Shown one piece after another: positions 1 to 51,970 of a stretch of DNA of 51,970 nt. The notes beneath the pieces were generated by a model, which was given only the letters and a program-made list of their open reading frames with translations, made no database searches and was not told where the DNA came from. Source of the stretch: an uncultured Gammaproteobacteria bacterium. Lineage in GTDB: Bacteria; Patescibacteriota; Patescibacteriia; Buchananbacterales; UBA6539. How positions within the stretch are numbered: position 1 is the first letter of the stretch; each line of letters begins with the position of its first letter. A program made the position numbers and the translations under genes. The DNA lies in contig CAZINP010000004.1 in the NCBI GenBank assembly GCA_964540635.1, positions 1,336 to 53,305 of the forward strand, in the 5' to 3' direction.

Positions 1-643
1 GATCACCTGACAATAAAATTTTTGGCACTTTATAGGTTTTCAGCTTTGAATTTTTGGTTTTAAGCTTAACAATTTCCGGTCGGGTATATTGCGGATATTC
101 AATAAAATCAAGGCTTTTTGAAAATGTTTCTTCGTCCAAAGCATTTTCGTGGCCGACAACGCCGGGGACTTGGCGTGCAATTGCTTCCAGTACCACCATC
201 GCCGGAATTTCACCGCCGGCTAAAACATAATCGCCGATAGAAATTTTTTCATCAACCAATTTATCAACTCTGGCATCAAACCCTTCATAGCGACCGCACA
301 GCAAAATCAAATCATCATACTTGCTCAACCGCTCGGCTTCCCTTTGGGTAAATTTTTTTCCCGCCGGAGTGAGCATGATCACTCTTTTTTTGGAATTTGA
401 AATTTTGGATTTTGTATTTAAAGCTCGAAGAGCTTTTGCTATCGGTTCGACCATCAAAATCATACCAGGTCCGCCGCCATATGGCCGGTCATCAACTTTT
501 TTATGTTTGCCCGTGGCCCATTTTCTTAAATCATGGATTTTAATGCTGATTAATTTTTTGGCCAGGGCGCGCTTAATAATTGATTCTTTAAAATATGAAT
601 CAAAAATCTCGGGGAAAATGGTAATGAGATGGAAGTTTTTCAT
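1..643 (-). CDS. trmD: tRNA (guanine-N1)-methyltransferase TrmD, 3' end outside window
   Basis: Hand translation from ATG at 643: MKNFHLITIFPEIFDSYF...VDDRPYGGGPGMILMVEP...LLCGRYEGFDARV...SIGDYVLAGGEIPAM; not in supplied ORF track. Confidence 0.96.
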   Translation of the reverse strand, partial: MKNFHLITIFPEIFDSYFKESIIKRALAKKLISIKIHDLRKWATGKHKKVDDRPYGGGPGMILMVEPIAKALRALNTKSKISNSKKRVIMLTPAGKKFTQREAERLSKYDDLILLCGRYEGFDARVDKLVDEKISIGDYVLAGGEIPAMVVLEAIARQVPGVVGHENALDEETFSKSLDFIEYPQYTRPEIVKLKTKNSKLKTYKVPKILLSGD

Positions 644-737
644 ATAAAGTATTTTATCATATATATTAATAAAGAAGTAGGGAGCTGAATTGATATTTTA
701 AATTTTAGCTTATTTTAAACAAAATATTGAAATATTG

Positions 738-766
738 TTGACAATTTTAACAAAAAAGAGTATAAT
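738..766 (+). promoter_or_regulatory. Consensus sigma70 promoter
   Basis: TTGACA (738-743), 17 nt, TATAAT (761-766). Confidence 0.85.
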
Positions 767-841
767 TATTCGTTGTATCTTGGTTTGGTGTCTTCAGCCG
801 GGCGCCGGGTACAACAAAACCCAAAAAAAAGGAGAATTGCA

Positions 842-1087
842 GTGTCGAAGGTAATGAACAGCCGGGGCATTTGTCTCGGTCTCCAACAGGCTGTTGTTTT
901 GGCCGAGGCGGCCACGAGTTTGGCCGACCTCAAGGCCGAACCAAAGGCCCCACTTCAGCCTGAGGGCCGCAAGTGTCAATGCTGCGGCAGCTTGCTGTCG
1001 CAGTACAATCCCGGTCGGGTCTGCCACCCGTGCCGGGAGGCTGGATTTTTCGGCCGGTTCAAGCCGACCAAGGTAGCCGCCTTTTAA
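842..1087 (+). CDS. Small Cys4 zinc-finger-like protein 1
   Basis: AAAAGGAG (827-834) 7 nt before in-frame GTG 842; motif CQCCGSLLSQYNPGRVCHPC. Confidence 0.7.
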   Translation: MSKVMNSRGICLGLQQAVVLAEAATSLADLKAEPKAPLQPEGRKCQCCGSLLSQYNPGRVCHPCREAGFFGRFKPTKVAAF

Positions 1088-1152
1088 GGCGGCAATCGTT
1101 CGTTTTTTTTTCGGCGCGAGGCATCCTGTCTCGCGCTTTGACTTTTTCTTTT
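1076..1152 (+). terminator. Two hairpins with U tracts between the Zn-finger ORFs
   Basis: GCCGCCTT-TT-AAGGCGGC (1076-1093); GCGCGAGGCA-TCC-TGTCTCGCGC (1114-1136) followed by TTTGACTTTTTCTTTT. Confidence 0.55.
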
Positions 1153-1170
1153 ACTATCAAGGAGGTGTGT

Positions 1171-1344
1171 ATGAAAAGGAATGAAGAAGGCAGAAAAAAA
1201 ATTCCCTCACCCGCCAGTTCGGTTAAGGGTGGCAAACCGAAAAGGATTGAAAAGGATCGGTTTTGCCAAGGCCCGGGGTGCAGAACCAAGCTCTCGCCTT
1301 ACAATTTGACCAGCTTATGCTCAGTTTGCCGGTCAAAAAAGTAG
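1171..1344 (+). CDS. Small basic Cys4 zinc-finger-like protein 2 (57 aa)
   Basis: AAGGAGGT directly upstream of ATG 1171; motif CQGPGCRTKLSPYNLTSLCSVC. Confidence 0.75.
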   Translation: MKRNEEGRKKIPSPASSVKGGKPKRIEKDRFCQGPGCRTKLSPYNLTSLCSVCRSKK

Positions 1345-1370
1345 TATATAGCCGCCAATTCAGCGGTTTG

Positions 1371-1398
1371 GACCGAAACCCTTCGGTCTTTTTTATTT
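1371..1398 (+). terminator. Intrinsic terminator
   Basis: GACCGAA-ACCC-TTCGGTC followed by TTTTTTATTT. Confidence 0.8.
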
Positions 1399-1443
1399 AA
1401 TTTTAGGTAAATTGTTATTTATAAAATTCAACCTTTAATTTTG

Positions 1444-1472
1444 TTGACGTCAAGTCAAAAATGTGCTATTAT
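1444..1472 (+). promoter_or_regulatory. sigma70 promoter for giant surface protein
   Basis: TTGACG, 17 nt, TATTAT with TG extension; -35 lies within palindrome TTGACGTCAA. Confidence 0.65.
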
Positions 1473-1594
1473 TAATTTAGTATTTGCGATATATTTTTAT
1501 CTTTTAGCGATAAAAATATTTTTAGCTTTAAATTAATAATTTTTAGCTAAAAAAAGCGATAAAAAAACTAAAACTCAAAACAAAAATAAAATTT

Positions 1595-1738
1595 ATGGCA
1601 GGCTTGACCCAGGAGGTTGTTAATAACTTTAATAAAATTTTTGGTTTTTGCCCTTTTTTTGGCGCAAACAATGATTTTACTAATAAGAAATCAAAGAATT
1701 TTTTTCAGTCCGATCTTGAAATTTCTATTTCGGAATAG
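1595..1738 (+). CDS. Possible 47-aa upstream ORF in leader of giant gene
   Basis: Hand translation MAGLTQEVVNNFNKIFGFCPFFGANNDFTNKKSKNFFQSDLEISISE*; A-rich start context like core genes; no homology recognised. Confidence 0.3.
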   Translation: MAGLTQEVVNNFNKIFGFCPFFGANNDFTNKKSKNFFQSDLEISISE

Positions 1739-1811
1739 ATTGGCGTGAAGAAATTTCTTTGATTTTTTTTGTAAATACAAGGAAAATCAAAGAAAACAAA
1801 AAACAAAATTG

Positions 1812-4800
1812 ATGTTTAGGAAGCTGAAAAATAAAAATTATTTCAGCCTCAAATTCGCTTTTGTGGTCGTGTTTTTTGTTTTATTGATTTTGAGTTTGGA
1901 TTTAAAAACCGCTTTTGCCGGTATCAATAAACAATTAAATTATCAAGGAAGAATCAATACCATTTCCGGTTCAGCCGTGCCGAATGGTACCTATTATATT
2001 AAATTAGCTCTTTATGATGTTTCAAGCGGCGGCACTTGCTTGTGGACGGCTGTTGGTTCGTGTGCGGACGGCAATATCGGCACCACTACGGTTTCAGTCG
2101 TTAATGGCATTTTTTCCGTGCCCTTGGGCGGTGTGAGCCAAAATTCTTTGGCCACTTCCACTATTGATTGGGATAGCGATGAATTATATTTAGGTGTAGC
2201 CATTAGAGGCACGGCTGCCACACCGGTTTATGACGATGAGATGACTCCCAGAAAACGCTTAACCGCTTCGGTTTATGCTTTTAATGCCGATATGATTGAT
2301 GGCATTCATGCGACTTCCACGGCCGCGGTTGCTAATTATTTAGTTTCACTTGATGCCAATAAGATTTTAAACTTGTACGATGGTGGCGTATCAAGTACTT
2401 ATGCCACAACTACTCAATTTTTTGTTGGCACCAGCGATAATCCGGTTTTTAATGTTAATGCTAATAATTACATTAATGTTGGCACGACCACCTTGGCTCA
2501 GAGCACCTTTTCGCAAATGGCTTTTCAAAGGCCATATGGCACCGATTATTTGAACTCAATTTTTATTAATCAGGATTATTCCGGCTCGGGTTTAACCTCA
2601 ACCAGTTCTGCTGCGAGAGTAAGTATGAATGACGTTGGTACTAATTATGGTGAATTATATTTTGGCAATAAAATTTCGGTCGGTGGCAATGCAAGATACT
2701 CATATTTTGAAGCCTGGGATGGCGCCGGAACGCTAACTTATCTTTTAAACGGAATCGGTCAGTATTTGGCCGGTAATTCTACTACGACCGGTTCAACCTA
2801 TTTGGGCACAACAGTTGGTTTGAGTGGGGAATATATCAGTCAATGGTCTGATCTAAGTTCATATCTTTCAATTTCTTCCGGCAATCCATTTGATCAGTGG
2901 CTTGATACCACCTCAACTGTTCAATTTTCAACCGCCACCTCCAGTCGGCTTTATGTTCAGGGAACATCGGGAAATTGCGAAGACATGGGCATTATTTTTT
3001 CCGATTCGGTTTATTCTTCTGATGGTTCGGCAAATTTAACTTTTATTCCTCGCACAGTTGCTTCAGGTATCGGTCTTAATTCAAATTTGTTAGTTGCCGG
3101 AGGGGTTGATTCATTTGGCGCTGGCGCCACGACAACTCTTTTGGTTTCCGGCTCGCTGACAACATTGATGGATGGTGCTTGGTTAAGAACCTCAAATTTT
3201 GAAAGTTCAATTACTCCGGGAGAAATTATACCCATGATAAGTGGTTATAGCAGCGACTCTCAAAAAATGTTATATGTTGAAGATAATTTAGGCATTTATG
3301 ATGTTGATGGGGATGGGGCTGCTTTATCGTTTATGGACAATGCCGGTAATCGCTCAACTCTCTTTTGGAACATTTCTACCCCAACCAATGAGTGGGGAAA
3401 CCTATCATTCTTAGGCGGCATGTATTTAAGTAACGGCTTTGAGGTCGGCAAATCGTCAACTTCCACCGAGCTTGGTGACGGCTGGTATGATACCATAAAA
3501 GTCGGCGCCGGTTTATTGCAAAAAAACCATGTCGGCGATAAGGTTGGTATCCAATTCTCTCAGTCAGCCAGCGATACTCTTTTGGGTTACGGTGTTTTAA
3601 CCGGCAATATCTCAAGTATCTTTACCAATGAACTTAAAGATACATATTCGGCTGATTTGGGATTCTTTACCCAAAATTTTGCTGCCAGCACCACGCCGAT
3701 TGAAGCGATGAGATTGACCCCAACCTCCAGCAATTCCATGCTGCCGTTTTATGCCAGAAATAGTTTAAGTGTTACCGGCAATTCTACTACCACCGGCTCA
3801 AGCTACCTTGGTTCCACGGCCGGTTTGAATGGTGTTTATATTAATGATTGGTCAGACATCGCTACTATTGCCGGTTCCTGGGGAACATCAACCGAGCAAT
3901 ATTTCTGGAACAATACTTCAACCTGGTCCGGGTTTGCTTCGCAGTTTGCTCAATATTTTAATGCCACCACCACTTTAAATGGATTTGATCCGAGCTTATA
4001 CTTTTTAACAGCAAATTTTGGCAGCTACTGGGAGAACTCTTACAACGCCACAACGACACTCAATGGGTTTAACCCATTAGAGTATTTATTGATTTCGGAT
4101 TACATTACTTATTGGAACAACGCTTTTAATTCAACGACCACTTGGGCAGCGTACGATGATAATTGGGCTAGAAATTATAATGCCACCTCCACTTTTGGCG
4201 GTAATTTATCCATTGATGGCAACGCCACCACGACCGGCTCAAGCTACCTTGGTTCCACGGCCGGCTTGAACGGCGTTTATATTAATGATTGGTCAGACAT
4301 TGGCAGTCTAAGCGGCGCCTTAATGTTAACCGATTGGTTTGCCACTTCAACTTGGGCGGGCGGCAATGATTTGGTTGTCAGTGGAACAGCCACTTCCACG
4401 TTTGCCGGCAATGTTGAAATTGCCCAAGGTAAAAATTTACAAGTTGAAACTATTTTTTCATATAGTCCGTTGAATGTTAATACGGATTTGGTTGTTAGCG
4501 GCAACGCCACCACGACCGGATATTTGTCAGTCGGCAATGGTTTTACTGGCGCCGTTTACAGTGATAATAATCTATTGGTTGACGGTTCGGCTTATATTGA
4601 TGAGGGTTTATATGTTTTAAACGGCCCGTCAGTTATGGCCACCACCACCTTATCCGGCTTGTTGACTGTTAATAGCACCAGCACCAGAAATATTGCCGCT
4701 CACTGCAGCGATGAAAATTACGACAATCAGGGTGATTGTGAAACCAATGGTGGAACTTGGTATCCGGCGGCTGATTATGATTTTATAACCAGTGCGGAGT

Positions 4801-7800
4801 CTGGTGGTTATAATTTTTCATCTATATTTCAAAAAAATATTAGCACTGGCGTTTATGGCTACGCCACCAGCACCGATTATACTTTGGGAGGCGAAACCAT
4901 TTCGGCTGGTGTTTTTGGGCTTTCTTCCGATTTTGGTGTTATTGGCTTAGGCGGTAGTGTTGCTGGTTTATTTTATAGTCCCAACCAAGCAATTTATGCG
5001 GTTGGTGAGAGTACTTTTATTGGCGCCGCCCATTTTTATACCAATCAATTTAACTTGGGCGCAGAAGGCAACCCGTTGCTTTCCATTTCCGCGACTTCAA
5101 TTGGCGTTGGTCAGTATTCGGCGCCAAGTGAATTTTTAGGTGTGCAACCTTCAGTTGATGCCGGAGAAATTGCAACTGCCAGATTTAAAACCTGGAATAA
5201 TACCGATCAATTATTTTTAGATTCAACCGGTAGAGTTGGTGTTGCCACCACCACGCCCGGCGGCTACTATGGCGAAAAATTAACCGTGGTTGGTGGTGCC
5301 TATATTCAAGGAGGATTGTATGTAGACGGTATTAAAAACGATTTGTTGCCCGCCTTTGATGATACATATTCTTTGGGTTCATCGGATAAAAGATGGAGTA
5401 ATATTTGGGGCCATAATTTAAATATATATGGCACAGCGACCGTAACTCAGCTTGTTGCCAATAATATACATTCAGATTTGAATCCCAGTGCTGACTTAAC
5501 CTATTCTTTGGGAACCTCAACTGCTCGTTGGGATGAAATTTGGGCAAACAGCATTAATATAACCGGCACCACCACCCTAAGTCAAATTATAATTCAGAAC
5601 GGTTTAAATTTTTCCGGCTCTTTGGAAAAGTTAGCCGACGATTTAGAGTTGCCGCATAAATTAAGAAATATTTATACGGCTGACGGTTATGTTTACGCCA
5701 TTACTTATGCTACCGACAGTGTTAATTCATTTAGAATTATTGATGTCTCTAATCCATCCAAGCCACGAGTGGTGGGTGGCGAAGGTTTAAGCGGCTTGCC
5801 TTTGTCTGACGGTAAGCGTGTTTGGGTTAGTGGCAATTACGCTTATTTGCTTTATAATGCCACCGGTGGATTAAAGAATCCTTTCCGTATTGTTGATGTG
5901 TCAGACAAATCAAATCCGGTTGTGGTTGGTGGTCAAAATTTATATTTTGACACAATTGATACGACTCCTGGTCAGCCGTTTTATGTCTCAGGTAAATATG
6001 CTTATATTTTAGGAAGCACCAATCTTTTTATTGTTGATATTTCAGATCCTTATGATCCGAAATTGGTTTCATCATTGAATGGTGTTGGTTTTACAAACTG
6101 GGACATTAAGGTTCAGGGTGACTATGCTTATGTTTGTAGTCGAAAGAATATTAGCGGTGAAAACAACCCTTTAACCATTGTTAATATTAAAGATAAGAAA
6201 AATCCATTTATCACCAAGGAAATGACTTTCCCGACTTCGGATTTGGATCCCGGGTCATATTGTTGGTCATTGGATGTTTCCGGTGCTTATGTCTATTTGG
6301 GCTTGGGAGAAATCGGAGTAAACCCAAGGGATGAAATATTTAGGATTGTTGATGTTTCTGATCCCTACAATCCGGTTTCGGTTGGTGGAGCCAATGTTGG
6401 TATTAATGATGATCCTGATTTTGAGTTGCCGGAATCAGCCGGTACCATAAGTTATTTAAAGGTTTTTGGCACCCGAGTTTATGCCACGGCCTGGAATGGT
6501 TATTTCTTGGTTATGGATGTTGCTTCTTCAACCAATCCAAAGGTTATCAGCAAAAATTATATTAATGATCCTTCTTATGCCACCACCGGTTGGCCGGTAA
6601 CCTTTGATGTTAAAGGAAAGCATGTCTATGTCGGCTATGCTCCGATTATGGATTATTATGCCACCTCAACCGGCTATTTTAGAATATTTGATTTGCCCGG
6701 GGCTGATATTTGGGGCGGTCACTCCGACGCGTTTTCCGCCGGCTCCTTGCAGGTCTTAAACAACGCTGTCTTTAATCAAAGATTAACCGTTTTGGACAGT
6801 TTGGAAATCGGTTCCGGTGGTTTGTATTCGCAGGGTGCTTTATCGGTTTTAGCCACTTCCACTTCAAGCTATTTTGGCGGCTATCTCGGACTTGGTACAA
6901 CCACGCCAAATTATCGATTGGTTGTTAATGCTTCCAACACCACTGATTATTTATTCCAAGTTGCCAGCAGCACTCACCAAGGAATTTTTGAAATCAGAAA
7001 CGACGGCATCGCCAGATTCGGTTATGATTTTATTGTTAATGGTACCGCCACTTCCACTTTTGCCGGCAATATCCAAATCGCTCAAGGAAAGAATTTGCAG
7101 GTGGAAAATATTTTTGCCTACAGTCCGCTTAATATAAATACCGATTTGAAAATTTTTGGCAACGCCACTACAACCGGCGACCATATCGTCAATGGTACGG
7201 TTCGGGCCACCACATTGACTCTTGGTGGAGTCGAGATAAGCAGTTGGTCTGACATTATTAGCGCTGCTGACCTATGGGCCACTTCTACGGAACAGTATTT
7301 CTGGAATAACACTTCCACCTGGTCGGGCTATGACAGCAATTGGGCCAGAAATTATAATGCCACTTCAACTTTCGGCGGTGATTTGACTATTGGTGGGGCA
7401 GCCACCACGACGGGTCAATTTGTAGCTGTGGGCGGACTCAAGTCAGACAGTATTTTCCTTAACGGAACAACAATTACCAATTGGTCTGATTTGGGTGATA
7501 TTTTGGGCGCACGCAATCCGTTTAATCAATGGCTTGATTCCACTTCCAGCGTGGCTTTTGCCACCACTACAGTTAGCGGTCAATTAACAGCCAGCAGTAC
7601 GACTGCTCGTTTGGTGGCAGCCCATTGCAGCAGTGATGATTATGATAATCAAGGTGACTGTGAAAGTAATGGTGAAACTTGGTATTCTGACGACGACCAT
7701 CAATTTACTACAATCGCCCAAACCAGCAACTACGGCTATTTCCCACTATTTGATAATTACTTTAGTGCTGGTGTTTATGGCTATTCAACCTCAACTGATT

Positions 7801-10373
7801 ATACCAATGGCGGAATAGGCAGTGTTGGCGTTTACGGTAAAGCATCAACTGTTGGTTTGGCGGGCGTAAGTGATAAAATTGGTGGCTTTTTCTATGGTGG
7901 AAGTCAGGCAATAATGGCTATTGGTAATAGCACGTTTATGGGTAGCGGTATCTTTATGACAAACAGTTTTTATGTCGGTTCCGGGAGTAATTCTTTACTT
8001 AGCATTAATAGTGGCTCTATCGGTCTTGGTCAATATACGGCCCCAAGTGAATTTTTCGGCGTTCAACCTTCAACTGATGCCGGTGAAATCGCAACCGCCA
8101 GGTTCAAGACATGGGACAATGTTGATCAATTATTCTTAGGTTCAAATGGCAGCGTTGGTGTTGGCACAACTACGCCCGGTGGCTATTATGGTGAAAAATT
8201 AACCGTGGTTGGTAATTCATATTTCCAGGGCAATTCAACCACAACGGGCAGGTTAGTGGTAACTGACACCTCAACCTTGGCTACAACCACAATGAGTTAT
8301 GGCAGTAAAATTGGAAATTTAAGCGAAGGTAGTTACATGATGTTGACAACCACTAACCTTAACGACCCAGGTAACTTGGGCGTTTCGGTTGGGAATATTC
8401 CGGTTATCAGTTTTTCAAATTCAAGTGAAATTATTAATAATCATACCGGCGGCATAAACAGTTCTTTGATTATTCTTGAAGATTTATTTGGCAGTGGCAG
8501 TGAAGATCCCGACTCTGGAGATTTGCCCACTTTAACCTTTGCCTCAAAAGATATTTCTACCTTAAGTGCGGCAAATATTATATTTGCCACCACAACAACA
8601 GAATTAAATTTTACGGGCGCATCAAAATATAATTTTGACGCCGATGTTTATGCTAATGGTATTTTGCTAACCGGTGCTGACTACGCGGAATATTTCTATA
8701 CCAAAGATACTGATTTGTTGCCCGGCGAAGCGGTTTGTATGGATGTTACCAAAGACAACACTATTTCTCGCTGCACGCGTTTGGCCGACTCAAATATCAT
8801 TGGTATTGTTTCCAGCAAACCGGCAATTACCGGCAATAATAATAAGGAATATATTAATAATCCTAACTACAAGATTATCGGTTTGTTGGGTCAGGTGCCG
8901 GCAAAGGTCAGTACCGAAAACGGCCAAATCAGGCCGGGCGATTCGTTGGCCGCGGGCTCTGTTCCCGGATATTTAGCTAAAGCCAACGCGGGTGATTCAA
9001 CGGTTGGTGTTGCCTTAGAGGGTCTGGAAAGCGGTAATGGCATAGTTAATGTTTTGATTTCTCGCCGCAATAAAAGCTTGACGGTTGAAGAAATTGAAAC
9101 TCAGATAACAGACAGAATTGCTCAGATGGAGATTGAGGATGAAGTTAATGTTCTAATTTCCAATGCTATAAATAATCTTGATATAGATCAGGAGGTTTTG
9201 GATGCAATTGCCCCGGAACTAATATCGCTTGAAGCGAAGATAAATTTAAGCCTTGATGTGCTTTCAAATTCTATTGACGGCAATAATCTTAATATCAAGA
9301 ATTTACAAAATACCGCCGATGACTTTGATTTGCGTATCAATAATCTCGAAGATGCCGTAGAGTCTTTCCAAGATTTTGCTTCATCAACCAATTCTTTACT
9401 TGTTGCTTTTAACTCAGACATTGTTGATTTGCAAAGTCAGAATTTGGAAATGTCGCAGAATTGGCAGTCGGCCACGAGTTCAATTTCTTATCTCTCAGCT
9501 CAAATTGAAAATATTAATCAGATTTTACAAAGTAATGCCGAAGTAGAAACCGAGCTGACTGTTTCGCAAACTGATTTATCAATTAATAATTTGTCGGTTT
9601 CAGAATCTGCCACTTTCTACGGAACAATTTTGGTTAAGGGTGAGGCCGGCTTTGAACATAAAGTGACTTTCTACGAAGATATTATTGTCAAAGGTAAGAT
9701 TTATGCTTCCAAAGACCAGGCCGGCACGGCAATAATCCCGGCTGGGCAGACTTCGGTTGATGTGGTTTTTGGGCAAGAATATTTGAATGCGCCAAAGGTT
9801 GTGGCTAATATAAATGATGATGACGAAACGGTTTTTGCCAACTTCAAGGTGGCCAGAAAATCAAGCAAAGGTTTCAGTATTGTTTTGCAGGAAGCGCTTG
9901 AAAAAGATGTAGCTTTTGACTGGATTGCTTTAGCCATTCAGAGCCAAGCGCCAATTATCCAGGCAATTATTCCTTCGGCTGAAGTTGTGCCTTCCGATAG
10001 CAGTGTTGATTTTCAGGCTCAGGTAATTGATAGCGATACTCTGGAAAATGATTTGAAATATTCTTGGGAAATAACCTCCGGTCCGGGTACTGTCACCGGC
10101 GATACAAGTCACGCGGTTTGGTCTTTAGGTGGTCAGACAATTGAAGCAGATGCTGATTTGGAAATAAAATTAACCGTAATCGATGAGTCAAATATTGTTT
10201 CGCAAACCAAGACGATAAAGATTAAATTTGTTCAAGAAGATGTTTTGTCAGAAGATGAAAGTGGTCAGGAAACACTAACCGAAGAAGACGCCTTAGAGGA
10301 AATTGAAGCACCAATTCAAACCGAGACGGTTTCCGAAGAGAATGATCCCATACCAGAAGGCGCCGGCGAGTAA
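1812..10373 (+). CDS. Giant (~2850 aa) secreted/membrane-anchored modular surface protein: signal/TM, NYQG domain, Thr/Asn-rich repeats, LVIVD repeats, GADYAE autocleavage-type domain, coiled coil, C-terminal beta/Ig-like domains, acidic tail
   Basis: Single ORF; N-terminal basic plus hydrophobic segment; repeats of type RIIDVSNPSKP/FIVDISDPYDP/RIVDVSDPYNP; LLTGADYAEYF motif; ATG 1812 (TTG 1809 alternative). Confidence 0.88.
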   Translation: MFRKLKNKNYFSLKFAFVVVFFVLLILSLDLKTAFAGINKQLNYQGRINTISGSAVPNGTYYIKLALYDVSSGGTCLWTAVGSCADGNIGTTTVSVVNGIFSVPLGGVSQNSLATSTIDWDSDELYLGVAIRGTAATPVYDDEMTPRKRLTASVYAFNADMIDGIHATSTAAVANYLVSLDANKILNLYDGGVSSTYATTTQFFVGTSDNPVFNVNANNYINVGTTTLAQSTFSQMAFQRPYGTDYLNSIFINQDYSGSGLTSTSSAARVSMNDVGTNYGELYFGNKISVGGNARYSYFEAWDGAGTLTYLLNGIGQYLAGNSTTTGSTYLGTTVGLSGEYISQWSDLSSYLSISSGNPFDQWLDTTSTVQFSTATSSRLYVQGTSGNCEDMGIIFSDSVYSSDGSANLTFIPRTVASGIGLNSNLLVAGGVDSFGAGATTTLLVSGSLTTLMDGAWLRTSNFESSITPGEIIPMISGYSSDSQKMLYVEDNLGIYDVDGDGAALSFMDNAGNRSTLFWNISTPTNEWGNLSFLGGMYLSNGFEVGKSSTSTELGDGWYDTIKVGAGLLQKNHVGDKVGIQFSQSASDTLLGYGVLTGNISSIFTNELKDTYSADLGFFTQNFAASTTPIEAMRLTPTSSNSMLPFYARNSLSVTGNSTTTGSSYLGSTAGLNGVYINDWSDIATIAGSWGTSTEQYFWNNTSTWSGFASQFAQYFNATTTLNGFDPSLYFLTANFGSYWENSYNATTTLNGFNPLEYLLISDYITYWNNAFNSTTTWAAYDDNWARNYNATSTFGGNLSIDGNATTTGSSYLGSTAGLNGVYINDWSDIGSLSGALMLTDWFATSTWAGGNDLVVSGTATSTFAGNVEIAQGKNLQVETIFSYSPLNVNTDLVVSGNATTTGYLSVGNGFTGAVYSDNNLLVDGSAYIDEGLYVLNGPSVMATTTLSGLLTVNSTSTRNIAAHCSDENYDNQGDCETNGGTWYPAADYDFITSAESGGYNFSSIFQKNISTGVYGYATSTDYTLGGETISAGVFGLSSDFGVIGLGGSVAGLFYSPNQAIYAVGESTFIGAAHFYTNQFNLGAEGNPLLSISATSIGVGQYSAPSEFLGVQPSVDAGEIATARFKTWNNTDQLFLDSTGRVGVATTTPGGYYGEKLTVVGGAYIQGGLYVDGIKNDLLPAFDDTYSLGSSDKRWSNIWGHNLNIYGTATVTQLVANNIHSDLNPSADLTYSLGTSTARWDEIWANSINITGTTTLSQIIIQNGLNFSGSLEKLADDLELPHKLRNIYTADGYVYAITYATDSVNSFRIIDVSNPSKPRVVGGEGLSGLPLSDGKRVWVSGNYAYLLYNATGGLKNPFRIVDVSDKSNPVVVGGQNLYFDTIDTTPGQPFYVSGKYAYILGSTNLFIVDISDPYDPKLVSSLNGVGFTNWDIKVQGDYAYVCSRKNISGENNPLTIVNIKDKKNPFITKEMTFPTSDLDPGSYCWSLDVSGAYVYLGLGEIGVNPRDEIFRIVDVSDPYNPVSVGGANVGINDDPDFELPESAGTISYLKVFGTRVYATAWNGYFLVMDVASSTNPKVISKNYINDPSYATTGWPVTFDVKGKHVYVGYAPIMDYYATSTGYFRIFDLPGADIWGGHSDAFSAGSLQVLNNAVFNQRLTVLDSLEIGSGGLYSQGALSVLATSTSSYFGGYLGLGTTTPNYRLVVNASNTTDYLFQVASSTHQGIFEIRNDGIARFGYDFIVNGTATSTFAGNIQIAQGKNLQVENIFAYSPLNINTDLKIFGNATTTGDHIVNGTVRATTLTLGGVEISSWSDIISAADLWATSTEQYFWNNTSTWSGYDSNWARNYNATSTFGGDLTIGGAATTTGQFVAVGGLKSDSIFLNGTTITNWSDLGDILGARNPFNQWLDSTSSVAFATTTVSGQLTASSTTARLVAAHCSSDDYDNQGDCESNGETWYSDDDHQFTTIAQTSNYGYFPLFDNYFSAGVYGYSTSTDYTNGGIGSVGVYGKASTVGLAGVSDKIGGFFYGGSQAIMAIGNSTFMGSGIFMTNSFYVGSGSNSLLSINSGSIGLGQYTAPSEFFGVQPSTDAGEIATARFKTWDNVDQLFLGSNGSVGVGTTTPGGYYGEKLTVVGNSYFQGNSTTTGRLVVTDTSTLATTTMSYGSKIGNLSEGSYMMLTTTNLNDPGNLGVSVGNIPVISFSNSSEIINNHTGGINSSLIILEDLFGSGSEDPDSGDLPTLTFASKDISTLSAANIIFATTTTELNFTGASKYNFDADVYANGILLTGADYAEYFYTKDTDLLPGEAVCMDVTKDNTISRCTRLADSNIIGIVSSKPAITGNNNKEYINNPNYKIIGLLGQVPAKVSTENGQIRPGDSLAAGSVPGYLAKANAGDSTVGVALEGLESGNGIVNVLISRRNKSLTVEEIETQITDRIAQMEIEDEVNVLISNAINNLDIDQEVLDAIAPELISLEAKINLSLDVLSNSIDGNNLNIKNLQNTADDFDLRINNLEDAVESFQDFASSTNSLLVAFNSDIVDLQSQNLEMSQNWQSATSSISYLSAQIENINQILQSNAEVETELTVSQTDLSINNLSVSESATFYGTILVKGEAGFEHKVTFYEDIIVKGKIYASKDQAGTAIIPAGQTSVDVVFGQEYLNAPKVVANINDDDETVFANFKVARKSSKGFSIVLQEALEKDVAFDWIALAIQSQAPIIQAIIPSAEVVPSDSSVDFQAQVIDSDTLENDLKYSWEITSGPGTVTGDTSHAVWSLGGQTIEADADLEIKLTVIDESNIVSQTKTIKIKFVQEDVLSEDESGQETLTEEDALEEIEAPIQTETVSEENDPIPEGAGE
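3792..4300 (+). repeat. 68-nt intragenic direct repeat (3792-3859 and 4233-4300)
   Basis: ACCGGCTCAAGCTACCTTGGTTCCACGGCCGG...GATTGGTCAGACAT; 3 synonymous T/C differences. Confidence 0.9.
5110..8213 (+). repeat. Duplicated ~60-aa module (about 5110-5295 and 8028-8213)
   Basis: GQY[ST]APSEF[LF]GVQPS.DAGEIATARFKTW.N.DQLFL...G.VGV.TTTPGGYYGEKLTVVG occurs twice. Confidence 0.9.
5680..6700 (+). repeat. LVIVD-type repeat array (probable beta-propeller) in giant protein
   Basis: About 7 repeats of type v.v.g.yaY...fRIvDVSdP.nP..vG; boundaries approximate. Confidence 0.75.
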
Positions 10374-10394
10374 TAAAATAGAAAAATTTATATA

Positions 10395-10425
10395 AAAAAA
10401 CACCCCGCCGTGGCGGGGTGTTTTT
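10395..10425. terminator. Bidirectional terminator between giant gene and khpA
   Basis: AAAAAACACCCCGCC-GT-GGCGGGGTGTTTTT. Confidence 0.85.
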
Positions 10426-10435
10426 AAAATCTAGT

Positions 10436-10756
10436 TTAGATTTTCAAGTCATCGACAACTGAGGTATCAGCATCAATGTGTCTTGATCTCTTTGAACCTT
10501 CCGGTTCATAGATTTTGAGGTTGACGCGAGCATTGTTCTTGGCGCCGACGATCTTCAACAAAGTTCTGATCGCTCTGGCGGTCTGGCCTTGGCGGCCGAT
10601 GACATAGCCCATGTCAGAAGGATTGAGATGAAGAGTAATTAATACTCCCATTTCATCCACAGTTCTGTCGGTTTTAACGTCTTCAGGATGAGCCACAATG
10701 GCTTTGACGACGTATTCGACAAACTCCTGATCGGATTGTTTAGCTTCCATATTCAT
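10436..10756 (-). CDS. khpA: KH-domain RNA-binding protein KhpA (YlqC family)
   Basis: FVEYVVKAIVAHPEDV...DMGYVIGRQGQTARAIRTLL (KH GxxG loop); neighbour of rpsP/trmD. Confidence 0.9.
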   Translation of the reverse strand: MNMEAKQSDQEFVEYVVKAIVAHPEDVKTDRTVDEMGVLITLHLNPSDMGYVIGRQGQTARAIRTLLKIVGAKNNARVNLKIYEPEGSKRSRHIDADTSVVDDLKI

Positions 10757-10885
10757 TCGTTAACATTCCGCATGGCGGAATGAATTACTTACATTTCCAC
10801 CAGTACTGCCGACCTACTAGGCAACTTTTGAGAAAAGCTGCCAAAAAACAGTCTGGTACCAGCCTGAGGCAAAGGCCTTAAGCTT
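10757..10885 (-). ncRNA. Structured 5' leader of khpA
   Basis: Sense-strand helices GGCAGCUUUU-CUC-AAAAGUUGCC, CAUUCCGC-CAU-GCGGAAUG and enclosing UACCAGACUG/CAGUACUGGUG. Confidence 0.5.
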
Positions 10886-10890
10886 TTAAT

Positions 10891-10918
10891 ATTATATCAT
10901 ATTTTTTATATTTGTCAA
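10891..10918 (-). promoter_or_regulatory. sigma70 promoter for khpA
   Basis: TTGACA, 16 nt, TGa-TATAAT on minus strand. Confidence 0.75.
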
Positions 10919-10932
10919 TCTATTTTTTTTAT

Positions 10933-10960
10933 AAAAAAAGCTGCCGGTGTGCCCAGCAGC
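10933..10960 (-). terminator. Terminator downstream of serA
   Basis: Minus strand GCTGCTGG-GCACA-CCGGCAGC followed by T7. Confidence 0.8.
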
Positions 10961-10978
10961 CGTTCGGTTTTTGCCAAT

Positions 10979-12295
10979 TTAGGCAATACGCGCAACCAAC
11001 CTGATTACGCCCGTGATTTTACCAAGTTCGTCTTGGACATCTGCTCCAACCATTTCGTTCAGGGAAATCATGGTGCATGCAAAACCTTGCTTGCCGGAGA
11101 TGGTGTGAAGAGTATCAATATTTTTCCCTCGCTGTGCAAAACAGTTTGAGATTTGTTGAATCATGCCCGGCTGATCAAGGTGAAATACGGTCAAGCTGAA
11201 TGCCCCTTGGCCCAAACACGCATCGGGGTAATTCACCCCGTTTTTGTGTTCGCCGCTATTCAGCCAAGCAACAACTTGGTTAGCACCCATTGTGGCGCAG
11301 CGCGATTCAGATTCAATTGTCGCCGCGCCGATATGGGGCAGGCAAAGGGTGTTGGGCAAAGAAAAAATGGGATGGTTTGGATCATCAACATCAGAGGCAT
11401 AGCCGCTGATAAGCGGGTTTTTTCCGGTCATGCCCTGGTGCAAAGCATCCAGATCAACAATGCCGGCTCTGGCCAGGTTCAAGACCCTGGGTTTTTGTTG
11501 GCACAAAGCAATTTGATCGCTGCCAAACAGACCTATTGTTTTGGAATTTAAGGGCACGTGAACAGTGACAAAGTCTGAGTGCGCCAGAACATCCGCAAGA
11601 TTGGTGCGCATTACGCCCTCAACTTCGCGGGTAGGGCAAGGGTCAAAACCCAAAACTTTCATCCCCAAGCCCATGGCTCTGGTGCAGACCTTAGCGCCGA
11701 TAAACCCGGCGCAACCGATCACGCCCATAGTTTTACCATAGAGCTCGGTACCAATATACCCGGATTTTTTTAGCGTGTGCCCGGTGATGGCGTCGCTAAT
11801 CATTTTGTTGAATTGAATCCTGGAACTGGCATCGTCAATGGAAAAAACGATGTCACTTTTTAATTGCGAAAGCGCCAAAATTGCGCCGGCATTTTTTGCC
11901 GCCAAGGCCACATTGTGGGATAAGGCCATGGCGCACAGAATTGTTTTTTCCGCCACCGAGGTGGAGTTTTGGCCGGGAGTATTCTGAACCAGAATTCCGT
12001 TTTCGCAAGCGGCGATCAAATCAATGTTGTCTGTGCCTGCTCCGAAGCGAACAATCAACTCAACGCCATGCTCGCGCAAAATCGTAAGGGCTTCCTTGTT
12101 CAGGGTGGTGCCACTTCTCAAACAAACTGCCCAAATGTGGCCACCATTGATCTCAAGCGAGTCAAGAAAGTTTTTCAACGTCTGAGCGTTGTCTTTGAAA
12201 CCAAAAGCGGTTTCTACCACCTCAAGTCCGGCCGACTCAAGAATCGGCCTTGCCTCAGGCCCGATGCCGTCAAGAAGTAAGACATGTTTTTCCAT
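10979..12295 (-). CDS. serA: D-3-phosphoglycerate dehydrogenase with C-terminal ACT domain
   Basis: RFGAGTDNID, NTPGQNSTSVAE, GTELYGKTMGVIG, DFVTVHVPL, NLARAGIVD, PHIGAAT; ACT HLDQPG...NI; purine-rich SD AAAGGAAAAG. Confidence 0.85.
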   Translation of the reverse strand: MEKHVLLLDGIGPEARPILESAGLEVVETAFGFKDNAQTLKNFLDSLEINGGHIWAVCLRSGTTLNKEALTILREHGVELIVRFGAGTDNIDLIAACENGILVQNTPGQNSTSVAEKTILCAMALSHNVALAAKNAGAILALSQLKSDIVFSIDDASSRIQFNKMISDAITGHTLKKSGYIGTELYGKTMGVIGCAGFIGAKVCTRAMGLGMKVLGFDPCPTREVEGVMRTNLADVLAHSDFVTVHVPLNSKTIGLFGSDQIALCQQKPRVLNLARAGIVDLDALHQGMTGKNPLISGYASDVDDPNHPIFSLPNTLCLPHIGAATIESESRCATMGANQVVAWLNSGEHKNGVNYPDACLGQGAFSLTVFHLDQPGMIQQISNCFAQRGKNIDTLHTISGKQGFACTMISLNEMVGADVQDELGKITGVIRLVARIA

Positions 12296-12330
12296 TTTCT
12301 TTTCCTTTTCAGGTTGATTGTAAAAGGTCG

Positions 12331-12370
12331 ATATAAATAAACAAACCTTCCGGAGGCGGAAGGCTTGTTT
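12331..12370 (-). terminator. Attenuator terminator in serA leader
   Basis: AAACAAGCCTTCCG-CCTC-CGGAAGGTTTGTTT (14 bp, one G-U) followed by ATTTATAT; lies between leader peptide and serA SD. Confidence 0.75.
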
Positions 12371-12388
12371 CTATCTAAATTCTTTAAT

Positions 12389-12469
12389 TTAGGCAAAAAT
12401 AAACCTTGCGCCAGGAAAAGGGCATGAGCCGGAACTTGATGAGGTTAAGGCAAAAAGGTTTGTTTTCAT
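12389..12469 (-). CDS. Ser-rich leader peptide (26 aa) of serA
   Basis: ATG AAA ACA AAC CTT TTT GCC TTA ACC TCA TCA AGT TCC GGC TCA TGC ... GCC TAA = MKTNLFALTSSSSGSCPFPGARFIFA; starts 6 nt after the -10 box. Confidence 0.75.
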   Translation of the reverse strand: MKTNLFALTSSSSGSCPFPGARFIFA

Positions 12470-12475
12470 ATTTTT

Positions 12476-12503
12476 ATCTTAGCAGAAAAATAATTGTTGT
12501 CAA
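12476..12503 (-). promoter_or_regulatory. sigma70 promoter for leader peptide/serA
   Basis: TTGACA (12503-12498), 16 nt, TGc-TAAGAT (12481-12476). Confidence 0.75.
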
Positions 12504-12506
12504 ACC

Positions 12507-12533
12507 AAAAACCGCCCGGCAAGGGCGGTTTTT
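12507..12533. terminator. Terminator after rpsP
   Basis: AAAAACCGCCC-GGCAA-GGGCGGTTTTT. Confidence 0.85.
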
Positions 12534-12543
12534 GAAAGAGAGT

Positions 12544-12936
12544 TTAGGCAGCCGGTTTTTCAGTTTTGGGTTCTTCGGCAGCCGCCGGGGTTTCAGCGCC
12601 TGCATCGGCTACAGTTTCGGTAGCCGGAGTTTCAGCCGGTTTAGCGGTAGCCTCCGGTTCAGCTTTTTTCTTGCCAGCCTTAGAAGCTTTAACTTTTTTA
12701 CCGGTGATTATATTTTGATCAACCAAGAGGTTGTGGGCAGTAGGTGAGCATTGAGCGCCTTTTTCCAGCCAAAAAAGAACGCGATCTTTTTTGACGTCGC
12801 AGACTTTGGAAAAAGGATTATAGCTGCCTAAGATTTCTAAACTTTTGCCATACAAATCTTTTTGGCTGTCTGAGACCACAAAGCGATATGTCGGTTGTTT
12901 TTTCTTACCCACGCGAGCTAAGCGAATTTTTACCAT
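12544..12936 (-). CDS. rpsP: 30S ribosomal protein S16 with Ala/Glu/Pro/Thr-rich tail
   Basis: MVKIRLARVGKKKQPTYRFVV.DS...LGSYNP. Confidence 0.97.
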   Translation of the reverse strand: MVKIRLARVGKKKQPTYRFVVSDSQKDLYGKSLEILGSYNPFSKVCDVKKDRVLFWLEKGAQCSPTAHNLLVDQNIITGKKVKASKAGKKKAEPEATAKPAETPATETVADAGAETPAAAEEPKTEKPAA

Positions 12937-13105
12937 ATTTTTTGATTAAATAAAAAAATATCCGTTAATTAATAGTGGCTTCATTTTGGCACCGAAGCCG
13001 TGAGTGCGACCTTTAGGCAATATCAATATTAGATATTTGTAACGACATTATTACATTAATTTGGAAAATTGTCAAGGGAAATGCAGGGCTGTGATTAATT
13101 CACCA

Positions 13106-13134
13106 TTGACAAAATTAAAAAATTAAATTAATAT
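13106..13134 (+). promoter_or_regulatory. sigma70 promoter divergent from rpsP
   Basis: TTGACA, 17 nt, TAATAT; followed at about +1 by hairpin GTTCGAC-CCGAAGC-GTCGAAC. Confidence 0.7.
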
Positions 13135-13202
13135 TTTTCAGTTCGACCCGAAGCGTCGAACAAAAACCCAACGACCGAACCGGAAAGAAATTGAAAGGGG
13201 GG

Positions 13203-13415
13203 ATGCGAATGAACAATGCCCGCGCTTCCTAGGGTTTTGCTGGGTTTGGCCCGCCTGAACTGACTATCCATGTTTCAGGTAAACAAATCCAGCGCATAAA
13301 GCACGCTTGCGCGTGCGCCGGTAAAGGAAGGTATATAATCAAGTTGCTGCTCCCTGACAGCCGCGATGAGATTTTGCCGGCTTATCCCGGAAATAAAAAA
13401 AGAGGCTTTTGCTAG
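13203..13415 (+). pseudogene. 70-codon frame interrupted by TAG at codon 10 (pseudogene, micropeptide or ncRNA)
   Basis: AAAGGGGGG upstream; MRMNNARAS*GFAGFGPPELTIHVSGKQIQRIKHACACAGKGRYIIKLLLPDSRDEILPAYPGNKKRGFC*. Confidence 0.4.
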
Positions 13416-13438
13416 GTTGGCCTCAATTAACCTGGACT

Positions 13439-13471
13439 GACCCAATGTCGTTTCGGCAGCGGGTCTTTTTT
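13439..13471 (+). terminator. Intrinsic terminator of the 13.1-13.5 kb unit
   Basis: GACCC-AA-TGTCG-TTT-CGGCA-GC-GGGTC followed by T6. Confidence 0.7.
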
Positions 13472-15821
13472 ATTGTCTGACAACTTTTTCAGCTTCTTCT
13501 ATTTTTAGACTGATGAGTTTGGAGATGCTGTCATCAGACATGGTCACGCCATATAAAATATTAGCCTGATGCATGGTGGCGCGATTGTGAGTAATAACGA
13601 TGAATTGAGTTTTGTGTGAAAGCTCGGCGATAATTGAAGAATATCTTTGTGAATTGGCCTCATCCAAGGCGGCATCAACTTCGTCTAAAATAACAAAAGG
13701 GGATGGGTTGTTGGCAATCACGGCACAAATTAAAGCAATGGAAGCAAGAGACCTCTCGCCGCCGGACAGCATAGTAATGGCTGAAACTTTTTTGCCGGGT
13801 GGTTGAGCGGCAATATCAATCCCGGTGATTATTTTGCCGGTCTTTTTCTTTAAAAATCTTTTTGGACTCATTTTTTCTTCGGCATCCTCAAGCATCTTTA
13901 ATATTCCGGGTTGAGCCGTCTCCGCTTCTTGACCATCAGCCAGGGCTTGTTCACTTTCTGTTATTGTTGGCGCTTCTTTATTTTCGCTTAAATCTTCTTT
14001 AAGTAAAATTAAATCCGCTTTGCCGCCGCCAAAAAGAATCTTAAAAAATTTGGAGAACTCCTTGCTGATATCTTTAAAGGCATGGTCAAATTGAGTTTGA
14101 ATTTTTTCGTCCAAATCATTAATAATTTTTTCCAAGGAGTTGATTGATTTTCTCAGGTCCTCGGCTTGTTCGGAAAGGAAGTCGTGGCGTTCCTTTGTTT
14201 CGGTATATTCTTTGACGGTTTCCGGATCAACGCCGCCGATCAATTCAAGTTGGTGTTTTAAGTTAAGCATTTTTTGCTTGACTTCTTGTTCATTAATTAC
14301 TTCAGCTTTATATTCAGCCAGCCATTCCATATTGCCGGTTTCTTCTTTGATTTCTTGTTTTAAATCTTGTTGGTGGGTTTCAAGCCTGGCCATTTCCACA
14401 CGCAAGCTTGAGGCTTGATTGTTTAAGCGATTGTATTCATCTTGCTTGGCCGTAATTTGTCTTTGTAAATCAAAAAATTTGCCTTTCTTTTGTTCTTCGG
14501 CTTGATTGAAGTTTTCAATTTCTTTTCGGGCAGATTCCAAGCGAGAATCAATGCCGGACATTTCTTTTTCAATATCGGCCAATTCTTCCAGCAAGCCTTT
14601 ATCAATTTCGCCCTGGACCTTTTCTTTGATTTTTGGATTTTCCAGTTGCTCAAGCAAATCCTTGATTAAACCGCCAAGCTCTCTGGCTTCCTCGCGGCAT
14701 TGAGAAAATTTGGCCAAATCTTTTTGATCCAAATTTAGAATCATTTTTTCATGCAATTCGGTGATGGCCTTTAACTTCTCAATAATTTCGTGGACCTGCA
14801 GGGGAACGGCTTTTTGAATTAATCGCTGCTTGTTAACTTCAATTTTATTTTTTAAAATCAGCTGTTCTTCGCGCAATTTATTTTTTTCGTCTAAGATTAT
14901 TTGATATTTTTGTTGAAGCTGCCCGAAAACCGCGCTTCTTGAATCTTCTTTTTCCAGCGAGCGCAGATGGTTTTGTGATTCTCTGAGTTCAGCTTCTTTT
15001 TTTGTCAATTCTTTTTCAATTTCTTTTAATTGCGGTTTGACCTGCCCGATTTTTGTTTCCAAATTATGCCAAAGAAAACCATAATATTGCCAAGCAACTT
15101 CTTTTAATTCAATTTCTATTTTTTCACGCCTTTCCAGGCGCTTAACCTGGCGAGTTAGAGAGTTAAGGCGAGGAGTGATTTCGGTTAAGAGCGCGTCAAT
15201 TTGGCGAAGATTGTTCCAAGCGCTTTCTAATTTATTAATTGATTGATCGCGTTTGATTTGATATGATTTCACGCCCACTGCTTCGTCAAAATAGTCTTTT
15301 CTTTCGCCGGGGGTTGCCATAATTACTTGATCAATTGAACCCTGAGAAATTATGGAATAACTTTTTTGGCCAAAATTTGATTTGGCCACCAACATTAAAA
15401 TATCTTGAAGCCTGACTTTGTTTTTATTGATTAAATATTCGCTTTCGCCGTTGCGGTAAAGCCGGCGCGAAATTATGACTTGAGGGTATTCAATTGGCAT
15501 GGCCCCGTCCTCGTTGTTTAAGGTCATGGAGACCGAAGCCAAACCCAAGCGCGATTTTTTGTCTGAACCGGCGAAAATTATGTCCTCGGATTTTTTACCG
15601 CGAAGGCTTTTAAGAGATTGTTCGCCCAAAACCCAACGCACCGCATCAACCAAATTACTTTTGCCTGAGCCATTAGGACCGACAATGCAAGCAATGCCGC
15701 AACCGCCGCCTTTTTGTGTGTCGGAAACTAAAAGACAGCCTTTATCAGGCCGAGGAAATTCTAGAACGGTTTTTTGGGCAAACGACTTGAAGCCCTGGAT
15801 TTCAATTCTTTCTAAAAACAT
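13470..15821 (-). CDS. smc: SMC-family chromosome segregation ATPase, short (783 aa), no recognisable hinge
   Basis: LERIEIQGFKSF, GPNGSGKSN, ISRRLYRNGESEYLIN, MLSGGERSL, ILDEVDAALDEAN, QFIVITH. Confidence 0.9.
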   Translation of the reverse strand: MFLERIEIQGFKSFAQKTVLEFPRPDKGCLLVSDTQKGGGCGIACIVGPNGSGKSNLVDAVRWVLGEQSLKSLRGKKSEDIIFAGSDKKSRLGLASVSMTLNNEDGAMPIEYPQVIISRRLYRNGESEYLINKNKVRLQDILMLVAKSNFGQKSYSIISQGSIDQVIMATPGERKDYFDEAVGVKSYQIKRDQSINKLESAWNNLRQIDALLTEITPRLNSLTRQVKRLERREKIEIELKEVAWQYYGFLWHNLETKIGQVKPQLKEIEKELTKKEAELRESQNHLRSLEKEDSRSAVFGQLQQKYQIILDEKNKLREEQLILKNKIEVNKQRLIQKAVPLQVHEIIEKLKAITELHEKMILNLDQKDLAKFSQCREEARELGGLIKDLLEQLENPKIKEKVQGEIDKGLLEELADIEKEMSGIDSRLESARKEIENFNQAEEQKKGKFFDLQRQITAKQDEYNRLNNQASSLRVEMARLETHQQDLKQEIKEETGNMEWLAEYKAEVINEQEVKQKMLNLKHQLELIGGVDPETVKEYTETKERHDFLSEQAEDLRKSINSLEKIINDLDEKIQTQFDHAFKDISKEFSKFFKILFGGGKADLILLKEDLSENKEAPTITESEQALADGQEAETAQPGILKMLEDAEEKMSPKRFLKKKTGKIITGIDIAAQPPGKKVSAITMLSGGERSLASIALICAVIANNPSPFVILDEVDAALDEANSQRYSSIIAELSHKTQFIVITHNRATMHQANILYGVTMSDDSISKLISLKIEEAEKVVRQ

Positions 15822-15877
15822 GTTTATATTTTAGCATTTTTTATTACAGACAAGCAAGAGAGTAGCTGTATTTTTGA

Positions 15878-15906
15878 TTGACAAAAACCTTTAAAATTAA
15901 TAAGAT
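15878..15906 (+). promoter_or_regulatory. sigma70 promoter for dapA
   Basis: TTGACA, 17 nt, TAAGAT. Confidence 0.75.
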
Positions 15907-15972
15907 AATTAATCAAAAGGAGTTGTTCTTTTCCCATTGTCTTTACCCTCAACCCGCAGGAGACTTGAATCT

Positions 15973-17037
15973 ATGGAACAGAATTGGCTGGTTAGGGGCG
16001 CATTTACCGCCCTGGTAACACCGCTTAATGCGGACGGAAAAATTGACTGGCAGGCATATTTTCGCCTGTTGGATTATCAGGCTTCAAACCATGGTTGGTT
16101 GGCCGGATTGGTTCCGGCCGGCACCACCGGGCAATCGCCCATACTATCGCCAGAGGAGCATATTATGCTCAACGCCCGGACGGCTTTTTTTTGCCGGAAG
16201 AATGGCTTGAGTTGCATTGCCGGTACCGGCAGCAATTCCACCGAAGAGGCGACACACTATTCTATGCAAGCGGCCCATGACGGGGTCGATGGCATTTTGT
16301 TGGTTGATCCCTACTACAATCGTCCGCCTTCGCCACAATTGGTGGAAGAGTATTACCGCCCAATCATAGAGGCGGTTATCAGGGTTAATCCGCAAATCAG
16401 GGTGGTGCCATACATCATCCCCGGCCGCACCGCCACCCAGCTTTGGCCGGAGGATTTAGCGGCTTTGAATCGGAAGTTCCCCCAAAACGTGGTGGCGGTC
16501 AAAGAAGCCACCGGCAGCGATGAAGTTCGCCGCCAGATTCGCAAAAATTGCGGTCGCGATTTTTCCCTGCTTTCCGGGGATGATTCGGCAACGGCCGAAA
16601 TGATGGCTGACAAGGAAATTATGGCTTCCGGTGCAATCTCGGTAATCAGCAATCTTTTGCCCCAAGCCGTAGGCGAAATGACGCAAGCCGGAATCCAGCA
16701 TAACTGGGATATGCTTGGCAGTCTTCATTCGGCGCTTTCGCCCTTGTTTAACCTGGTCACCGTGGAAGTTGACCATCCATGCTATAAGGGCAGAAGGGTT
16801 CGCTACCCCAATCCGGAACCGATCATGACCATGATGGCCGGTTTGGGGATGATTAAGCCGTTTTTCGGTCAGCCGCTTGGCTTCATGAACATCGAGGCCG
16901 TTTCGATTGTTCGCCAGGCCTTAACCAAGGTCTTTCACGACCATCCCTATTTTTTTGAAGATCTGTCCGATTTTTGGAAGATTGACGTTGCCGCCAAATT
17001 GGCGGATAACAAAAATTGGGATTGCTTGTGCCGATAA
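15973..17037 (+). CDS. dapA: 4-hydroxy-tetrahydrodipicolinate synthase (DapA family) with C-terminal extension
   Basis: GAFTALVTP, GTTGQS, GTGSNST, PYYN, YIIPGRT, AVKEATG (Schiff-base Lys), LSGDD; AGGAG before ATG 15973 (TTG 15937 alternative). Confidence 0.85.
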   Translation: MEQNWLVRGAFTALVTPLNADGKIDWQAYFRLLDYQASNHGWLAGLVPAGTTGQSPILSPEEHIMLNARTAFFCRKNGLSCIAGTGSNSTEEATHYSMQAAHDGVDGILLVDPYYNRPPSPQLVEEYYRPIIEAVIRVNPQIRVVPYIIPGRTATQLWPEDLAALNRKFPQNVVAVKEATGSDEVRRQIRKNCGRDFSLLSGDDSATAEMMADKEIMASGAISVISNLLPQAVGEMTQAGIQHNWDMLGSLHSALSPLFNLVTVEVDHPCYKGRRVRYPNPEPIMTMMAGLGMIKPFFGQPLGFMNIEAVSIVRQALTKVFHDHPYFFEDLSDFWKIDVAAKLADNKNWDCLCR

Positions 17038-17060
17038 GGCGCACTCCCTTTGGAACCATC

Positions 17061-17096
17061 CGCCCTCCAAGCGCATAGCAAGGAGGGTGTTTTTTT
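17061..17096 (+). terminator. dapA terminator overlapping polA promoter
   Basis: CGCCCTCC...GGAGGGTG plus T7; overlaps TAGCAA-17-TATAAT. Confidence 0.7.
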
Positions 17097-17118
17097 GCTA
17101 TAATAAAGACAATATTTT

Positions 17119-19857
17119 ATGTCAAAATCTCAAAAAAAATTTGTTGTCATTGACGGCAACGCCTTAATTCATCGCGCTTGGCATGCCCTGCCCCCGACCT
17201 TAACGACCAAATCCGGAGAAGTGGTAAATGCCGTTTATGGTTTTACCATGATTATGCTTAAAGTTCTAAAAGACTTGAAGCCTGATTATTTGGCCGTGAC
17301 CTTTGATTTGGCCGCGCCAACTTTTCGACACAAGGAATATAAGGAATATAAAGCCCAAAGAGTTAAGCAGGCCGATGAATTATACGCCCAATTCCCGCGC
17401 ATTAAAGAAGTGGTGCGCGCTTTTAATATTCCAATTTATGAAAAGGAAGGGTTTGAAGCCGATGACGTTATTGCGACTTTAGTTTGCAACCCGGCGGTAG
17501 AAAAAATCCAATCAATTATTGTGACCGGTGATATGGATACGATGCAATTGGTTGATGAGAACACTTTAGTTTATACCATGCACAAAGGAATTTCCGATAC
17601 GGTTACTTATGATATTGAGGCGGTCAAAAATCGCTACGGCGGGCTAAGCCCCGAGCAAATGGTTGACTACAAAGGCTTGCGCGGCGATGTCTCGGATAAT
17701 ATTCCCGGCGTTAAAGGAATTGGCGAAAAAAGCGCGATTAATTTATTGGTTGAATTTGGAACTTTGGAGAATATTTACAAGGACATCAATTCGCCCAAGA
17801 TTCCGGAGCGATACCGCAAGCTTTTGATCGAGCATAAAGACGAGGCGTTTTTTTCCAAAAAGTTAGCCACTTTAATTAAAGATGTGCCGATCGATTTTGA
17901 TTTGGAAGACGTCAGGCTTAAAGGCTATGATGTTTCAGCTTTAATGTCATTGTTTCAAGAATTGGAATTTAAATCTTTAATTGCAAAAATACCAAAAGAT
18001 TTTCATAAAGATAAAGAGGCAAAAGCTCAGGGCGCTTTTAACTTTGAATCAGTACCTCAATTAATTAAAGACAATAAGGCTGATTATCGTTTAATTAAAA
18101 CACAAAAAGATTTTGATGATTTTTTGAAAGAATTAAAAAAGCAAAAGATTTTTGTTTTTGATACTGAGACTTCCGGTCTTAATCCTTTTGAAGATGAGCT
18201 TTTGGGTGTGAGTTTTTCTTGGCAAGACGGTTTGGCTTATTATTTGCCGGCAAAAAAAGAATGGCTTGAGGCAATCAAACCGATAATGGCTGATTCGGAA
18301 ATTAAAAAAGCCGGCCACAATATTAAGTTTGATTTATCGGCTTTGGCCAGTGTTGGGGTTTTGGTGGCTGGAATTTACTTTGATTCAATGGTAGCTTCAT
18401 ATTTGATCAATCCCGGCAGCCGCCAGCACAATTTAGATGGCTTGGCTTTTTCCGAATTTGGTTACCAGATGCAGCCGATAGAAGATTTGATCGGTAAGGG
18501 TAAAAATCAAATCACGCTCAAAGAGGTGTCAATTGAAAAAGTAAGCGATTATTCTTGTGAGGATGCGGATTTTACTTGGCGTTTGATTAAGCCCTTGACT
18601 AAACAGCTTAAGGAAAAAAACAATTTTGGTTTATTAGAAAAAATTGAAATTCCTTTGATTCCGGTTTTGGCGGAAATGGAAAAAAACGGAATTGAAGTTG
18701 ATGTTAAATATTTAAAAAAAATGGAAAAAGAGGTTGGCGGGCGTTTGGAAAAGATTGAACAAAAAATTTATACGATTGCCGGTGAAAAATTTAATATTGC
18801 TTCGCCCCTTCAGCTCAAACAAATTCTTTTTGAAAAACTTAAAATTTCCACACAAGGCTTGAGTCGCACCAAAACCGGCATCTCAACCGCAGCCGATCAA
18901 TTGGAGAAATTAAAAGGTCAGCACGAAATTATTGATTATATTATGGAATTTCGCGAACTGGCCAAGCTTAAATCAACTTACATTGAAGCCTTACCCAGGT
19001 TAGTTGATAAAAACAATCGGGTTCACACCAGCTTTAATCAAACAATTACTGCCACCGGTAGGCTCTCATCTTCTGATCCAAATTTGCAAAATATTCCTAT
19101 TAGAACCGAATTAGGTGCCAAAATACGCTGTGCTTTTGTAGCCGGTAAGGAAAAAGTTTTGATTTCGGCAGACTATTCACAGATTGAATTGCGCATTATC
19201 GCTTCACTGGCTAACGACAAAAAAATGATTGAATCTTTTGAGAAGGGCGAGGATATTCACACGCGTACGGCTTCAGAAATCAACAACGTCCCTCTTGAGA
19301 AAGTTACCAAAGAAATGCGATACGCGGCTAAGGCTGTAAATTTTGGCATTATTTATGGTCAGGGTGCGTGGGGGCTGGCTGCTTCGGCCGGAATTTCGCG
19401 CGGTAAGGCGATTGATTTTATTGATACTTATTTTGAGATTCACAAAGATATTTTTGATTATTTGGAAAATACCAAGCAAATGGCTCATAAAGTCGGTTTT
19501 GTTGAAACTTGGTTTGGTCGCCGTCGTTATTTGCCCGAAATTAATTCTACTATTCAGCCCGTTAAAGCCGCGGCCGAGAGAATGGCGATTAATCACCCTA
19601 TCCAGGGTACGGCCGCTGACTTAATGAAATTGGCGATGGTTGAAGTTTACAAAGGCTTGCCCGCAATTTGTTCTGAAGCAAAAATGATTTTGCAAGTTCA
19701 TGACGAATTGGTTTTGGAAGTACCTAAAAATTGTGCAACAAAAGTGGCGGAATTTGTTAAAGACAAAATGGAAAATATTTATAAATTGCGTGCCCCGATT
19801 GAGGCCGAAGTCGAAGCCGGCAGTAATTGGGGAGAATTGAAACAAATTTTATTGTAA
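17119..19857 (+). CDS. polA: DNA polymerase I
   Basis: IDGNALIHRAWHA, GFEADD, FDTETS, ADYSQIELR, AKAVNFGIIYG, LQVHDEL. Confidence 0.98.
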   Translation: MSKSQKKFVVIDGNALIHRAWHALPPTLTTKSGEVVNAVYGFTMIMLKVLKDLKPDYLAVTFDLAAPTFRHKEYKEYKAQRVKQADELYAQFPRIKEVVRAFNIPIYEKEGFEADDVIATLVCNPAVEKIQSIIVTGDMDTMQLVDENTLVYTMHKGISDTVTYDIEAVKNRYGGLSPEQMVDYKGLRGDVSDNIPGVKGIGEKSAINLLVEFGTLENIYKDINSPKIPERYRKLLIEHKDEAFFSKKLATLIKDVPIDFDLEDVRLKGYDVSALMSLFQELEFKSLIAKIPKDFHKDKEAKAQGAFNFESVPQLIKDNKADYRLIKTQKDFDDFLKELKKQKIFVFDTETSGLNPFEDELLGVSFSWQDGLAYYLPAKKEWLEAIKPIMADSEIKKAGHNIKFDLSALASVGVLVAGIYFDSMVASYLINPGSRQHNLDGLAFSEFGYQMQPIEDLIGKGKNQITLKEVSIEKVSDYSCEDADFTWRLIKPLTKQLKEKNNFGLLEKIEIPLIPVLAEMEKNGIEVDVKYLKKMEKEVGGRLEKIEQKIYTIAGEKFNIASPLQLKQILFEKLKISTQGLSRTKTGISTAADQLEKLKGQHEIIDYIMEFRELAKLKSTYIEALPRLVDKNNRVHTSFNQTITATGRLSSSDPNLQNIPIRTELGAKIRCAFVAGKEKVLISADYSQIELRIIASLANDKKMIESFEKGEDIHTRTASEINNVPLEKVTKEMRYAAKAVNFGIIYGQGAWGLAASAGISRGKAIDFIDTYFEIHKDIFDYLENTKQMAHKVGFVETWFGRRRYLPEINSTIQPVKAAAERMAINHPIQGTAADLMKLAMVEVYKGLPAICSEAKMILQVHDELVLEVPKNCATKVAEFVKDKMENIYKLRAPIEAEVEAGSNWGELKQILL

Positions 19858-19858
19858 A

Positions 19859-21142
19859 ATGTTTAAATTTTTGAAAAATAATTGGAAAAAGACGCTGGTC
19901 GTCTTTTTTGTTTGTTTTTATTTTTTGCCGATTTTCTTGAGGCCGTATATTACCATGGGCGATCAGCCTCATTATTTACTGGTTTTAAACAGTATTATTA
20001 ATGATCATGATTTTGATTTAAATAATAATTATTATAATGTCTACCTGGGTACGATTGAGGCCGGAGCTTTGCACCAAAAAAATATACTTGATCATCACAC
20101 GGTTTTTGTCGGAAAAGAAAATAAGGAAATAATTTTTTGGGAAGAAATTTTTAAATTAGAAAAAGGTGGCATGGCCTTAACCCCGGCTTGGCAAGATAAA
20201 GAGTTTTTGCCACAAAATTATCAAGAAAGATCTTATCGAGCCGTTGGTTTGCCGCTTTTAATTGCGCCTTTGAGCGCAATTTTACAATTACTTTTTAGTC
20301 AAGAATTTGCCATTTTGCTGATTTCAAAATCAATTTTGCTTTTAGGGTTTTATTTTTTATATAAAATCGGTTTATATTTTTCCAACCGAAAAAAGGATTC
20401 TTTTGCGTTGGTTTTGGCTTTTGCTTTTGCCAGTCCGCTTTGGTTTTATTCAAAAACATTTTTTACCGAACCGTATTTAGCGGCGATTTTGATTATTGTT
20501 TATTATTTATCAATTAATAATTCTCGGTATTTGCTCCAAGGTTTGCTCTTGGGCATGGGTGTTTTAATAAAAAACCAATTTATTTTAGTGCCGTTTTTTA
20601 TAGGTTTACTTGAAATTTATCAAAAAAGATTTAAAAACTTTTTACAATTTTTTTCTCCGGTTATATTTTTTGCAATACTACAAGCCGGTATGAATTATTA
20701 TTTTTATGGTTCTTTTTTACCGGTTCAAAAATTTTTATGGGGCAATCCCTTCGCTGCTCTATTCGGTTTATTTTTTAATTATCAATTGGGTTTGTTCTTT
20801 AAAATGCCTTATTTTGTTTTTGCTTTTTTGGGCTTTGTTTATTTTTTAAAATATAAAAAAGAGTTTTTGTCCTGGCTGGCATTGCTCACTTCATTTTTAT
20901 TGCCAGTCATTTTTTGGCGACTTTGGGATGGGGGCTGGGGTTTTGCCCCGCGTTTAATTGTGCCGACAATTCCTTTGTTTTATGTCCCGATTATTTTGTG
21001 GTATGACAGAACAAAGAATAAATGGCTAAAAATTGTTTTTTGGTTTTTTGTTTTTTCGTCGCTGATAATAAATTTTTTCGCGAGTTTTTTTAATTTTGAT
21101 TTTTTATATCTTTTAAGTTTCTTGAAGTTATTAATTTTTTGA
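19859..21142 (+). CDS. Multi-pass membrane protein, GT-C (PMT/ArnT-like) glycosyltransferase-like
   Basis: GDQPHYL in loop after first TM; many hydrophobic segments; WDGGWGFAPRLIVP; very AT-rich. Confidence 0.6.
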   Translation: MFKFLKNNWKKTLVVFFVCFYFLPIFLRPYITMGDQPHYLLVLNSIINDHDFDLNNNYYNVYLGTIEAGALHQKNILDHHTVFVGKENKEIIFWEEIFKLEKGGMALTPAWQDKEFLPQNYQERSYRAVGLPLLIAPLSAILQLLFSQEFAILLISKSILLLGFYFLYKIGLYFSNRKKDSFALVLAFAFASPLWFYSKTFFTEPYLAAILIIVYYLSINNSRYLLQGLLLGMGVLIKNQFILVPFFIGLLEIYQKRFKNFLQFFSPVIFFAILQAGMNYYFYGSFLPVQKFLWGNPFAALFGLFFNYQLGLFFKMPYFVFAFLGFVYFLKYKKEFLSWLALLTSFLLPVIFWRLWDGGWGFAPRLIVPTIPLFYVPIILWYDRTKNKWLKIVFWFFVFSSLIINFFASFFNFDFLYLLSFLKLLIF

Positions 21143-21212
21143 CCATTGATTTTTGTAAACAAATCTGATATTGTTATCAATCAAGCCCGCTGACAAGATA
21201 AGGAGACTTCCA

Positions 21213-21578
21213 ATGTCAAAGGTGTTGATCGATTATAAGGTTCTGGCAGGTGACTGCCAAATATTGACCGATGTTTTCGGTCTAATCAGGAGTTGGTTGG
21301 GAGAAAAAAGTGCAGCCGAGCAGGCCAGAATAATTGGTTTAATTTGCGCCAAGCGCGATGAGCTCGGCTGGTACACGCCAATTGGGCAAGAGCTCCTTGA
21401 AATTCTTCTTGATTATTTTCAAGAAGCCGTGGTGGGTAATGCGCAGGAGGGTGAGGGCATTGACCTTGGTGAATTAGCCAGTCAAATTGCCGGGCGCTTA
21501 GAGACCCGCCTTTACTCTGTCAGGCCCGGGTCATACCCGCCAAAATCCGCCAGAAACACAGGCGCTGAAATGCAATAA
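21213..21578 (+). CDS. Hypothetical helical protein (121 aa)
   Basis: AAGGAG 7 nt before ATG 21213; TTGATT-17-TATTGT promoter at 21146-21174. Confidence 0.7.
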   Translation: MSKVLIDYKVLAGDCQILTDVFGLIRSWLGEKSAAEQARIIGLICAKRDELGWYTPIGQELLEILLDYFQEAVVGNAQEGEGIDLGELASQIAGRLETRLYSVRPGSYPPKSARNTGAEMQ

Positions 21579-21605
21579 TCAGCGCTTTTTTATTTTTGCA
21601 TAATA

Positions 21606-21634
21606 TTGACAAAATCTGTCAAAAGTGCTATAGT
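21606..21634 (+). promoter_or_regulatory. sigma70 promoter with TTGACA-N5-TGTCAA inverted repeat
   Basis: TTGACA (21606-11), 17 nt, TATAGT (21629-34); TGTCAA at 21617-22. Confidence 0.75.
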
Positions 21635-21661
21635 TATTAGTCGCTCTTTTCAGCTATATTT

Positions 21662-21756
21662 TTTGGCTATTACCGGTTTTTTCTCAATATTTTTGAGGCA
21701 AAACCGGTAGTAGTCAAACGGAAACGGCAAAACCCAAACCCGCGGCCGCTGGCCGC
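21662..21756 (+). ncRNA. Structured 5' leader of the 408-aa gene
   Basis: 19-bp stem TTTGGCTATTACCGGTTTT/AAAACCGGTAGTAGTCAAA (2 G-U) plus CTCAA/TTGAG; GCGGCC-GCT-GGCCGC abutting the SD. Confidence 0.55.
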
Positions 21757-21769
21757 AAGGAGTGTGGAA

Positions 21770-22990
21770 ATGAGTAAGGCAGAAACCGGCAATATCGTGG
21801 CCGTAAACACGATAATAACCAGAATCGCCCCCAGTCTTGAGTGCGGCCTGTTTGCCGCGCTTCTATGGGTTCGGGCGATTCGTGAGGCGCTGAACATCAG
21901 TGCCAATGTCCAATGGCGGTTTTGGTCGACCGCCCAAATGACCCGTATGGGTCGCTCGCCCGAAGCGATCGCGGCTCTGCGAGCGGCCCGCATCATCCAT
22001 TTTGATGTCGGTAAGGGAATTTTTGACCAGCATGGGACAGATGAGAACCGGGAGTTTTCCCGGGTATCGTCTCTGGATCTCGTGCTGGCTCAGTGCGACT
22101 TTACGAAGCGCCGCCCCTGGCTGCGCGACATTGTCGCGTTGGTGCGAAAAAACGACCTGGATGGCCAGGCCGTCTCCAGCGCGCCAGACAACCTGCGTGT
22201 CTTGGCCACCGGCCTGATCAGCGCCTTTCCCGACGATTCGGGTTTGGTACTGGACTTTATGGCTATTGGCTTCGTCGGCATGTTTGCTCGCTGCAAGGCG
22301 GGCGTGCCGGCCGCGGACGCCTTCGGCCTGGCCGAAATGGCCCAGGGCGTGGCCGAGGCCTGCCCCAAAAAGTCTGACTGGTTTATGAAAATGGCCGACT
22401 GGGCCGTTGACCAGAACCAGAAGGACGAAGCCGAGGCCAAAGAGATTGTGGCCAGGGCAGTCCAGGAAAAGCAGTTTCGCTGGGTGCAAGTGCCCGGCCT
22501 GCCGCGCCAGGTAAAGGTGATGTGGGCCGAGGGCCGCTCACCCAAGATCGGGCCCATTAGCCGGTCCAAGCTCGGCGGCGCTGATGTTTGCATCATTGCT
22601 CGTCCCAACGGGCAGGTGCAGATTTTCGGCCGGAACCTTTTCATCGGCCAAGGGGATCAGCGTCGGGTCTATCGTATTGACCTGGCCGGAGTCGCACGCT
22701 TGTTGCGCATCAAAGAGGCGCGCGCCGAGGGCAAGCGCCTGGGCAACAATCCCGAAGACTGGGACCAGCCCGGGTACGTGTACTTCGAGGATGGCACAGC
22801 CTGCCCGTGGTACCTGGCCGAGTTCAGGACCATGGTTGCCAACGGCACACAGTCTTCACCCGACGTGCCCCCAACCAAAATGGCGATGGACGAAATCTTT
22901 CGTTTCACTTGCCTTGCCCTGGGCGAGTGCAGTTTGCTCATTCAGGACGACCAGGGCGAATTTCAGCCCTGTGATCAACCCGCCGCTTAG
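21770..22990 (+). CDS. High-GC hypothetical protein, possibly degenerate DHH/MYG1-like
   Basis: AAGGAG 7 nt before ATG 21770; HFDVGKGIFDQHG resembles MYG1-type DVG.G.FDHH. Confidence 0.7.
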   Translation: MSKAETGNIVAVNTIITRIAPSLECGLFAALLWVRAIREALNISANVQWRFWSTAQMTRMGRSPEAIAALRAARIIHFDVGKGIFDQHGTDENREFSRVSSLDLVLAQCDFTKRRPWLRDIVALVRKNDLDGQAVSSAPDNLRVLATGLISAFPDDSGLVLDFMAIGFVGMFARCKAGVPAADAFGLAEMAQGVAEACPKKSDWFMKMADWAVDQNQKDEAEAKEIVARAVQEKQFRWVQVPGLPRQVKVMWAEGRSPKIGPISRSKLGGADVCIIARPNGQVQIFGRNLFIGQGDQRRVYRIDLAGVARLLRIKEARAEGKRLGNNPEDWDQPGYVYFEDGTACPWYLAEFRTMVANGTQSSPDVPPTKMAMDEIFRFTCLALGECSLLIQDDQGEFQPCDQPAA

Positions 22991-23014
22991 GCGGGGTAGT
23001 CCAAAAACCAACCG

Positions 23015-23048
23015 GCGCCCGAGTCGCAAGACCCGGGCGCTTTGCTTT
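23015..23048 (+). terminator. Intrinsic terminator
   Basis: GCGCCCG-A-GTC-GCAA-GAC-CCGGGCGC followed by TTTGCTTT. Confidence 0.75.
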
Positions 23049-23084
23049 GCCAAAAAAAGGCAAATAGGCTAAAATAATAGCGCT

Positions 23085-24074
23085 ATGATTATATTTTTAT
23101 ACGGCCAAGATACTTTTCGTTCTCGCCAAAAATTGAAAGAGTTGAAAGAAAAGTTTACTCGAGAAATTGACAAATCCAATTTAAATTTGGAAATTTTGGA
23201 CGGTGCCAAACTTGACCTGGCTGAGTTTGAGCGAGCAATTAAGACGATGCCGTTTTTAGCCAAAAAAAGAATGGTGGTGGTGGAAGATTTTATTTCCAAA
23301 AATCGCAGCCCCAAAGCAGCCAAAGAAATTGTGGAAATTTTAGACAAAAAAACCCCGCCAGATTTAATTTTAATTTTTTGGGAAAGCCAAGATTTTGGCG
23401 CGAAAAAATTTACCAAAGGCAAAGCGCCCAAAACCGGCGGACCGCTTTTTGCGCGCTTGAGTCAAGAGCAATATTCTTATCAATTTGATTTGCTTGATTC
23501 TGCCGGCACTTTGGCTTGGGCAAGCAAACAATTCAAAGACCGGGATAAAAAGATTGCCGGCGACGCTTTGCGTTTGTTGGCTGAAATGATTGGCAATGAT
23601 TTGTGGCGCTTTAATTCAGAGATAGAGAAGCTGGTTAATTATAAAAAAGATCAAGAGATAAAATCGCAAGACGTAATGGAATTGGTTCAATCAAAGCTGG
23701 AAGAAGATATATTCAAATTAACTGATGCTCTCGGTCAAAAACAAAAGGCCTTGGCCTTGAAATTAATCGGTGATCAGCTAAAGAGCGGCACCAGCCCAAC
23801 AGAACTCTTGGCAAAAATCGCCTGGCAATTTAAAAATTTAATTTTGGTCAAAGATTTTATTGAAACAAACGGCGCTGGTTACGACCCGACCAGGCTTGGT
23901 TATCAACTCGGCCTTCATCCTTTTGTGATTAAAAAAACGGCCAATCAAGTTAAGAATTACGGCCTGGATGATTTAAAAAATATTTATCGTCAACTTTTGC
24001 AAATTGATCATCGCCTTAAATCAAGCCCGTTTTCGCCGGAATTAATGTTTGATTTATTGGTGGCAAAATTTTAA
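23085..24074 (+). CDS. holA: DNA polymerase III delta subunit
   Basis: MIIFLYGQDTF, TMPFLAKKRMVVV, GNDLWRFNSEIEKL, IFKLTDAL, LHPFVIKK. Confidence 0.92.
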   Translation: MIIFLYGQDTFRSRQKLKELKEKFTREIDKSNLNLEILDGAKLDLAEFERAIKTMPFLAKKRMVVVEDFISKNRSPKAAKEIVEILDKKTPPDLILIFWESQDFGAKKFTKGKAPKTGGPLFARLSQEQYSYQFDLLDSAGTLAWASKQFKDRDKKIAGDALRLLAEMIGNDLWRFNSEIEKLVNYKKDQEIKSQDVMELVQSKLEEDIFKLTDALGQKQKALALKLIGDQLKSGTSPTELLAKIAWQFKNLILVKDFIETNGAGYDPTRLGYQLGLHPFVIKKTANQVKNYGLDDLKNIYRQLLQIDHRLKSSPFSPELMFDLLVAKF

Positions 24075-24084
24075 TTTTTATAAT

Positions 24085-24118
24085 AAAAAAACTCCCCGAT
24101 TCAATCGGGGAGTTTTTT
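24085..24118. terminator. Bidirectional terminator holA/rpsT
   Basis: AAAAAAACTCCCCGAT-TCA-ATCGGGGAGTTTTTT. Confidence 0.88.
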
Positions 24119-24124
24119 GAGTAA

Positions 24125-24391
24125 TTATTTTTTGAGAGAATTGACCAAACCGGCTAAGCGTGATTTGCGTCTGGCAACGGCGTTTTTTTTCAGAATCTTT
24201 TTCTGAACCGCCTTATCCATTTTCTTGGCCGCTTGTCTTAACCATTCTTTGGCCTTGCTTTCATCTTTTTTGGTCACTGAAAGTCTGACTTTTCTGACTA
24301 AAGCCGTAATATCGCTTTTAATTTTTCGATTTCTTTCAGCGCGTTTTTTATTCTGTCTCAAATCTTTAAATGCAGCTTTTTTTGCAGGCAT
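24125..24391 (-). CDS. rpsT: 30S ribosomal protein S20
   Basis: MPAKKAAFKDLRQNKKRAERN...MDKAVQKKILKKNAVARRKSRL; start at ATG 24391. Confidence 0.95.
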   Translation of the reverse strand: MPAKKAAFKDLRQNKKRAERNRKIKSDITALVRKVRLSVTKKDESKAKEWLRQAAKKMDKAVQKKILKKNAVARRKSRLAGLVNSLKK

Positions 24392-24622
24392 AGTATAACG
24401 AATAATGTTTAACTTTTGTAGAATAACACAATATTTGATTTTTGGCAAGGGATTGACGATTGCTTGAAGCCAATGGTGCTTCATTATTAATAATTAATAT
24501 TTTTCTCTAGAAAAAATTGCTTGGTTGATTGTTTTTTTGATTTTCCTTAATTGACACAAAGTAGATAAATAAGTAAAATTAAGACAGAAAATAAAATATT
24601 AAAAACTAACTGAACCAAAAAT

Positions 24623-25042
24623 ATGTTCAAAAAAGAAGGTGAAAATGAAATCGAAACAATAATTGGTCCTTCAGTCCAAGTTGAAGGCAGTTTTGTTTCA
24701 AGCGGTGATATGATCATTGAGGGCACGGTTTCAGGCAGCATTAAGACTGAAAGCAATTTGCGGGTCGGTAAGGACGCCAAAATCATTGCCGACATAACCG
24801 CGGCCAATGCCGTAATCGCCGGCGAAGTTCAGGGTGAAGTGAGGATTAAAGACAATCTTGAATTAACAGCAACGGCTAAAATTTTTGGTGATGTGAAAAC
24901 CAAATTGATTAAAATTGACGAAGGAGCGGTTTTGCAGGGTCGTTTGTCGGCCGGTGAAGACAGAAAGTCAAAAGTTGAAAAGATTGAAGACAGAGAAAAG
25001 CAACATAAAGCCAAAGAAAAAGCCCCGGAAGCCTTGGTCTAA
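24623..25042 (+). CDS. Bactofilin (polymer-forming cytoskeletal protein)
   Basis: ETIIGPSVQVEGSF...IEGTVSG...VIAGEVQG...IFGDV....IKIDEGAVLQG. Confidence 0.9.
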   Translation: MFKKEGENEIETIIGPSVQVEGSFVSSGDMIIEGTVSGSIKTESNLRVGKDAKIIADITAANAVIAGEVQGEVRIKDNLELTATAKIFGDVKTKLIKIDEGAVLQGRLSAGEDRKSKVEKIEDREKQHKAKEKAPEALV

Positions 25043-25067
25043 TTTTTCCTCTTGGGATTAAGGTTTT

Positions 25068-25832
25068 ATGTATTTATATTTATACGACCAATTTTTGAAT
25101 AGCAAGCGCTATGGCAGCCTTTTGCCGCGAATCGAAACCAGATTAACTGATTTGGGTATTGGCGGTAAGATTTTTCGTTTGTCGCCTTTGCGCAATATTA
25201 ATGAAATTGTTGTTGATGAGGTTAGAAACGGTGTTAAGACGATTGTGGCGGTGGGAAACGACAAGACAGTTGCTTCTGTTGTTAATGCCTGTGCCAAATT
25301 GGATGTAACTTTTGGCATTATTCCGGTTGGTTCAGAAAACGAGATTGCTTCAAGTTTGGGTGTAAATTCCGCCACTGAAGCCTGTAATATTTTGGCCTCA
25401 CGCGTTATTGAAAAGATTGATTTGGGCAAAGTCAATGAAACTTATTTCATTTCTCATTTAAAATTATCCTCCGGCAAGCTGTCAATTGAATGTGAGCAGC
25501 AGTATAATTTATTTCCGGCCAAGGGTTCGGAAGTTTTAATTTGCAATATTCGTCCGCAGGCAGTCAGCGGTTTTAGCGCCAAAAAATATTTTGATCCCCG
25601 AGACGGTAATTTGGAAATTTATATTGGTCCGGCGCAAAAAAATACTTGGAGCTTTTTTGGCAAAAGCCAAGCCGCTCAGGCTAGTCTAATCCCGTTTAAA
25701 AAAATTGAAATCAAAGGAAAAGATTCTGCCTCGGTTGTTACCGAAGGTCAAAAGACAATCAAACCGCCAGTTCAGATTGAAGCCATACCTTTAAATTTTA
25801 AAGTAATTGTCGGTAAGCGACGCGTTTTTTAA
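25068..25832 (+). CDS. Diacylglycerol kinase catalytic-domain (YegS-like) protein
   Basis: IVAVGNDKTV, FGIIPVGSENEIASSLG, IDLGKVN; GGDGT motif degenerate. Confidence 0.7.
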   Translation: MYLYLYDQFLNSKRYGSLLPRIETRLTDLGIGGKIFRLSPLRNINEIVVDEVRNGVKTIVAVGNDKTVASVVNACAKLDVTFGIIPVGSENEIASSLGVNSATEACNILASRVIEKIDLGKVNETYFISHLKLSSGKLSIECEQQYNLFPAKGSEVLICNIRPQAVSGFSAKKYFDPRDGNLEIYIGPAQKNTWSFFGKSQAAQASLIPFKKIEIKGKDSASVVTEGQKTIKPPVQIEAIPLNFKVIVGKRRVF

Positions 25833-25921
25833 CATTTTTTACAACCAAAGCTTAAGGGGCTTTGTTTTTTTATATAAAAAAACCGAGAGCAAGCTCTCGG
25901 CAATGAGCTATCAATCAATTC

Positions 25922-26248
25922 TCAACCTTTCGGCGCTAAATATGCGCCGCAAGGACAAAAACAAACCGATTGATTTGGTTTGACCGGCGCCAGGTCAACA
26001 AACGCCGTCCCCTCATCAATTCTCGCGGGCAACATGAATTCAAAAAGTCGAACCTCTTGTGCCGCGGTTTTTTGCTGGCAGCAAGGGCAGTGAACTTGTC
26101 TGATTCTGCCGTTAGTCATGGAGTGGTGGGTAAATAATTTATTCTGGCCAGGCAGGAGCGCCTTCCAGCCCATACCCGATTTGGGCGATTTACAAAGAAC
26201 AAAAAAAGCCGCAGGCAAAATCAGGGCAAATCCGAACAACCGTCTCAT
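25922..26248 (-). CDS. Hypothetical Cys-rich protein with hydrophobic N-terminus
   Basis: AAAGGA upstream; own TTGACT-17-TAAAAT promoter; HCPCC and CFCPC motifs; hairpin CCGAGAGC-AA-GCTCTCGG downstream. Confidence 0.6.
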   Translation of the reverse strand: MRRLFGFALILPAAFFVLCKSPKSGMGWKALLPGQNKLFTHHSMTNGRIRQVHCPCCQQKTAAQEVRLFEFMLPARIDEGTAFVDLAPVKPNQSVCFCPCGAYLAPKG

Positions 26249-26300
26249 CTGGTAAATTCCTTTCGTCAGTCGGTTTGGGTTTTATAGCGGTCAAAAAAAC

Positions 26301-26365
26301 ATTTTATAGATTTTTTAAGTTTTAGTCAAGTATAAATTGACTTTTTTGCCATTTTTCTTTAAAAT
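26301..26365. promoter_or_regulatory. Back-to-back sigma70 promoters (108-aa gene and ileS)
   Basis: Minus TTGACT-17-TAAAAT (26329-26301); plus TTGACT-17-TAAAAT (26337-26365). Confidence 0.75.
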
Positions 26366-26394
26366 TAAGCCATATTTTAACTTAATTTTATTTT

Positions 26395-29280
26395 ATGGAT
26401 AATCGTACGCTTGAAAGAGAAAAGCAAACTCTAAAATATTGGCAAGATAATCAGATTTTTCAAAAATCTTTAAAGAAAAAATCGCCTAAAGGCGACTATG
26501 TTTTTTATGATGGTCCGCCCTTTGCCACCGGTACGCCCCACTACGGCCACATTGTCGCTTCTTTAATGAAAGATGCAGTGCCGCGTTTTTGGACAATGAA
26601 CGGCTATCATGTCGCGCGCCGTTGGGGTTGGGATTGCCATGGCTTGCCGGTGGAAAACTTAATTGAAAAGGAATTAAAAATTGAAAGCAAAAAACAAATA
26701 GAAGAAGAGGTGAGTGTCTGCGGTTTTAATGAAGCTTGCAAGTTAAGCGTCATGCGTTATGCGCAGGTTTGGAAAGATTTTATTCCCAAGATCGGGCGCT
26801 GGGTTGATATGGATGATGATTACAAAACCATGGATCCGCATTATATGGAAAGTATTTGGTGGGTTTTCAAAACCTTGTTTGATAAAGGTTTGATTTATGA
26901 AGGCTATAAATCAATGCACATTTGCCCCAGATGCGATACCACGCTTTCTAATTTTGAAGTGACTCAAGGTTATAAAGATATTAAAGATTTGTCAGTCATT
27001 GCCAAGTTTGAATTAAAAGACAAGCCGGGAACTTTTGTTTTGGCTTGGACAACCACGCCTTGGACTTTGCCTGGCAACGTCGCTTTGGCGGTAGGAAAAG
27101 ATATTGATTATGTTTGTTTGGAAATACCCGTAGGATTTAATCCAAGCGAATATGATATGGATTTGGAGATTGAGCCTGGTAATTATATATTTTCTGAAGA
27201 GTCAGCAAAAAATAATAATAGTGATAAACTTCACAAATTACACTTTTTAACTTACCAGGACAATATAAATTCGAAAAAGTTTAAAGGTTCAGATTTAATT
27301 GGGAAAAAATATCAACCGCTTTTTGATTATTATCTTAATGCGGATTTGGCAAACAAAGAAAATATTTACACCATTCAAGCCGCTGATTTTGTCAGCACCG
27401 AGGACGGCACGGGCGTGGTTCATATTGCCCCGGGCTTTGGCCAGGACGATTTGAATTTGGGGATTGAAAAAAAATTGCCCACGATTTTACATGTTAATCC
27501 TCAGGGTCAATTCAAAGCCGAGGTTAAGGATTTTGCCGGTTTGAACGTTAAGCCTAAGGATGATGTTTCGGCCGCAGACAAAAAGGTGATTGAGTACCTG
27601 AAAGACAAAAAATTGCTTTTTGCCGTTGAGGAATATGAACACAGTTATCCGCACTGTTGGCGCTGCGACACCCCGCTTTTGAATTACGCTACGTCTTCTT
27701 GGTTTGTTAAAGTCACGGATATCAAAAAAGATTTGATTAAAAACAACAAAAAAGTTTCTTGGACACCGGCGCATTTGCGCGATGGGCGGTTTGGGAAATG
27801 GTTGGAAAACGCCACGGACTGGGCGATTTCGCGCCAGCGCTATTGGGGCGCGCCCTTGCCGGTTTGGAAGTGCGATTGTGGCCAAATCATAACCGTTGGC
27901 AGCATTAAAGAACTGGAAGAATTATCCGGCAATGAAGTTAAAGATTTGCACAAGCATATTGTTGATGAAATAAAAATCAAATGTGATAAGTGCGGCCAAG
28001 AAGCCAAGCGTATTCCTGATGTTTTAGATTGCTGGTTTGAGTCCGGTTCAATGCCGTATGCTCAGGTTCATTATCCGTTTGAAAACAAGAAATGGTTTGA
28101 AGAAAATTTCCCGGCTGAATTTATCGCCGAAGGTGTGGATCAAACTCGCGGCTGGTTTTATACTTTAATGGTTTTATCAACCGCCTTGTTTAACAAGCCG
28201 GCGTTTGAGAACGTGATTGTTAATGGAATTGTTTTGGCCGAAGACGGACAAAAAATGTCCAAGCGTTTAAAAAATTATCCTGAGCCGGATTTGATTGTTG
28301 ATAAATACGGGGCTGATGCGCTGCGTTATTACTTATTGACTTCGCCGGTAATGGAAGCTGAGACCTTAAATTTTTCCGAAGAAGGTGTAAAGGAAGCGTT
28401 GCAGAAATTAATTATGCTTTCTGGTAATGTTTTGAGTTTTTACAAAATGTATGAGCAAGGCAATAAGATAAAAGTGCTGGATTCCAAAAACATTTTGGAT
28501 AAATGGATTTTGGCAAAATTGAATCAGCTGATTTTTGAAGTTACCCAGAACATGGAAAAATACGATTTGGTTCGTTCCGCCAGGCCGCTGCAGGATTTTG
28601 TAAATGAACTTTCCACTTGGTATTTGCGCCGTTCTCGCGATAGGTTTAAAGACGGCGATGAGCCGGGAATTAATACACTTGGTTTTGTCTTAAGAGAATT
28701 TGCCAAGGTCAGCGCGCCATTCGTGCCGTTTCTAGCCGAGCATCTTTATCAGTCGGTTTGTGATGATTTTGAGTCGGTGCATTTGGAGCAATGGCCAAAA
28801 GCGAATAAAAAGTTAATTGATGAAAAATTATTGGCTGAAATGGAATTAACTCGCCAAATTGTAGAGAAGGGTTTGGCGGCCAGAGCCAATGCCGGCATTA
28901 AGATTCGTCAGCCGCTCTCTTTTTATGCCACGAATTTAACCAAATCTTTGGATAAAGAGTTGGTTGAACTCATCAAGGACGAATTAAATGTCAAAGAAAT
29001 TAAATTTGGCAAAGAAGAAAAACTGGACTTGGAGATTACCGAAGAATTAAAACAAGAAGGTTTGGTCAGGGAGGTGGTCAGACAAATTAATCAGAAAAGA
29101 AAAGATTTATCTTTGACGGTAAATGACAAGGTGCCGGTTTATCAAGTCGGTCTGGATGAGTTGTTTGCCAAATATGGCGAGCAGATTAAAAAGTTATCGG
29201 GTGCCAGTGAAATTATTAATCAAGAAATTCCGGAAATGAAAGATATTGAGGGTGGAAAAATCGGGATTAAAATTAATTAA
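26395..29280 (+). CDS. ileS: Isoleucine-tRNA ligase (IleRS2 type)
   Basis: DGPPFATGTPHYGH, WTTTPWTLPGN, WAISRQRYWG, KMSKRLKNY. Confidence 0.97.
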   Translation: MDNRTLEREKQTLKYWQDNQIFQKSLKKKSPKGDYVFYDGPPFATGTPHYGHIVASLMKDAVPRFWTMNGYHVARRWGWDCHGLPVENLIEKELKIESKKQIEEEVSVCGFNEACKLSVMRYAQVWKDFIPKIGRWVDMDDDYKTMDPHYMESIWWVFKTLFDKGLIYEGYKSMHICPRCDTTLSNFEVTQGYKDIKDLSVIAKFELKDKPGTFVLAWTTTPWTLPGNVALAVGKDIDYVCLEIPVGFNPSEYDMDLEIEPGNYIFSEESAKNNNSDKLHKLHFLTYQDNINSKKFKGSDLIGKKYQPLFDYYLNADLANKENIYTIQAADFVSTEDGTGVVHIAPGFGQDDLNLGIEKKLPTILHVNPQGQFKAEVKDFAGLNVKPKDDVSAADKKVIEYLKDKKLLFAVEEYEHSYPHCWRCDTPLLNYATSSWFVKVTDIKKDLIKNNKKVSWTPAHLRDGRFGKWLENATDWAISRQRYWGAPLPVWKCDCGQIITVGSIKELEELSGNEVKDLHKHIVDEIKIKCDKCGQEAKRIPDVLDCWFESGSMPYAQVHYPFENKKWFEENFPAEFIAEGVDQTRGWFYTLMVLSTALFNKPAFENVIVNGIVLAEDGQKMSKRLKNYPEPDLIVDKYGADALRYYLLTSPVMEAETLNFSEEGVKEALQKLIMLSGNVLSFYKMYEQGNKIKVLDSKNILDKWILAKLNQLIFEVTQNMEKYDLVRSARPLQDFVNELSTWYLRRSRDRFKDGDEPGINTLGFVLREFAKVSAPFVPFLAEHLYQSVCDDFESVHLEQWPKANKKLIDEKLLAEMELTRQIVEKGLAARANAGIKIRQPLSFYATNLTKSLDKELVELIKDELNVKEIKFGKEEKLDLEITEELKQEGLVREVVRQINQKRKDLSLTVNDKVPVYQVGLDELFAKYGEQIKKLSGASEIINQEIPEMKDIEGGKIGIKIN

Positions 29281-29294
29281 TTTTGGATATAAGT

Positions 29295-30269
29295 ATGAAC
29301 ATTCAACAAATCTACGAATTGGGCGTTAAGCTCGGAATTCAAAACGATTTAAGGGGGGAGCAAAAAGTAAAAAAGATTCTTAGCAGATCAAAAGAGCGAT
29401 ATGATAAATTAAGCGCCGAGAAGAAGTCGGAGTTTGATTTGGAAAAATTAAAAAATCCTTACTCAGACACCAGACTTTTGCATGATACCAAAAAAGAAAT
29501 TAAAAAGGTGATGGTGGGTATTGATATTCAGCCGGCCGAATTGATTATTGCCAAACAACTTGGAGTTGATTTGGTTATTGCTCATCATCCTTCGGGTGCG
29601 GCCTTGGCTGATTTGGGTGATGTGATGCATTTGCAGGCTGACGTTTTAGCGCAATACGGCGTGCCGATAAATATTGCTGAAGCTTTAACCAAGGAACGAA
29701 TTTCCGAAGTGGCGCGTGGCGTTTCGGCTTCTAACCATTATCGCACGGTTGATGCGGCCAAGCTTTTGGATATTGGTTTGATTTGCGTTCACACTCCTTG
29801 TGATAATATGGCCGCAACCTTTTTGGAAAATTTAATCAAAAAAGGCAAACCAGAAACCGTTGGTGATATTATCAGGATTTTAAAAACCGTGCCGGAATAT
29901 CAGGAAGCCATCAGGCGCAAGGCCGGACCAAAAATATTTGCGGGCCATGAAGAAAATTCCACCGGCAAAATTGTAGTCACTGAAATCACCGGCGGAACCG
30001 AAGGAGCGGTTGGTATTTATGAAAAAATGTCTCATGCCGGTATTGGCACGGTAATTGGAATGCACATGGACGAAGAAAGAAAGCGCGAAGCGCAAAAATA
30101 TCATATTAATGTTGTTATTGCTGGTCATATTTCTTCTGATTCTCTAGGCGTTAATCATTTTTTGGATGAACTTGAGAAAAAAGGAATTGAGATTGTGCCA
30201 TGCTCTGGCTTAATTCGCATCAGCCGAGCCAAGAAAAAAAAAATAGAAACCAATATTTCATTAAATTAA
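29295..30269 (+). CDS. Nif3/NGG1p-interacting-factor-like (DUF34) metal-binding protein
   Basis: GIDI...LVIAHHP, HTPCDN, GMH, IAGHISSDSLG. Confidence 0.75.
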   Translation: MNIQQIYELGVKLGIQNDLRGEQKVKKILSRSKERYDKLSAEKKSEFDLEKLKNPYSDTRLLHDTKKEIKKVMVGIDIQPAELIIAKQLGVDLVIAHHPSGAALADLGDVMHLQADVLAQYGVPINIAEALTKERISEVARGVSASNHYRTVDAAKLLDIGLICVHTPCDNMAATFLENLIKKGKPETVGDIIRILKTVPEYQEAIRRKAGPKIFAGHEENSTGKIVVTEITGGTEGAVGIYEKMSHAGIGTVIGMHMDEERKREAQKYHINVVIAGHISSDSLGVNHFLDELEKKGIEIVPCSGLIRISRAKKKKIETNISLN

Positions 30270-30302
30270 AAAATCTCCTCCGATTAACGGAGGAGATTTT
30301 TT
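30268..30302. terminator. Bidirectional terminator
   Basis: AAAAAATCTCCTCCG-ATTAA-CGGAGGAGATTTTTT. Confidence 0.88.
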
Positions 30303-30316
30303 AATTGAAGTAGAGA

Positions 30317-30829
30317 TTATTCAGCAGGAGTGGGAACCGCTTCGTCTTCGGTCGGGACAGTTTCGGCAGTATCTTCGGCGGGAGCGGCTGCTTGGTCGCC
30401 TGTGGTAGCTTGCATCTGAGCCTGGTATTGCTTGTATTGATCTTTCATATCGGCAATGTCAATTACCTGCGGAATGAAAACTTTTCCATCTTTGGTAACA
30501 AAGACAACCTGATCGGTCGGCTGACCGTCGGCAGTCATAACAAAAGTAACCTCATATAAACCATTTTTTTCAACAACACCTTTTAAAGTAACCTGACCAA
30601 CTCTTTCGCCGTAAACCTCATTGATGAAATCGATTAAGTCGCTGGCTGCCTTGTCGCTTTTAACAATTACCATATCCCCTTTGTTTAAAAGAGCGCTGCC
30701 GCCTAAAAGCATAAAAGCAACGACGCCGACTAAAGCAACGGCCAAAACAATGGTGGTGATCATCCAAACATTCATTGGTTTGCCCGGTAAAGCCTTGGGA
30801 GTTGGCATGGTTTTTTCAACTGGACTCAT
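30317..30829 (-). CDS. Single-pass membrane protein, DsbC N-terminal-like domain
   Basis: One TM; EKNGLYEVTF...VFVTKDGKVFIPQVIDI; no CxxC. Confidence 0.55.
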   Translation of the reverse strand: MSPVEKTMPTPKALPGKPMNVWMITTIVLAVALVGVVAFMLLGGSALLNKGDMVIVKSDKAASDLIDFINEVYGERVGQVTLKGVVEKNGLYEVTFVMTADGQPTDQVVFVTKDGKVFIPQVIDIADMKDQYKQYQAQMQATTGDQAAAPAEDTAETVPTEDEAVPTPAE

Positions 30830-30951
30830 AATTTTTTAACTTAATTATTATTAATAATAAAGCAATTATAGCATATCCTTGAGATGACAACAAGTTTTTA
30901 GTGATTTTGTAAAATTGAAAATTAGACTTTCTTTTGATATACTTTATTTAT

Positions 30952-31557
30952 ATGATTGCATCGCTTAACGGAAAAATTATCTACAAAAGCCCTGAATTAC
31001 GCAAGGATTCTTATTTTATTGTTGAGACTGCCGGTGTTGGGTTTAAGGTTCATTTGCCGACCAGTAATCTTTCTCAGGTTAATGAGGGTGATTTGGTTTC
31101 TGTTTATACCTATTTGGCGGTTTCAGAAACAGCTTTGGATCTGTATGGTTTTTTGAATCCGGCTGATAAGACATTTTTTACTCTGCTTTTAGAGGTGCCA
31201 GGCATTGGGCCAAAATCGGCAATGAACATTTTGGAAAAAACGACGATGAAAGATGTGCAGCAAGCAATAATGGAAGACAATCATGAAATTCTAACCAAGG
31301 TTTCTGGTCTGGGTCAAAAGACGGCAGAAAAAATTATTATGGCTTTGCGCGACAAGGTGCCAAGCATAACCGTCAGATCAAAAAATGATAAAGGTCAGGT
31401 TCAAGAGAATTCAGACCTTGATGTGTTTGATGCTTTGGTCTCATTTGGTTATACGAATGCGGAGGCCAAAAAGGTGCTTTCTCAGATTGATTCCAGTATT
31501 ATTGACCCCGGCCAGCGAGTTAAAGAAGCGCTTAAGATTTTAGGAAAGAAAAAATAG
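30952..31557 (+). CDS. ruvA: Holliday junction branch migration protein RuvA
   Basis: MIASLNG, VETAGVGFKV, LDLYGF, VPGIGPKSA, VSGLGQKTAEKII. Confidence 0.95.
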   Translation: MIASLNGKIIYKSPELRKDSYFIVETAGVGFKVHLPTSNLSQVNEGDLVSVYTYLAVSETALDLYGFLNPADKTFFTLLLEVPGIGPKSAMNILEKTTMKDVQQAIMEDNHEILTKVSGLGQKTAEKIIMALRDKVPSITVRSKNDKGQVQENSDLDVFDALVSFGYTNAEAKKVLSQIDSSIIDPGQRVKEALKILGKKK

Positions 31558-31571
31558 CTCAAAAGATAATT

Positions 31572-32894
31572 ATGTTTTTTTGGATAAAAAAAATAGTTCC
31601 CAAGCCAATATTTAAAATTTATCATTATACTCTTGCTCAAGCGGCAAGGTTATTTTACAATTCGCCCTCAGAAAAATTAATCGTTATCGGCGTAACCGGC
31701 ACTTCCGGGAAAACAACAGTTGTGTATTTGATAACCAAAATTTTGGAAAGAGCCGGTTTTCGAGTTGGCTGCTCGTCAACGGTGATGTTTAAGGTGGGCA
31801 AGAAAGAATGGTTGAATGATAAAAAAATGACCATGGTCGGCCGTTTTGCTTTACAAAAACTTTTAAAGCAAATGGTTAAAGAAAATTGTCAGTACGCCGT
31901 TATTGAAACGACTTCCCAAGGAATTGAGCAGTATCGTCACACCGGTATAAATTATGATACGGTTGTTTTTACCAATTTGTACCCGGAACATATTCAGGCG
32001 CATGGCAGTTTTGAAAACTATAAAAAAGCAAAGCTCAAGTTATTTGCCAAATTGGAGGATGAGGATTCAAAAAAGTTTGCCGGTTTGCCGGTTAAAAAAA
32101 CAATTATTGCCAATTTGGATGACGAGCACGCAAAAGATTTTTTAAACAATTGGGCAGATGAAAAAATCGGCTTCACCCTTGAGAGTAAAAAGAATGACGA
32201 AGTAAAAGTTATTGACGTGCTAAATTCAAGCACGAGTGCTGAAGGTATAGAATTTTATGTTCAGGATCAGAAATTTTCGGTTAATCGTTTTGGGCGACAT
32301 AATATTTATAATTGTGCGGCGGCGATTGCTGTTGGTTTAACTCAAGACTTAAGCCTTGAATCAATGGCTGCAAATTTGAAGACCTTGCCGCAGATGCCCG
32401 GAAATTTTGAGTTAATTCAAGAAGGACAGAATTTTAAAGTTATTGTGGATTACGCTTTTGAGCCAAAAGCGGTTGAGTCGTTATATGGCATTGTTAAAAA
32501 TATTTCCCACAATAATATTATTCACGTACTTGGTTCAACCGGCGGGGGACGGGATAAGGCGCGTCGGCCGATTCTGGGTAAGTTAGCCGGTGAGAATGCC
32601 GATTACGTAATTGTGGCAAATGAGGACCCATATGACGAAGATCCGGCTGAAATTATTGAACAGGTTTTGGCCGGTGCCAAAAGCGCAGGCAAGAAGTTAA
32701 ATGTAAATTTGTTTAAATATCTTGATAGGCGCCAGGCAATTGCCAAGGCATTAAGCCTGGCCAACGAAAATGATTTGGTTTTAATCACCGGCAAAGGCAG
32801 CGAACAAGCCATTGTGGTCAAAAAGAACAAAAAAATTCCGTGGGATGACAGAACGGTTGTCAGAGAAGAGCTAAAAAAGAAAGTATCATCTTAG
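31572..32894 (+). CDS. murE: UDP-N-acetylmuramyl-tripeptide synthetase
   Basis: IGVTGTSGKTT, IETTSQG, FTNLYPEHIQAH, VIVDYA, GGGRDKARRPILG, LITGKGSE. Confidence 0.9.
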   Translation: MFFWIKKIVPKPIFKIYHYTLAQAARLFYNSPSEKLIVIGVTGTSGKTTVVYLITKILERAGFRVGCSSTVMFKVGKKEWLNDKKMTMVGRFALQKLLKQMVKENCQYAVIETTSQGIEQYRHTGINYDTVVFTNLYPEHIQAHGSFENYKKAKLKLFAKLEDEDSKKFAGLPVKKTIIANLDDEHAKDFLNNWADEKIGFTLESKKNDEVKVIDVLNSSTSAEGIEFYVQDQKFSVNRFGRHNIYNCAAAIAVGLTQDLSLESMAANLKTLPQMPGNFELIQEGQNFKVIVDYAFEPKAVESLYGIVKNISHNNIIHVLGSTGGGRDKARRPILGKLAGENADYVIVANEDPYDEDPAEIIEQVLAGAKSAGKKLNVNLFKYLDRRQAIAKALSLANENDLVLITGKGSEQAIVVKKNKKIPWDDRTVVREELKKKVSS

Positions 32895-33086
32895 TATATT
32901 TTACCGAACAGCTTTGTATTTTTTAAGTAAAATCAGGCTGTTTTATTTTTGTGATTGTAACAAACTTGCGTTCTGAAAAAGATTTTTTTTCGTTTTTTGT
33001 TTATTGTGGATAAAATAAGCGTTAAATCATAAAAATGTTTAAATTTAGCAAAAAAAATAAATATTGACAAATTATTAATAAGTTAT

Positions 33087-33115
33087 TTGACAAATTTTTG
33101 TTATTCTGCTATTAT
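33087..33115 (+). promoter_or_regulatory. sigma70 promoter for rpoBC
   Basis: TTGACA-17-TATTAT with TG extension; a second TTGACA at 33064. Confidence 0.7.
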
Positions 33116-33323
33116 TTTAGAGTTCAAACCATTATTGAAAAAAGGTTTTTTGTTTCCCCGCTATTTCGAACAAGCGACCAAAAAATTTAATATCATTTTA
33201 TAGTGGGCCTTTTTTTCCTAAGAAAATAGAAAATTCATTTACTAAACTCGCATCACTTTGGTGGTGGGAGAAATTTTTGTTGTTTTTTATCTTTATATAT
33301 TAAAAATAAGTTTAATAATCTCT

Positions 33324-36300
33324 ATGAGTTTAAAGAACCAGCCACGAAAGAATTTTACACCGCGCAAAGTCGCTTATGAATTGCCGGACTTGATCGAAGT
33401 TCAGAAAGATTCCTATAAATGGTTTCTGGACCAAGGTTTGCAGGAACTTTTTGAAGAAGTTTCTCCGATCAAAGATTTTATTGGTCGCGATTTTGAGCTT
33501 TATTTTGGTAAATACTACCTAGATGAGCCCAAATTTGACGAAGTAACCAGCAAGCAAAAAAATCTAAGCTACGAAGCGCCGATGCGCGTTATGGCTAAGC
33601 TGGTTAATCGCAAAATGGAAAAAATGATTGAACAGGAAGTCTATCTTGGTGATTTTCCTTTGATGACTGATAGAGGCACCTTCATTATTAATGGTATTGA
33701 AAGAGCAATTGTTTCCCAGCTGATTCGTTCAGCCGGTATTTTCTTTACCTCTGAAGTTTATGGCGAACGTAAATATTATGGCGCCAAAATCATTCCTAAT
33801 CGCGGTTCATGGTTGGAGCTGGAAACAGATATTAATAATGTAATTTGGGTTAAAATCGATCGCAAGAGAAAAATTGCCGTTACCTCTCTTTTTAGAATTT
33901 TTGGCTATCAGACCGACGAGGAAATTATGGCGTTGTTTAAAGATGTGGACGTTCATCCGGAGATTAACTATATCCAAAACACTTTGGCCAAAGATACGAC
34001 AAAAAATGAAAGTGATGGTTTTATTGAAGTTTATAAAAGAATAAGGCCGGGCGATTTGGCCACAGTTGATAATGCCAAATCTTTGATTTATGCCATGTTT
34101 TTCAATTTTGAAAGATATGACTTTGGTAAAGTCGGCCGCTATAAAATCAATCAGCGTTTTAACCAAGACTTGGAGATTAATAAAGAAAACAGAGTATTCA
34201 GAGTCCAAGATTTGGTTAATGTAGTTTCTGAAATTATTAAATTGAATATTTCTCAAAAAGATCCGGATGATATTGACCATTTGGGCAATCGTCGTGTTAG
34301 AGCCATTGGTGAATTGGTCCAGAACAAGTTTCGTATCGGTTTAGCCAGAATGGAGCGCATTATCAGAGATAGAATGAGCACATTGGATATTTCTGAAATT
34401 ACTCCGAATCGTTTAATCAATGCCAGACCGGTCATTGGTGCGGTAAAGGAATTTTTCATGTCTTCTCAGCTATCGCAGTTTATGGATCAGACCAATCCGC
34501 TCTCAGAACTTGAACACAAGCGTCGTTTATCGGCCATGGGTCCCGGTGGTTTGTCTCGTGAGCGCGCTGGCTTTGACGTCAGAGACGTGCATCCGACTCA
34601 CTACGGCCGCATTTGTCCGATTGCCACCCCGGAAGGTCCAAACATCGGTTTGGTCGGCCATTTGGCTTGCTATGCCAGAGTAAATGAGTATGGTTTTATT
34701 GAAACGCCTTACAGAAAAATCAAACATAATTTGGCCAATAAAGAAGAAGAGATTGTTAATGAAATTGCTTTTGAAGACATTGTTGATCCTTCAAATAAGA
34801 AAGTATTGGTCAAGCAGGGTGGATTAATCACCGAAAAAGTCGCCAAAGAAATTTCTAAAATTAAAGAGTTGAATAGAATTTTAGTTAAACCGCGTGTGAC
34901 CAAAGAGATTGTTTATTTGACGGCTTTTCAGAGTGAAAACTCAGTGACCACGGCTGCGACAACGCCGATTGACGAGAACGGCTATTTCTTGGTGGAGAAA
35001 TCTGAAGTTAGAAAATACGGCGAACCAAGCATTGAGCACGTGGAAATGATGAATTATATGGATGTGGCTCCGAACCAAATTGTTTCGGTGGCGACTTCTT
35101 TGATTCCTTTTTTGGAACACGACGACGCGGTTAGAGCCTTGATGGGTTCAAACATGCAACGTCAAGCCGTGCCTTGCATTAAGCCTTCATCACCGATTGT
35201 CGGTACCGGCTTGGAAAGAGCAGCGGCCAGAGATTCCGGCCACGTCATTATTTCCAAAACCGACGGTAAGGTTACAGCTATTCAGGGCGATAAAATCGTT
35301 GTAACTTCCGATAAGGGCGAAGTTAACTCCTATCGTTTGAATAAATTTGTCAGATCAAATGCTTCTACCTGCATTAATCAGCGCCCGATTGTTGAAAAGG
35401 GTGAAGCGGTTAAAAAAGGCCAGCCTTTGGCTGATGGCCCGGCAACCGATCAGGGTGAATTGGCTCTTGGTCAAAACATTACCGTCGCTTTTATGGCCTG
35501 GGAAGGTTATAACTATGAAGACGCGATTGTTTTATCCGAAAGGGTAGTTTATAACGATTATTTCACTTCTATTTATATTGAAGATTTTCAGGTTGAAGTT
35601 CGTGACACCAAATTGGGTCCGGAAATTGTAACTTCTGATATTCCCAACATTGGCGAAGAAAAATTAAAAGATTTGGATGCGGAAGGCGTAATCAGAATTG
35701 GCGCCTCCGTTTCATCCGGCGATATTTTGGTTGGTAAAATCACGCCTAAAGGCGAAACCGAACTTTCAGCTGAAGAAAAACTTCTGCGCGCCATTTTCGG
35801 CGATAAGGCCAGAGATGTCAGAGACAGCTCGCTTTATTTGGAACACGGTGAAAAAGGTAAGGTCGTTGACGTTAAAGTTTTCTCGCGTGAAGCCGGCGAT
35901 AAATTGCCTTCCGGCGTAATTAAGATGTATCAAGTTTCCGTTGCCAATTTAAGAAAAATTCAGGTTGGCGATAAAATGGCCGGCCGCCACGGCAACAAGG
36001 GTGTTGTCTCCATTGTTTTGCCGGTGGAAGATATGCCATTTTTATCAGATGGTACGCCGGTTGATATTGTTTTGTCTCCCTTGGGCGTTGTTTCGCGTAT
36101 GAACCTGGGTCAAATTTTGGAAACTCATTTGGGTTTGGCTGCGGAAAAATTAGGTTATAAGGTTGAAAGCCCGGTCCTAGACGGCGTGCCCGAAGAAATG
36201 ATCAGGGAAGAATTGAAGCGCGCTGGTTTTGCCGAAGACGGCAAGATGGATGTTTTTGACGGACGCACCGGTGAGGCTTTTGAACAGCGCGTTACGGTTG

Positions 36301-36707
36301 GTAAGATCTATATGCTCAAGCTTAACCATATGGTTGAAGATAAGATTCATCAGCGCTCAATCGGTCCTTACTCGTTGATTACTCAGCAGCCGCTTGGCGG
36401 TAAAGCGCAATTTGGCGGCCAGCGTTTCGGGGAAATGGAAGTCTGGGCGCTGGAAGCTTATGGCGCGGCCAATATTTTGCAAGAAATTTTGACCATAAAA
36501 TCAGACGACGTTCCCGGCCGTAGCAAGGCTTATGAATCAATTATTAAAGGTGAACCAATAAAGAGGTTAAATATTCCTGAATCCTTCAATGTTTTATTGA
36601 GAGAGCTCAACGGCTTATGTCTCAATATTGATTTGGTGGGTGGCACAAAGGTCGAAGATGAAACGGATAGTAAACCAGAAGAGGGACAGGAATCAAATCC
36701 GGCTTAA
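33324..36707 (+). CDS. rpoB: RNA polymerase beta subunit
   Basis: [46 protein letters not shown]; ATG 33324 preferred over GTG 33258. Confidence 0.98.
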
Positions 36708-36733
36708 TTAATTATATATTAAAAGATACTTAT

Positions 36734-39700
36734 ATGATTGAAGAAAAAAATATCCCGGACTTCAATGCCTTGAAAATCACCTTGGCTTCACCCATGAAGA
36801 TTCATGAGTGGTCTCACGGCGAAGTAACCAAGCCGGAAACAATCAATTACCGCACGCAAAAGCCGGAAAAAGACGGGTTGTTTTGCGAACGCATTTTCGG
36901 CCCTTCAAAAGATTGGGAGTGTTATTGCGGCAAATACAAAAAGATTCGTTATAAGGGCATAGTTTGCGATAAATGCGGCGTTGAAGTAACGCGCTCGGTT
37001 GTTCGTCGTGAACGCATGGGTCATATTGATTTGGCTTGCCCAGCTTCTCATATTTGGTTTTTGCGCGGCGTGCCTTCCAAGATTGGTTTGATGTTGGATT
37101 TGTCACCGCAAGCCATGGAAAAAGTAATTTACTTTGCTGATTTTATCATTACTCATGTAGATGAAGATTTAAAGAAAGAAACTCTTGAACAAATCAGGCA
37201 GGAATTTAAAGCCAAGCGCAAAAAGATTGATGCGGATTTTGCTCAACAACTGAATATGGTTAAAAGCCGCTTGGGTCAAGGCAAAAAAGAAATGACCCCA
37301 GAGCAGCTTGAAGATGAAATGAATAAAGAAACAACAGTTTATGAAGAAGCAAAAAAGGAAAAAATTAAAGAGCTTGAACAGATTTTAAAAATTGTTGAGC
37401 AGGAATTAAAAGAATTAAAACCTCTAAAGATAATCTCCGAACACGTTTATCAGGATTTATCTTTAAAGTACGGCCCGATTTTTGAGGCCGACATTGGCGC
37501 CAGCGCCATTAGACATCTTTTGGAAAAGATTGATTTGGAAAAATTGGTTGCCGAATTGGAACAAGAAATCCTAACCAATTTTACTCCGGCCAGAGAAAAG
37601 ATTCTAAAGCGCTTAAGATTAGCCAGAAATTTTTATAAAAATAATTTGAGACCCGAGTGGATGATTTTAACGGTTATTCCGGTTATTCCGCCGGATTTGA
37701 GACCGATGGTTCCGCTTGATGGTGGTCGTTTTGCCACTTCTGATTTGAATGATTTATATCGTCGTATCATTAATCGCAACAATCGCTTGAAGCAATTGCA
37801 GGAATTGAATGCGCCAGAAGTAATTACCAGAAATGAAAAAAGAATGTTGCAGGAAGCGGTTGACGCTTTGATTGATAACAGTGCCAGACACGGCAAGACA
37901 GTTGTGGCTTCAACCGGCCAAAAGCGTATGTTAAAATCATTGGCCGATATTCTGAAAGGTAAGCAGGGGCGTTTCCGTCAGAACTTGTTGGGTAAACGTA
38001 TTGACTATTCCGGCCGTAGCGTTATCGTTGTTGGTCCTAAATTAAAATTGGGCGAATGCGGTATTCCTAAAAGAATGGCTTTGGAATTATTTAAACCGTT
38101 TGTCATTTCTCAATTAATCAAACGCGAATACGTTCACAATGTCAGATCGGCCAACAGATTTATTGAAGGCGGCCACAATGAAGTTTGGGATATCTTAGAC
38201 GAAATTGTTAAAGACGCTTACGTAATGCTTAACCGCGCTCCGACCTTGCATCGTTTGGGTATTCAGGCTTTTAAGCCGGTTTTGATTGAAGGCAAAGCCA
38301 TTCAGGTTCATCCGATGGTTTGCGAAGCGTTTAATGCTGACTTTGACGGCGACCAGATGGCTGTCCACGTCCCTTTAACTGAAAAGGCTAAGTGGGAAGC
38401 GGGAAATTTGATGTTAGCTTCTAAGAACTTGCTTAAACCGGCAACCGGCGATCCGGTTGCGCGTCCGACCAAAGATATGGTTTGGGGCAGTTATTATATG
38501 ACTACGGTCAGAGAGCCCGCTTCGGGAAAAATCAGAGTGTTTGCCGATCCGCAAGAAGCGATTTTGGCTTATCAACTCAAACATATTTCCATGCAAGATA
38601 AGATTAAGGTGAAAGCCGACGCCTGGATGAAAAAGAAATTAGAATTGGCCGGAATGAAAGAGAATATTGTTGAAACTTCGGTTGGCAATATTTTATTTAA
38701 TCAGGCCTTACCCGATGATTATCAGTATAAGAATAAGATTATGGATAGCAAGCAGTTGCGTATAATTGTAGCCGACTTCTTGGAAAAATATGAATTGGAA
38801 AAGGTGGCGGTTTTACTTGATAAGATTAAAGATCTCGGGTTGAAATATTTAACCAGATCAGGTTACTCCTGGGGTATGGGCGATATGCCGCGCGTAGAAA
38901 AGAAAGCTGAAATTATCAAGCAGGGTGAAGTGGCGGTGGAAGAGGTGGAAGGTCAATATGAAATGGGTTTGCTAACCGACAGTGAGCGCCACACCAAGAT
39001 TATTGAAATTTGGATGAACACCAAAGAAAGTATTGTTAAACTGTCTCAAAATACTCTTGATCAGTTTGGTCCGATTTATACCATGGTTGAATCAGGCGCT
39101 AGAGGTTCTTGGAGTCAGTTGATTCAGATTATTGGTATGAAAGGCTTGGTAACCAACCCGGCCGGCGACATTATGGAATTGCCGGTGAAAGGTAACTTCC
39201 AGGAAGGTTTTGATGTTTTGGAATACTTCATCTCTACTCACGGTGCTAGAAAAGGTTTATCCGATACCGCCCTAAGAACCGCCAGCGCCGGTTATTTGAC
39301 CAGAAGATTAATTGATGTTTCTCAAGAAATCGTAGTTACCGAAGAAGACTGCGGAGATGATCAAGGCCTGGTTTTGACTAAAAAAGAAAGTGAAGCCATC
39401 GGCTTGAATTTGGCTGACAGAATCAAGGGCCGCTTCTTGGTGGAAGACTTGATTGATCCAAAAACCAAGAAAGTGGTTGTTTCCAGCAAGGAAATGATTG
39501 ATTCAAATTTGGTCCAGAAAATTAAAGATATGGATTTGCCCGAGATAAAAGTTCGTTCGGTTTTGACTTGCAGAACCAAACGCGGCTGCTGTCAAAAATG
39601 CTATGGTTGGGATCTGGCCTACAACCGGCCGGTATCAGTCGGTACGGCTGTCGGTATTATCGCCGCCCAAAGTATTGGTGAACCGGGCACTCAGCTGACG

Positions 39701-40657
39701 ATGAGAACCTTCCATACCGGTGGTGTGGCCGGACTTGATATCACTCAAGGTTTACCGAGAGTTGAAGAAATTTTTGAAGCCAGGCCGCCAAAGAATCGCG
39801 CTTTTATTTCCGAAGTTGACGGCTTAGTAAAGATTGAAGAAGCTAAACGCGAAGAACAGAAACTTAATCGCCATCGCACCGTTAAGATTATTCATGAAAG
39901 TTTGGATCAGGACATCTATCCCTTGGGTGCTGACAAGAAAAAAGCTTCTGAAATTTTGATTAAAGACGGTCAGCACGTTAAACGCGAAGAAGCGATATTT
40001 GTTAATAAGAGCGGTGAAAAAGTTTTGGCCAAACGAGAAGGCGTGGCTAAGATTGAAAAAGACTGCATTAGCGTTCAAACCAAAGAACAAAAAGCGACCG
40101 CCTATCAAATTCCGCCGGAATTTCATATTTTGGTTAAAGACGGTGATTTAATTGCCAAGGGTCAGCCCTTAACTAACGGCAGTCTTGATCTAAAACAATT
40201 ATTTACTTTGCAGGGCAAAGAAAGAACCAGTAAATATATTGTTGATGAGATCCAGCAAATTTACTCTTCGCAAGGCCAGAAATTGGATAATCGTCATATT
40301 GAATTAATTGTTAAGCAGATGTTTTCTCGAGTTGAAATTACTGACCCGGGTGATACAGAATTGCTTTCCGGTCAGCGCTTGGAAAAATCAGAGCTGGCTG
40401 AAATCAACGAACTTGCCGCAGCAAACAACGGCAAGCCGGCAGTTGGTGAAGAATTGCTTTTGGGTGTTTCCAAGGTTTCTTTGTCCACTTCCAGCTTTTT
40501 ATCTGCGGCTTCATTTCAAGAGACCTCAAGAGTGCTTATTAATGCTGCGGTTGAAGGCAGGATCGATTATCTCAGGGGCTTAAAAGAAAATGTAATTATC
40601 GGCAGATTGATTCCGGCTGGTACCGGTTTTAAGCCAACAACCGAAGAAAAAAATTAG
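36734..40657 (+). CDS. rpoC: RNA polymerase beta' subunit
   Basis: KPETINYRT, NADFDGDQMAVH, QLTMRTFHTGG, GLKENVIIG. Confidence 0.98.
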   Translation: MIEEKNIPDFNALKITLASPMKIHEWSHGEVTKPETINYRTQKPEKDGLFCERIFGPSKDWECYCGKYKKIRYKGIVCDKCGVEVTRSVVRRERMGHIDLACPASHIWFLRGVPSKIGLMLDLSPQAMEKVIYFADFIITHVDEDLKKETLEQIRQEFKAKRKKIDADFAQQLNMVKSRLGQGKKEMTPEQLEDEMNKETTVYEEAKKEKIKELEQILKIVEQELKELKPLKIISEHVYQDLSLKYGPIFEADIGASAIRHLLEKIDLEKLVAELEQEILTNFTPAREKILKRLRLARNFYKNNLRPEWMILTVIPVIPPDLRPMVPLDGGRFATSDLNDLYRRIINRNNRLKQLQELNAPEVITRNEKRMLQEAVDALIDNSARHGKTVVASTGQKRMLKSLADILKGKQGRFRQNLLGKRIDYSGRSVIVVGPKLKLGECGIPKRMALELFKPFVISQLIKREYVHNVRSANRFIEGGHNEVWDILDEIVKDAYVMLNRAPTLHRLGIQAFKPVLIEGKAIQVHPMVCEAFNADFDGDQMAVHVPLTEKAKWEAGNLMLASKNLLKPATGDPVARPTKDMVWGSYYMTTVREPASGKIRVFADPQEAILAYQLKHISMQDKIKVKADAWMKKKLELAGMKENIVETSVGNILFNQALPDDYQYKNKIMDSKQLRIIVADFLEKYELEKVAVLLDKIKDLGLKYLTRSGYSWGMGDMPRVEKKAEIIKQGEVAVEEVEGQYEMGLLTDSERHTKIIEIWMNTKESIVKLSQNTLDQFGPIYTMVESGARGSWSQLIQIIGMKGLVTNPAGDIMELPVKGNFQEGFDVLEYFISTHGARKGLSDTALRTASAGYLTRRLIDVSQEIVVTEEDCGDDQGLVLTKKESEAIGLNLADRIKGRFLVEDLIDPKTKKVVVSSKEMIDSNLVQKIKDMDLPEIKVRSVLTCRTKRGCCQKCYGWDLAYNRPVSVGTAVGIIAAQSIGEPGTQLTMRTFHTGGVAGLDITQGLPRVEEIFEARPPKNRAFISEVDGLVKIEEAKREEQKLNRHRTVKIIHESLDQDIYPLGADKKKASEILIKDGQHVKREEAIFVNKSGEKVLAKREGVAKIEKDCISVQTKEQKATAYQIPPEFHILVKDGDLIAKGQPLTNGSLDLKQLFTLQGKERTSKYIVDEIQQIYSSQGQKLDNRHIELIVKQMFSRVEITDPGDTELLSGQRLEKSELAEINELAAANNGKPAVGEELLLGVSKVSLSTSSFLSAASFQETSRVLINAAVEGRIDYLRGLKENVIIGRLIPAGTGFKPTTEEKN

Positions 40658-40676
40658 GATTCGTAAAATTTGAGAT

Positions 40677-40705
40677 AGCGCCCCCGAGAAGTCGGGGGCG
40701 CTTTT
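40677..40705 (+). terminator. rpoC terminator
   Basis: AGCGCCCCCGA-GAAG-TCGGGGGCGCT followed by TTT. Confidence 0.85.
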
Positions 40706-40758
40706 AAATAAAAAAAGTGCCAACGGTGGGACCGTTGGCAAGAAGGCCGGCGAAAAGA

Positions 40759-41268
40759 TTACCAGACCCGATTTTCAGCCAGCATTGCGCCGAGGCGCTG
40801 GTCAAAGGTTTGAATTAGAAGGCTCAGCTTTGGATCGCACACGTGCTGAGCTTCGAAGTGAATTCTGACCTGAGCCCGACTTATTGCCTCGTGAATCCTG
40901 TCGTTAAGGGTTGTGGGCACATACGATCCCTGGCAAGACTCAAGAACTCGCTCTTTATTCGAAATCCAGTTCGGCGATGTTTTTTCCCAGCCGGGCATTA
41001 TTTTTTCCATTGCCCTGATAATTCCTAGGTCTTTCTGGTCTGTGCCCAGCTCCCGACCGATTTCGATTTTTTCTTCAATTTTGCCCTTGGTTTTCTCTCT
41101 GAACGCATAATGGGCAAAGACGATCGAAAAGTTTTCGTCGTCATGGATAACACTGGTAAGCAGGGCGAGGCGAACTCTTCTGGTCTCAGGGAAAATTAGC
41201 GCGCGAACAATCACGCGCCTGGAAGAAATTTCCAGGATTTTGGGGATTGATTCGTACTCTTTTGGCAT
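40759..41268 (-). CDS. Hypothetical protein (169 aa)
   Basis: GGAGG 5 nt before ATG; own promoter; hairpin TGCCAACGGT/ACCGTTGGCA plus T tract downstream. Confidence 0.7.
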   Translation of the reverse strand: MPKEYESIPKILEISSRRVIVRALIFPETRRVRLALLTSVIHDDENFSIVFAHYAFREKTKGKIEEKIEIGRELGTDQKDLGIIRAMEKIMPGWEKTSPNWISNKERVLESCQGSYVPTTLNDRIHEAISRAQVRIHFEAQHVCDPKLSLLIQTFDQRLGAMLAENRVW

Positions 41269-41397
41269 TTTTCCTCCAATTGCTAGGCATTAAGCCATTG
41301 CTATGGTTTGGGTTAAGGAACACAAAAAGCCGATTGCCAAAAAAACTGATTTACGGCTACGGCTCAAACAAACAAGGAAACAAAGAACAGATAAAAA

Positions 41398-41476
41398 ATA
41401 TTAACAAAAAAGTGAATAATTGTCAATATTTTGAGGAAAAAAGGGATTTTACGCCCGGCGGGTTTTATGCTAAAAT
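41398..41476. promoter_or_regulatory. Divergent promoters (169-aa gene and ftsK)
   Basis: Minus TTGACA-17-TAATAT (41426-41398); plus TTTACG-17-TAAAAT (41448-41476). Confidence 0.7.
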
Positions 41477-41489
41477 ATATAAAACAAAT

Positions 41490-43877
41490 ATGTCTAGAAA
41501 AAGGAAAAGAAAGGGCGGTATAAACAATCTTCGCGATTTTAATTTTCAGCCGCCGCAAGTTGAAATTTCTCCAGAAACCAAAAGAATTATTGCCATAGTT
41601 TTGCTTTTAGCAACCGGTGCCATTATGTTTTTGAGTTTGTTTGATTTGGCCGGGTTGTTTGGGGTATATTGCAATAAATTTTTGGGTATACTTTTTGGTA
41701 TAAATCGTTGGTATATGCCGGTGATTTTTTTGGCCGCCGGTTACTTTTTACTTCGGCCGGCAAAATATCAGGTCAGTTGGGCTAGCGTCATTGGGGTTAC
41801 GCTTTTTGTTTTCAGTTTTAACGGTCTTTTCCATCTTTTGGCTCATCAATACGAACTGTATCAAGCCGCAATTGAAGGCCAAGGAGGCGGTTTGGTTGGT
41901 TTGGTTTTTTCTTTTTTATTTTTAAAACTTTTCGGTTTCTGGGCCTCAATTATTTTAACCATGGCGCTTTCATTGGTGGGGTTATTTTTAATTTTTGATT
42001 ATGCTTTTTTTGCCGGAATCGGCCAGGGCTTTCAATCTTTCTCCGGATTTTTTGCCAATATCAGAAAATCGCGAGATGAGAAAAAAATAAAAAAATTTCA
42101 GGAGAGAAAAGAAAAAGAATATCTTAAACCGAATCATCATGAAGAAGACGAAGAGGAAAGTTCCGAGAGCGGTTTTGTCAGGCGTCAGGTAAAAATTCCG
42201 GCAGTTGAGGTTGAGCAGGACGGGACAGAAAAGAAAGTTAATGTTGAAGTTAAGGAAGAAGAAAAGCAAGCCAAGCAACTTGATATTGGTTTGAAAACTA
42301 AAATTAAGCAAGTCAAAATCGATTTGCCGGTTGATTTATTGGACGGGCGAACCACCAAACCAAAGGGCGGTGATTTGGCGGCAAATAAATTAATTATTCA
42401 AAAAACTTTGGATAATTTTGGCATTCCGGTTGAAATGGGTGATGCGCAAGTCGGTCCGACTGTTACCCAGTATACTTTTAAGCCCGCCGAAGGCATTAAG
42501 CTCTCAAGAATTACTGCTTTGTCTGACAATTTGGCCTTGGCTTTAGCGGCTCATCCCATTAGAATTGAAGCGCCAATTCCCGGGCGGTCTTTGGTTGGCA
42601 TTGAAGTACCGAACCAGGCAACAGCCATTGTGCCCTTGGGTGATATTTTGAATAGTGAAGAGTTCAGGTATCGTAAGTCAAACCTTTCTGTGGTTTTGGG
42701 TAAGGATGTTATGGGTAAACCTTGGCTTTCTCAATTGGATAAAATGCCGCATTGTTTGATCGCCGGCGCGACTAATTCCGGTAAAAGTGTGTGTATTAAT
42801 ACTTTAATTATCAGTTTGCTTTATCAAAACGGACCGGCTGATTTGAAATTCATCATGGTTGATCCAAAGCGCGTTGAATTGCCGATTTATAATGGCATAC
42901 CGCATTTATTGACGCCGGTAATCACCGATGTCAGAAAAACGATTAATGCTTTGCGCTGGGCAATCGCGGAAATGGAAAAACGTTTTGATATTCTTTCTCA
43001 AGCCAGACACAGAAATATCGGCAGCTATAATATTGCTACTGCCGATAAGATGCCATATATTGTCATTGTTATTGATGAATTGGCCGATTTGATGGCTGCG
43101 GCCGGCGCCGAGGTGGAAGCGGCTATTGTGCGCTTGGCTCAAATGTCTCGCGCGGTTGGCATTCATTTGGTTTTAGCCACTCAACGCCCATCAGTTGACG
43201 TTATTACCGGTACGATCAAGGCTAATATTACGACTCGCATTGCCTTTTCGGTTGCTTCTTTAATTGATTCAAGGACAATTCTTGATACTTCCGGTGCGGA
43301 AAAACTTTTGGGTCGAGGCGATATGCTTTATTTATCAGCCGAAATTTCCAAACCAAAACGTTTGCAGGGCGCGTTTGCATCTGACGATGAAATCAAACGC
43401 ATTACCGATTATTTGAAAAATCAAGAAGAGCCGGATTATATTGATGAAGTGGTTGAAAAAGCGAGTACCGGCGGTTTTGATTCCCCGGCTGACATGAGTT
43501 ACTCTTCAGAAGAGGGCGATCCACTTTTGGGAGAGGCCAAGGATGTTATACTTCAAGCCAAGAAAGCTTCTGCTTCCTTGTTGCAGCGAAGGCTTAGGGT
43601 CGGGTATGCCAGAGCCGCCAGAATTTTAGATTTATTGGAACAGCAAGGCTTTATTGGGCCGGGCGATGGCGCAAAGCCGCGAGAAATATTAGCCGGCAAT
43701 CTTACCTCAAGCTCAAATGCGGAAACTGTCGATTTAGATGAAACCGAAAACGATATTGAAGAAGTTGAGGGTGACGGTGAAGAGGAGATTGACGATCAGG
43801 ATTACGAAGAAGATGAAAACGATGACGAGGAAGGGGACGAAGAGGAAGTAACCGACGACCAGCCTGTAAAATTTTAA
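41490..43877 (+). CDS. ftsK: DNA translocase FtsK/SpoIIIE
   Basis: 4TM N-terminus; IAGATNSGKS, MVDPKRVEL, VIDELADLM, GAEKLLGRGDML; gamma domain SASLLQRRLRVGYARAA; ATG 41490 preferred. Confidence 0.96.
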   Translation: MSRKRKRKGGINNLRDFNFQPPQVEISPETKRIIAIVLLLATGAIMFLSLFDLAGLFGVYCNKFLGILFGINRWYMPVIFLAAGYFLLRPAKYQVSWASVIGVTLFVFSFNGLFHLLAHQYELYQAAIEGQGGGLVGLVFSFLFLKLFGFWASIILTMALSLVGLFLIFDYAFFAGIGQGFQSFSGFFANIRKSRDEKKIKKFQERKEKEYLKPNHHEEDEEESSESGFVRRQVKIPAVEVEQDGTEKKVNVEVKEEEKQAKQLDIGLKTKIKQVKIDLPVDLLDGRTTKPKGGDLAANKLIIQKTLDNFGIPVEMGDAQVGPTVTQYTFKPAEGIKLSRITALSDNLALALAAHPIRIEAPIPGRSLVGIEVPNQATAIVPLGDILNSEEFRYRKSNLSVVLGKDVMGKPWLSQLDKMPHCLIAGATNSGKSVCINTLIISLLYQNGPADLKFIMVDPKRVELPIYNGIPHLLTPVITDVRKTINALRWAIAEMEKRFDILSQARHRNIGSYNIATADKMPYIVIVIDELADLMAAAGAEVEAAIVRLAQMSRAVGIHLVLATQRPSVDVITGTIKANITTRIAFSVASLIDSRTILDTSGAEKLLGRGDMLYLSAEISKPKRLQGAFASDDEIKRITDYLKNQEEPDYIDEVVEKASTGGFDSPADMSYSSEEGDPLLGEAKDVILQAKKASASLLQRRLRVGYARAARILDLLEQQGFIGPGDGAKPREILAGNLTSSSNAETVDLDETENDIEEVEGDGEEEIDDQDYEEDENDDEEGDEEEVTDDQPVKF

Positions 43878-43881
43878 TCTT

Positions 43882-44565
43882 ATGGTTAGCTTTTCAGCAA
43901 AGGAAATTTCCAACCCTTTAAAAACGGGCGAGCGTTTGAAGGAAAGGCGCCAGAGTCTTAATCTCAGTCTTTCCAAGGTTAGTAAAGAAATAAATATTGC
44001 CGTTAACTATCTTGAAGCGCTTGAACAAAACGAGTTCCAGAAAATTCCCGGTGAAATTTATGCCAAGAGTTTTTTAAAGACTTATGCTTCGTATCTTGGT
44101 TTTGATTTAGAAGGAATAATAAACGACTACGAGACGGAAAGAAAAATATATTCAAAGACCAAAAAATTTGAATTTAATCGTCACAGAAATCCGGTCAAGC
44201 GTGTTTCTCAGCTTCACCTTTTAGCCACGCCCAAGCTTTTGCGTAGTTTAATTATTGTATTATTGGCTTTTGTCTGTCTGATTTATTTGGGTTTAAAAAT
44301 TCAGGCAATAACGGCGGCTCCGGAAATAACCATTTTTCAGCCGGAAAGCGATTTTGTAACTGATCAGAATTTTATTGAGGTTTCCGGTGAAATCGGCAAG
44401 GAAACAACTTTGGAAATAAACGGGCAGCCGGTTATGGTTGATAATCAAAGCCATTTTAAAGAAACACTGGAATTGCAAGCCGGAGTTAATTTGATTGAAT
44501 TTAAAGCAACAACCAGACATGGCCGACAAGGAAAAATTTTTAGACAAGTAATTGTTAATAAATAA
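43882..44565 (+). CDS. RodZ-like HTH plus TM plus Ig-like protein
   Basis: GERLKERRQ..NLSL..VS..I.I...YLEALEQNEF..IPG.IY.K.FLK.YA.YLG; TM segment; short beta domain. Confidence 0.8.
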   Translation: MVSFSAKEISNPLKTGERLKERRQSLNLSLSKVSKEINIAVNYLEALEQNEFQKIPGEIYAKSFLKTYASYLGFDLEGIINDYETERKIYSKTKKFEFNRHRNPVKRVSQLHLLATPKLLRSLIIVLLAFVCLIYLGLKIQAITAAPEITIFQPESDFVTDQNFIEVSGEIGKETTLEINGQPVMVDNQSHFKETLELQAGVNLIEFKATTRHGRQGKIFRQVIVNK

Positions 44566-44596
44566 ATAAGATATTTAATTATCTAAAAAAGACGGT

Positions 44597-45652
44597 ATGG
44601 CAAAAAAAGAAGAAAAATCAACAAGCGCATCGAAAATATCAGACCGCCTGAAGGCGGCCCAGCAGGCCATCGATCAAATTAAAGAAAAATTTGGCGATGG
44701 ATCAATTATGAAATTAGGCGAAGCCAAGCGCATGGAGGTGGCGGCTGTTTCAACCGGTTGTTTATCGCTGGACATCGCCCTTGGAGTTGGCGGCGTGCCT
44801 AAGGGCAGAATAATAGAAGTTTTTGGCCCAGAGGCTTCCGGTAAAACCACTTTGGCTCAGCACATTGTGGCCGAAGTGCAAAAAGCCGGCGGCTTGGCAG
44901 CCTTTGTCGATGCCGAACACGCTCTTGATCCGGAATATGCCAAAAAAATCGGAGTCAATATTCAGGAGCTGTTAATTTCACAACCTGATACTGGCGAACA
45001 AGCCTTGGAAATTGTTGAGACTTTGGTTCGTTCCGGCGGCGTAGATGTAATTGTTGTTGATTCGGTAGCGGCCTTAACTCCCAAAGCAGAAATTGAAGGT
45101 GATATGGGCGCTTCTCATATGGGGTTGCAGGCAAGGCTGATGAGTCAAGCTTTGAGAAAGTTGGCTGGTATTATCTCTAAGTCAAATACGATTGTAATTT
45201 TTATCAATCAAATCAGGCAAAAGATCGGTATATTTTTTGGCAACCCGGAAACCACCACCGGCGGAAACGCTTTAAAATTTTATTCTTCGGTTAGAATTGA
45301 GGTGCGTCGGGCAGCTCAAATTAAGATGGGAGAGAAAATGATTGGCAATCGAGTAAAAGCCAAAATTGTCAAAAATAAAGTTGCCCCTCCGTTCATGACC
45401 TGCGAGTTTGATATTATGTATATGGAAGGAATTTCTATTGCTGGCGATACTCTGGATGCCGGCGTGGAATATGGCGTGATTGCAAAGTCGGGTAATACTT
45501 TTTCTTACAACGAAACCAAATTAGGCGTTGGCCGTGAAAACGCAAAGCAGTTTTTGCGAGATAATAAAAAATTAATTGCCGAGATTAAAAAGGCGGTTTG
45601 GGAAAAAGTTAAGGTTAGTGCCAAGGTTGAAGACAAAAAAGAAGAAGAATAG
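44597..45652 (+). CDS. recA: Recombinase A
   Basis: [45 protein letters not shown]. Confidence 0.99.
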
Positions 45653-45661
45653 AAAAATAAT

Positions 45662-45693
45662 AAAAAAATCCCGAGTGAGCTCGGGATTTTTTT
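45662..45693. terminator. Bidirectional terminator recA/efp
   Basis: AAAAAAATCCCGAG-TGAG-CTCGGGATTTTTTT. Confidence 0.88.
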
Positions 45694-45706
45694 ATTACGC
45701 TTTTGA

Positions 45707-46282
45707 TTAATTGCTGACGCGCTCAACGTATTCGCCGGTTTCGGTGTTAACTTTAATAACATCACCATCTTTAATAAACAGGGGAACCAATATTTCATAG
45801 CCGGTTTCAATTTCAGCCGTTTTCATCACGCGGCCAGAAGATGAATCACCGCGAACCGCTTCCGGAGCGGAAATAACTTTAAAATCCATTTTTGGCGGTA
45901 ATTCAATATTGATCGGACTGCCGTTAAAAGATGCGAGATTAACTTCGCAACCTTCTTTTAAGTATTTAATCTGTTCGCCGAGTTGCTCTTTATTGAATGA
46001 AATTTGTTCATAGGTGCTATTGTCCATAAAAACATATTCATCGCCTGAGGCATAAAGAAAGTTAACTTTGGCAAAGTTTAAATCGCCGGTTTCCACCCTT
46101 TCGCCAGGCTTAAAACTGTATTCAACAATTTTACCGTTAATCAAATTTCTTAATTTTGTTTGCATGACCGGTTTTCTCTGCTGCATTCTAACAAATTTTG
46201 CCACGACAACTTTGTGCGGCTCATTATTATAAATAATGGTCATGCCCTGCTTGATATCATTTAATGATCCGAGAATTGACAT
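45707..46282 (-). CDS. efp: Elongation factor P with atypical tip loop
   Basis: KLRNL..G, FLY..GDEYVFMD..TYEQ, VPLFIKDGDVIKVNTETGEYVER. Confidence 0.95.
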   Translation of the reverse strand: MSILGSLNDIKQGMTIIYNNEPHKVVVAKFVRMQQRKPVMQTKLRNLINGKIVEYSFKPGERVETGDLNFAKVNFLYASGDEYVFMDNSTYEQISFNKEQLGEQIKYLKEGCEVNLASFNGSPINIELPPKMDFKVISAPEAVRGDSSSGRVMKTAEIETGYEILVPLFIKDGDVIKVNTETGEYVERVSN

Positions 46283-46286
46283 GATT

Positions 46287-46517
46287 TTATTTGTTAGTGA
46301 ATGGCATTAAGGCTAAAATTCTGGCGCGCTTGATGGCAGTAGCTAACTTTCTTTGATGCTTAGCGCAAACGCCGCTTCTTTTGCGCGGGACAATTTTAGC
46401 ATAAGAAGAAACAAATTTCTTCAAGGTCGTGACATCCTTGTAGTCAATGTGTTTAACATTGTTCAGGCAAAAATAACACGCTTTTGGTTTAACATTATTC
46501 TGTGTCGGTTTTGGCAT
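46287..46517 (-). CDS. rpsR: 30S ribosomal protein S18 (Zn-binding form)
   Basis: CYFC...IDYKD...[25 protein letters not shown]. Confidence 0.97.
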
Positions 46518-46572
46518 ATTAAATCTTTGTTTGTCCTCTCCCCAAAATTGGGGAGAGGACAGAAATAGTTAA

Positions 46573-47004
46573 TTAGAAAGGAATATTTTCAACTTGAATT
46601 TCGTCATCGCCAATTGGTGCTTCGGGTTGGGAGAAATCTTCGCTTTGATCGCTGAAGCCGGAAGCAGACGAAGTGCCGCGGCTGTCTAACATGATCATAT
46701 TTTCAGCAACAATTTCGGTGCGGTATCTTTTTGTTCCGTCTTTACCTTCCCATTCGCGGGTTTGAAGCCGGCCCTCAATGTAGACCTTGCTGCCCTTTTT
46801 TAAATATTGGGCGCAGATTGTGCCTAGTTTTCTCCAGGCAACAACATTGTGGTATTCAACTTTTTTCTGCTTTTCGCCATTGGCGTCAGTCCAGACCAAG
46901 TTGGTGGCAACGGAAAACGTAGTAACATTTTGTCCGCCCGGAGTGGTTTTCGCTTCCGGATCACGGGTGACGTTGCCGATAATCATGGCTTTGTTTAAAT
47001 TCAT
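46573..47004 (-). CDS. ssb: Single-stranded DNA-binding protein
   Basis: LNKAMIIGNVTRDPE, KGSKVYIEGRLQTR, C-terminal IPF. Confidence 0.97.
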   Translation of the reverse strand: MNLNKAMIIGNVTRDPEAKTTPGGQNVTTFSVATNLVWTDANGEKQKKVEYHNVVAWRKLGTICAQYLKKGSKVYIEGRLQTREWEGKDGTKRYRTEIVAENMIMLDSRGTSSASGFSDQSEDFSQPEAPIGDDEIQVENIPF

Positions 47005-47073
47005 ATTTTTTTGAAGGTTATGATTTATGACGCTATATTGATTGTATTTAAATTTATAGTATTAATACAATCC

Positions 47074-47517
47074 TTAGATAATGCCACCTTCTAAAATCTC
47101 GTCCAATTTTTGATCAAGGTCTTCGAGCTTGATTTTATCTTTTTTGCTTTCCTCTTTTTTTTCTTCAGCGGCTTGGACGATTTCTTTTTCCGCTCTTTCC
47201 TCGGTCAATTTTGCTAAGCTTGGAGTTTGGAAGTTTTTATTGACAATAACGTGCCTTAAAACTTCGTTAGCCATTCTTAAATCTTTGTCTAATGATTTAA
47301 GTTGGGCGCCATCCAAATCAAATTCGTAAATCAGGTAATAACCCTGATGAAGTTTGTTGATTGGGTAAGCAAGTTTCTTTTTGCCCAAGCTGTCTTCGGC
47401 GGTAACTTCCGCGCCGTATTTTTTGACCATTTCTTTTACTTTTTCCTTGATCGGCAAAACTTCTTCTTCAGTTAAATTGCCGGAAATCAAGTAAAGCAAT
47501 TCATAGTGTTTAACCAT
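47074..47517 (-). CDS. rpsF: 30S ribosomal protein S6
   Basis: YELLYLI, LGKKKLAYPI, VLRHVIV; position in rpsF-ssb-rpsR. Confidence 0.95.
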   Translation of the reverse strand: MVKHYELLYLISGNLTEEEVLPIKEKVKEMVKKYGAEVTAEDSLGKKKLAYPINKLHQGYYLIYEFDLDGAQLKSLDKDLRMANEVLRHVIVNKNFQTPSLAKLTEERAEKEIVQAAEEKKEESKKDKIKLEDLDQKLDEILEGGII

Positions 47518-47559
47518 AAATAACCAAATTATTATTAATAATTATTTTTAAAAATAAAA

Positions 47560-47688
47560 CGCCAGGATTTCCCTTGCGCTATATTGGCCGAGCACAATTG
47601 TGTCGGTTGGTTATCCTTTCCTTATCTCAATTTTGGATAAGGTTAATGGCCAAAATATAGCGGCCGGGAAAAGGGGGTTAAATTTTCT
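47560..47688 (-). ncRNA. Multi-stem 5' leader of rpsF-ssb-rpsR
   Basis: CGCTATATTGGCC (47577-89) pairs with GGCCAAAATATAGCG (47648-62); inner CCTTATC/GATAAGG and CCGA-CACAATTGTG-TCGG; outer TTTCCC/GGGAAA. Confidence 0.55.
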
Positions 47689-47694
47689 AAATAG

Positions 47695-47763
47695 ACTTTA
47701 TCATATATTTTTTCCTAAGTCAAGAGGGGTTTGATTGACATAAATCGCAATCTATGCTATACT
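47695..47763. promoter_or_regulatory. Divergent promoters (rpsF operon and CxxC gene)
   Basis: Minus TTGACT-17-TAAAGT (47723-47695); plus TTGACA-17-TATACT (47735-47763). Confidence 0.75.
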
Positions 47764-47883
47764 TATTTAAGTTTATTATTAAAGTTTTGCCACTTAAAAA
47801 ATAGTTTGATTTTATCACCAGTTTGATATACTCGCGTATATAATCAAAAAAAGTATAAGTTAGACAAAACAAAGGTCAATTGA

Positions 47884-48054
47884 ATGGATAATCAAAATTA
47901 TCAACCTCGCCCGATGGTTAAAGGCAACTGGACCTGCTCCGAATGCGGCGCAGCCATTACCGAATTGCCGTTTGAACCGGATGGCAACAGACCTATTTTC
48001 TGCCGCGATTGCCATCGCAAAAGAAAACAGGATCGCCCAATGAGACGTTTCTAA
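47884..48054 (+). CDS. CxxC-x17/18-CxxC zinc-ribbon protein (56 aa), absent from ORF track
   Basis: MDNQNYQPRPMVKGNWTCSECGAAITELPFEPDGNRPIFCRDCHRKRKQDRPMRRF*. Confidence 0.88.
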   Translation: MDNQNYQPRPMVKGNWTCSECGAAITELPFEPDGNRPIFCRDCHRKRKQDRPMRRF

Positions 48055-48070
48055 AATTCTCATAATCAAG

Positions 48071-48100
48071 AAAGTCCCGATTTATTCGGGGCTTTTTTGT
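48071..48100 (+). terminator. Intrinsic terminator
   Basis: AAAGTCCCGA-TTTAT-TCGGGGCTTT followed by TTTGT. Confidence 0.8.
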
Positions 48101-48172
48101 TTGACTAATTTATAGACTTCTGATACTTTGGAGTCATTCGTTTCTTTAGTCGACAAAAAGGAGAAATGCACC

Positions 48173-48607
48173 GTGGAAAAAAGGAAAAGAAAGAAAAAAG
48201 TTTTTACAGTTTTGGTTGGCGGGGCTGGAATGTATAATATTACCGCCGTCTTGAGCAAAATTGGCCTGGAAGTTTCTTTGGCCACCGAGCCGCAAAGGCT
48301 TATGGAATTGGCTTCAGCCGGGAATTATCAAGCTATAGTTTTGGCGGATAATATTTTTCTGGCTGAATGCGCCGGCCGAAAAGATTTGGCCGAAAACCGT
48401 TTCCTGTGGCTCTTGGCCGAATTAGAGAAAATCGAAAAAGCTGGAGCCAAAAAAATCTGGTTGATTACGCCCAGAAAGAAACAGGAAGCTTGGAACATTT
48501 TTGCCAGATTTGAGATGATTTATCAAGTTGTTGGCGGTAGGTCAACAGTAGCTTTTGCCAGCAGCCTTAAAAATTGGCTTGAGGTCAATCAATCGGTCAA
48601 GTCATAA
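48173..48607 (+). CDS. Atypical stand-alone receiver (CheY-like) domain protein
   Basis: AAAAGGAG before in-frame GTG 48173; GLEVSLATEPQRLMELASAGNYQAIVLAD and KIWLIT fit the receiver pattern; acidic pocket and Lys not seen. Confidence 0.55.
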   Translation: MEKRKRKKKVFTVLVGGAGMYNITAVLSKIGLEVSLATEPQRLMELASAGNYQAIVLADNIFLAECAGRKDLAENRFLWLLAELEKIEKAGAKKIWLITPRKKQEAWNIFARFEMIYQVVGGRSTVAFASSLKNWLEVNQSVKS

Positions 48608-48690
48608 AAATTAATGATTTGAACACTGTTCTTTCATTAAGAAGCATTTTGCTTCTTTTTTATTTTTAAACTCTAAGGTATAATTAAAAT

Positions 48691-49806
48691 ATGAAATACG
48701 TTTTTATTCTCGGCCGAAACGCCAAATTATCCGCCGCTGAAATCAAGGCGATTTTACCAAATTCAAAAATCTTGTCTGAAACAGATATTTTTTTGATTTT
48801 GGAAAACGAAAATTTTGAGGCAAAAAAAATGCTCAATCGTCTTGGCGGCACAATAAAGATTGGTGAGGTGGTTGCCGAAGATCAAAGCTCAGAATATAAG
48901 GAAATTATAATTGAAAATTTAAAAAATAATCCTCAAGAAAACAAATTAAATTTTGGGGTTAGCTTCTACGGTACCAAACCCTGGAAGTTGGGTATGGAAA
49001 TTAAAGGAGAATTAAAGGCACAGGGTGTGAGTTGTCGTTTAGTAATCAGCCGCGATCAAGCCTTATCATCAGTGGTGGTGTCAAAAAATAAGGTTCAGGA
49101 GTTTTTGGTTTTAGGGAAAAAATATTTGGGCAAAACTTTAGCTGTGCAAGAATTTGAAGAATACTCAGCTAGAGATTACGGTCGTCCGGGACGCGATTTG
49201 GTTTCGGGTATGATGCCGCCCAAATTGGCAAAGATTATGATCAATCTTTCTCAAGCAACCAAAGATATGATTTTGCTTGATCCATTTTGTGGTTCCGGCA
49301 CGGTTATTCAAGAAGCGCTTTTGATGGGCTATCAAAATATTATTGGTACCGATCTTTCCGAGAAAGCAATTAAGGATACAAAGCAAAATTTAGATTGGCT
49401 AAAAAATAGAGGCTATAATTTTTCTGATAAAAATTATAAGATTCAAATTTGCGACGTCAGAGATTTGTCAAAAAAAATTAAAGAAGCGGATGTGATTGTA
49501 ACCGAGCCTTTTTTGGGGCCGCCGCTTAAAGGCAGGGAGAGTCTGGTTCAAGTCAAAAAAATTGTTCAAGATCTTGGTGATTTATATCTGAAAGCTTTTA
49601 CTGAGTTTAAAAAGGTATTAAAGCCCAATGGCAGGGTTGTAATAATTTTTCCGTCTTTTCGGGTTAGTGGAGATATTCTGGAGTTGCCGATTTTGGATAA
49701 AATTGAGAATATGAATTTTACCAAGCTCAATCAAGATAAACTAATTTATAGTCGCCCCAACCAAATGGTTTGGCGCCAGATTAATATTTTTCAAAAAGAA
49801 AAATAA
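48691..49806 (+). CDS. Trm11/UPF0020-type RNA methyltransferase
   Basis: MMPPKLAKIMINL, LLDPFCGSGT, IIGTDL, IVTEPFLG. Confidence 0.8.
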   Translation: MKYVFILGRNAKLSAAEIKAILPNSKILSETDIFLILENENFEAKKMLNRLGGTIKIGEVVAEDQSSEYKEIIIENLKNNPQENKLNFGVSFYGTKPWKLGMEIKGELKAQGVSCRLVISRDQALSSVVVSKNKVQEFLVLGKKYLGKTLAVQEFEEYSARDYGRPGRDLVSGMMPPKLAKIMINLSQATKDMILLDPFCGSGTVIQEALLMGYQNIIGTDLSEKAIKDTKQNLDWLKNRGYNFSDKNYKIQICDVRDLSKKIKEADVIVTEPFLGPPLKGRESLVQVKKIVQDLGDLYLKAFTEFKKVLKPNGRVVIIFPSFRVSGDILELPILDKIENMNFTKLNQDKLIYSRPNQMVWRQINIFQKEK

Positions 49807-49825
49807 ATAAATTATTAATAGCAAT

Positions 49826-49870
49826 AAAAAAACTCCGCGGCCGCCCGAAGGCAAGCGGAGCTGTTTTTTT
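49826..49870. terminator. Bidirectional terminator
   Basis: A7-CTCCGC...GCC-CGAA-GGC...GCGGAG-CTG-T tract. Confidence 0.7.
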
Positions 49871-51706
49871 TCAAAAGTTCTTGGCCTGAAATCTTTCGAT
49901 ATCAAGCTGATGATTTTGTAGGGCCCGTGTGATTTCTTTACCGCAACGCATAATCATGCTGCGGTTCAGACCGCGACGAATGATTTCGTCGATTGTCGTT
50001 TGTCCGTAGACAACGGCACTCATTGCCTGATAAGCCAATGGGCTCAAACCTTGTTGAAGGGCAAGGTCGCGTATGGCTTCGGTTTCCACCGCGCCGCGCG
50101 TGGCAATCAGAGTTTTAAGTTCCGGTGAAGGCGTGAGCAATTCCGGAATCATGATGCGAGGCAAATAGCCTTTGTTGCACTCTTTGCAGCCATCTAAGTT
50201 GGCTTCACGAACAAAGATGTCATACTGGATTGGCCGCGGTTCAATGTAACCGCCGACCAGACCTTGGATGAGGTCATTGCCAAGGATTTTTTTGGAACAG
50301 TGAGGACAAACTTTTCTGACCAGTCGTTGAGACATGATTGCCACCAGTGAAGCGGCAATTGAGGCAGCATCAACTTTTAGATCGTGTAAGCGTGTAATTG
50401 AGCTTACCGTATCGGGTGCGTGCAACGAGGTCAGAACCATATGGCCGGTCAAAGCGGCCTGAATGGCGGTTTCGGCCGTTTCCTCGTCGCGTACCTCGCC
50501 GACCAAAATCACGTTTGGATCCTGGCGCATCAGGGCGCGAAGGATTACGGCAAACGTGCGGCCGATACGTCGGTCAACTTCATTTTGAACAATGCCGGGC
50601 AAGACCACTTCGATTGGGTCTTCAACGGTGATGATTTTTGTCTCAACAGAGTTGAGATAATGAATCAGAGCATAAAGCGTTGTGGTTTTGCCGCAACCGG
50701 TAGGTCCGGCCAAGATAATCAAACCCTGTGATTGTTCTAGGGCAGTGATAAGCCTGCCTTTGACGTCATGCTGGGGAACGGCCTGTTCCAATCGCATAAC
50801 GTTGCCTTGGCTTTTTAGCAATCGGGCAACAACATTTTGGCGTTCGCAGCCTGGGGTGACAAAAGATAGGCGAAGCTCATAGCCTTCAAGCTGCTCGCGG
50901 AATGGCGCAATTTGCGGGAAGTCTGTAAAGAGGCGATCGTTGAACGCCACTTTGCCATCCTGGGGCATTCTTTTTTCCTCAACTTTCATCTTGGTTAGAA
51001 CTTTGATTGAGGAGGCCAGGCGAATCAAGAAAGACTTGGGCAGGATGTAATTTCCAACCTGCATAATTCCTTGTACCCGGAAACGAATTCGTCCGGCGTT
51101 TTTTTTGCTCAATTCGTCGCCCAACGGAGACTGTAAAATAATGGGCGCCGGCAAGTAGTCGTCATTTTCGATGTGGATGTCCGAAGCCCCAAGGGCAATG
51201 GCCTTAAGGACGATTCCGATAAAAGCCAAAATCGGCTCTTCGTTTTCAATTTCACCAAGATACGATCGTCTCTTTTCTTGGCTTGAAATCAATCTCTTCT
51301 CGACAATCGTTCGAAAGATGTGTTCGGGTATCACCAAAAAGGTGCGTCTGGTTTTTGATTCATCCATATCCGCTGTTCGAAGAAATTCTTCGATGTGGTT
51401 GAATAAGCCCGTGGCTTCATTTTTCGTTCCATCTAACCGGCGCGCACAGATGCCAATCAAATGGATACCGTGCTCATCTGCCAAGAGAGGCAGGAGCTCT
51501 TCGGCCATCATGGCGCCAAGATTGCTTTTTTCCGGACCTTCCATTAGGTCAGGTGCCGAGAGATCAACCTCTCTTATGAGCGGCTCCAGGTCAACATAAC
51601 GATCTTCCATCAAGACGGTTGCGGGTAAGAACTCGCGAATTTCTTGATGTAGATTTTTTGCCTCGTTGATTGAATCAACGATACTCCGCCTGTTCTCGTC
51701 AGTCAT
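49871..51706 (-). CDS. GspE/PilB-family secretion/pilus ATPase
   Basis: AGPTGCGKTTT, IITVEDPIE, LMRQDPNVILVGEVRD, TSLHA, CPHC...CKEC; GGAGG 8 nt before ATG 51706; TGA stop. Confidence 0.9.
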   Translation of the reverse strand: MTDENRRSIVDSINEAKNLHQEIREFLPATVLMEDRYVDLEPLIREVDLSAPDLMEGPEKSNLGAMMAEELLPLLADEHGIHLIGICARRLDGTKNEATGLFNHIEEFLRTADMDESKTRRTFLVIPEHIFRTIVEKRLISSQEKRRSYLGEIENEEPILAFIGIVLKAIALGASDIHIENDDYLPAPIILQSPLGDELSKKNAGRIRFRVQGIMQVGNYILPKSFLIRLASSIKVLTKMKVEEKRMPQDGKVAFNDRLFTDFPQIAPFREQLEGYELRLSFVTPGCERQNVVARLLKSQGNVMRLEQAVPQHDVKGRLITALEQSQGLIILAGPTGCGKTTTLYALIHYLNSVETKIITVEDPIEVVLPGIVQNEVDRRIGRTFAVILRALMRQDPNVILVGEVRDEETAETAIQAALTGHMVLTSLHAPDTVSSITRLHDLKVDAASIAASLVAIMSQRLVRKVCPHCSKKILGNDLIQGLVGGYIEPRPIQYDIFVREANLDGCKECNKGYLPRIMIPELLTPSPELKTLIATRGAVETEAIRDLALQQGLSPLAYQAMSAVVYGQTTIDEIIRRGLNRSMIMRCGKEITRALQNHQLDIERFQAKNF

Positions 51707-51811
51707 TATTCGTTCCTCCAATCTATCGTGTTGTAGGGTTCAGGGTGCTTAAGGATAATTCAATTTAAGCACTCATATTCTTATATATTTTTACCAATAA
51801 GTCAAGCAAAT

Positions 51812-51845
51812 AAAAAAAGCCAAAGTTAACACTTTGGCTTTTTTT
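51812..51845. terminator. Terminator after ychF
   Basis: AAAAAAAGCCAAAGT-TAAC-ACTTTGGCTTTTTTT. Confidence 0.85.
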
Positions 51846-51850
51846 ATTTT

Positions 51851-51970
51851 TTATACTCCAACTTTGAAGTGGCAGACGTCGCCGTCTTTTATGATATATT
51901 CTTTGCCTTCGGTTCTGATCAAGCCTTTTTCCCGGGCTTTGGTTTCACCACCTGATTCAACGAAATCTTT
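51851..51970 (-). CDS. ychF: Redox-regulated ATPase YchF, C-terminal 39 aa (partial)
   Basis: [39 protein letters not shown]. Confidence 0.9.

Follow-up and report, generated by a model that had tools for sequence, protein, structure and literature searches.

The locus and its stand-alone units

The stretch of DNA analysed here, which we call the window, spans 51,970 nucleotides and comes from an ultra-small, Buchananbacteria-like bacterium of the Patescibacteria (CPR). Its gene models were derived afresh before Shine-Dalgarno (SD) sequences were scored, and the lengths of its core genes agree with Pfam models and orthologues. For rpsT, the start is probably M31. An independent assembly (Logan SRR8925758) holds a 98% identical strain with a layout identical to that of the window, which is therefore not an assembly chimera.

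Among the genes of the window lie cassettes, each with a TTGACA-N16-18-TAnnnT promoter, a leader of 40-200 nt and an intrinsic terminator. An earlier note, made from the letters alone, had described self-contained promoter-SD-ORF-terminator units, and promoters and terminators were indeed located at every cassette. The first, ZnF1 (738-1112, plus strand), combines a TTGACA-17-TATAAT promoter (738-766), an SD AAGGAG (829-834) and a T-rich terminator; its ORF (842-1087) starts with GTG and encodes 81 aa with a C-terminal CxCC...LSQYN...CxxC zinc ribbon (GC3 0.71; anti-SD duplex energy -8.7 kcal/mol). ZnF2 follows directly (1113-1396, plus), with the SD AAGGAGGTG at 1159-1167, an ORF at 1171-1344 and a terminator at 1371-1396, and its 57-aa product is a zinc ribbon paralogous to ZnF1 (-12.7 kcal/mol). 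The serA-like unit (10939-12503, minus) encodes a 2-hydroxyacid dehydrogenase with an ACT domain (10979-12295) between a promoter at 12476-12503 and a terminator at 10939-10961; its SD, AAAGGA, is weak, and its leader of about 180 nt bears a terminator-like hairpin (12339-12370).

The dapA-like unit (15878-17096, plus; DHDPS family, long 'type A') has its promoter at 15878-15906, an SD AGGAG, an ORF at 15973-17037 (GC3 0.60) and a hairpin with a T-run ahead of the polA promoter. Two hypothetical genes lie side by side on the plus strand: a 121-aa unit (21143-21600; SD TAAGGAG, ORF 21213-21578, T-run terminator) and a 406-aa unit (21606-23050; promoter 21606-21634, leader of about 130 nt, SD AAGGAG, ORF 21770-22990, terminator 23015-23040), the GC-richest of all (GC 0.60, GC3 0.72). 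On the minus strand, a 108-aa Cys-rich hypothetical unit (25882-26329; promoter 26301-26329, weak SD AAAGGA, ORF 25922-26248, terminator 25882-25901) is the least certain as a real gene, as it is not called in the Logan strain, and a 169-aa hypothetical unit (40718-41426; promoter 41398-41426, leader of about 130 nt, SD GGAGG, ORF 40759-41268, terminator 40718-40740) lies further along the window. The series ends with a receiver-like unit (48101-48665, plus; promoter-like sequence 48101-48129, SD AAGGAG, terminator 48639-48665), whose 144-aa ORF (48173-48607) starts with GTG at 48173, and a pilB/gspE-like secretion ATPase unit (49833-51805, minus; promoter-like sequence 51777-51805, SD GGAGG, ORF 49871-51706, terminator 49833-49850), whose protein scores under the NCBIfam equivalog cut-offs.

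The earlier note had counted 11 accessory ORFs with an SD; this holds for 10, and the ORF at 13194 turned out not to be an intact gene. It falls in a cassette-like unit (13106-13470, plus) with a promoter (13106-13134), a C/A-rich leader, AAAGGGGGG and an ATG at 13204, after which come nine codons, an in-frame TAG and about 250 nt of GC-rich sequence. The unit found no match in Rfam and may be either a decayed cassette or a noncoding RNA.

Two grammars of translation initiation

An SD core (GGAG, GAGG or AGGA) at -20 to -4 precedes all 10 stand-alone accessory genes and 1 of the 26 others (Fisher p = 4e-8), which bears out the split between SD-led accessory ORFs and SD-less core starts that had been claimed at the outset. 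The sole exception is rpsR, where GGAG lies at least 17 nt upstream, too far to act. Anti-SD duplex energies of the 10 genes range from -5.6 to -12.7 kcal/mol, and the window means are -8.2 (accessory) and -0.7 kcal/mol (others). Composition follows the same division: GC3 is 0.45-0.72 in the accessory genes versus 0.30-0.49 in the others, and the local GC figures given earlier are exact (63.3% at 22141-22200, 20% at 20581-20640). The split is not simply one of core versus accessory genes, since the AT-rich, non-housekeeping genes for a giant LVIVD protein, a 427-aa membrane protein and a 170-aa protein are SD-less as well. A 56-aa Zn-ribbon gene (47884-48054) also lacks an SD.

The SD-less genes have a start grammar of their own. 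In the window, U occupies position -1 in 21 of the 26 others versus 2 of the 10 accessory genes (p = 0.0013). The SMC start (15819-15833, minus) has a TGcTAAAAT -10 box (15828-15833) exactly 6 nt before its ATG (15819-15821), the methyltransferase start (48679-48693, plus) a TATAAT (48679-48684) 6 nt ahead of the ATG at 48691, and at holA (23047-23087, plus) a TTGCCA-17-TAAAAT promoter ends 9 nt before the ATG at 23085. The rpoB-rpoC pair (33324-40657, plus) shows an A/U-rich upstream region, U at -1 and no GGAG, also at the operon-internal start of rpoC. TAnAAT boxes before SD-less starts are most frequent where the gap is exactly 6 nt (56/815, with a background near 5). Of all SD-less genes, 63% have a T at -1, the share being 57% for genes inside operons and 67% for first genes, versus 31% of SD genes. 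From this promoter geometry, many SD-less first genes would yield leaderless or near-leaderless mRNAs; a literature search for leaderless genes in CPR found no report.

Relatives were sampled in two chromosomal neighbourhoods, namely 81 polA loci and 24 independent recA loci. In the polA set (1163 genes), an SD precedes 3% of the genes conserved in at least 10 loci versus 16-23% of rare genes, and in the recA set 3/115 conserved (3%) versus 23/182 rare genes (13%; p = 0.0026), so that core and orphan genes do not share a similar SD frequency. The 3' end of GGAG clusters between -5 and -11 relative to the ATG (39/236 genes versus about 0.5 per position elsewhere), and the top hexamers AAGGAG, AGGAGG and GGAGGA are complementary to CCUCCUU; together, the sharp peak and the hexamers identify these as real SDs and not chance matches. 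SD genes in the polA loci exceed their locus median by 3.7 GC points (p = 1e-19). The functions of SD-led genes are mixed (DHDPS, Fpg, GATase, LexA, Fic, RhuM and others).

In L015, a distant relative with the same split, the 3' end of 16S rRNA has the canonical CACCUCCUU; the end reads GGATCACCTCCTTTCT. By extension from L015, the one genome in which this end could be read, a functional canonical anti-SD tail is presumed for the genome of the window. A caution is that Tsurumaki et al. (PMC9297842) detected the anti-SD motif in only 48% of Parcubacteria.

Slots, synteny, and strain-level divergence

The SD-led genes of many relatives sit in the same inter-operon slots (KhpA/rpsP, SMC/polA, polA/holA and recA/efp). 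The earlier note's acquisition reading is weakened by the conserved synteny of the serA-like, dapA-like and 406-aa genes, which recur slot for slot in as many as 14 genomes. The serA-like gene is syntenic in L026, L008, L165 and L166 at 27-51% identity, its subfamily being restricted to the Buchananbacteria-like clade, and homologues of the 406-aa gene fill the polA/holA slot of L004, L007 and L001. An SD is kept in 9/9 dapA-like genes examined and in two more (L165, L166), including those of L006 and L008 with a GC3 excess near zero. The contents of the SMC/polA slot vary between DHDPS type A, type B and unrelated genes; in L001, the closest relative, an unrelated 157-aa SD gene is found there. 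For type B DHDPS the tree broadly agrees with that of PolA, and in the dapA-like tree L004 joins L008 and L063, contradicting the PolA tree. Divergence of the cassettes is roughly double that of their flanks; in L165, identity is 44-51% for cassettes and 69-79% for the flanking core genes.

Cassette GC3 follows host GC3 with a slope of 0.8 and a constant offset of +0.15, positive in 20/20 cases. Between the 98% identical strains, 1.2% of cassette codons and 4.7% of core codons differ synonymously, and the nonsynonymous/synonymous ratio is 0.74 versus 0.34. In five cassettes, synonymous differences are absent or nearly so, the 108-aa and receiver-like genes being exceptions to the low divergence. 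This contrast is regionally autocorrelated, because low divergence in places runs past the cassette borders and the core itself is mosaic (0.15-8.9%).

Possible origins of the SD-led class

We consider it probable, though by no means assured, that the SD-led genes form a flexible, self-sufficient class with turnover inside the phylum, set in a backbone that is leaderless and SD-independent. This backbone comprises housekeeping genes and AT-rich, lineage-specific membrane or surface genes, initiating without an SD from an A/U-rich, nearly unstructured region with U before the AUG; many of its first genes, whose -10 box lies exactly 6 nt (or 9 nt) from the ATG, would be leaderless or nearly so. 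The SD-led minority consists of single genes in gaps between conserved operons. Each is a complete unit of its own, with -35/-10 promoter elements, a leader of 40-200 nt, an AAGGAGG-type SD at a distance of 5-10 nt from the start codon and a terminator, and the class has more structured leaders and start regions and a higher GC3. One ribosome, with a putative canonical anti-SD tail, presumably serves both modes. In this flexible compartment, a slot often holds the same family from genome to genome, and at times a different subtype or something unrelated. As the most likely history we propose a long residence of the cassettes in the Patescibacterial gene pool, with DNA uptake followed by recombination through conserved flanking genes replacing cassettes at conserved slots. 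Such replacement would need no integrase; in line with the earlier note, which saw no integrase, transposase, attC-like repeat or target-site duplication, a search of the window's cassettes for flanking direct repeats, attC-like sites, tRNAs, integrases and transposases found none. A generic promoter, SD and terminator may make a cassette expressible in any recipient, and this portability, or regulation, may be why the SD is kept.

The main rival, which we regard as rather unlikely, is a vertically inherited, separately regulated class of ancient residents, in which selection maintains the SD, leaders and higher GC3. These genes could be translationally co-regulated, for instance switched by availability of the anti-SD tail, as is rpsU in Flavobacteriia, and their excess divergence would reflect fast in-situ evolution. 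Shared families in shared slots, the SD in every dapA-like gene read, the congruence of type B with PolA and the long structured leaders, such as that of the serA-like gene with its hairpin, speak for it. The tracking of host GC3 and the clade-specific serA-like subfamily are explained no less well by long vertical residence under some sustained force than by turnover, which by itself leaves the near-always positive offset unexplained. Against vertical descent stand the patchy slots, the unrelated gene in L001, the swaps of types A and B, the incongruence of L004, the heterogeneous functions and SD genes richer in AT than the host (L090: 0.32 and 0.37 versus about 0.45); moreover, strain divergence lies below that of the core and not above it, which argues against fast in-situ evolution. 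The distinct class read through the anti-SD that the earlier note had offered fits the lineage-wide, family-stable SD status; its regulatory role is putative.

The same note's other suggestion, repeated single-gene acquisition, agrees with the atypical composition, the patchy or swapped slots, the roughly twofold divergence and the few synonymous differences, but several findings speak against it as recent import from outside. That GC-richer, SD-using donors beyond the Patescibacteria, such as host bacteria, recently supplied genes with un-ameliorated SD and GC seems improbable to us. GC3 of up to 0.72 versus 0.39 in the core, an amino-acid make-up atypical of the genome, the five nearly invariant cassettes and a dapA type A that groups as closely with Desulfobacterota, Thaumarchaeota and Armatimonadota as with Buchananbacteria sequences would suit it. 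A search of 5.8 billion proteins, however, revealed no close outside donor for the dapA-like, 406-aa and serA-like genes: top identities were 47%, 43% and 58%, the last from the clade of a syntenic relative, and the best outside homologues of cassettes reach only 33-47%. Synteny across deep relatives and GC3 that follows the host also count against such import, as do searches of the cassettes for relatives on viral contigs and for PHROG and PADLOC matches, all of which came back empty.

Still less probable is pure biophysical compensation, in which a GC-rich gene folds its start and thus needs an SD, with no bearing on origin or class. SD genes do have the more strongly folded start regions (-9.4 versus -5.6 kcal/mol; p = 2e-10), and GC correlates with SD strength in the window (Spearman -0.50). 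Yet core genes are SD-less even in relatives of 55-60% GC (L103, L106, L109), the L090 genes that exceed their host in AT and the dapA-like genes without GC3 excess carry an SD all the same, and the stand-alone promoters, terminators and slot positions are left unexplained. Finally, although a first-ATG rule set wrong starts in some relatives (L004, L006, L007) and the rpsT start probably needs revision, an artefact of wrong starts, of a chimera in the metagenome assembly or of GGAG matching by chance is effectively refuted by the independent assembly with the same layout and the sharp GGAG peak, alongside core gene lengths that fit models and orthologues and a pattern that gets stronger once starts are corrected.

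Comparison with known systems

In Bacteroidota, the anti-SD is retained but little used, a few genes such as rpsU are SD-led, and starts have an A-rich 'Kozak-like' context; sequestering of the anti-SD there involves bS21. Jha et al. in 2021 and Baez et al. in 2019 have reportedly covered this SD-poor initiation. The lineage of the window is alike in its mostly SD-less genes with A/U-rich unstructured starts, its small minority with a strong SD and its apparently retained anti-SD (seen in L015). It differs in that the minority is compositionally distinct, stand-alone and flexible instead of a ribosomal autoregulatory gene, and in a context of U at -1 with a leaderless-type -10 box, compared with A at -3/-6. 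bS21 is often absent in Parcubacteria (PMC9297842). With the leaderless-rich Actinobacteria and Deinococcus ('group C' of GeneMarkS-2, PMC6028130) it shares the -10 box 6 nt before many first-gene starts and the coexistence of SD-led genes with leaderless-type starts in one genome. Operon-internal genes, however, mostly have an SD in 'group C' genomes and are SD-less here (rpoC, murein ligase, RodZ-like), and the SD is here tied to nonconserved, GC-shifted, monocistronic genes.

As for the units themselves, integron gene cassettes are likewise compact single-ORF units set between other genes, but attC-like repeats, intI and a common promoter are lacking here, each dispersed unit having its own promoter and terminator. 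Replacement-type flexible islands (O-antigen loci, marine 'metagenomic islands'), which are exchanged through homologous recombination in their conserved flanks, offer variable divergent content at one position without an integrase and, as here, gene trees incongruent with the flanks; our units, in contrast, comprise one gene each, measure about 0.4-2 kb and lie in many scattered slots, with putative recombination tracts. Also comparable is the flexible genome of Gios et al. 2025 (PMC12455944), in which foreign segments the size of one gene pass mostly between Patescibacteria, with competence genes reported and competence as the proposed transfer route; that work does not link transfers to an initiation signal, fixed inter-operon slots or a persistent GC3 offset. 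SD-poor systems are already known, and this lineage would add to them an arrangement of its own, a flexible SD-led class on an SD-poor backbone.

Gene content of the window

The PolA protein of the window is 79-70% identical to those of Candidatus Buchananbacteria and 'Patescibacteria group' MAGs, and we therefore regard the window (GC 41.5%) as a Buchananbacteria-like CPR chromosome segment. Pfam and NCBIfam scans annotated a compact backbone of housekeeping genes, comprising trmD (partial), KhpA, rpsP, SMC, polA, holA, rpsT, bactofilin, a DAG-kinase-like gene, ileS, NIF3, ruvA, a Mur ligase, rpoB, rpoC, ftsK, a RodZ-like gene, recA, efp, rpsR, ssb, rpsF, and a methyltransferase. No tRNA or rRNA was found in the window, and an Rfam scan over its whole length, at gathering and E-value thresholds, returned no riboswitch, leader, or rRNA.

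Several gene models (the 'Zn fingers', the receiver-like gene, and a Zn-ribbon gene) were corrected by reading the sequence. ZnF1 (842-1087, +) starts with GTG and is followed by ZnF2 (1171-1344, +), an adjacent small paralogue sharing the C-terminal zinc-ribbon motif C-x2-4-C-x3-LS-x-YN-x5-6-C-x2-CR. The receiver-like gene starts at GTG 48173, and a Zn-ribbon gene of 56 aa (47884-48054) was found on re-reading. Upstream of rpsF (-), ~200 nt of relatively GC-rich, non-coding sequence (47518-47720) lie between it and the promoter of this Zn-ribbon gene; the sequence has no Rfam match and could be a ribosomal-protein leader. The longest ORF at rpsT (24125-24484, -) encodes 119 aa versus 89 aa in orthologues, with a Pfam match from residue 35. 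Translation probably begins instead at codon 31, an ATG that follows a TTGCCA-17-TATTCT promoter lying within the annotated ORF; searches for exact matches to the rpsT and rpsR proteins gave nothing.

The window also encodes a giant LVIVD-repeat protein of 2853 aa (1812-10373, +), secreted or at the surface. It carries a large internal duplication of ~2.9 kb (for example, 5097-5311 and 8016-8230 are 80% identical), and its gene is AT-typical, SD-less, and 2.5% different between the window and a second strain (Logan assembly SRR8925758). Upstream of KhpA (10757-10918, -), an SD-less core gene, lies a promoter that agrees with the consensus at 12/12 positions (TTGACA-16-TATAAT, with TG). The structured leader behind it (~135 nt) gave only weak sub-threshold Rfam matches (rsmX, istR), overlapping the KhpA 3' region.

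Two classes of gene starts

The window holds ten stand-alone accessory genes, here called cassettes: ZnF1, ZnF2, the serA-like, dapA-like, receiver-like, and pilB/gspE-like genes, and those encoding proteins of 121, 406, 108, and 169 aa. The earlier note held that such genes bear a Shine-Dalgarno (SD) sequence that core starts lack, and the corrected models bear this out. A GGAG/GAGG/AGGA core at -20..-4 is present in 10/10 accessory genes versus 1/26 others (Fisher p=4e-8), the lone exception being rpsR, whose GGAG lies at least 17 nt upstream of the start. The mean anti-SD duplex energy is accordingly different, at -8.2 kcal/mol for the accessory genes versus -0.7 kcal/mol for the other genes. 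Accessory GC3 is 0.45-0.72 versus 0.30-0.49 for the rest of the window, an atypical composition of the kind expected of genomic islands and recent HGT; the two GC values sampled by the earlier note were exact on recount. Each accessory gene forms a self-contained unit with a TTGACA-like -35, a TAnnnT -10, a leader of 40-200 nt, an SD, the ORF, and an intrinsic terminator. The ~98% identical second strain, assembled independently on two contigs, is laid out identically, so that a chimeric assembly is excluded.

The division of these genes into core and accessory, as originally proposed, stands in its SD contrast but not as a simple dividing line, since three genes outside the housekeeping set are AT-rich and SD-less; they encode the giant protein, a membrane protein of 427 aa, and a protein of 170 aa.

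An ORF at 13194, counted earlier as an SD-bearing accessory gene, falls away because an in-frame TAG ends it after 9 codons. The region (13106-13470, +) has a cassette-style promoter, a C/A-rich leader, and an SD-like tract, AAAGGGGGG-ATG; after the TAG, which is conserved in the 98% identical strain, the frame is open for ~60 codons. Rfam gave no match and the fetched loci contain no homologous protein; the region represents either a decaying cassette or an ncRNA of ~330 nt (MFE -110.7 kcal/mol). The leader of the serA-like gene (12296-12503, -; ~180 nt) contains, ahead of the SD, a strong terminator-like hairpin with a T-run (12339-12370). The element resembles an attenuator or a riboswitch, with no Rfam family matched.

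The same split in relatives

For comparison, 80 polA neighbourhoods were fetched from species-representative genomes and all were treated alike, with a single mechanical gene caller and a single measure of SD strength. In the close clade, SMC, polA, holA, rpsT, bactofilin, DAGK, and rpsP lack an SD in every genome, and the genes lying between core genes carry AAGGAGG-type sites and have a GC content 5-20 points higher. Among 1163 pooled polA-locus genes, SD frequency is clearly unequal: 3% of genes conserved in at least 10 loci versus 16-23% of those that are rare or unique. Genes with an SD exceed their own locus median by 3.7 GC points (p=1e-19). The sites also behave as genuine SDs should: GGAG 3' ends peak sharply at -5..-11 (39/236 genes versus ~0.5 per position elsewhere), and the hexamers dominating at -20..-4 (AAGGAG, AGGAGG, GGAGGA) spell the complement of CCUCCUU.

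The recA neighbourhood served as an independent replicate (24 metagenome loci whose RecA has 70% identity or more), so that the evidence for SD depletion covers two neighbourhoods in about 100 genomes. SD frequencies of 3/115 versus 23/182 were found here (p=0.0026), and |dGC| was 0.062 in SD genes versus 0.030. A few SD genes in this set are AT-richer than their host. The SD-led slot genes at L090 12060-14321 and L098 11224 (two of the fetched loci) have a GC of 0.32-0.37 versus ~0.45 in the host, opposite to the window. The core is still SD-less in relatives of 55-60% GC (L103, L106, and L109); AT-richness alone is no explanation. Most cassettes of the window have a C/A-rich 'AACCC' tract ahead of the SD, but it was dropped as a defining leader motif, relatives showing only weak C enrichment (0.20 versus 0.14).

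How SD-less genes start, and the anti-SD

The SD-less genes have features of their own. A TAnAAT -10 hexamer shows a sharp peak exactly 6 nt before the ATG (56/815 SD-less genes versus ~5 per position) and a second, smaller one at 9 nt. SMC and the methyltransferase (6 nt) and holA (9 nt) are the cases in the window. A -10 hexamer ending 6-7 nt ahead of the start codon is the geometry of leaderless transcripts. Furthermore, in the window and 70 Patescibacteria loci, 63% of SD-less genes versus 31% of SD genes have a T at -1 (57% of operon-internal and 67% of first SD-less genes); in the window itself the counts are 21/26 other genes versus 2/10 accessory genes. A U at -1 can pair with A37 of the initiator tRNA and lengthen the codon-anticodon helix, which would favour SD-independent initiation. 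The U at -1 is the strongest context signal, A at -3 standing at only 45% in SD-less genes versus a background of ~40% A. SD avoidance in Bacteroidota combines genome-wide SD depletion and a retained anti-SD with an A-rich, Kozak-like context (A at -3 and -6) and with ribosomal proteins that sequester the anti-SD; the A-rich context is not seen here. Finally, start regions (-30..+33) of SD-less genes fold at -5.6 kcal/mol versus -11 inside those genes, and SD-led start regions fold at -9.4 kcal/mol (p=2e-10 versus SD-less). Given the -10 spacing, the U(-1), and the unstructured starts, these are two grammars rather than one grammar plus noise.

The 16S 3' end could be read in only one fetched locus, L015 (PolA 54% identical), where it is the canonical GGATCACCTCCTTTCT; this locus has the same two-class SD pattern. 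Tsurumaki et al. (PMC9297842) report that in about half of Parcubacteria, chiefly those without uL1, no CCTCCT motif is detected. The ribosome of the window's genome has probably retained its anti-SD, because SD sequence and spacing are conserved, including 9-nt matches such as AAGGAGGTG.

Products of the SD-led genes

The serA-like, dapA-like, and pilB-like products score below NCBIfam equivalog cut-offs, and no family of Pfam, NCBIfam, PHROG, or PADLOC was matched by the two small zinc-ribbon proteins or by those of 121, 406, 108, and 169 aa. An AlphaFold2 model of the 406-aa protein (mean pLDDT 55, 4-sequence alignment) was too poor for a fold search. In relatives, SD-led genes encode DHDPS, Fpg, glutamine amidotransferases, nitronate monooxygenase, TruB, PRPP synthetase, LexA, Fic, RhuM, PfkB, and ThiG. 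The class is a mixed one, mostly of cytoplasmic enzymes and regulators, and not a single pathway.

Probable exchange of genes in conserved slots

The best-supported explanation would be a native backbone with leaderless, unstructured, U(-1) initiation, joined by a flexible compartment of monocistronic, self-sufficient SD-led genes. The latter would sit in conserved inter-operon slots and be exchanged and replaced mainly within the phylum, plausibly through DNA uptake and homologous recombination via the conserved flanks. Single-gene transfer among Patescibacteria, with competence as its route, has been described (PMC12455944). A generic promoter, SD, and terminator would make each unit expressible in any recipient, and the SD itself may be made necessary by the leader and the GC-richer start region.

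Evidence for exchange comes from the slot between SMC and polA. It holds the long type A of DHDPS, the dapA-like product, in four genomes (the window, L003, L007, and L165), the shorter, Patescibacteria-only type B in seven (L004, L005, L006, L026, L166, L008, and L063), and unrelated genes in three (L001, the closest relative, L002, and L071). For DHDPS, the matches of which were compared by all-against-all BLAST, L004 groups with L008 and L063, but its PolA groups with the window clade, an incongruent placement. Conserved flanks, variable slot content, and a gene tree at odds with the flanks define replacement flexible islets, and all of these are found here. Between L165 and the window, cassettes are 44-51% identical versus 69-79% for the flanking SMC, polA, and rpsP.

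Between the two strains the relation is reversed. Synonymous differences affect 1.2% of cassette codons versus 4.7% of core codons and are absent from the dapA-like, 121-aa, 406-aa, and 169-aa genes; the nonsynonymous/synonymous ratio is 0.74 in cassettes versus 0.34 in the core. Replacement predicts such a locus, of recent origin inside the species yet old and strongly diverged from one species to the next; steady fast evolution would not produce it. In this one strain pair, the low-divergence tracts include cassettes but run past the cassette borders, the core is itself mosaic (0.15-8.9% divergence), and the 108-aa and receiver-like genes are not of low divergence.

Two further differences from the second strain were noted. 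The ileS gene (26395-29280) differs from that at L083 by 8.9% of nucleotides, with 84 nonsynonymous codons and 17 gap positions, its neighbours by 0.5-4%, in strains otherwise ~98% identical; it looks like an imported divergent allele. At L084 (1-1398, SRR8925758), the pilB/gspE-like cassette (49871-51706 in the window) is called as two ORFs of 226 and 385 aa, the alignment having one gap position. This split reflects either a frameshift (an incipient pseudogene) or an assembly error.

Alternatives to exchange within the phylum

The main rival holds that the SD-led genes are a vertically maintained, translationally co-regulated class. Several observations speak of long residence and a lasting tie between these genes and the SD. 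After start correction, the dapA-like genes have an SD in 9/9 cases, plus two more in L165 and L166, and those lacking a GC3 excess retain it as well. Sampled members of the 15-member subfamily of the serA-like gene occupy the slot between rpsP and KhpA in relatives. Over 20 gene-genome pairs, cassette GC3 follows host core GC3 (slope 0.8, r=0.71), with an offset that is positive in 20/20 and averages +0.15; the cassettes must therefore have resided long enough to follow host mutational drift, with something holding the offset. This persistent offset is fully explained by neither turnover nor a vertical class, and one candidate cause is gene conversion with a GC bias at slots prone to recombination. 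The type A, type B, and unrelated occupants of the slot between SMC and polA, and the misplaced DHDPS of L004, stand on the side of turnover.

A simpler vertical account, in which the cassettes are merely fast-evolving genes, does not suffice alone, as their divergence between the two strains is below that of the core. An origin by recent import from beyond the phylum has the atypical GC3 of the cassettes in its favour. However, the donor homologue that it calls for was not found: best non-self matches among 5.8 billion proteins reach 43% for the 406-aa protein (only three homologues), 44-47% for the dapA-like, and 58% for the serA-like product. Moreover, the 98% identical strain has the cassettes too, deep relatives carry them in synteny, and the retained SD and the host-tracking GC3 described above also speak against such an import.

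In agreement with the earlier note, no integrase, transposase, attC-like site, or target-site duplication surrounds the cassettes; the window likewise has no tRNA and the cassettes no flanking direct repeats, and the only repeats seen lie inside the giant surface protein. An integron array would consist of promoterless ORFs with attC sites beside intI, whereas here there are no shared flanking repeats, no ORF has an integrase domain, and each unit has its own promoter. A phage or defence origin finds little to stand on, with one PHROGs match (function unknown, on the serA-like gene), none from PADLOC, and no relatives of the 406-aa and 169-aa proteins in the viral contigs searched.

Implications for Patescibacteria

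SD-poor genomes are known from Bacteroidota and Cyanobacteria. Leaderless-rich ones are known from Actinobacteria and Deinococcus (PMC6028130). A full-text literature search found no description of SD use split between backbone and flexible genes, nor, for CPR bacteria, any account of a U(-1) context or of leaderless signatures.

A more far-reaching reading, which we think rather improbable, is a bipartite initiation code kept over evolutionary time in Buchananbacteria-like organisms and probably the wider phylum: a leaderless, SD-independent U(-1)AUG backbone beside an SD-led class held at a GC3 offset of ~+0.15. If true, the whole accessory programme could be switched translationally, for example via availability of the anti-SD tail, and the offset would possibly stem from GC-biased gene conversion at recombination-prone slots or from selection. 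With core GC3 ranging from 30 to 58%, the offset in syntenic genes offers a natural test of composition held off mutational equilibrium, the candidate forces being recombination with biased gene conversion versus selection.

Existing genomes allow a direct test of the two grammars, which also matter for gene calling in practice. Tools that find genes or predict expression in CPR bacteria assume a single ribosome-binding-site model for each genome; where a genome has two grammars, one class or the other would have its starts, small genes, and expression levels systematically mis-modelled. The finding further suggests, for the genetic systems newly set up in Patescibacteria, that leaderless and SD-led designs should both work but may behave differently. 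The metabolic patchwork of Patescibacteria is a central question, and the SD signal may provide a cheap, alignment-free marker of their flexible gene compartment.

Follow-up and report, generated by a model that had tools for sequence, protein, structure and literature searches.

A C/A-rich word upstream of Shine-Dalgarno sites in a Buchananbacteria-like genome: a possible RNA cis-element of 5' leaders

Introduction

The same short C/A-rich word recurs in the 5' leaders of several genes in a Patescibacteria genome. This raises the question of whether it is a signal, and at which level such a signal would act, or a by-product of leader composition. To our knowledge, gene regulation in uncultivated Patescibacteria is almost unexplored; a literature search on their leaderless and Shine-Dalgarno (SD) usage, and on the word itself, gave nothing relevant. 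The window analysed here (the whole stretch of DNA under study, 52 kb) belongs to an uncultivated, Buchananbacteria-like member of this group. About 60 kb from close relatives was added; the sample is small. The nearest metagenomic relatives are L081-84, with L082 as the nearest long one, and four extra leaders were taken from L166, a syntenic Candidatus Buchananbacteria contig.

Sites and their leaders

The original prediction placed the word in the leaders of five unrelated accessory units. All five sequences were found at the predicted places, on the sense strand; each follows a promoter and precedes the SD or start codon. The promoters upstream of them are strong (TTGACA-N17-TATAAT), and the distance from the -10 box to the motif ranges from 18 to 95 nt over the sites. 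The features are as follows.

738-743 and 761-766, + strand: -35 and -10 boxes of the site 1 promoter
818..825, + strand: site 1, AACCCAAA, in the leader of a Zn-finger orphan gene of 81 aa that starts at GTG 842; originally given as AAAACCCAAA, 816-825
830-834, + strand: site 1 SD, AGGAG, 4 nt past the motif
13106-13134, + strand: promoter of the orphan transcript
13141-13466, + strand: orphan transcript, 326 nt
13163..13171, + strand: site 2, AAAACCCAA, the 7-mer core alone without AACCCAAA, near the 5' end of the orphan transcript
~13437-13466, + strand: terminator-like hairpin of the orphan transcript
21606-21634, + strand: site 3 promoter
~21657-21718, + strand: very stable hairpin in the site 3 leader
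21729..21740, + strand: site 3, AAAACCCAAACC, 135-nt leader of a 406-aa orphan gene (ATG 21770)
21757-21762, + strand: site 3 SD, AAGGAG, with a small hairpin (GCGGCC-GCU-GGCCGC) between motif and SD
26329-26301, - strand: site 4 promoter; the motif begins 18 nt past the -10 box
26272..26283, - strand: site 4, AAAACCCAAACC, leader (~50 nt) of a 108-aa orphan gene (ATG 26248)
26263-26257, - strand: site 4 SD, AAAGGAA
41426-41398, - strand: site 5 promoter
41320-41316, - strand: UUCCU at site 5, the motif being directly 3' of it; pairing with the SD is predicted
41305..41314, - strand: site 5, AACCCAAACC, leader of a 169-aa orphan gene (ATG 41268)
41277-41273, - strand: site 5 SD, GGAGG
15950..15957, + strand: CAACCCGC, dapA leader
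51730..51740, - strand: AACCCTACAAC, leader of gspE (T2SSE ATPase)

The last two had been listed as weaker relatives of the motif. They are indistinguishable from chance and are not counted as members. The five units are also not all genes: four sites lie in mRNA leaders, and site 2 belongs to a non-coding transcript with no ORF longer than 24 aa and, by the site, only one of 7 codons. In the predicted fold of this RNA the motif is paired with GGGUUUU at 13232-13238 (AAAACCC:GGGUUUU). Comparison of the transcript with Rfam gave no match at gathering or permissive thresholds. Short resemblances had led to a suspicion of RNase P, 6S or SRP RNA, for none of which there was Rfam support. Sites 1 and 2 have only a 7- to 9-mer in common. 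A homologue search with the 108-aa protein found none at all.

The gap between motif and SD is 4, 13, 20 and 29 nt at sites 1, 4, 3 and 5, respectively. It is occupied at site 3 by the GCGGCC-GCU-GGCCGC inverted repeat and at site 5 by small stems predicted by RNAalifold. This puts the motif on the 5' side of the SD in the mRNA, at a distance that the 30S subunit can span, as for SD-upstream enhancers or standby sites. The word had been proposed to be a single-stranded signal; the folding predictions do not bear this out, since its unpaired probability of 0.35-0.70 is of middle rank in each leader.

Frequency of the word

Whether the C/A-rich word exceeds chance depends on the test: it is enriched in the SD-led class of genes and not window-wide. 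Over the window, AACCCAA was observed 18 times against 14.7 expected, which is no enrichment, and ACCCAAACC three times against 0.61 expected, all three copies being in leaders. In 19 hand-defined leaders, with all 7-mers allowed for, the 7-mer was not significant (216 of 1000 shuffles), but 9-mers were (7 of 1000).

An SD is present in 9 of the 34 window genes. AACCCAAA was found in four of these nine (region -60..-16 or -50..-8), 4-29 nt 5' of the SD, a degree of sharing that, among 3000 shuffles, was matched by any 8-mer in 0-1 and by any 7-mer in 5-6; the nine-gene set is objective, and the gene set and region of this best test were picked after the data had been seen. With the four L166 leaders added, the count became 5/13, which no 8-mer reached in 1500 shuffles. 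The shuffles in these two tests preserved dinucleotides and were made leader by leader, so that composition was kept. The word is the most shared one in the leaders, level with the SD word AAGGAG. These tests uphold the view of a shared, non-random sense-strand leader word of SD-led, mostly orphan genes.

No copy was found in the upstream regions of the 25 window genes without an SD, in agreement with the original statement that core-gene leaders lack the word. This absence carries little weight and is largely trivial, because 25 of the 34 genes have no SD and many of these have the -10 box just 6-14 nt ahead of the ATG, which leaves scant leader sequence. Judged from this spacing, the core genes of the window look leaderless.

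Occurrence in relatives

The 10-mer AACCCAAACC occurs three times in the window, each time in intergenic DNA, and twice in L081-84, both copies being intergenic and in L082. More distant Patescibacteria loci (2.7 Mb, both strands counted) contain three copies, all within CDS, and about 250 kb of intergenic DNA from these more distant organisms contains none; ACCCAA was found in only 1 of their 149 SD-led upstream regions. Neither L082 copy is in a clear leader. The first is located after a stop codon and before a terminator. The second is about 20 nt 5' of a -35 box, though it could be transcribed from a weaker promoter further upstream. At the syntenic site of L082, between ftsK and a small gene downstream of rpoC, the word is present at a non-homologous position with an unrelated neighbour gene, which means that there is no positional conservation. 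A scan of genome contigs with the L082 16-mer gave only scattered single matches in many phyla. No enrichment was seen in IleRS-anchored GTDB loci and most Mur-ligase-anchored metagenome loci, which are too distant (≤56-68% aa identity): AACCCAA occurred 4 times and its reverse complement 6 times in 475 upstream regions.

Conservation could be followed in the leader of the 169-aa gene, for which three orthologous loci were available. Relatives of this family were not found in genome contigs.

41269..41345, - strand: conserved leader block of the 169-aa gene, including site 5

In the last 60 columns of this leader, 49 are invariant; the CDS, by comparison, is 68% identical in nucleotides, and its third codon positions 47-50%. 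The site 5 motif is exact in L165 and shows a single A-to-C change in L164. In the RNAalifold consensus it falls unpaired into an interior loop, next to a helix (UUCCU:AGGAA) by which the SD would be sequestered. Judged from the aligned orthologues, the motif in this leader is under purifying selection.

The word was also present in the leader of an L166 membrane-protein gene, 4 nt ahead of the SD. However, terminator stems of L166 are built from the same 7-mer, and the word may therefore be a mere part of a helix. The leaders of the 406-aa orthologues (L161-163 and L166; 43% aa identity) lack the motif.

Interpretation of the motif

The motif is over-represented, keeps to the sense strand, lies near the SD, recurs in relatives and, in one leader, is under purifying selection. 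We tentatively favour, at somewhat below even probability, the reading that AACCCAAA(CC) is a lineage-specific RNA cis-element of 5' leaders, a putative site for a trans-acting factor that sets translation. The transcribed strand would carry the word 4-29 nt ahead of the SD in the smaller group of genes that have both a long leader and an SD, and the longer gaps might be bridged by the small hairpins. It would act as RNA, a factor would bind to it, and translation initiation would be affected, so that the level of translation of the leadered mRNAs is set. The candidate factor may be a sequence-specific RNA-binding protein or the platform/S1 region of the 30S subunit.

This proposed element resembles SD-upstream enhancers and standby sites in being a short, G-poor mRNA tract on the 5' side of the SD, at most about 30 nt away, and, at site 5, in forming a predicted unpaired loop adjoining the SD-sequestering helix. 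Known translational enhancers (A/U-rich S1-binding and CA-rich tracts of E. coli) are defined by composition and not by an exact 8-10-mer; the present motif differs from them in being C-rich instead of A/U-rich and in belonging to a single lineage. No cis-regulatory RNA was matched by Rfam at the gathering score over the whole window, and permissive searches (E≤5-10) around sites 2 and 5 gave chance-level matches only. The motif is also similar to ligands of KH proteins (KhpA/KhpB; the C-rich ligands of eukaryotic PCBP-type proteins), being C/A-rich and compatible with a single strand. We know of no defined binding consensus for KhpA/B. A khpA gene is present in the window (10436-10756; Pfam KH_KhpA-B), but its proximity is uninformative, since in many bacteria this core gene is part of the rpsP neighbourhood.

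The word might instead reflect no specific recognition at all. A/C-rich, G/U-poor linkers ahead of the SD may be favoured in this lineage, either as a means of holding the ribosome-binding site open or as standby tracts of a generic kind, and the repeated word would then be due to convergence and sampling luck. Such A/C-only tracts without the exact word do occur ahead of SDs (AACAAAAACCAAAAACACAACCAAGGGGAGG in L081, GACAAAACAAAGG in ZnF2). The failure of the 7-mer to be enriched window-wide or, after correction for all words, in the 19 leaders, the loss of the motif from the 406-aa orthologues and the ordinary predicted accessibility of the motif also agree with this explanation. On the other hand, shuffles that keep composition almost never match the observed sharing, the exact word is kept in orthologous leaders whose genes are near saturation at third codon positions, and the identical 10-mer found in L082 intergenic DNA is missing from the 250 kb of other Patescibacteria intergenic DNA. 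We regard a purely compositional origin as doubtful, although it retains a substantial share of the probability. Pairing with a trans-encoded sRNA through a G/U-rich seed (GGUUUGGGUU) adjacent to the SD, defining an accessory-gene regulon, would account for a tract of 8-12 nt that is located just 5' of the SD, beside the ribosome-binding site, and common to unrelated mRNAs, as is typical of seed matches. The site is kept in the orthologous mRNAs of the 169-aa gene and absent from those of the 406-aa gene. The orphan RNA contains GGGUUUUG and GGGUUUGG and is the sole candidate in the window for such a regulator. Comparison of the whole RNA with the leaders by RNAduplex gave meaningless full-length duplexes, and a k-mer complementarity test was used instead. 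The complementarity of the orphan RNA to the nine leaders at k=8 was equalled by 881 of 2000 of its own shuffles, so that the suggestion of an sRNA target fails for this RNA. Moreover, its G/U boxes are internally paired in the predicted fold, it has no counterpart at the syntenic position of L166, and no other transcribed GGTTTGGGTT-like sequence is present within the window. An sRNA target is accordingly considered improbable.

Action at the level of transcription was considered in two forms, a DNA operator and a nut-like signal in nascent RNA that modulates elongation or termination. The nut-like form would combine a 5'-proximal U/C box like boxA with a downstream A/C-rich tract bound by the NusA KH domains. 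Boxes resembling boxA (GYTCTTT) are indeed present near the 5' ends of three window leaders and three L166 leaders.

15924-15932, + strand: TGTTCTTTT, boxA-like, dapA leader
21642-21650, + strand: CGCTCTTTT, boxA-like, 406-aa leader
41389-41381, - strand: TGTTCTTTG, boxA-like, 169-aa leader

The reference boxA is UGCUCUUUA in rrn and CGCUCUUA in lambda, and NusA binds short single-stranded spacers adjoining boxA, in which AUU is required (PMC2724277). The motif has no U and hence no AUU. Although the order of box and A/C-containing tract is like that of nut and rrn sites, the spacing here varies between 9 and 80 nt, the match to boxA is imperfect, and the genes concerned are short orphans standing singly instead of long operons. 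The box is also statistically insecure: TGTTCTTT occurs in 3 of 13 leaders, a count that any word reaches in 650 of 1500 shuffles, and the 169-aa orthologues (L164/L165) have not kept the U/C box. An operator would fit the L082 copy upstream of promoters; however, the distance from the -10 box varies from site to site, the orientation is always sense, and dyad symmetry is absent. A transcription-level element seems quite improbable. Finally, the accessory units might descend from one mobile promoter-leader cassette or one donor genome. All units have near-consensus promoters and SDs, and the region of the 406-aa gene has 50% GC against 41% for the window. This shared origin, part of the original prediction, is already largely refuted and is highly improbable: no similarity extends past the word of 8-12 nt, nothing like a REP, MITE, cassette flank or terminal repeat was found, the unit proteins are unrelated and without Pfam domains, neither the site 5 leader nor the 406-aa family was found in scans of viral contigs, and site 5 is vertically inherited with its gene in a gene-specific leader.

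Implications

Among the genes, the motif is confined to those that depend on an SD, which are a minority here; the core genes of this genome have a leaderless look. A broader scheme, which we consider unlikely, is a post-transcriptional regulon peculiar to the Buchananbacteria-like CPR clade, in which leaderless or SD-less housekeeping genes would be set apart from a small set of niche-specific orphans with long SD-containing leaders, whose shared C/A-rich site would be recognised by an RNA-binding regulator of their own. Candidates for this role would be a KH-domain protein (KhpA/B), NusA or an sRNA from another part of the genome. Even if nothing but a compositional preference lies behind the word, it records how leaders are designed in this clade. 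It also provides a simple pattern with which the full MAG and its relatives can be searched for the co-regulated genes, and thereby a concrete, testable handle on the separate control of niche-specific genes in reduced genomes.

Genes and leaders in the window

The window has a GC content of 41%, and its relatives are Patescibacteria. The closest named relative is MHIR01000072.1 of Candidatus Buchananbacteria (L166), syntenic with the window at 13.4-25.4 kb (66-75% nucleotide identity). Orphan genes without Pfam domains are scattered among housekeeping genes: khpA, rpsP, smc, dapA, polA, holA, rpsT, ileS, ruvA, Mur ligase, ftsK, recA, rpsF, the T2SSE ATPase, and two that we take from position and size to be rpoB/rpoC. 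khpA is a core gene in its usual rpsP neighbourhood. A Shine-Dalgarno (SD) sequence precedes 9 of 34 genes; these are mostly orphans, with leaders of 50-135 nt. In several core genes, only 6-14 nt separate a -10-like box from the ATG, a spacing that points to leaderless or nearly leaderless mRNAs. Starts in this survey include:

15821, minus strand, smc
17119, plus strand, polA
23085, plus strand, holA
30952, plus strand, ruvA
41490, plus strand, ftsK
48691, plus strand, methyltransferase

Other genes with bearing on the leaders are:

842-1087, plus strand, first small Cys-rich protein
1812-10373, plus strand, giant ORF of 2853 aa with LVIVD repeats
47884-48054, plus strand, second small Cys-rich protein (ZnF2; 56 aa, CxxC...CxxC)

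The giant ORF has an A/T-rich leader of ~330 nt from a promoter at 1444-1472. A word, TTTTTTGGC, is common to four leaders:

~1656, giant gene
~10847, minus strand, khpA
~21660, 406-aa gene
~41343, minus strand, 169-aa gene (3' arm of hairpin 1; exact form not kept in orthologues)

Position of the C/A-rich word

The word with the core AACCCAA is present at all five predicted positions and strands, each downstream of a near-consensus TTGACA-N17-TATAAT promoter:

818-825, plus strand, site 1, 81-aa Zn-finger gene
13163-13171, plus strand, site 2, orphan transcript
21729-21740, plus strand, site 3, 406-aa gene
26283-26272, minus strand, site 4, 108-aa gene
41314-41305, minus strand, site 5, 169-aa gene

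The original prediction placed all five in leaders of accessory units. This holds for the four mRNA leaders of the Zn-finger, 406-aa, 108-aa, and 169-aa genes, where an SD and then a start codon follow the word. The copy at 13163 is instead part of a predicted orphan non-coding transcript:

13106-13466, plus strand, strong promoter and 326-nt transcript between rpsP and smc
13437-13466, terminator-like hairpin at its end

The 326-nt stretch has no ORF >24 aa, and Rfam gave no match at E<=10. In the predicted fold (MFE z-score -2.7), AAAACCC pairs with GGGUUUU 70 nt downstream. The contrast with core genes, whose leaders lack the word, is largely trivial, as 25 of the 34 genes have no SD and several core genes look leaderless.

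Similarity between the sites is limited to 8-12 nt. The word lies anywhere between 18 and 95 nt from the -10 box, a spread that speaks against a DNA site tied to the promoter. The gap to the SD is 4 nt at site 1, 13 nt at site 4, 20 nt at site 3, and 29 nt at site 5. Site 3 has an inverted repeat (GCGGCC-GCU-GGCCGC) in the gap and site 5 has RNAalifold-predicted stems there, so in every leader the word stays close to the SD. Its predicted thermodynamic accessibility is unremarkable, apart from the consensus fold of site 5.

Enrichment

Over the whole window, AACCCAA is at chance level (18 copies; 14.7 expected). Inside coding sequences it is antisense in 11 cases versus sense in 2, an asymmetry that seems to reflect the G-rich coding strand, consistent with a GC skew that is positive throughout the window. 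Among 19 leaders delimited by hand, the 7-mer did not withstand all-word correction (216/1000 shuffles); the 9-mers did (7/1000).

The 8-mer AACCCAAA occurs between -60 and -16 in four of the nine SD-led window leaders. When each leader was shuffled with its dinucleotides preserved, any 8-mer common to four of nine arose in 0-1 of 3000 shuffles, and any 7-mer in 5-6 of 3000. Because the gene set and region were partly post hoc, the real significance is considered to be ~1e-2 to 1e-3, not lower. With four L166 leaders added, AACCCAAA is found in 5/13; none of 1500 shuffles gave any 8-mer in five, and only the SD word was as widespread.

Leader of the 169-aa gene

Two orthologues of the 169-aa gene are available (69% and 66% aa identity in loci L164 and L165):

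41269-41345, minus strand, conserved leader in the window
488-593, conserved leader in L164
45-150, conserved leader in L165

In the last ~60 nt, 49 of 60 columns are invariant among the three, so that the leader is better conserved than its coding sequence (68% identical; third positions 47-50%). The word is exact in L165 and reads AACCCCAACC in L164. RNAalifold predicts a 5' hairpin (three compensatory pairs), pairing of UUCCU directly 5' of the word with the SD AGGAA, and the word itself as an unpaired interior loop. Rfam gave no match for this leader, a candidate gene-specific regulatory leader with a predicted SD-sequestering helix. It also holds a direct repeat, UAGCAAUGG / UAGCAAUUGG, overlapping the SD.

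Occurrence in relatives

All three window copies of the 10-mer AACCCAAACC are intergenic. In the four nearest metagenomic relatives there are two copies, both intergenic and both in locus L082, within an identical 16-mer, TAAACCCAAACCAAAA:

1948-1963, plus strand, L082
14071-14056, minus strand, L082

One lies 3' of a stop codon and 5' of a terminator that works in both directions. The second sits in the gap separating the divergent promoters of ftsK and an orphan gene; neither is in a clear leader. In 2.7 Mb of more distant Patescibacteria loci (both strands counted), all three copies are inside coding sequences, with none in ~250 kb of intergenic DNA.

The L166 position syntenic with site 2 (downstream of smc, convergent) has no counterpart of the orphan transcript. 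An SD-led 170-aa membrane-protein gene occupies it, with the leader ...CAACTCAACCCAAAGCAAGGAG...ATG and the word again 4 nt 5' of the SD. In the convergent gap between this gene and smc, AACCCAA/TTGGGTT inverted repeats form two hairpins (848-865 and 877-896), where AACCCAA serves as a terminator-like stem.

The 406-aa gene region (22001-24000) has 50% GC and may be of foreign origin. Relatives of the protein number only four (41-44% identity): three are database proteins and the fourth is encoded in L166, whose sequence is that of L161. Each lies in the same polA...holA neighbourhood. The leader is predicted to fold stably (-61 kcal/mol, z = -6.3), with a very stable long hairpin at ~21657-21718 (plus strand). 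Its arm ACCGGTTTTTT recurs in the orthologous leaders (L161-163). The C/A-rich word is absent from the orthologue leaders (43% aa identity), and among 149 SD-led upstream regions from other Patescibacteria only one has ACCCAA. These absences, and the L082 copies outside clear leaders, indicate by comparison that the word is real but young and limited to a narrow clade.

Possible function

The word is classified with short 5'-UTR cis-elements. We tentatively favour an RNA-level element beside the SD: a trans-acting factor would recognise the word in the leader RNA and, once bound, would tune translation of the leadered mRNAs. This reading is preferred because the word is on the sense strand only, lies near the SD, is conserved exactly in unrelated leaders, and is under purifying selection in one orthologous set. 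It is less likely, as the foremost alternative, that the word is just a compositional A/C-rich linker. Such a linker would fit the A/C tracts found in L081 and in the ZnF2 leader (GACAAAACAAAGG), which do not contain the exact word; the shuffle results and the conservation of the word speak against it. An sRNA seed-match site seems improbable, as the sole candidate RNA in the window fails the complementarity test.

A transcription-level operator or nut-like element is slightly more doubtful still. It would be suggested by a GYTCTTT box near the 5' end of several leaders, which resembles boxA (UGCUCUUUA; PMC2724277):

15925-15931, plus strand, SD-led leader
21643-21649, plus strand, SD-led leader
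41388-41382, minus strand, SD-led leader

In L166, three leaders also carry the box: those of the membrane-protein gene, dapA, and the 406-aa homologue. Against this reading, the box does not withstand all-word correction in the pooled 13 leaders, L164/L165 have not kept the copy of the 169-aa leader, and the word contains no AUU, which a spacer must have for NusA to bind it (PMC2724277). The box may alternatively be an anti-SD mimic. Of the earlier interpretation, a shared, non-random sense-strand leader word is retained; the common cassette origin is very improbable, with neither flanking homology between the sites nor viral relatives found. The link to KhpA proposed there would be speculative, given the ordinary setting of khpA beside rpsP.

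Rfam gave no match for the word at the window level, a literature search for it returned nothing relevant, and we know of no described equivalent. The small sample and the uncultivated organism temper the weight of the finding; the difference between core genes that look leaderless and SD-led accessory genes bearing the word is nevertheless a concrete, testable lead.

Follow-up and report, generated by a model that had tools for sequence, protein, structure and literature searches.

Does a bacterium of the CPR control a gene of serine synthesis by letting a ribosome read the supply of charged tRNA? CPR bacteria are generally held to lack amino-acid synthesis. A 2024 review counts amino-acid biosynthesis among the pathways absent from CPR/Patescibacteria and describes regulation in this group as virtually unknown (PMC11665869). 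The question is raised by a locus in a stretch of DNA of 51,970 nucleotides (the window, to whose positions all coordinates refer; every feature given coordinates below lies on the minus strand). A first-pass annotation of the window had guessed a CPR organism from the sequence and had proposed a ribosome-mediated attenuator with a Ser-rich leader peptide before a serA-type gene. The guess about the organism proved correct, as RecA is 89% identical to that of Candidatus Buchananbacteria, to which the source organism belongs. The core of the proposal gained support from the comparison of related loci. We consider it quite probable that the leader is a ribosome-mediated transcription attenuator which controls the SerA-like gene through charged tRNA-Ser, and probably through tRNA-Cys too, without any experiment as yet.

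The regulated gene (10979..12295) was identified by profile and structure matches and encodes a SerA-like D-3-phosphoglycerate dehydrogenase (PGDH) homologue of 438 amino acids, with 2-Hacid_dh domains and a C-terminal ACT-like domain. Its best NCBIfam models were PGDH models, TIGR01327 (209 bits, cut-off 454) and NF008759 (158 bits, cut-off 404). All of the top 21 PDB matches were PGDH, and the alignment with Escherichia coli SerA took in the ACT domain. As far as its sequence can tell, the enzyme is nearest to phosphoglycerate dehydrogenase, yet both model scores lie below the curated cut-offs. That it makes the serine precursor is inferred, and no functional data are at hand. An SD-like AAGGA for this gene lies at 12307-12303. 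We found no separate promoter directly before the gene in the window sequence. On its 5' side, direct reading of the sequence revealed the intrinsic terminator of rpsP (S16) at 12507..12529 (ACCGCCC-TTGCC-GGGCGGT followed by TTTT), which stands between rpsP and the leader's own promoter; an equivalent hairpin was found 5' of the promoter in orthologues. On its 3' side, the leader-serA transcription unit ends in an intrinsic terminator at 10939..10961, ahead of a separate khpA promoter.

The promoter and the leader reading frame

A sigma-70-type promoter was found at 12476..12503. It matches 10 of 12 consensus positions and carries the additional TG: the -35 element TTGACA (12503-12498) is separated by a spacer of 16 nt from the -10 element TAAGAT (12481-12476), which the TG at 12484-12483 turns into an extended -10, TGcTAAGAT (12484-12476). 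An ATG begins exactly 6 nt 3' of the -10 hexamer. The first-pass annotation had described this promoter and the 6-nt spacing, and we observed both at these positions. The window, of 52 kb, contains a single instance of the promoter-plus-ATG pattern, where 0.31 would be expected. In the nine orthologues whose promoters were read, the elements are kept as TTGACA or TTGACT, a spacer of 16-17 nt, TGn and TAnnnT.

The ATG (12469-12467) opens a short open reading frame (sORF) of 26 codons plus a stop at 12391-12389, MKTNLFALTSSSSGSCPFPGARFIFA, which occupies 12389..12469 as had been claimed. Among the 379 short ATG open reading frames of the window it is the most dense in Ser and Cys codons, and no other reaches 6 Ser/Cys codons within a stretch of 8 codons. 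Its codons 10-16 (12422..12442), TCA TCA AGT TCC GGC TCA TGC, form the putative regulatory run (S S S S G S C), 12-30 nt 5' of the 5' arm of the antiterminator described below.

The mRNA is probably leaderless at the sORF, since the spacing of -10, 6 nt and ATG is conserved in 9 of 13 orthologous leaders. This inference rests on promoter geometry alone, in the absence of 5'-end data. The leaderless sORF of the first-pass annotation is thus supported by these nine leaders but not by the other four, where about 14 nt of 5' UTR come first and no obvious SD for the sORF was seen.

Codon content, reading frame and occurrence of the leader

The SerA-like clade comprised 15 protein clusters, and 13 distinct orthologous upstream regions were obtained, whose downstream enzymes are 40-58% identical. 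The whole arrangement recurs in all 13; these counts are not independent because the sequences are related. In each leader an sORF 26-33 codons long lies close to the promoter, and it includes 5-11 codons for Ser and 1-4 for Cys. Ser and Cys account for 51% of the central codons in frame 0, compared with 3% in frame 1 and 2% in frame 2, and 14% would be expected from base composition. In the window's genes Ser makes up 5.4-6.7% and Cys 0.8-0.9% of codons. Against these values the central codons of the leaders are enriched about 6-7-fold in Ser (39%) and about 12-fold in Cys (11%). None of the 13 leaders lacks a Cys codon in the Ser run or directly behind it, and one leader, L162, alternates SCSCSCSC. 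Of the Ser codons in the leaders 69% are of the TCN type; TCA by itself accounts for 50%, compared with 22-24% in the window's genes.

The first-pass annotation had inferred an attenuator that senses Ser-tRNA. A run of Ser codons in every leader speaks for this. Cys codons are enriched as well, and relative to the proteome more strongly than Ser, so a sensor of Ser plus Cys is more likely than one of Ser alone, and is probably what the leader is. A literature search found no described attenuator sensing Ser/Cys.

Could the leader instead be primarily a cysteine sensor, like the poly-Cys leader reading frames of mycobacteria, with the Ser codons secondary and induction coming about mainly as serine is the precursor of cysteine? 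The universal presence of Cys codons, their steeper enrichment and the alternating run of L162 would all suit such a reading. But no leader has as many Cys codons (1-4) as Ser codons (5-11), and the sORF of the window has a single Cys codon. Consecutive Cys codons are limited to L173 and L176, and the regulated enzyme would take the first step towards serine, not one specific to cysteine. We regard a primary cysteine sensor as unlikely and prefer a sensor of both amino acids.

The reading frame is fitted to the RNA behind it. The distance from the ATG to segment 2, the 5' arm of the antiterminator, is 1 modulo 3 in all but one of the 13 leaders, which fall into six length classes. In 12 of 13 the stop codon, too, has a fixed place, exactly 21 nt past the start of segment 2. 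The Ser/Cys codons of the 13 leaders mostly lie 9-54 nt 5' of segment 2, and the spacing between the sORF and the RNA segments is near fixed. The two closest pairs of leaders differ by 9 synonymous and 2 non-synonymous changes (both past a frameshift) and by 1 whole-codon indel. The ends of the sORF are conserved as MKxNL... and ...GGRLIFA. From the frame keeping and the substitution pattern we infer that ribosomes translate the sORF.

The element was confined to the SerA-like clade among the sequences examined, by both a motif scan and an sORF scan: the segment 2 motif was restricted to leaders of the clade among 177 sequences (1.18 Mb), and a comparably Ser/Cys-dense upstream sORF was found at none of 154 distant SerA loci. 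A scan of contigs from species-representative genomes for orthologues gave a best match of only 37% identity, and the clade is therefore absent from the species representatives. A scan of metagenome contigs added L081, L082 and the partial L083 and nothing else. A scan of viral contigs for the segment 2-stop motif gave 7 matches, all of which we put down to chance, since they lie in AT-rich DNA and lack the architecture.

Competing hairpins and the predicted effect of ribosomes

Four complementary segments had been claimed at 12466-12455, 12407-12396, 12370-12357 and 12352-12339, and all are present. Segments 3 and 4 form the intrinsic terminator (12333..12370), with the predicted 14-bp stem (12370-12357 with 12352-12339, 6 G-C pairs), a 4-nt loop CCTC, a U-rich tail ATTTAT and a folding energy of -20.2 kcal/mol. 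Segment 2 (12412-12394) pairs alternatively with segment 3 (12373-12355) in a three-tier antiterminator hairpin (12355..12412) of -21.9 kcal/mol, which encloses the sORF stop codon and an apical hairpin. The antiterminator is both the minimum free energy structure and the RNAalifold consensus, and the leader folds better than shuffled versions of itself (z = -3.07). All 13 orthologous leaders contain an intrinsic terminator and a competing antiterminator, with energies from -8 to -22 and from -15 to -28 kcal/mol, respectively.

Covariation of the helices was measured on a structure-blind alignment of the 13 leaders. Cells of the antiterminator were 93.5% paired (slid controls 35-56%) and those of the outer 9 bp of the terminator 88.9% (slid controls 27-61%); neither covariation score was matched in any of 500 shuffles. 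Column 154, in segment 3, covaries with its partners in both segment 2 and segment 4. The comparison of related serA upstream regions that the first-pass annotation had proposed as a check was thus answered in its favour, with Ser/Cys runs in every leader and covarying terminator and antiterminator stems.

The evidence for the pairing of segment 2 with segment 1 (12449..12467, transcript nt 3-21) was weaker. The duplex has an energy of -14.2 kcal/mol, as low as which only 0.3% of shuffles came. Its cells are 84.6% paired across orthologues, and its covariation is weak (the score was matched by 25 of 500 shuffles). In nascent RNA it forms with a probability of 0.80-0.99 in 13 of 13 leaders, and at equilibrium it is displaced by segment 3 in 12 of 13. 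Of the two alternative partners that had been claimed for segment 2, segment 3 is upheld by covariation and segment 1 has only weak support. Whether the helix of segments 1 and 2 serves as a pause hairpin for RNA polymerase or as an anti-antiterminator is uncertain.

Folding with and without ribosome-masked regions had also been suggested. We carried this out at equilibrium, not kinetically. With a ribosome footprint at the stop codon, 10 of 13 leaders formed the terminator with a probability of 0.79 or more, and the antiterminator was close to zero (0.04 at most) in all 13. The exceptions were the leaders with weak terminators, L169, L175 and L082, in which the terminator was not favoured even with the ribosome at the stop. 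With the footprint on the Ser/Cys run and no helix allowed across the ribosome, the antiterminator formed with a probability of 0.61-0.99 in 13 of 13. This stall folding used only the RNA 3' of the ribosome because a helix would otherwise span it; a version in which segment 1 was free to pair around the ribosome gave mixed results and was judged physically unrealistic. Apart from the three weak terminators, the masked leaders took the expected structures. In naked RNA at equilibrium the antiterminator was favoured in 8 of 13 leaders, and the classical rule that absence of translation means termination may therefore fail here.

The first-pass annotation had also pointed out that CTTTTCCT in the leader (12420-12413) is the complement of AGGAAAAG (12306-12299) in the SD region of the gene. 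The complementarity is real in the window. As a conserved feature the pairing was rejected: in 11 of 13 orthologues the duplex of the leader with the 22 nt before the gene's ATG has no better energy than expected by chance, and the match is incidental. Hairpins past the terminator that might sequester the SD had folding energies no different from those of shuffles. The absence of a conserved SD-sequestering structure indicates transcriptional control.

These observations suggest the following mechanism. Transcription would begin at the strong promoter, and the first bases of the transcript would probably be the AUG of the 26-codon sORF, which a ribosome would translate as RNA polymerase moves on. 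When Ser and Cys are plentiful, the ribosome would reach the UAA, which lies inside the antiterminator 21 nt past the start of segment 2. Its footprint would cover segment 2, segment 3 would pair with segment 4, and the terminated transcript would end about 40 nt 5' of the gene. When Ser-tRNA or Cys-tRNA is scarce, the ribosome is predicted to stall in SSSSGSC, 12-30 nt 5' of segment 2. Segment 2 would then pair with segment 3 once the latter has been made, no terminator would form, and the gene would be transcribed. The stalling upon starvation is an inference.

Other readings, known regulators and meaning

Two readings would do without sensing by a ribosome. The sORF might encode a functional Ser/Cys-rich micropeptide, metal-binding or modified, with its own promoter and terminator, the downstream gene being linked to it by incidental read-through. 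It has indeed a strong promoter of its own followed by a strong terminator, and its N- and C-termini are conserved. But these termini coincide with RNA segments 1 and 2, and in L176 a 1-nt deletion alters the C-terminal peptide and leaves the RNA segment intact. The central peptide is free in sequence and length, with only its Ser/Cys composition kept. No genes for modifying enzymes or transporters lie nearby. A simple gene end would not need a covarying antiterminator that overlaps the terminator, and the enzyme gene has no separate promoter. We find the micropeptide very hard to credit.

The other reading is an RNA switch, a riboswitch or T-box-like element, in which binding of a metabolite or tRNA sets the choice of terminator and the reading frame is coincidental. 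Mutually exclusive terminators and antiterminators are the expression platform of riboswitches and T-boxes too. However, no Rfam family, T-box included, reached its gathering score anywhere in the window (the best match was Phe_leader, with 25.5 bits against 55), and a search of the leader region at permissive settings gave nothing near threshold. The only part upstream of the switch that varies is the coding run, which changes by whole codons, keeps its frame and is rich in Ser/Cys in that one frame alone. The approximately 55 nt before segment 2 show no conserved structure, and they leave no room for a T-box Stem I with its specifier. A Ser-specific T-box riboswitch is reported to control serA in Paenibacillus, lying 5' of the gene in Paenibacillus polymyxa (PMC8002221). 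It shares with our leader the class of gene, the input from tRNA-Ser charging and the output of terminator versus antiterminator. The T-box binds uncharged tRNA directly and without translation, whereas our leader has no T-box features and the ribosome appears to be the reader. An RNA switch of this kind is in our judgment scarcely tenable, and we retain the ribosome-mediated attenuator.

The proposed attenuator would be a new form of classical ribosome-mediated attenuation, for which there are no expression, 5'/3'-end or starvation data from any of these uncultivated organisms. Like the enterobacterial attenuators (trpL, hisL, pheL, leuL, thrL, ilvL), it has a short leader reading frame rich in codons for the pathway product, a terminator 5' arm that pairs alternatively with an upstream segment, a segment 1 complementary to segment 2 and a leader stop placed so that the ending ribosome masks segment 2. 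The multivalent leaders thrL and ilvL are especially close analogues; the run of thrL (Thr plus Ile) likewise combines codons for an amino acid and for its product, here Ser plus Cys. Unlike in these systems, the sORF probably lies at the 5' end of the mRNA without an SD, the regulatory codons occupy the loop that separates segment 1 from segment 2 and are not within segment 1, and the stop codon is within the antiterminator hairpin. The antiterminator is also stronger than the helix of segments 1 and 2, so untranslated RNA may read through. A single gene is regulated, not an operon, and the phylum is CPR/Patescibacteria. To the Rfam leader models (Thr, His, Trp, Leu, Phe) the leader has no homology in sequence or structure.

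Another relative is the leaderless polycysteine sORF of mycobacteria (Ms5788A, Cys ribulon), for which at least 2 consecutive Cys codons are the criterion (10.1101/834739); leader peptides had been predicted earlier (PMC1262725). That element is translational: while stalled, the ribosome keeps the RBS of the following gene out of a sequestering duplex, and the element showed no terminator (10.1101/834739). Ours, as inferred here, would share with it a leaderless first-cistron sORF, stalling at Cys codons, a downstream biosynthetic gene of the Ser/Cys family and relief of repression by the stall. Ours differs in its covarying terminator and antiterminator without conserved SD sequestration, in the dominance of Ser and in the absence of Cys runs from most leaders. 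In Bacillus subtilis sinR, slowing of ribosomes at Ser codons reads the serine supply, TCN codons being sensitive (PMC3862929). The Ser codons of our leaders are likewise mostly TCN; the sinR codons, in contrast, belong to the coding sequence of the regulated protein and change how much of it is made, with no leader reading frame or RNA switch.

On balance, and with less confidence than in the attenuator itself, we lean towards this being the first leader-peptide transcription attenuator in CPR bacteria and the first for the serine family, with a multivalent Ser/Cys sensor and ribosomes that load on a leaderless 5' AUG. Textbook as it is, attenuation by leader peptides has been described for only a few amino acids (Trp, His, Phe, Leu, Thr, Ile/Val and, in translational variants, Cys) in few phyla, and serA is otherwise known to be regulated by proteins or T-boxes. 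A conserved Ser/Cys attenuator would close a gap in known attenuation. The leader is also a separate argument for the function of an enzyme so divergent that it falls below annotation cut-offs, and, natural and compact at about 130 nt, it may offer an amino-acid-responsive switch for organisms whose genetic tools are just emerging. If this reading holds, the attenuator came with its gene as a self-contained cassette of promoter, leader, gene and terminator between rpsP and khpA. It needs ribosomes that keep up with RNA polymerase in a CPR lineage, and transcription and translation would be coupled, physically or kinetically, in these bacteria. Some Parcubacteria (Buchananbacteria and relatives) would make serine de novo, with the pathway switched on when supply drops. 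Knowledge of regulation in CPR/Patescibacteria is almost nil, and the attenuator would add to it.

Organization of the SerA-like locus

On the minus strand between 13,100 and 10,400, the ribosomal protein S16 gene rpsP (12936-12544) and its hairpin terminator (12529-12507) are followed by a leader promoter, TTGACA-16 nt-TGcTAAGAT (12503-12476), a 26-codon sORF (MKTNLFALTSSSSGSCPFPGARFIFA, 12469-12389) whose ATG lies six bases past the promoter, and an intrinsic terminator with a 14-bp stem and a U-rich tail (12370-12333). A gene for a D-2-hydroxyacid dehydrogenase of 438 aa with a C-terminal ACT-like domain (12295-10979) starts 43 nt after the leader terminator and is followed by a terminator of its own (10961-10939), a perfect consensus khpA promoter (TTGACA-16-TGnTATAAT, 12 of 12 positions, 10918-10891) and khpA (10756-10436). 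Across the window the promoter-plus-ATG pattern has a single occurrence, against 0.31 expected. Within 10757-10918 the khpA promoter is followed by a 5' leader about 135 nt long that has no Rfam match; neither Rfam families nor tRNAs were found across the whole window.

The enzyme contains the 2-Hacid_dh catalytic, 2-Hacid_dh NAD and ACT-like domains. Its best NCBIfam models are two phosphoglycerate dehydrogenase equivalogs, both well under their cut-offs (209 bits vs 454 and 158 vs 404). The best 21 matches in the PDB are all D-3-phosphoglycerate dehydrogenases, and the match to E. coli SerA runs through the ACT domain. The label SerA-like is justified; SerA identity is an inference, independently supported by the Ser/Cys leader. 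Compared with human PHGDH and other phosphoglycerate dehydrogenases of solved structure, the enzyme carries about 35 extra aa in the region of residues ~133-176, where the substrate-binding and NAD-binding domains join. Together with the ACT domain, the insertion explains the ~435-aa length of the clade (the window's enzyme and its close relatives). The clade is sharply bounded, with 15 clusters at 40-99% identity among 5.8 billion proteins; beyond it identity falls to at most 36%, with ordinary SerA of 389 aa. No close orthologue was found in the species-representative genome collection. The organism's RecA, by comparison with these 15 protein clusters, has hundreds of relatives.

All orthologous contigs of sufficient length share the order rpsP, spacer, dehydrogenase, khpA. 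Commonly, rpsP and khpA adjoin in an rpsP-khpA-rimM-trmD arrangement. The promoter-leader-gene-terminator unit lies between them in the window (10436-12936) and in the orthologous loci L161, L163, L164, L166, L171, L173 and L175, and trmD is still downstream in L173. The unit resembles a self-contained cassette set into the ribosomal operon, with no gene-free relative compared. The start codon of the SerA-like gene, ATG in the window (12293-12295, minus), is ACG in the 99%-identical strain L161, where the gene call (4001-5242, 413 aa) chose a GTG 25 codons downstream. No alternative in-frame start was found in L161 upstream of the conserved N-terminus, and the ACG may be a non-canonical start, a sign of a damaged gene, or a sequencing error.

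Serine-rich sORFs in orthologous leaders

Thirteen distinct upstream regions were collected from contigs encoding clade members. In each spacer the terminator after rpsP is followed by a -35 and extended -10 promoter, the sORF, which has a conserved GGYGNAAGKTTDATTT segment in its 3' part and ends in TAA, then a small apical hairpin and a terminator with a U tract. The first-pass annotation had read the window leader as a serine-sensing attenuator, and the conserved Ser-codon runs expected of such an element are present in all 13 leaders: the sORFs have 26-33 codons, with 5-11 for Ser and 1-4 for Cys (for example MKTNLHQIWSCSCSCSCSGSQTGGRFIFA, MKIAFNQNSSWSNCSSGSSCLFGGRLIFA, MKINLNQNCSWSNGSSSSSSSCCRFFSGRLISG and MKKYYLSGSSSCSGCLCSTYFGVRLISA). 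Upstream sORFs reaching 6 or more Ser/Cys codons within 8 are present in all 13 clade leaders and at 0 of 154 more distant SerA loci. The segment-2 motif was confined to clade leaders among 177 sequences (1.18 Mb) scanned, and viral contigs gave chance matches only.

Of the window's 379 short ATG ORFs, the leader sORF has the highest Ser/Cys density. Ser and Cys make up 51% of the central sORF codons in frame vs 3% and 2% in the other frames, with 14% expected from base composition; in the window's genes Ser takes 5.4-6.7% of codons and Cys 0.8-0.9%. The leader Ser codons come from both Ser codon boxes, and TCA accounts for 50% of them vs 22-24% in the window's genes. The spacing between ATG and segment 2 varies (six values, 58-79 nt), yet in 12 of the 13 leaders it is 1 mod 3, and in 12 of 13 the stop codon is placed exactly 21 nt past the start of segment 2. 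The exception is L176, in which a 1-nt deletion relative to L173 shifts the stop to a TAA within segment 2. Because this deletion alters the C-terminal peptide and leaves the RNA segment unchanged, the conserved "GGRLIFA" is attributed to an RNA constraint; in L176, too, translation would finish on segment 2. Between members of the two closest leader pairs there are nine synonymous and two non-synonymous changes and one whole-codon insertion, and both non-synonymous differences follow the L176 frameshift. In more distant pairs the peptide sequence diverges freely and the Ser/Cys composition is retained. Such a pattern fits a sensor ORF rather than a functional peptide.

In 9 of 13 leaders one Trp codon (TGG) stands just ahead of the Ser run (WS or WF motifs; L162, L163, L164, L166, L169, L173, L175, L176 and L082), and Gly codons are interspersed regularly (SSGS, SGS, CGSC). 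Serine is the source of Gly and of the Trp side chain. These codons could be further regulatory codons or could reflect mere shared ancestry; there is no clear enrichment of Gly (in-frame 7%, out of frame 4% and 0%). L169 and L170, which encode the same protein (P0007) in two samples, differ by one base in the sORF, CCA to TCA (Pro to Ser), giving one extra Ser codon in the run.

Nine of the 13 leaders have their ATG exactly 6 nt past the -10 hexamer, and the -35 box, the 16-17 nt spacer and the TG are likewise conserved, so that the expected +1 is the A of the ATG. In L168, L174, L175 and L082 the hexamer and ATG are 20 nt apart, giving a 5' UTR of ~14 nt without SD, which carries segment 1 in L168 and L174. 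A leaderless start is a reasonable inference from promoter geometry, and we lean toward it in the absence of end-mapping support.

Competing helices and ribosome position

The four complementary segments of the first-pass annotation (segment 1, 12466-12455; segment 2, 12407-12396; segment 3, 12370-12357; segment 4, 12352-12339) were found as described, as was the complementarity of CTTTTCCT (12420-12413) to the SD region AGGAAAAG (12306-12299). The latter does not stand as a feature, being at chance level in 11 of 13 orthologues, and no significant SD-sequestering hairpin was found downstream of the terminator. Without support for SD pairing or sequestration, control therefore appears to be transcriptional only. 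A semi-conserved YTTNACAA motif (TTTACAA/TTGACAA/TTCACAA) occurs 10-25 nt upstream of the SD, at 12314-12323 in the window (CCTTTTACAA) and at the equivalent position in most orthologous loci, and is retained despite 60-110 nt inserted past the terminator in L173 and L174; it has no significant SD hairpin and is followed by no -10 at suitable spacing.

The window leader folds better than its shuffles (z = -3.07), and at minimum energy its segments 2 and 3 pair in a long hairpin of three tiers, the antiterminator. Per-sequence energies are -15 to -28 kcal/mol for the antiterminator, -8 to -22 for the terminator (segments 3 and 4) and -12 to -21 for the segment 1:2 duplex. Pairing and covariation were counted on a structure-blind MAFFT alignment (A2). 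The antiterminator is paired in 93.5% of cells (slid controls 35-56%) and the outer 9 bp of the terminator in 88.9% (27-61%), with covariation scores reached by 0/500 shuffles for each; RNAalifold independently gave the antiterminator as consensus. Column 154 in segment 3 covaries with its segment 2 partner (AU, GC, UA) and with its segment 4 partner (UA, AU, CG, GC), which is direct evidence of selection on both alternative helices. The covariation that the first-pass annotation proposed to test thus holds for these two stems; the segment 1:2 helix (84.6% of cells, controls 42-66%) had its score reached by 25/500 shuffles and is the least certain element.

Folding around a masked ribosome, a check suggested by the first-pass annotation, bore out the stalled state throughout and the terminating state in most leaders. 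Placing a footprint on the middle Ser/Cys codon, with helices across the ribosome disallowed, gave the antiterminator a probability of 0.61-0.99 in 13 of 13, full-length equilibrium included. When a 29-nt footprint sat at the stop codon, the antiterminator fell to about zero (maximum 0.04) in all 13 and the terminator probability was at least 0.79 in 10; the exceptions, L169, L175 and L082, are the leaders whose terminators are weakest. While the untranslated RNA is nascent, the segment 1:2 helix has a probability of 0.80-0.99 in 13 of 13 leaders. Addition of segment 3 tips the thermodynamic preference to the antiterminator in 12 of 13, and classical termination without translation would therefore need a kinetic trap. 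Alternatively, segments 1 and 2 may form an RNA polymerase pause hairpin; whether this helix has a functional role at all we judge to be evenly balanced.

Relation to known attenuators and to the host

The regulatory logic is that of classical ribosome-mediated attenuation (general model in PMC1183508), and we take the multivalent thr leader to be the closest analogue. From the classical attenuators the element differs in the amino acids sensed, in its probably leaderless start, in having the regulatory codons between segments 1 and 2 rather than inside segment 1, and in a stop codon embedded in the antiterminator. It shares Cys codons and a probably leaderless sORF with the mycobacterial poly-Cys sORFs, which work by freeing a sequestered RBS (10.1101/834739) and for which no terminator was found (PMC1262725); their defining consecutive Cys codons and RBS-sequestering duplex were both examined and neither holds for this element. 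Paenibacillus serA is controlled by a Ser T-box (PMC8002221), and in B. subtilis sinR serine is sensed through TCN Ser codons (PMC3862929). Open-access full text yielded no description of a serine-codon leader peptide and no paper combining CPR with leader-peptide attenuation. The observation is confirmed and its interpretation supported with corrections; the comparative evidence is strong, and the element itself is experimentally untested. That the leader works as an attenuator we consider likely.

Assignment of the host to the CPR holds, as the window RecA is 89% identical to that of Candidatus Buchananbacteria and the remaining named matches are Parcubacteria/Patescibacteria. Other genes of the window are housekeeping genes (polA, holA, ileS, murE, rpoB, rpoC, ftsK, recA, efp, rpsF). 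A 2854-aa ORF (1809-10373, plus) with a TTG start, an N-terminal signal/TM-like segment, long internal repeats and a very high content of Ser, Thr, Gly and Asn suggests a giant surface protein, a kind common in CPR genomes; L161 has a counterpart of at least 2045 aa at the equivalent place. For Patescibacteria, a 2024 review lists amino-acid biosynthesis among the missing pathways and regulation as virtually unknown (PMC11665869). A DapA-like gene (15937-17037, plus; 172 bits, below the TIGR00674 cut-off of 206) and a DAP-type murE (31572-32894, plus) hint that this organism retains some biosynthesis of amino acids and cell-wall precursors.
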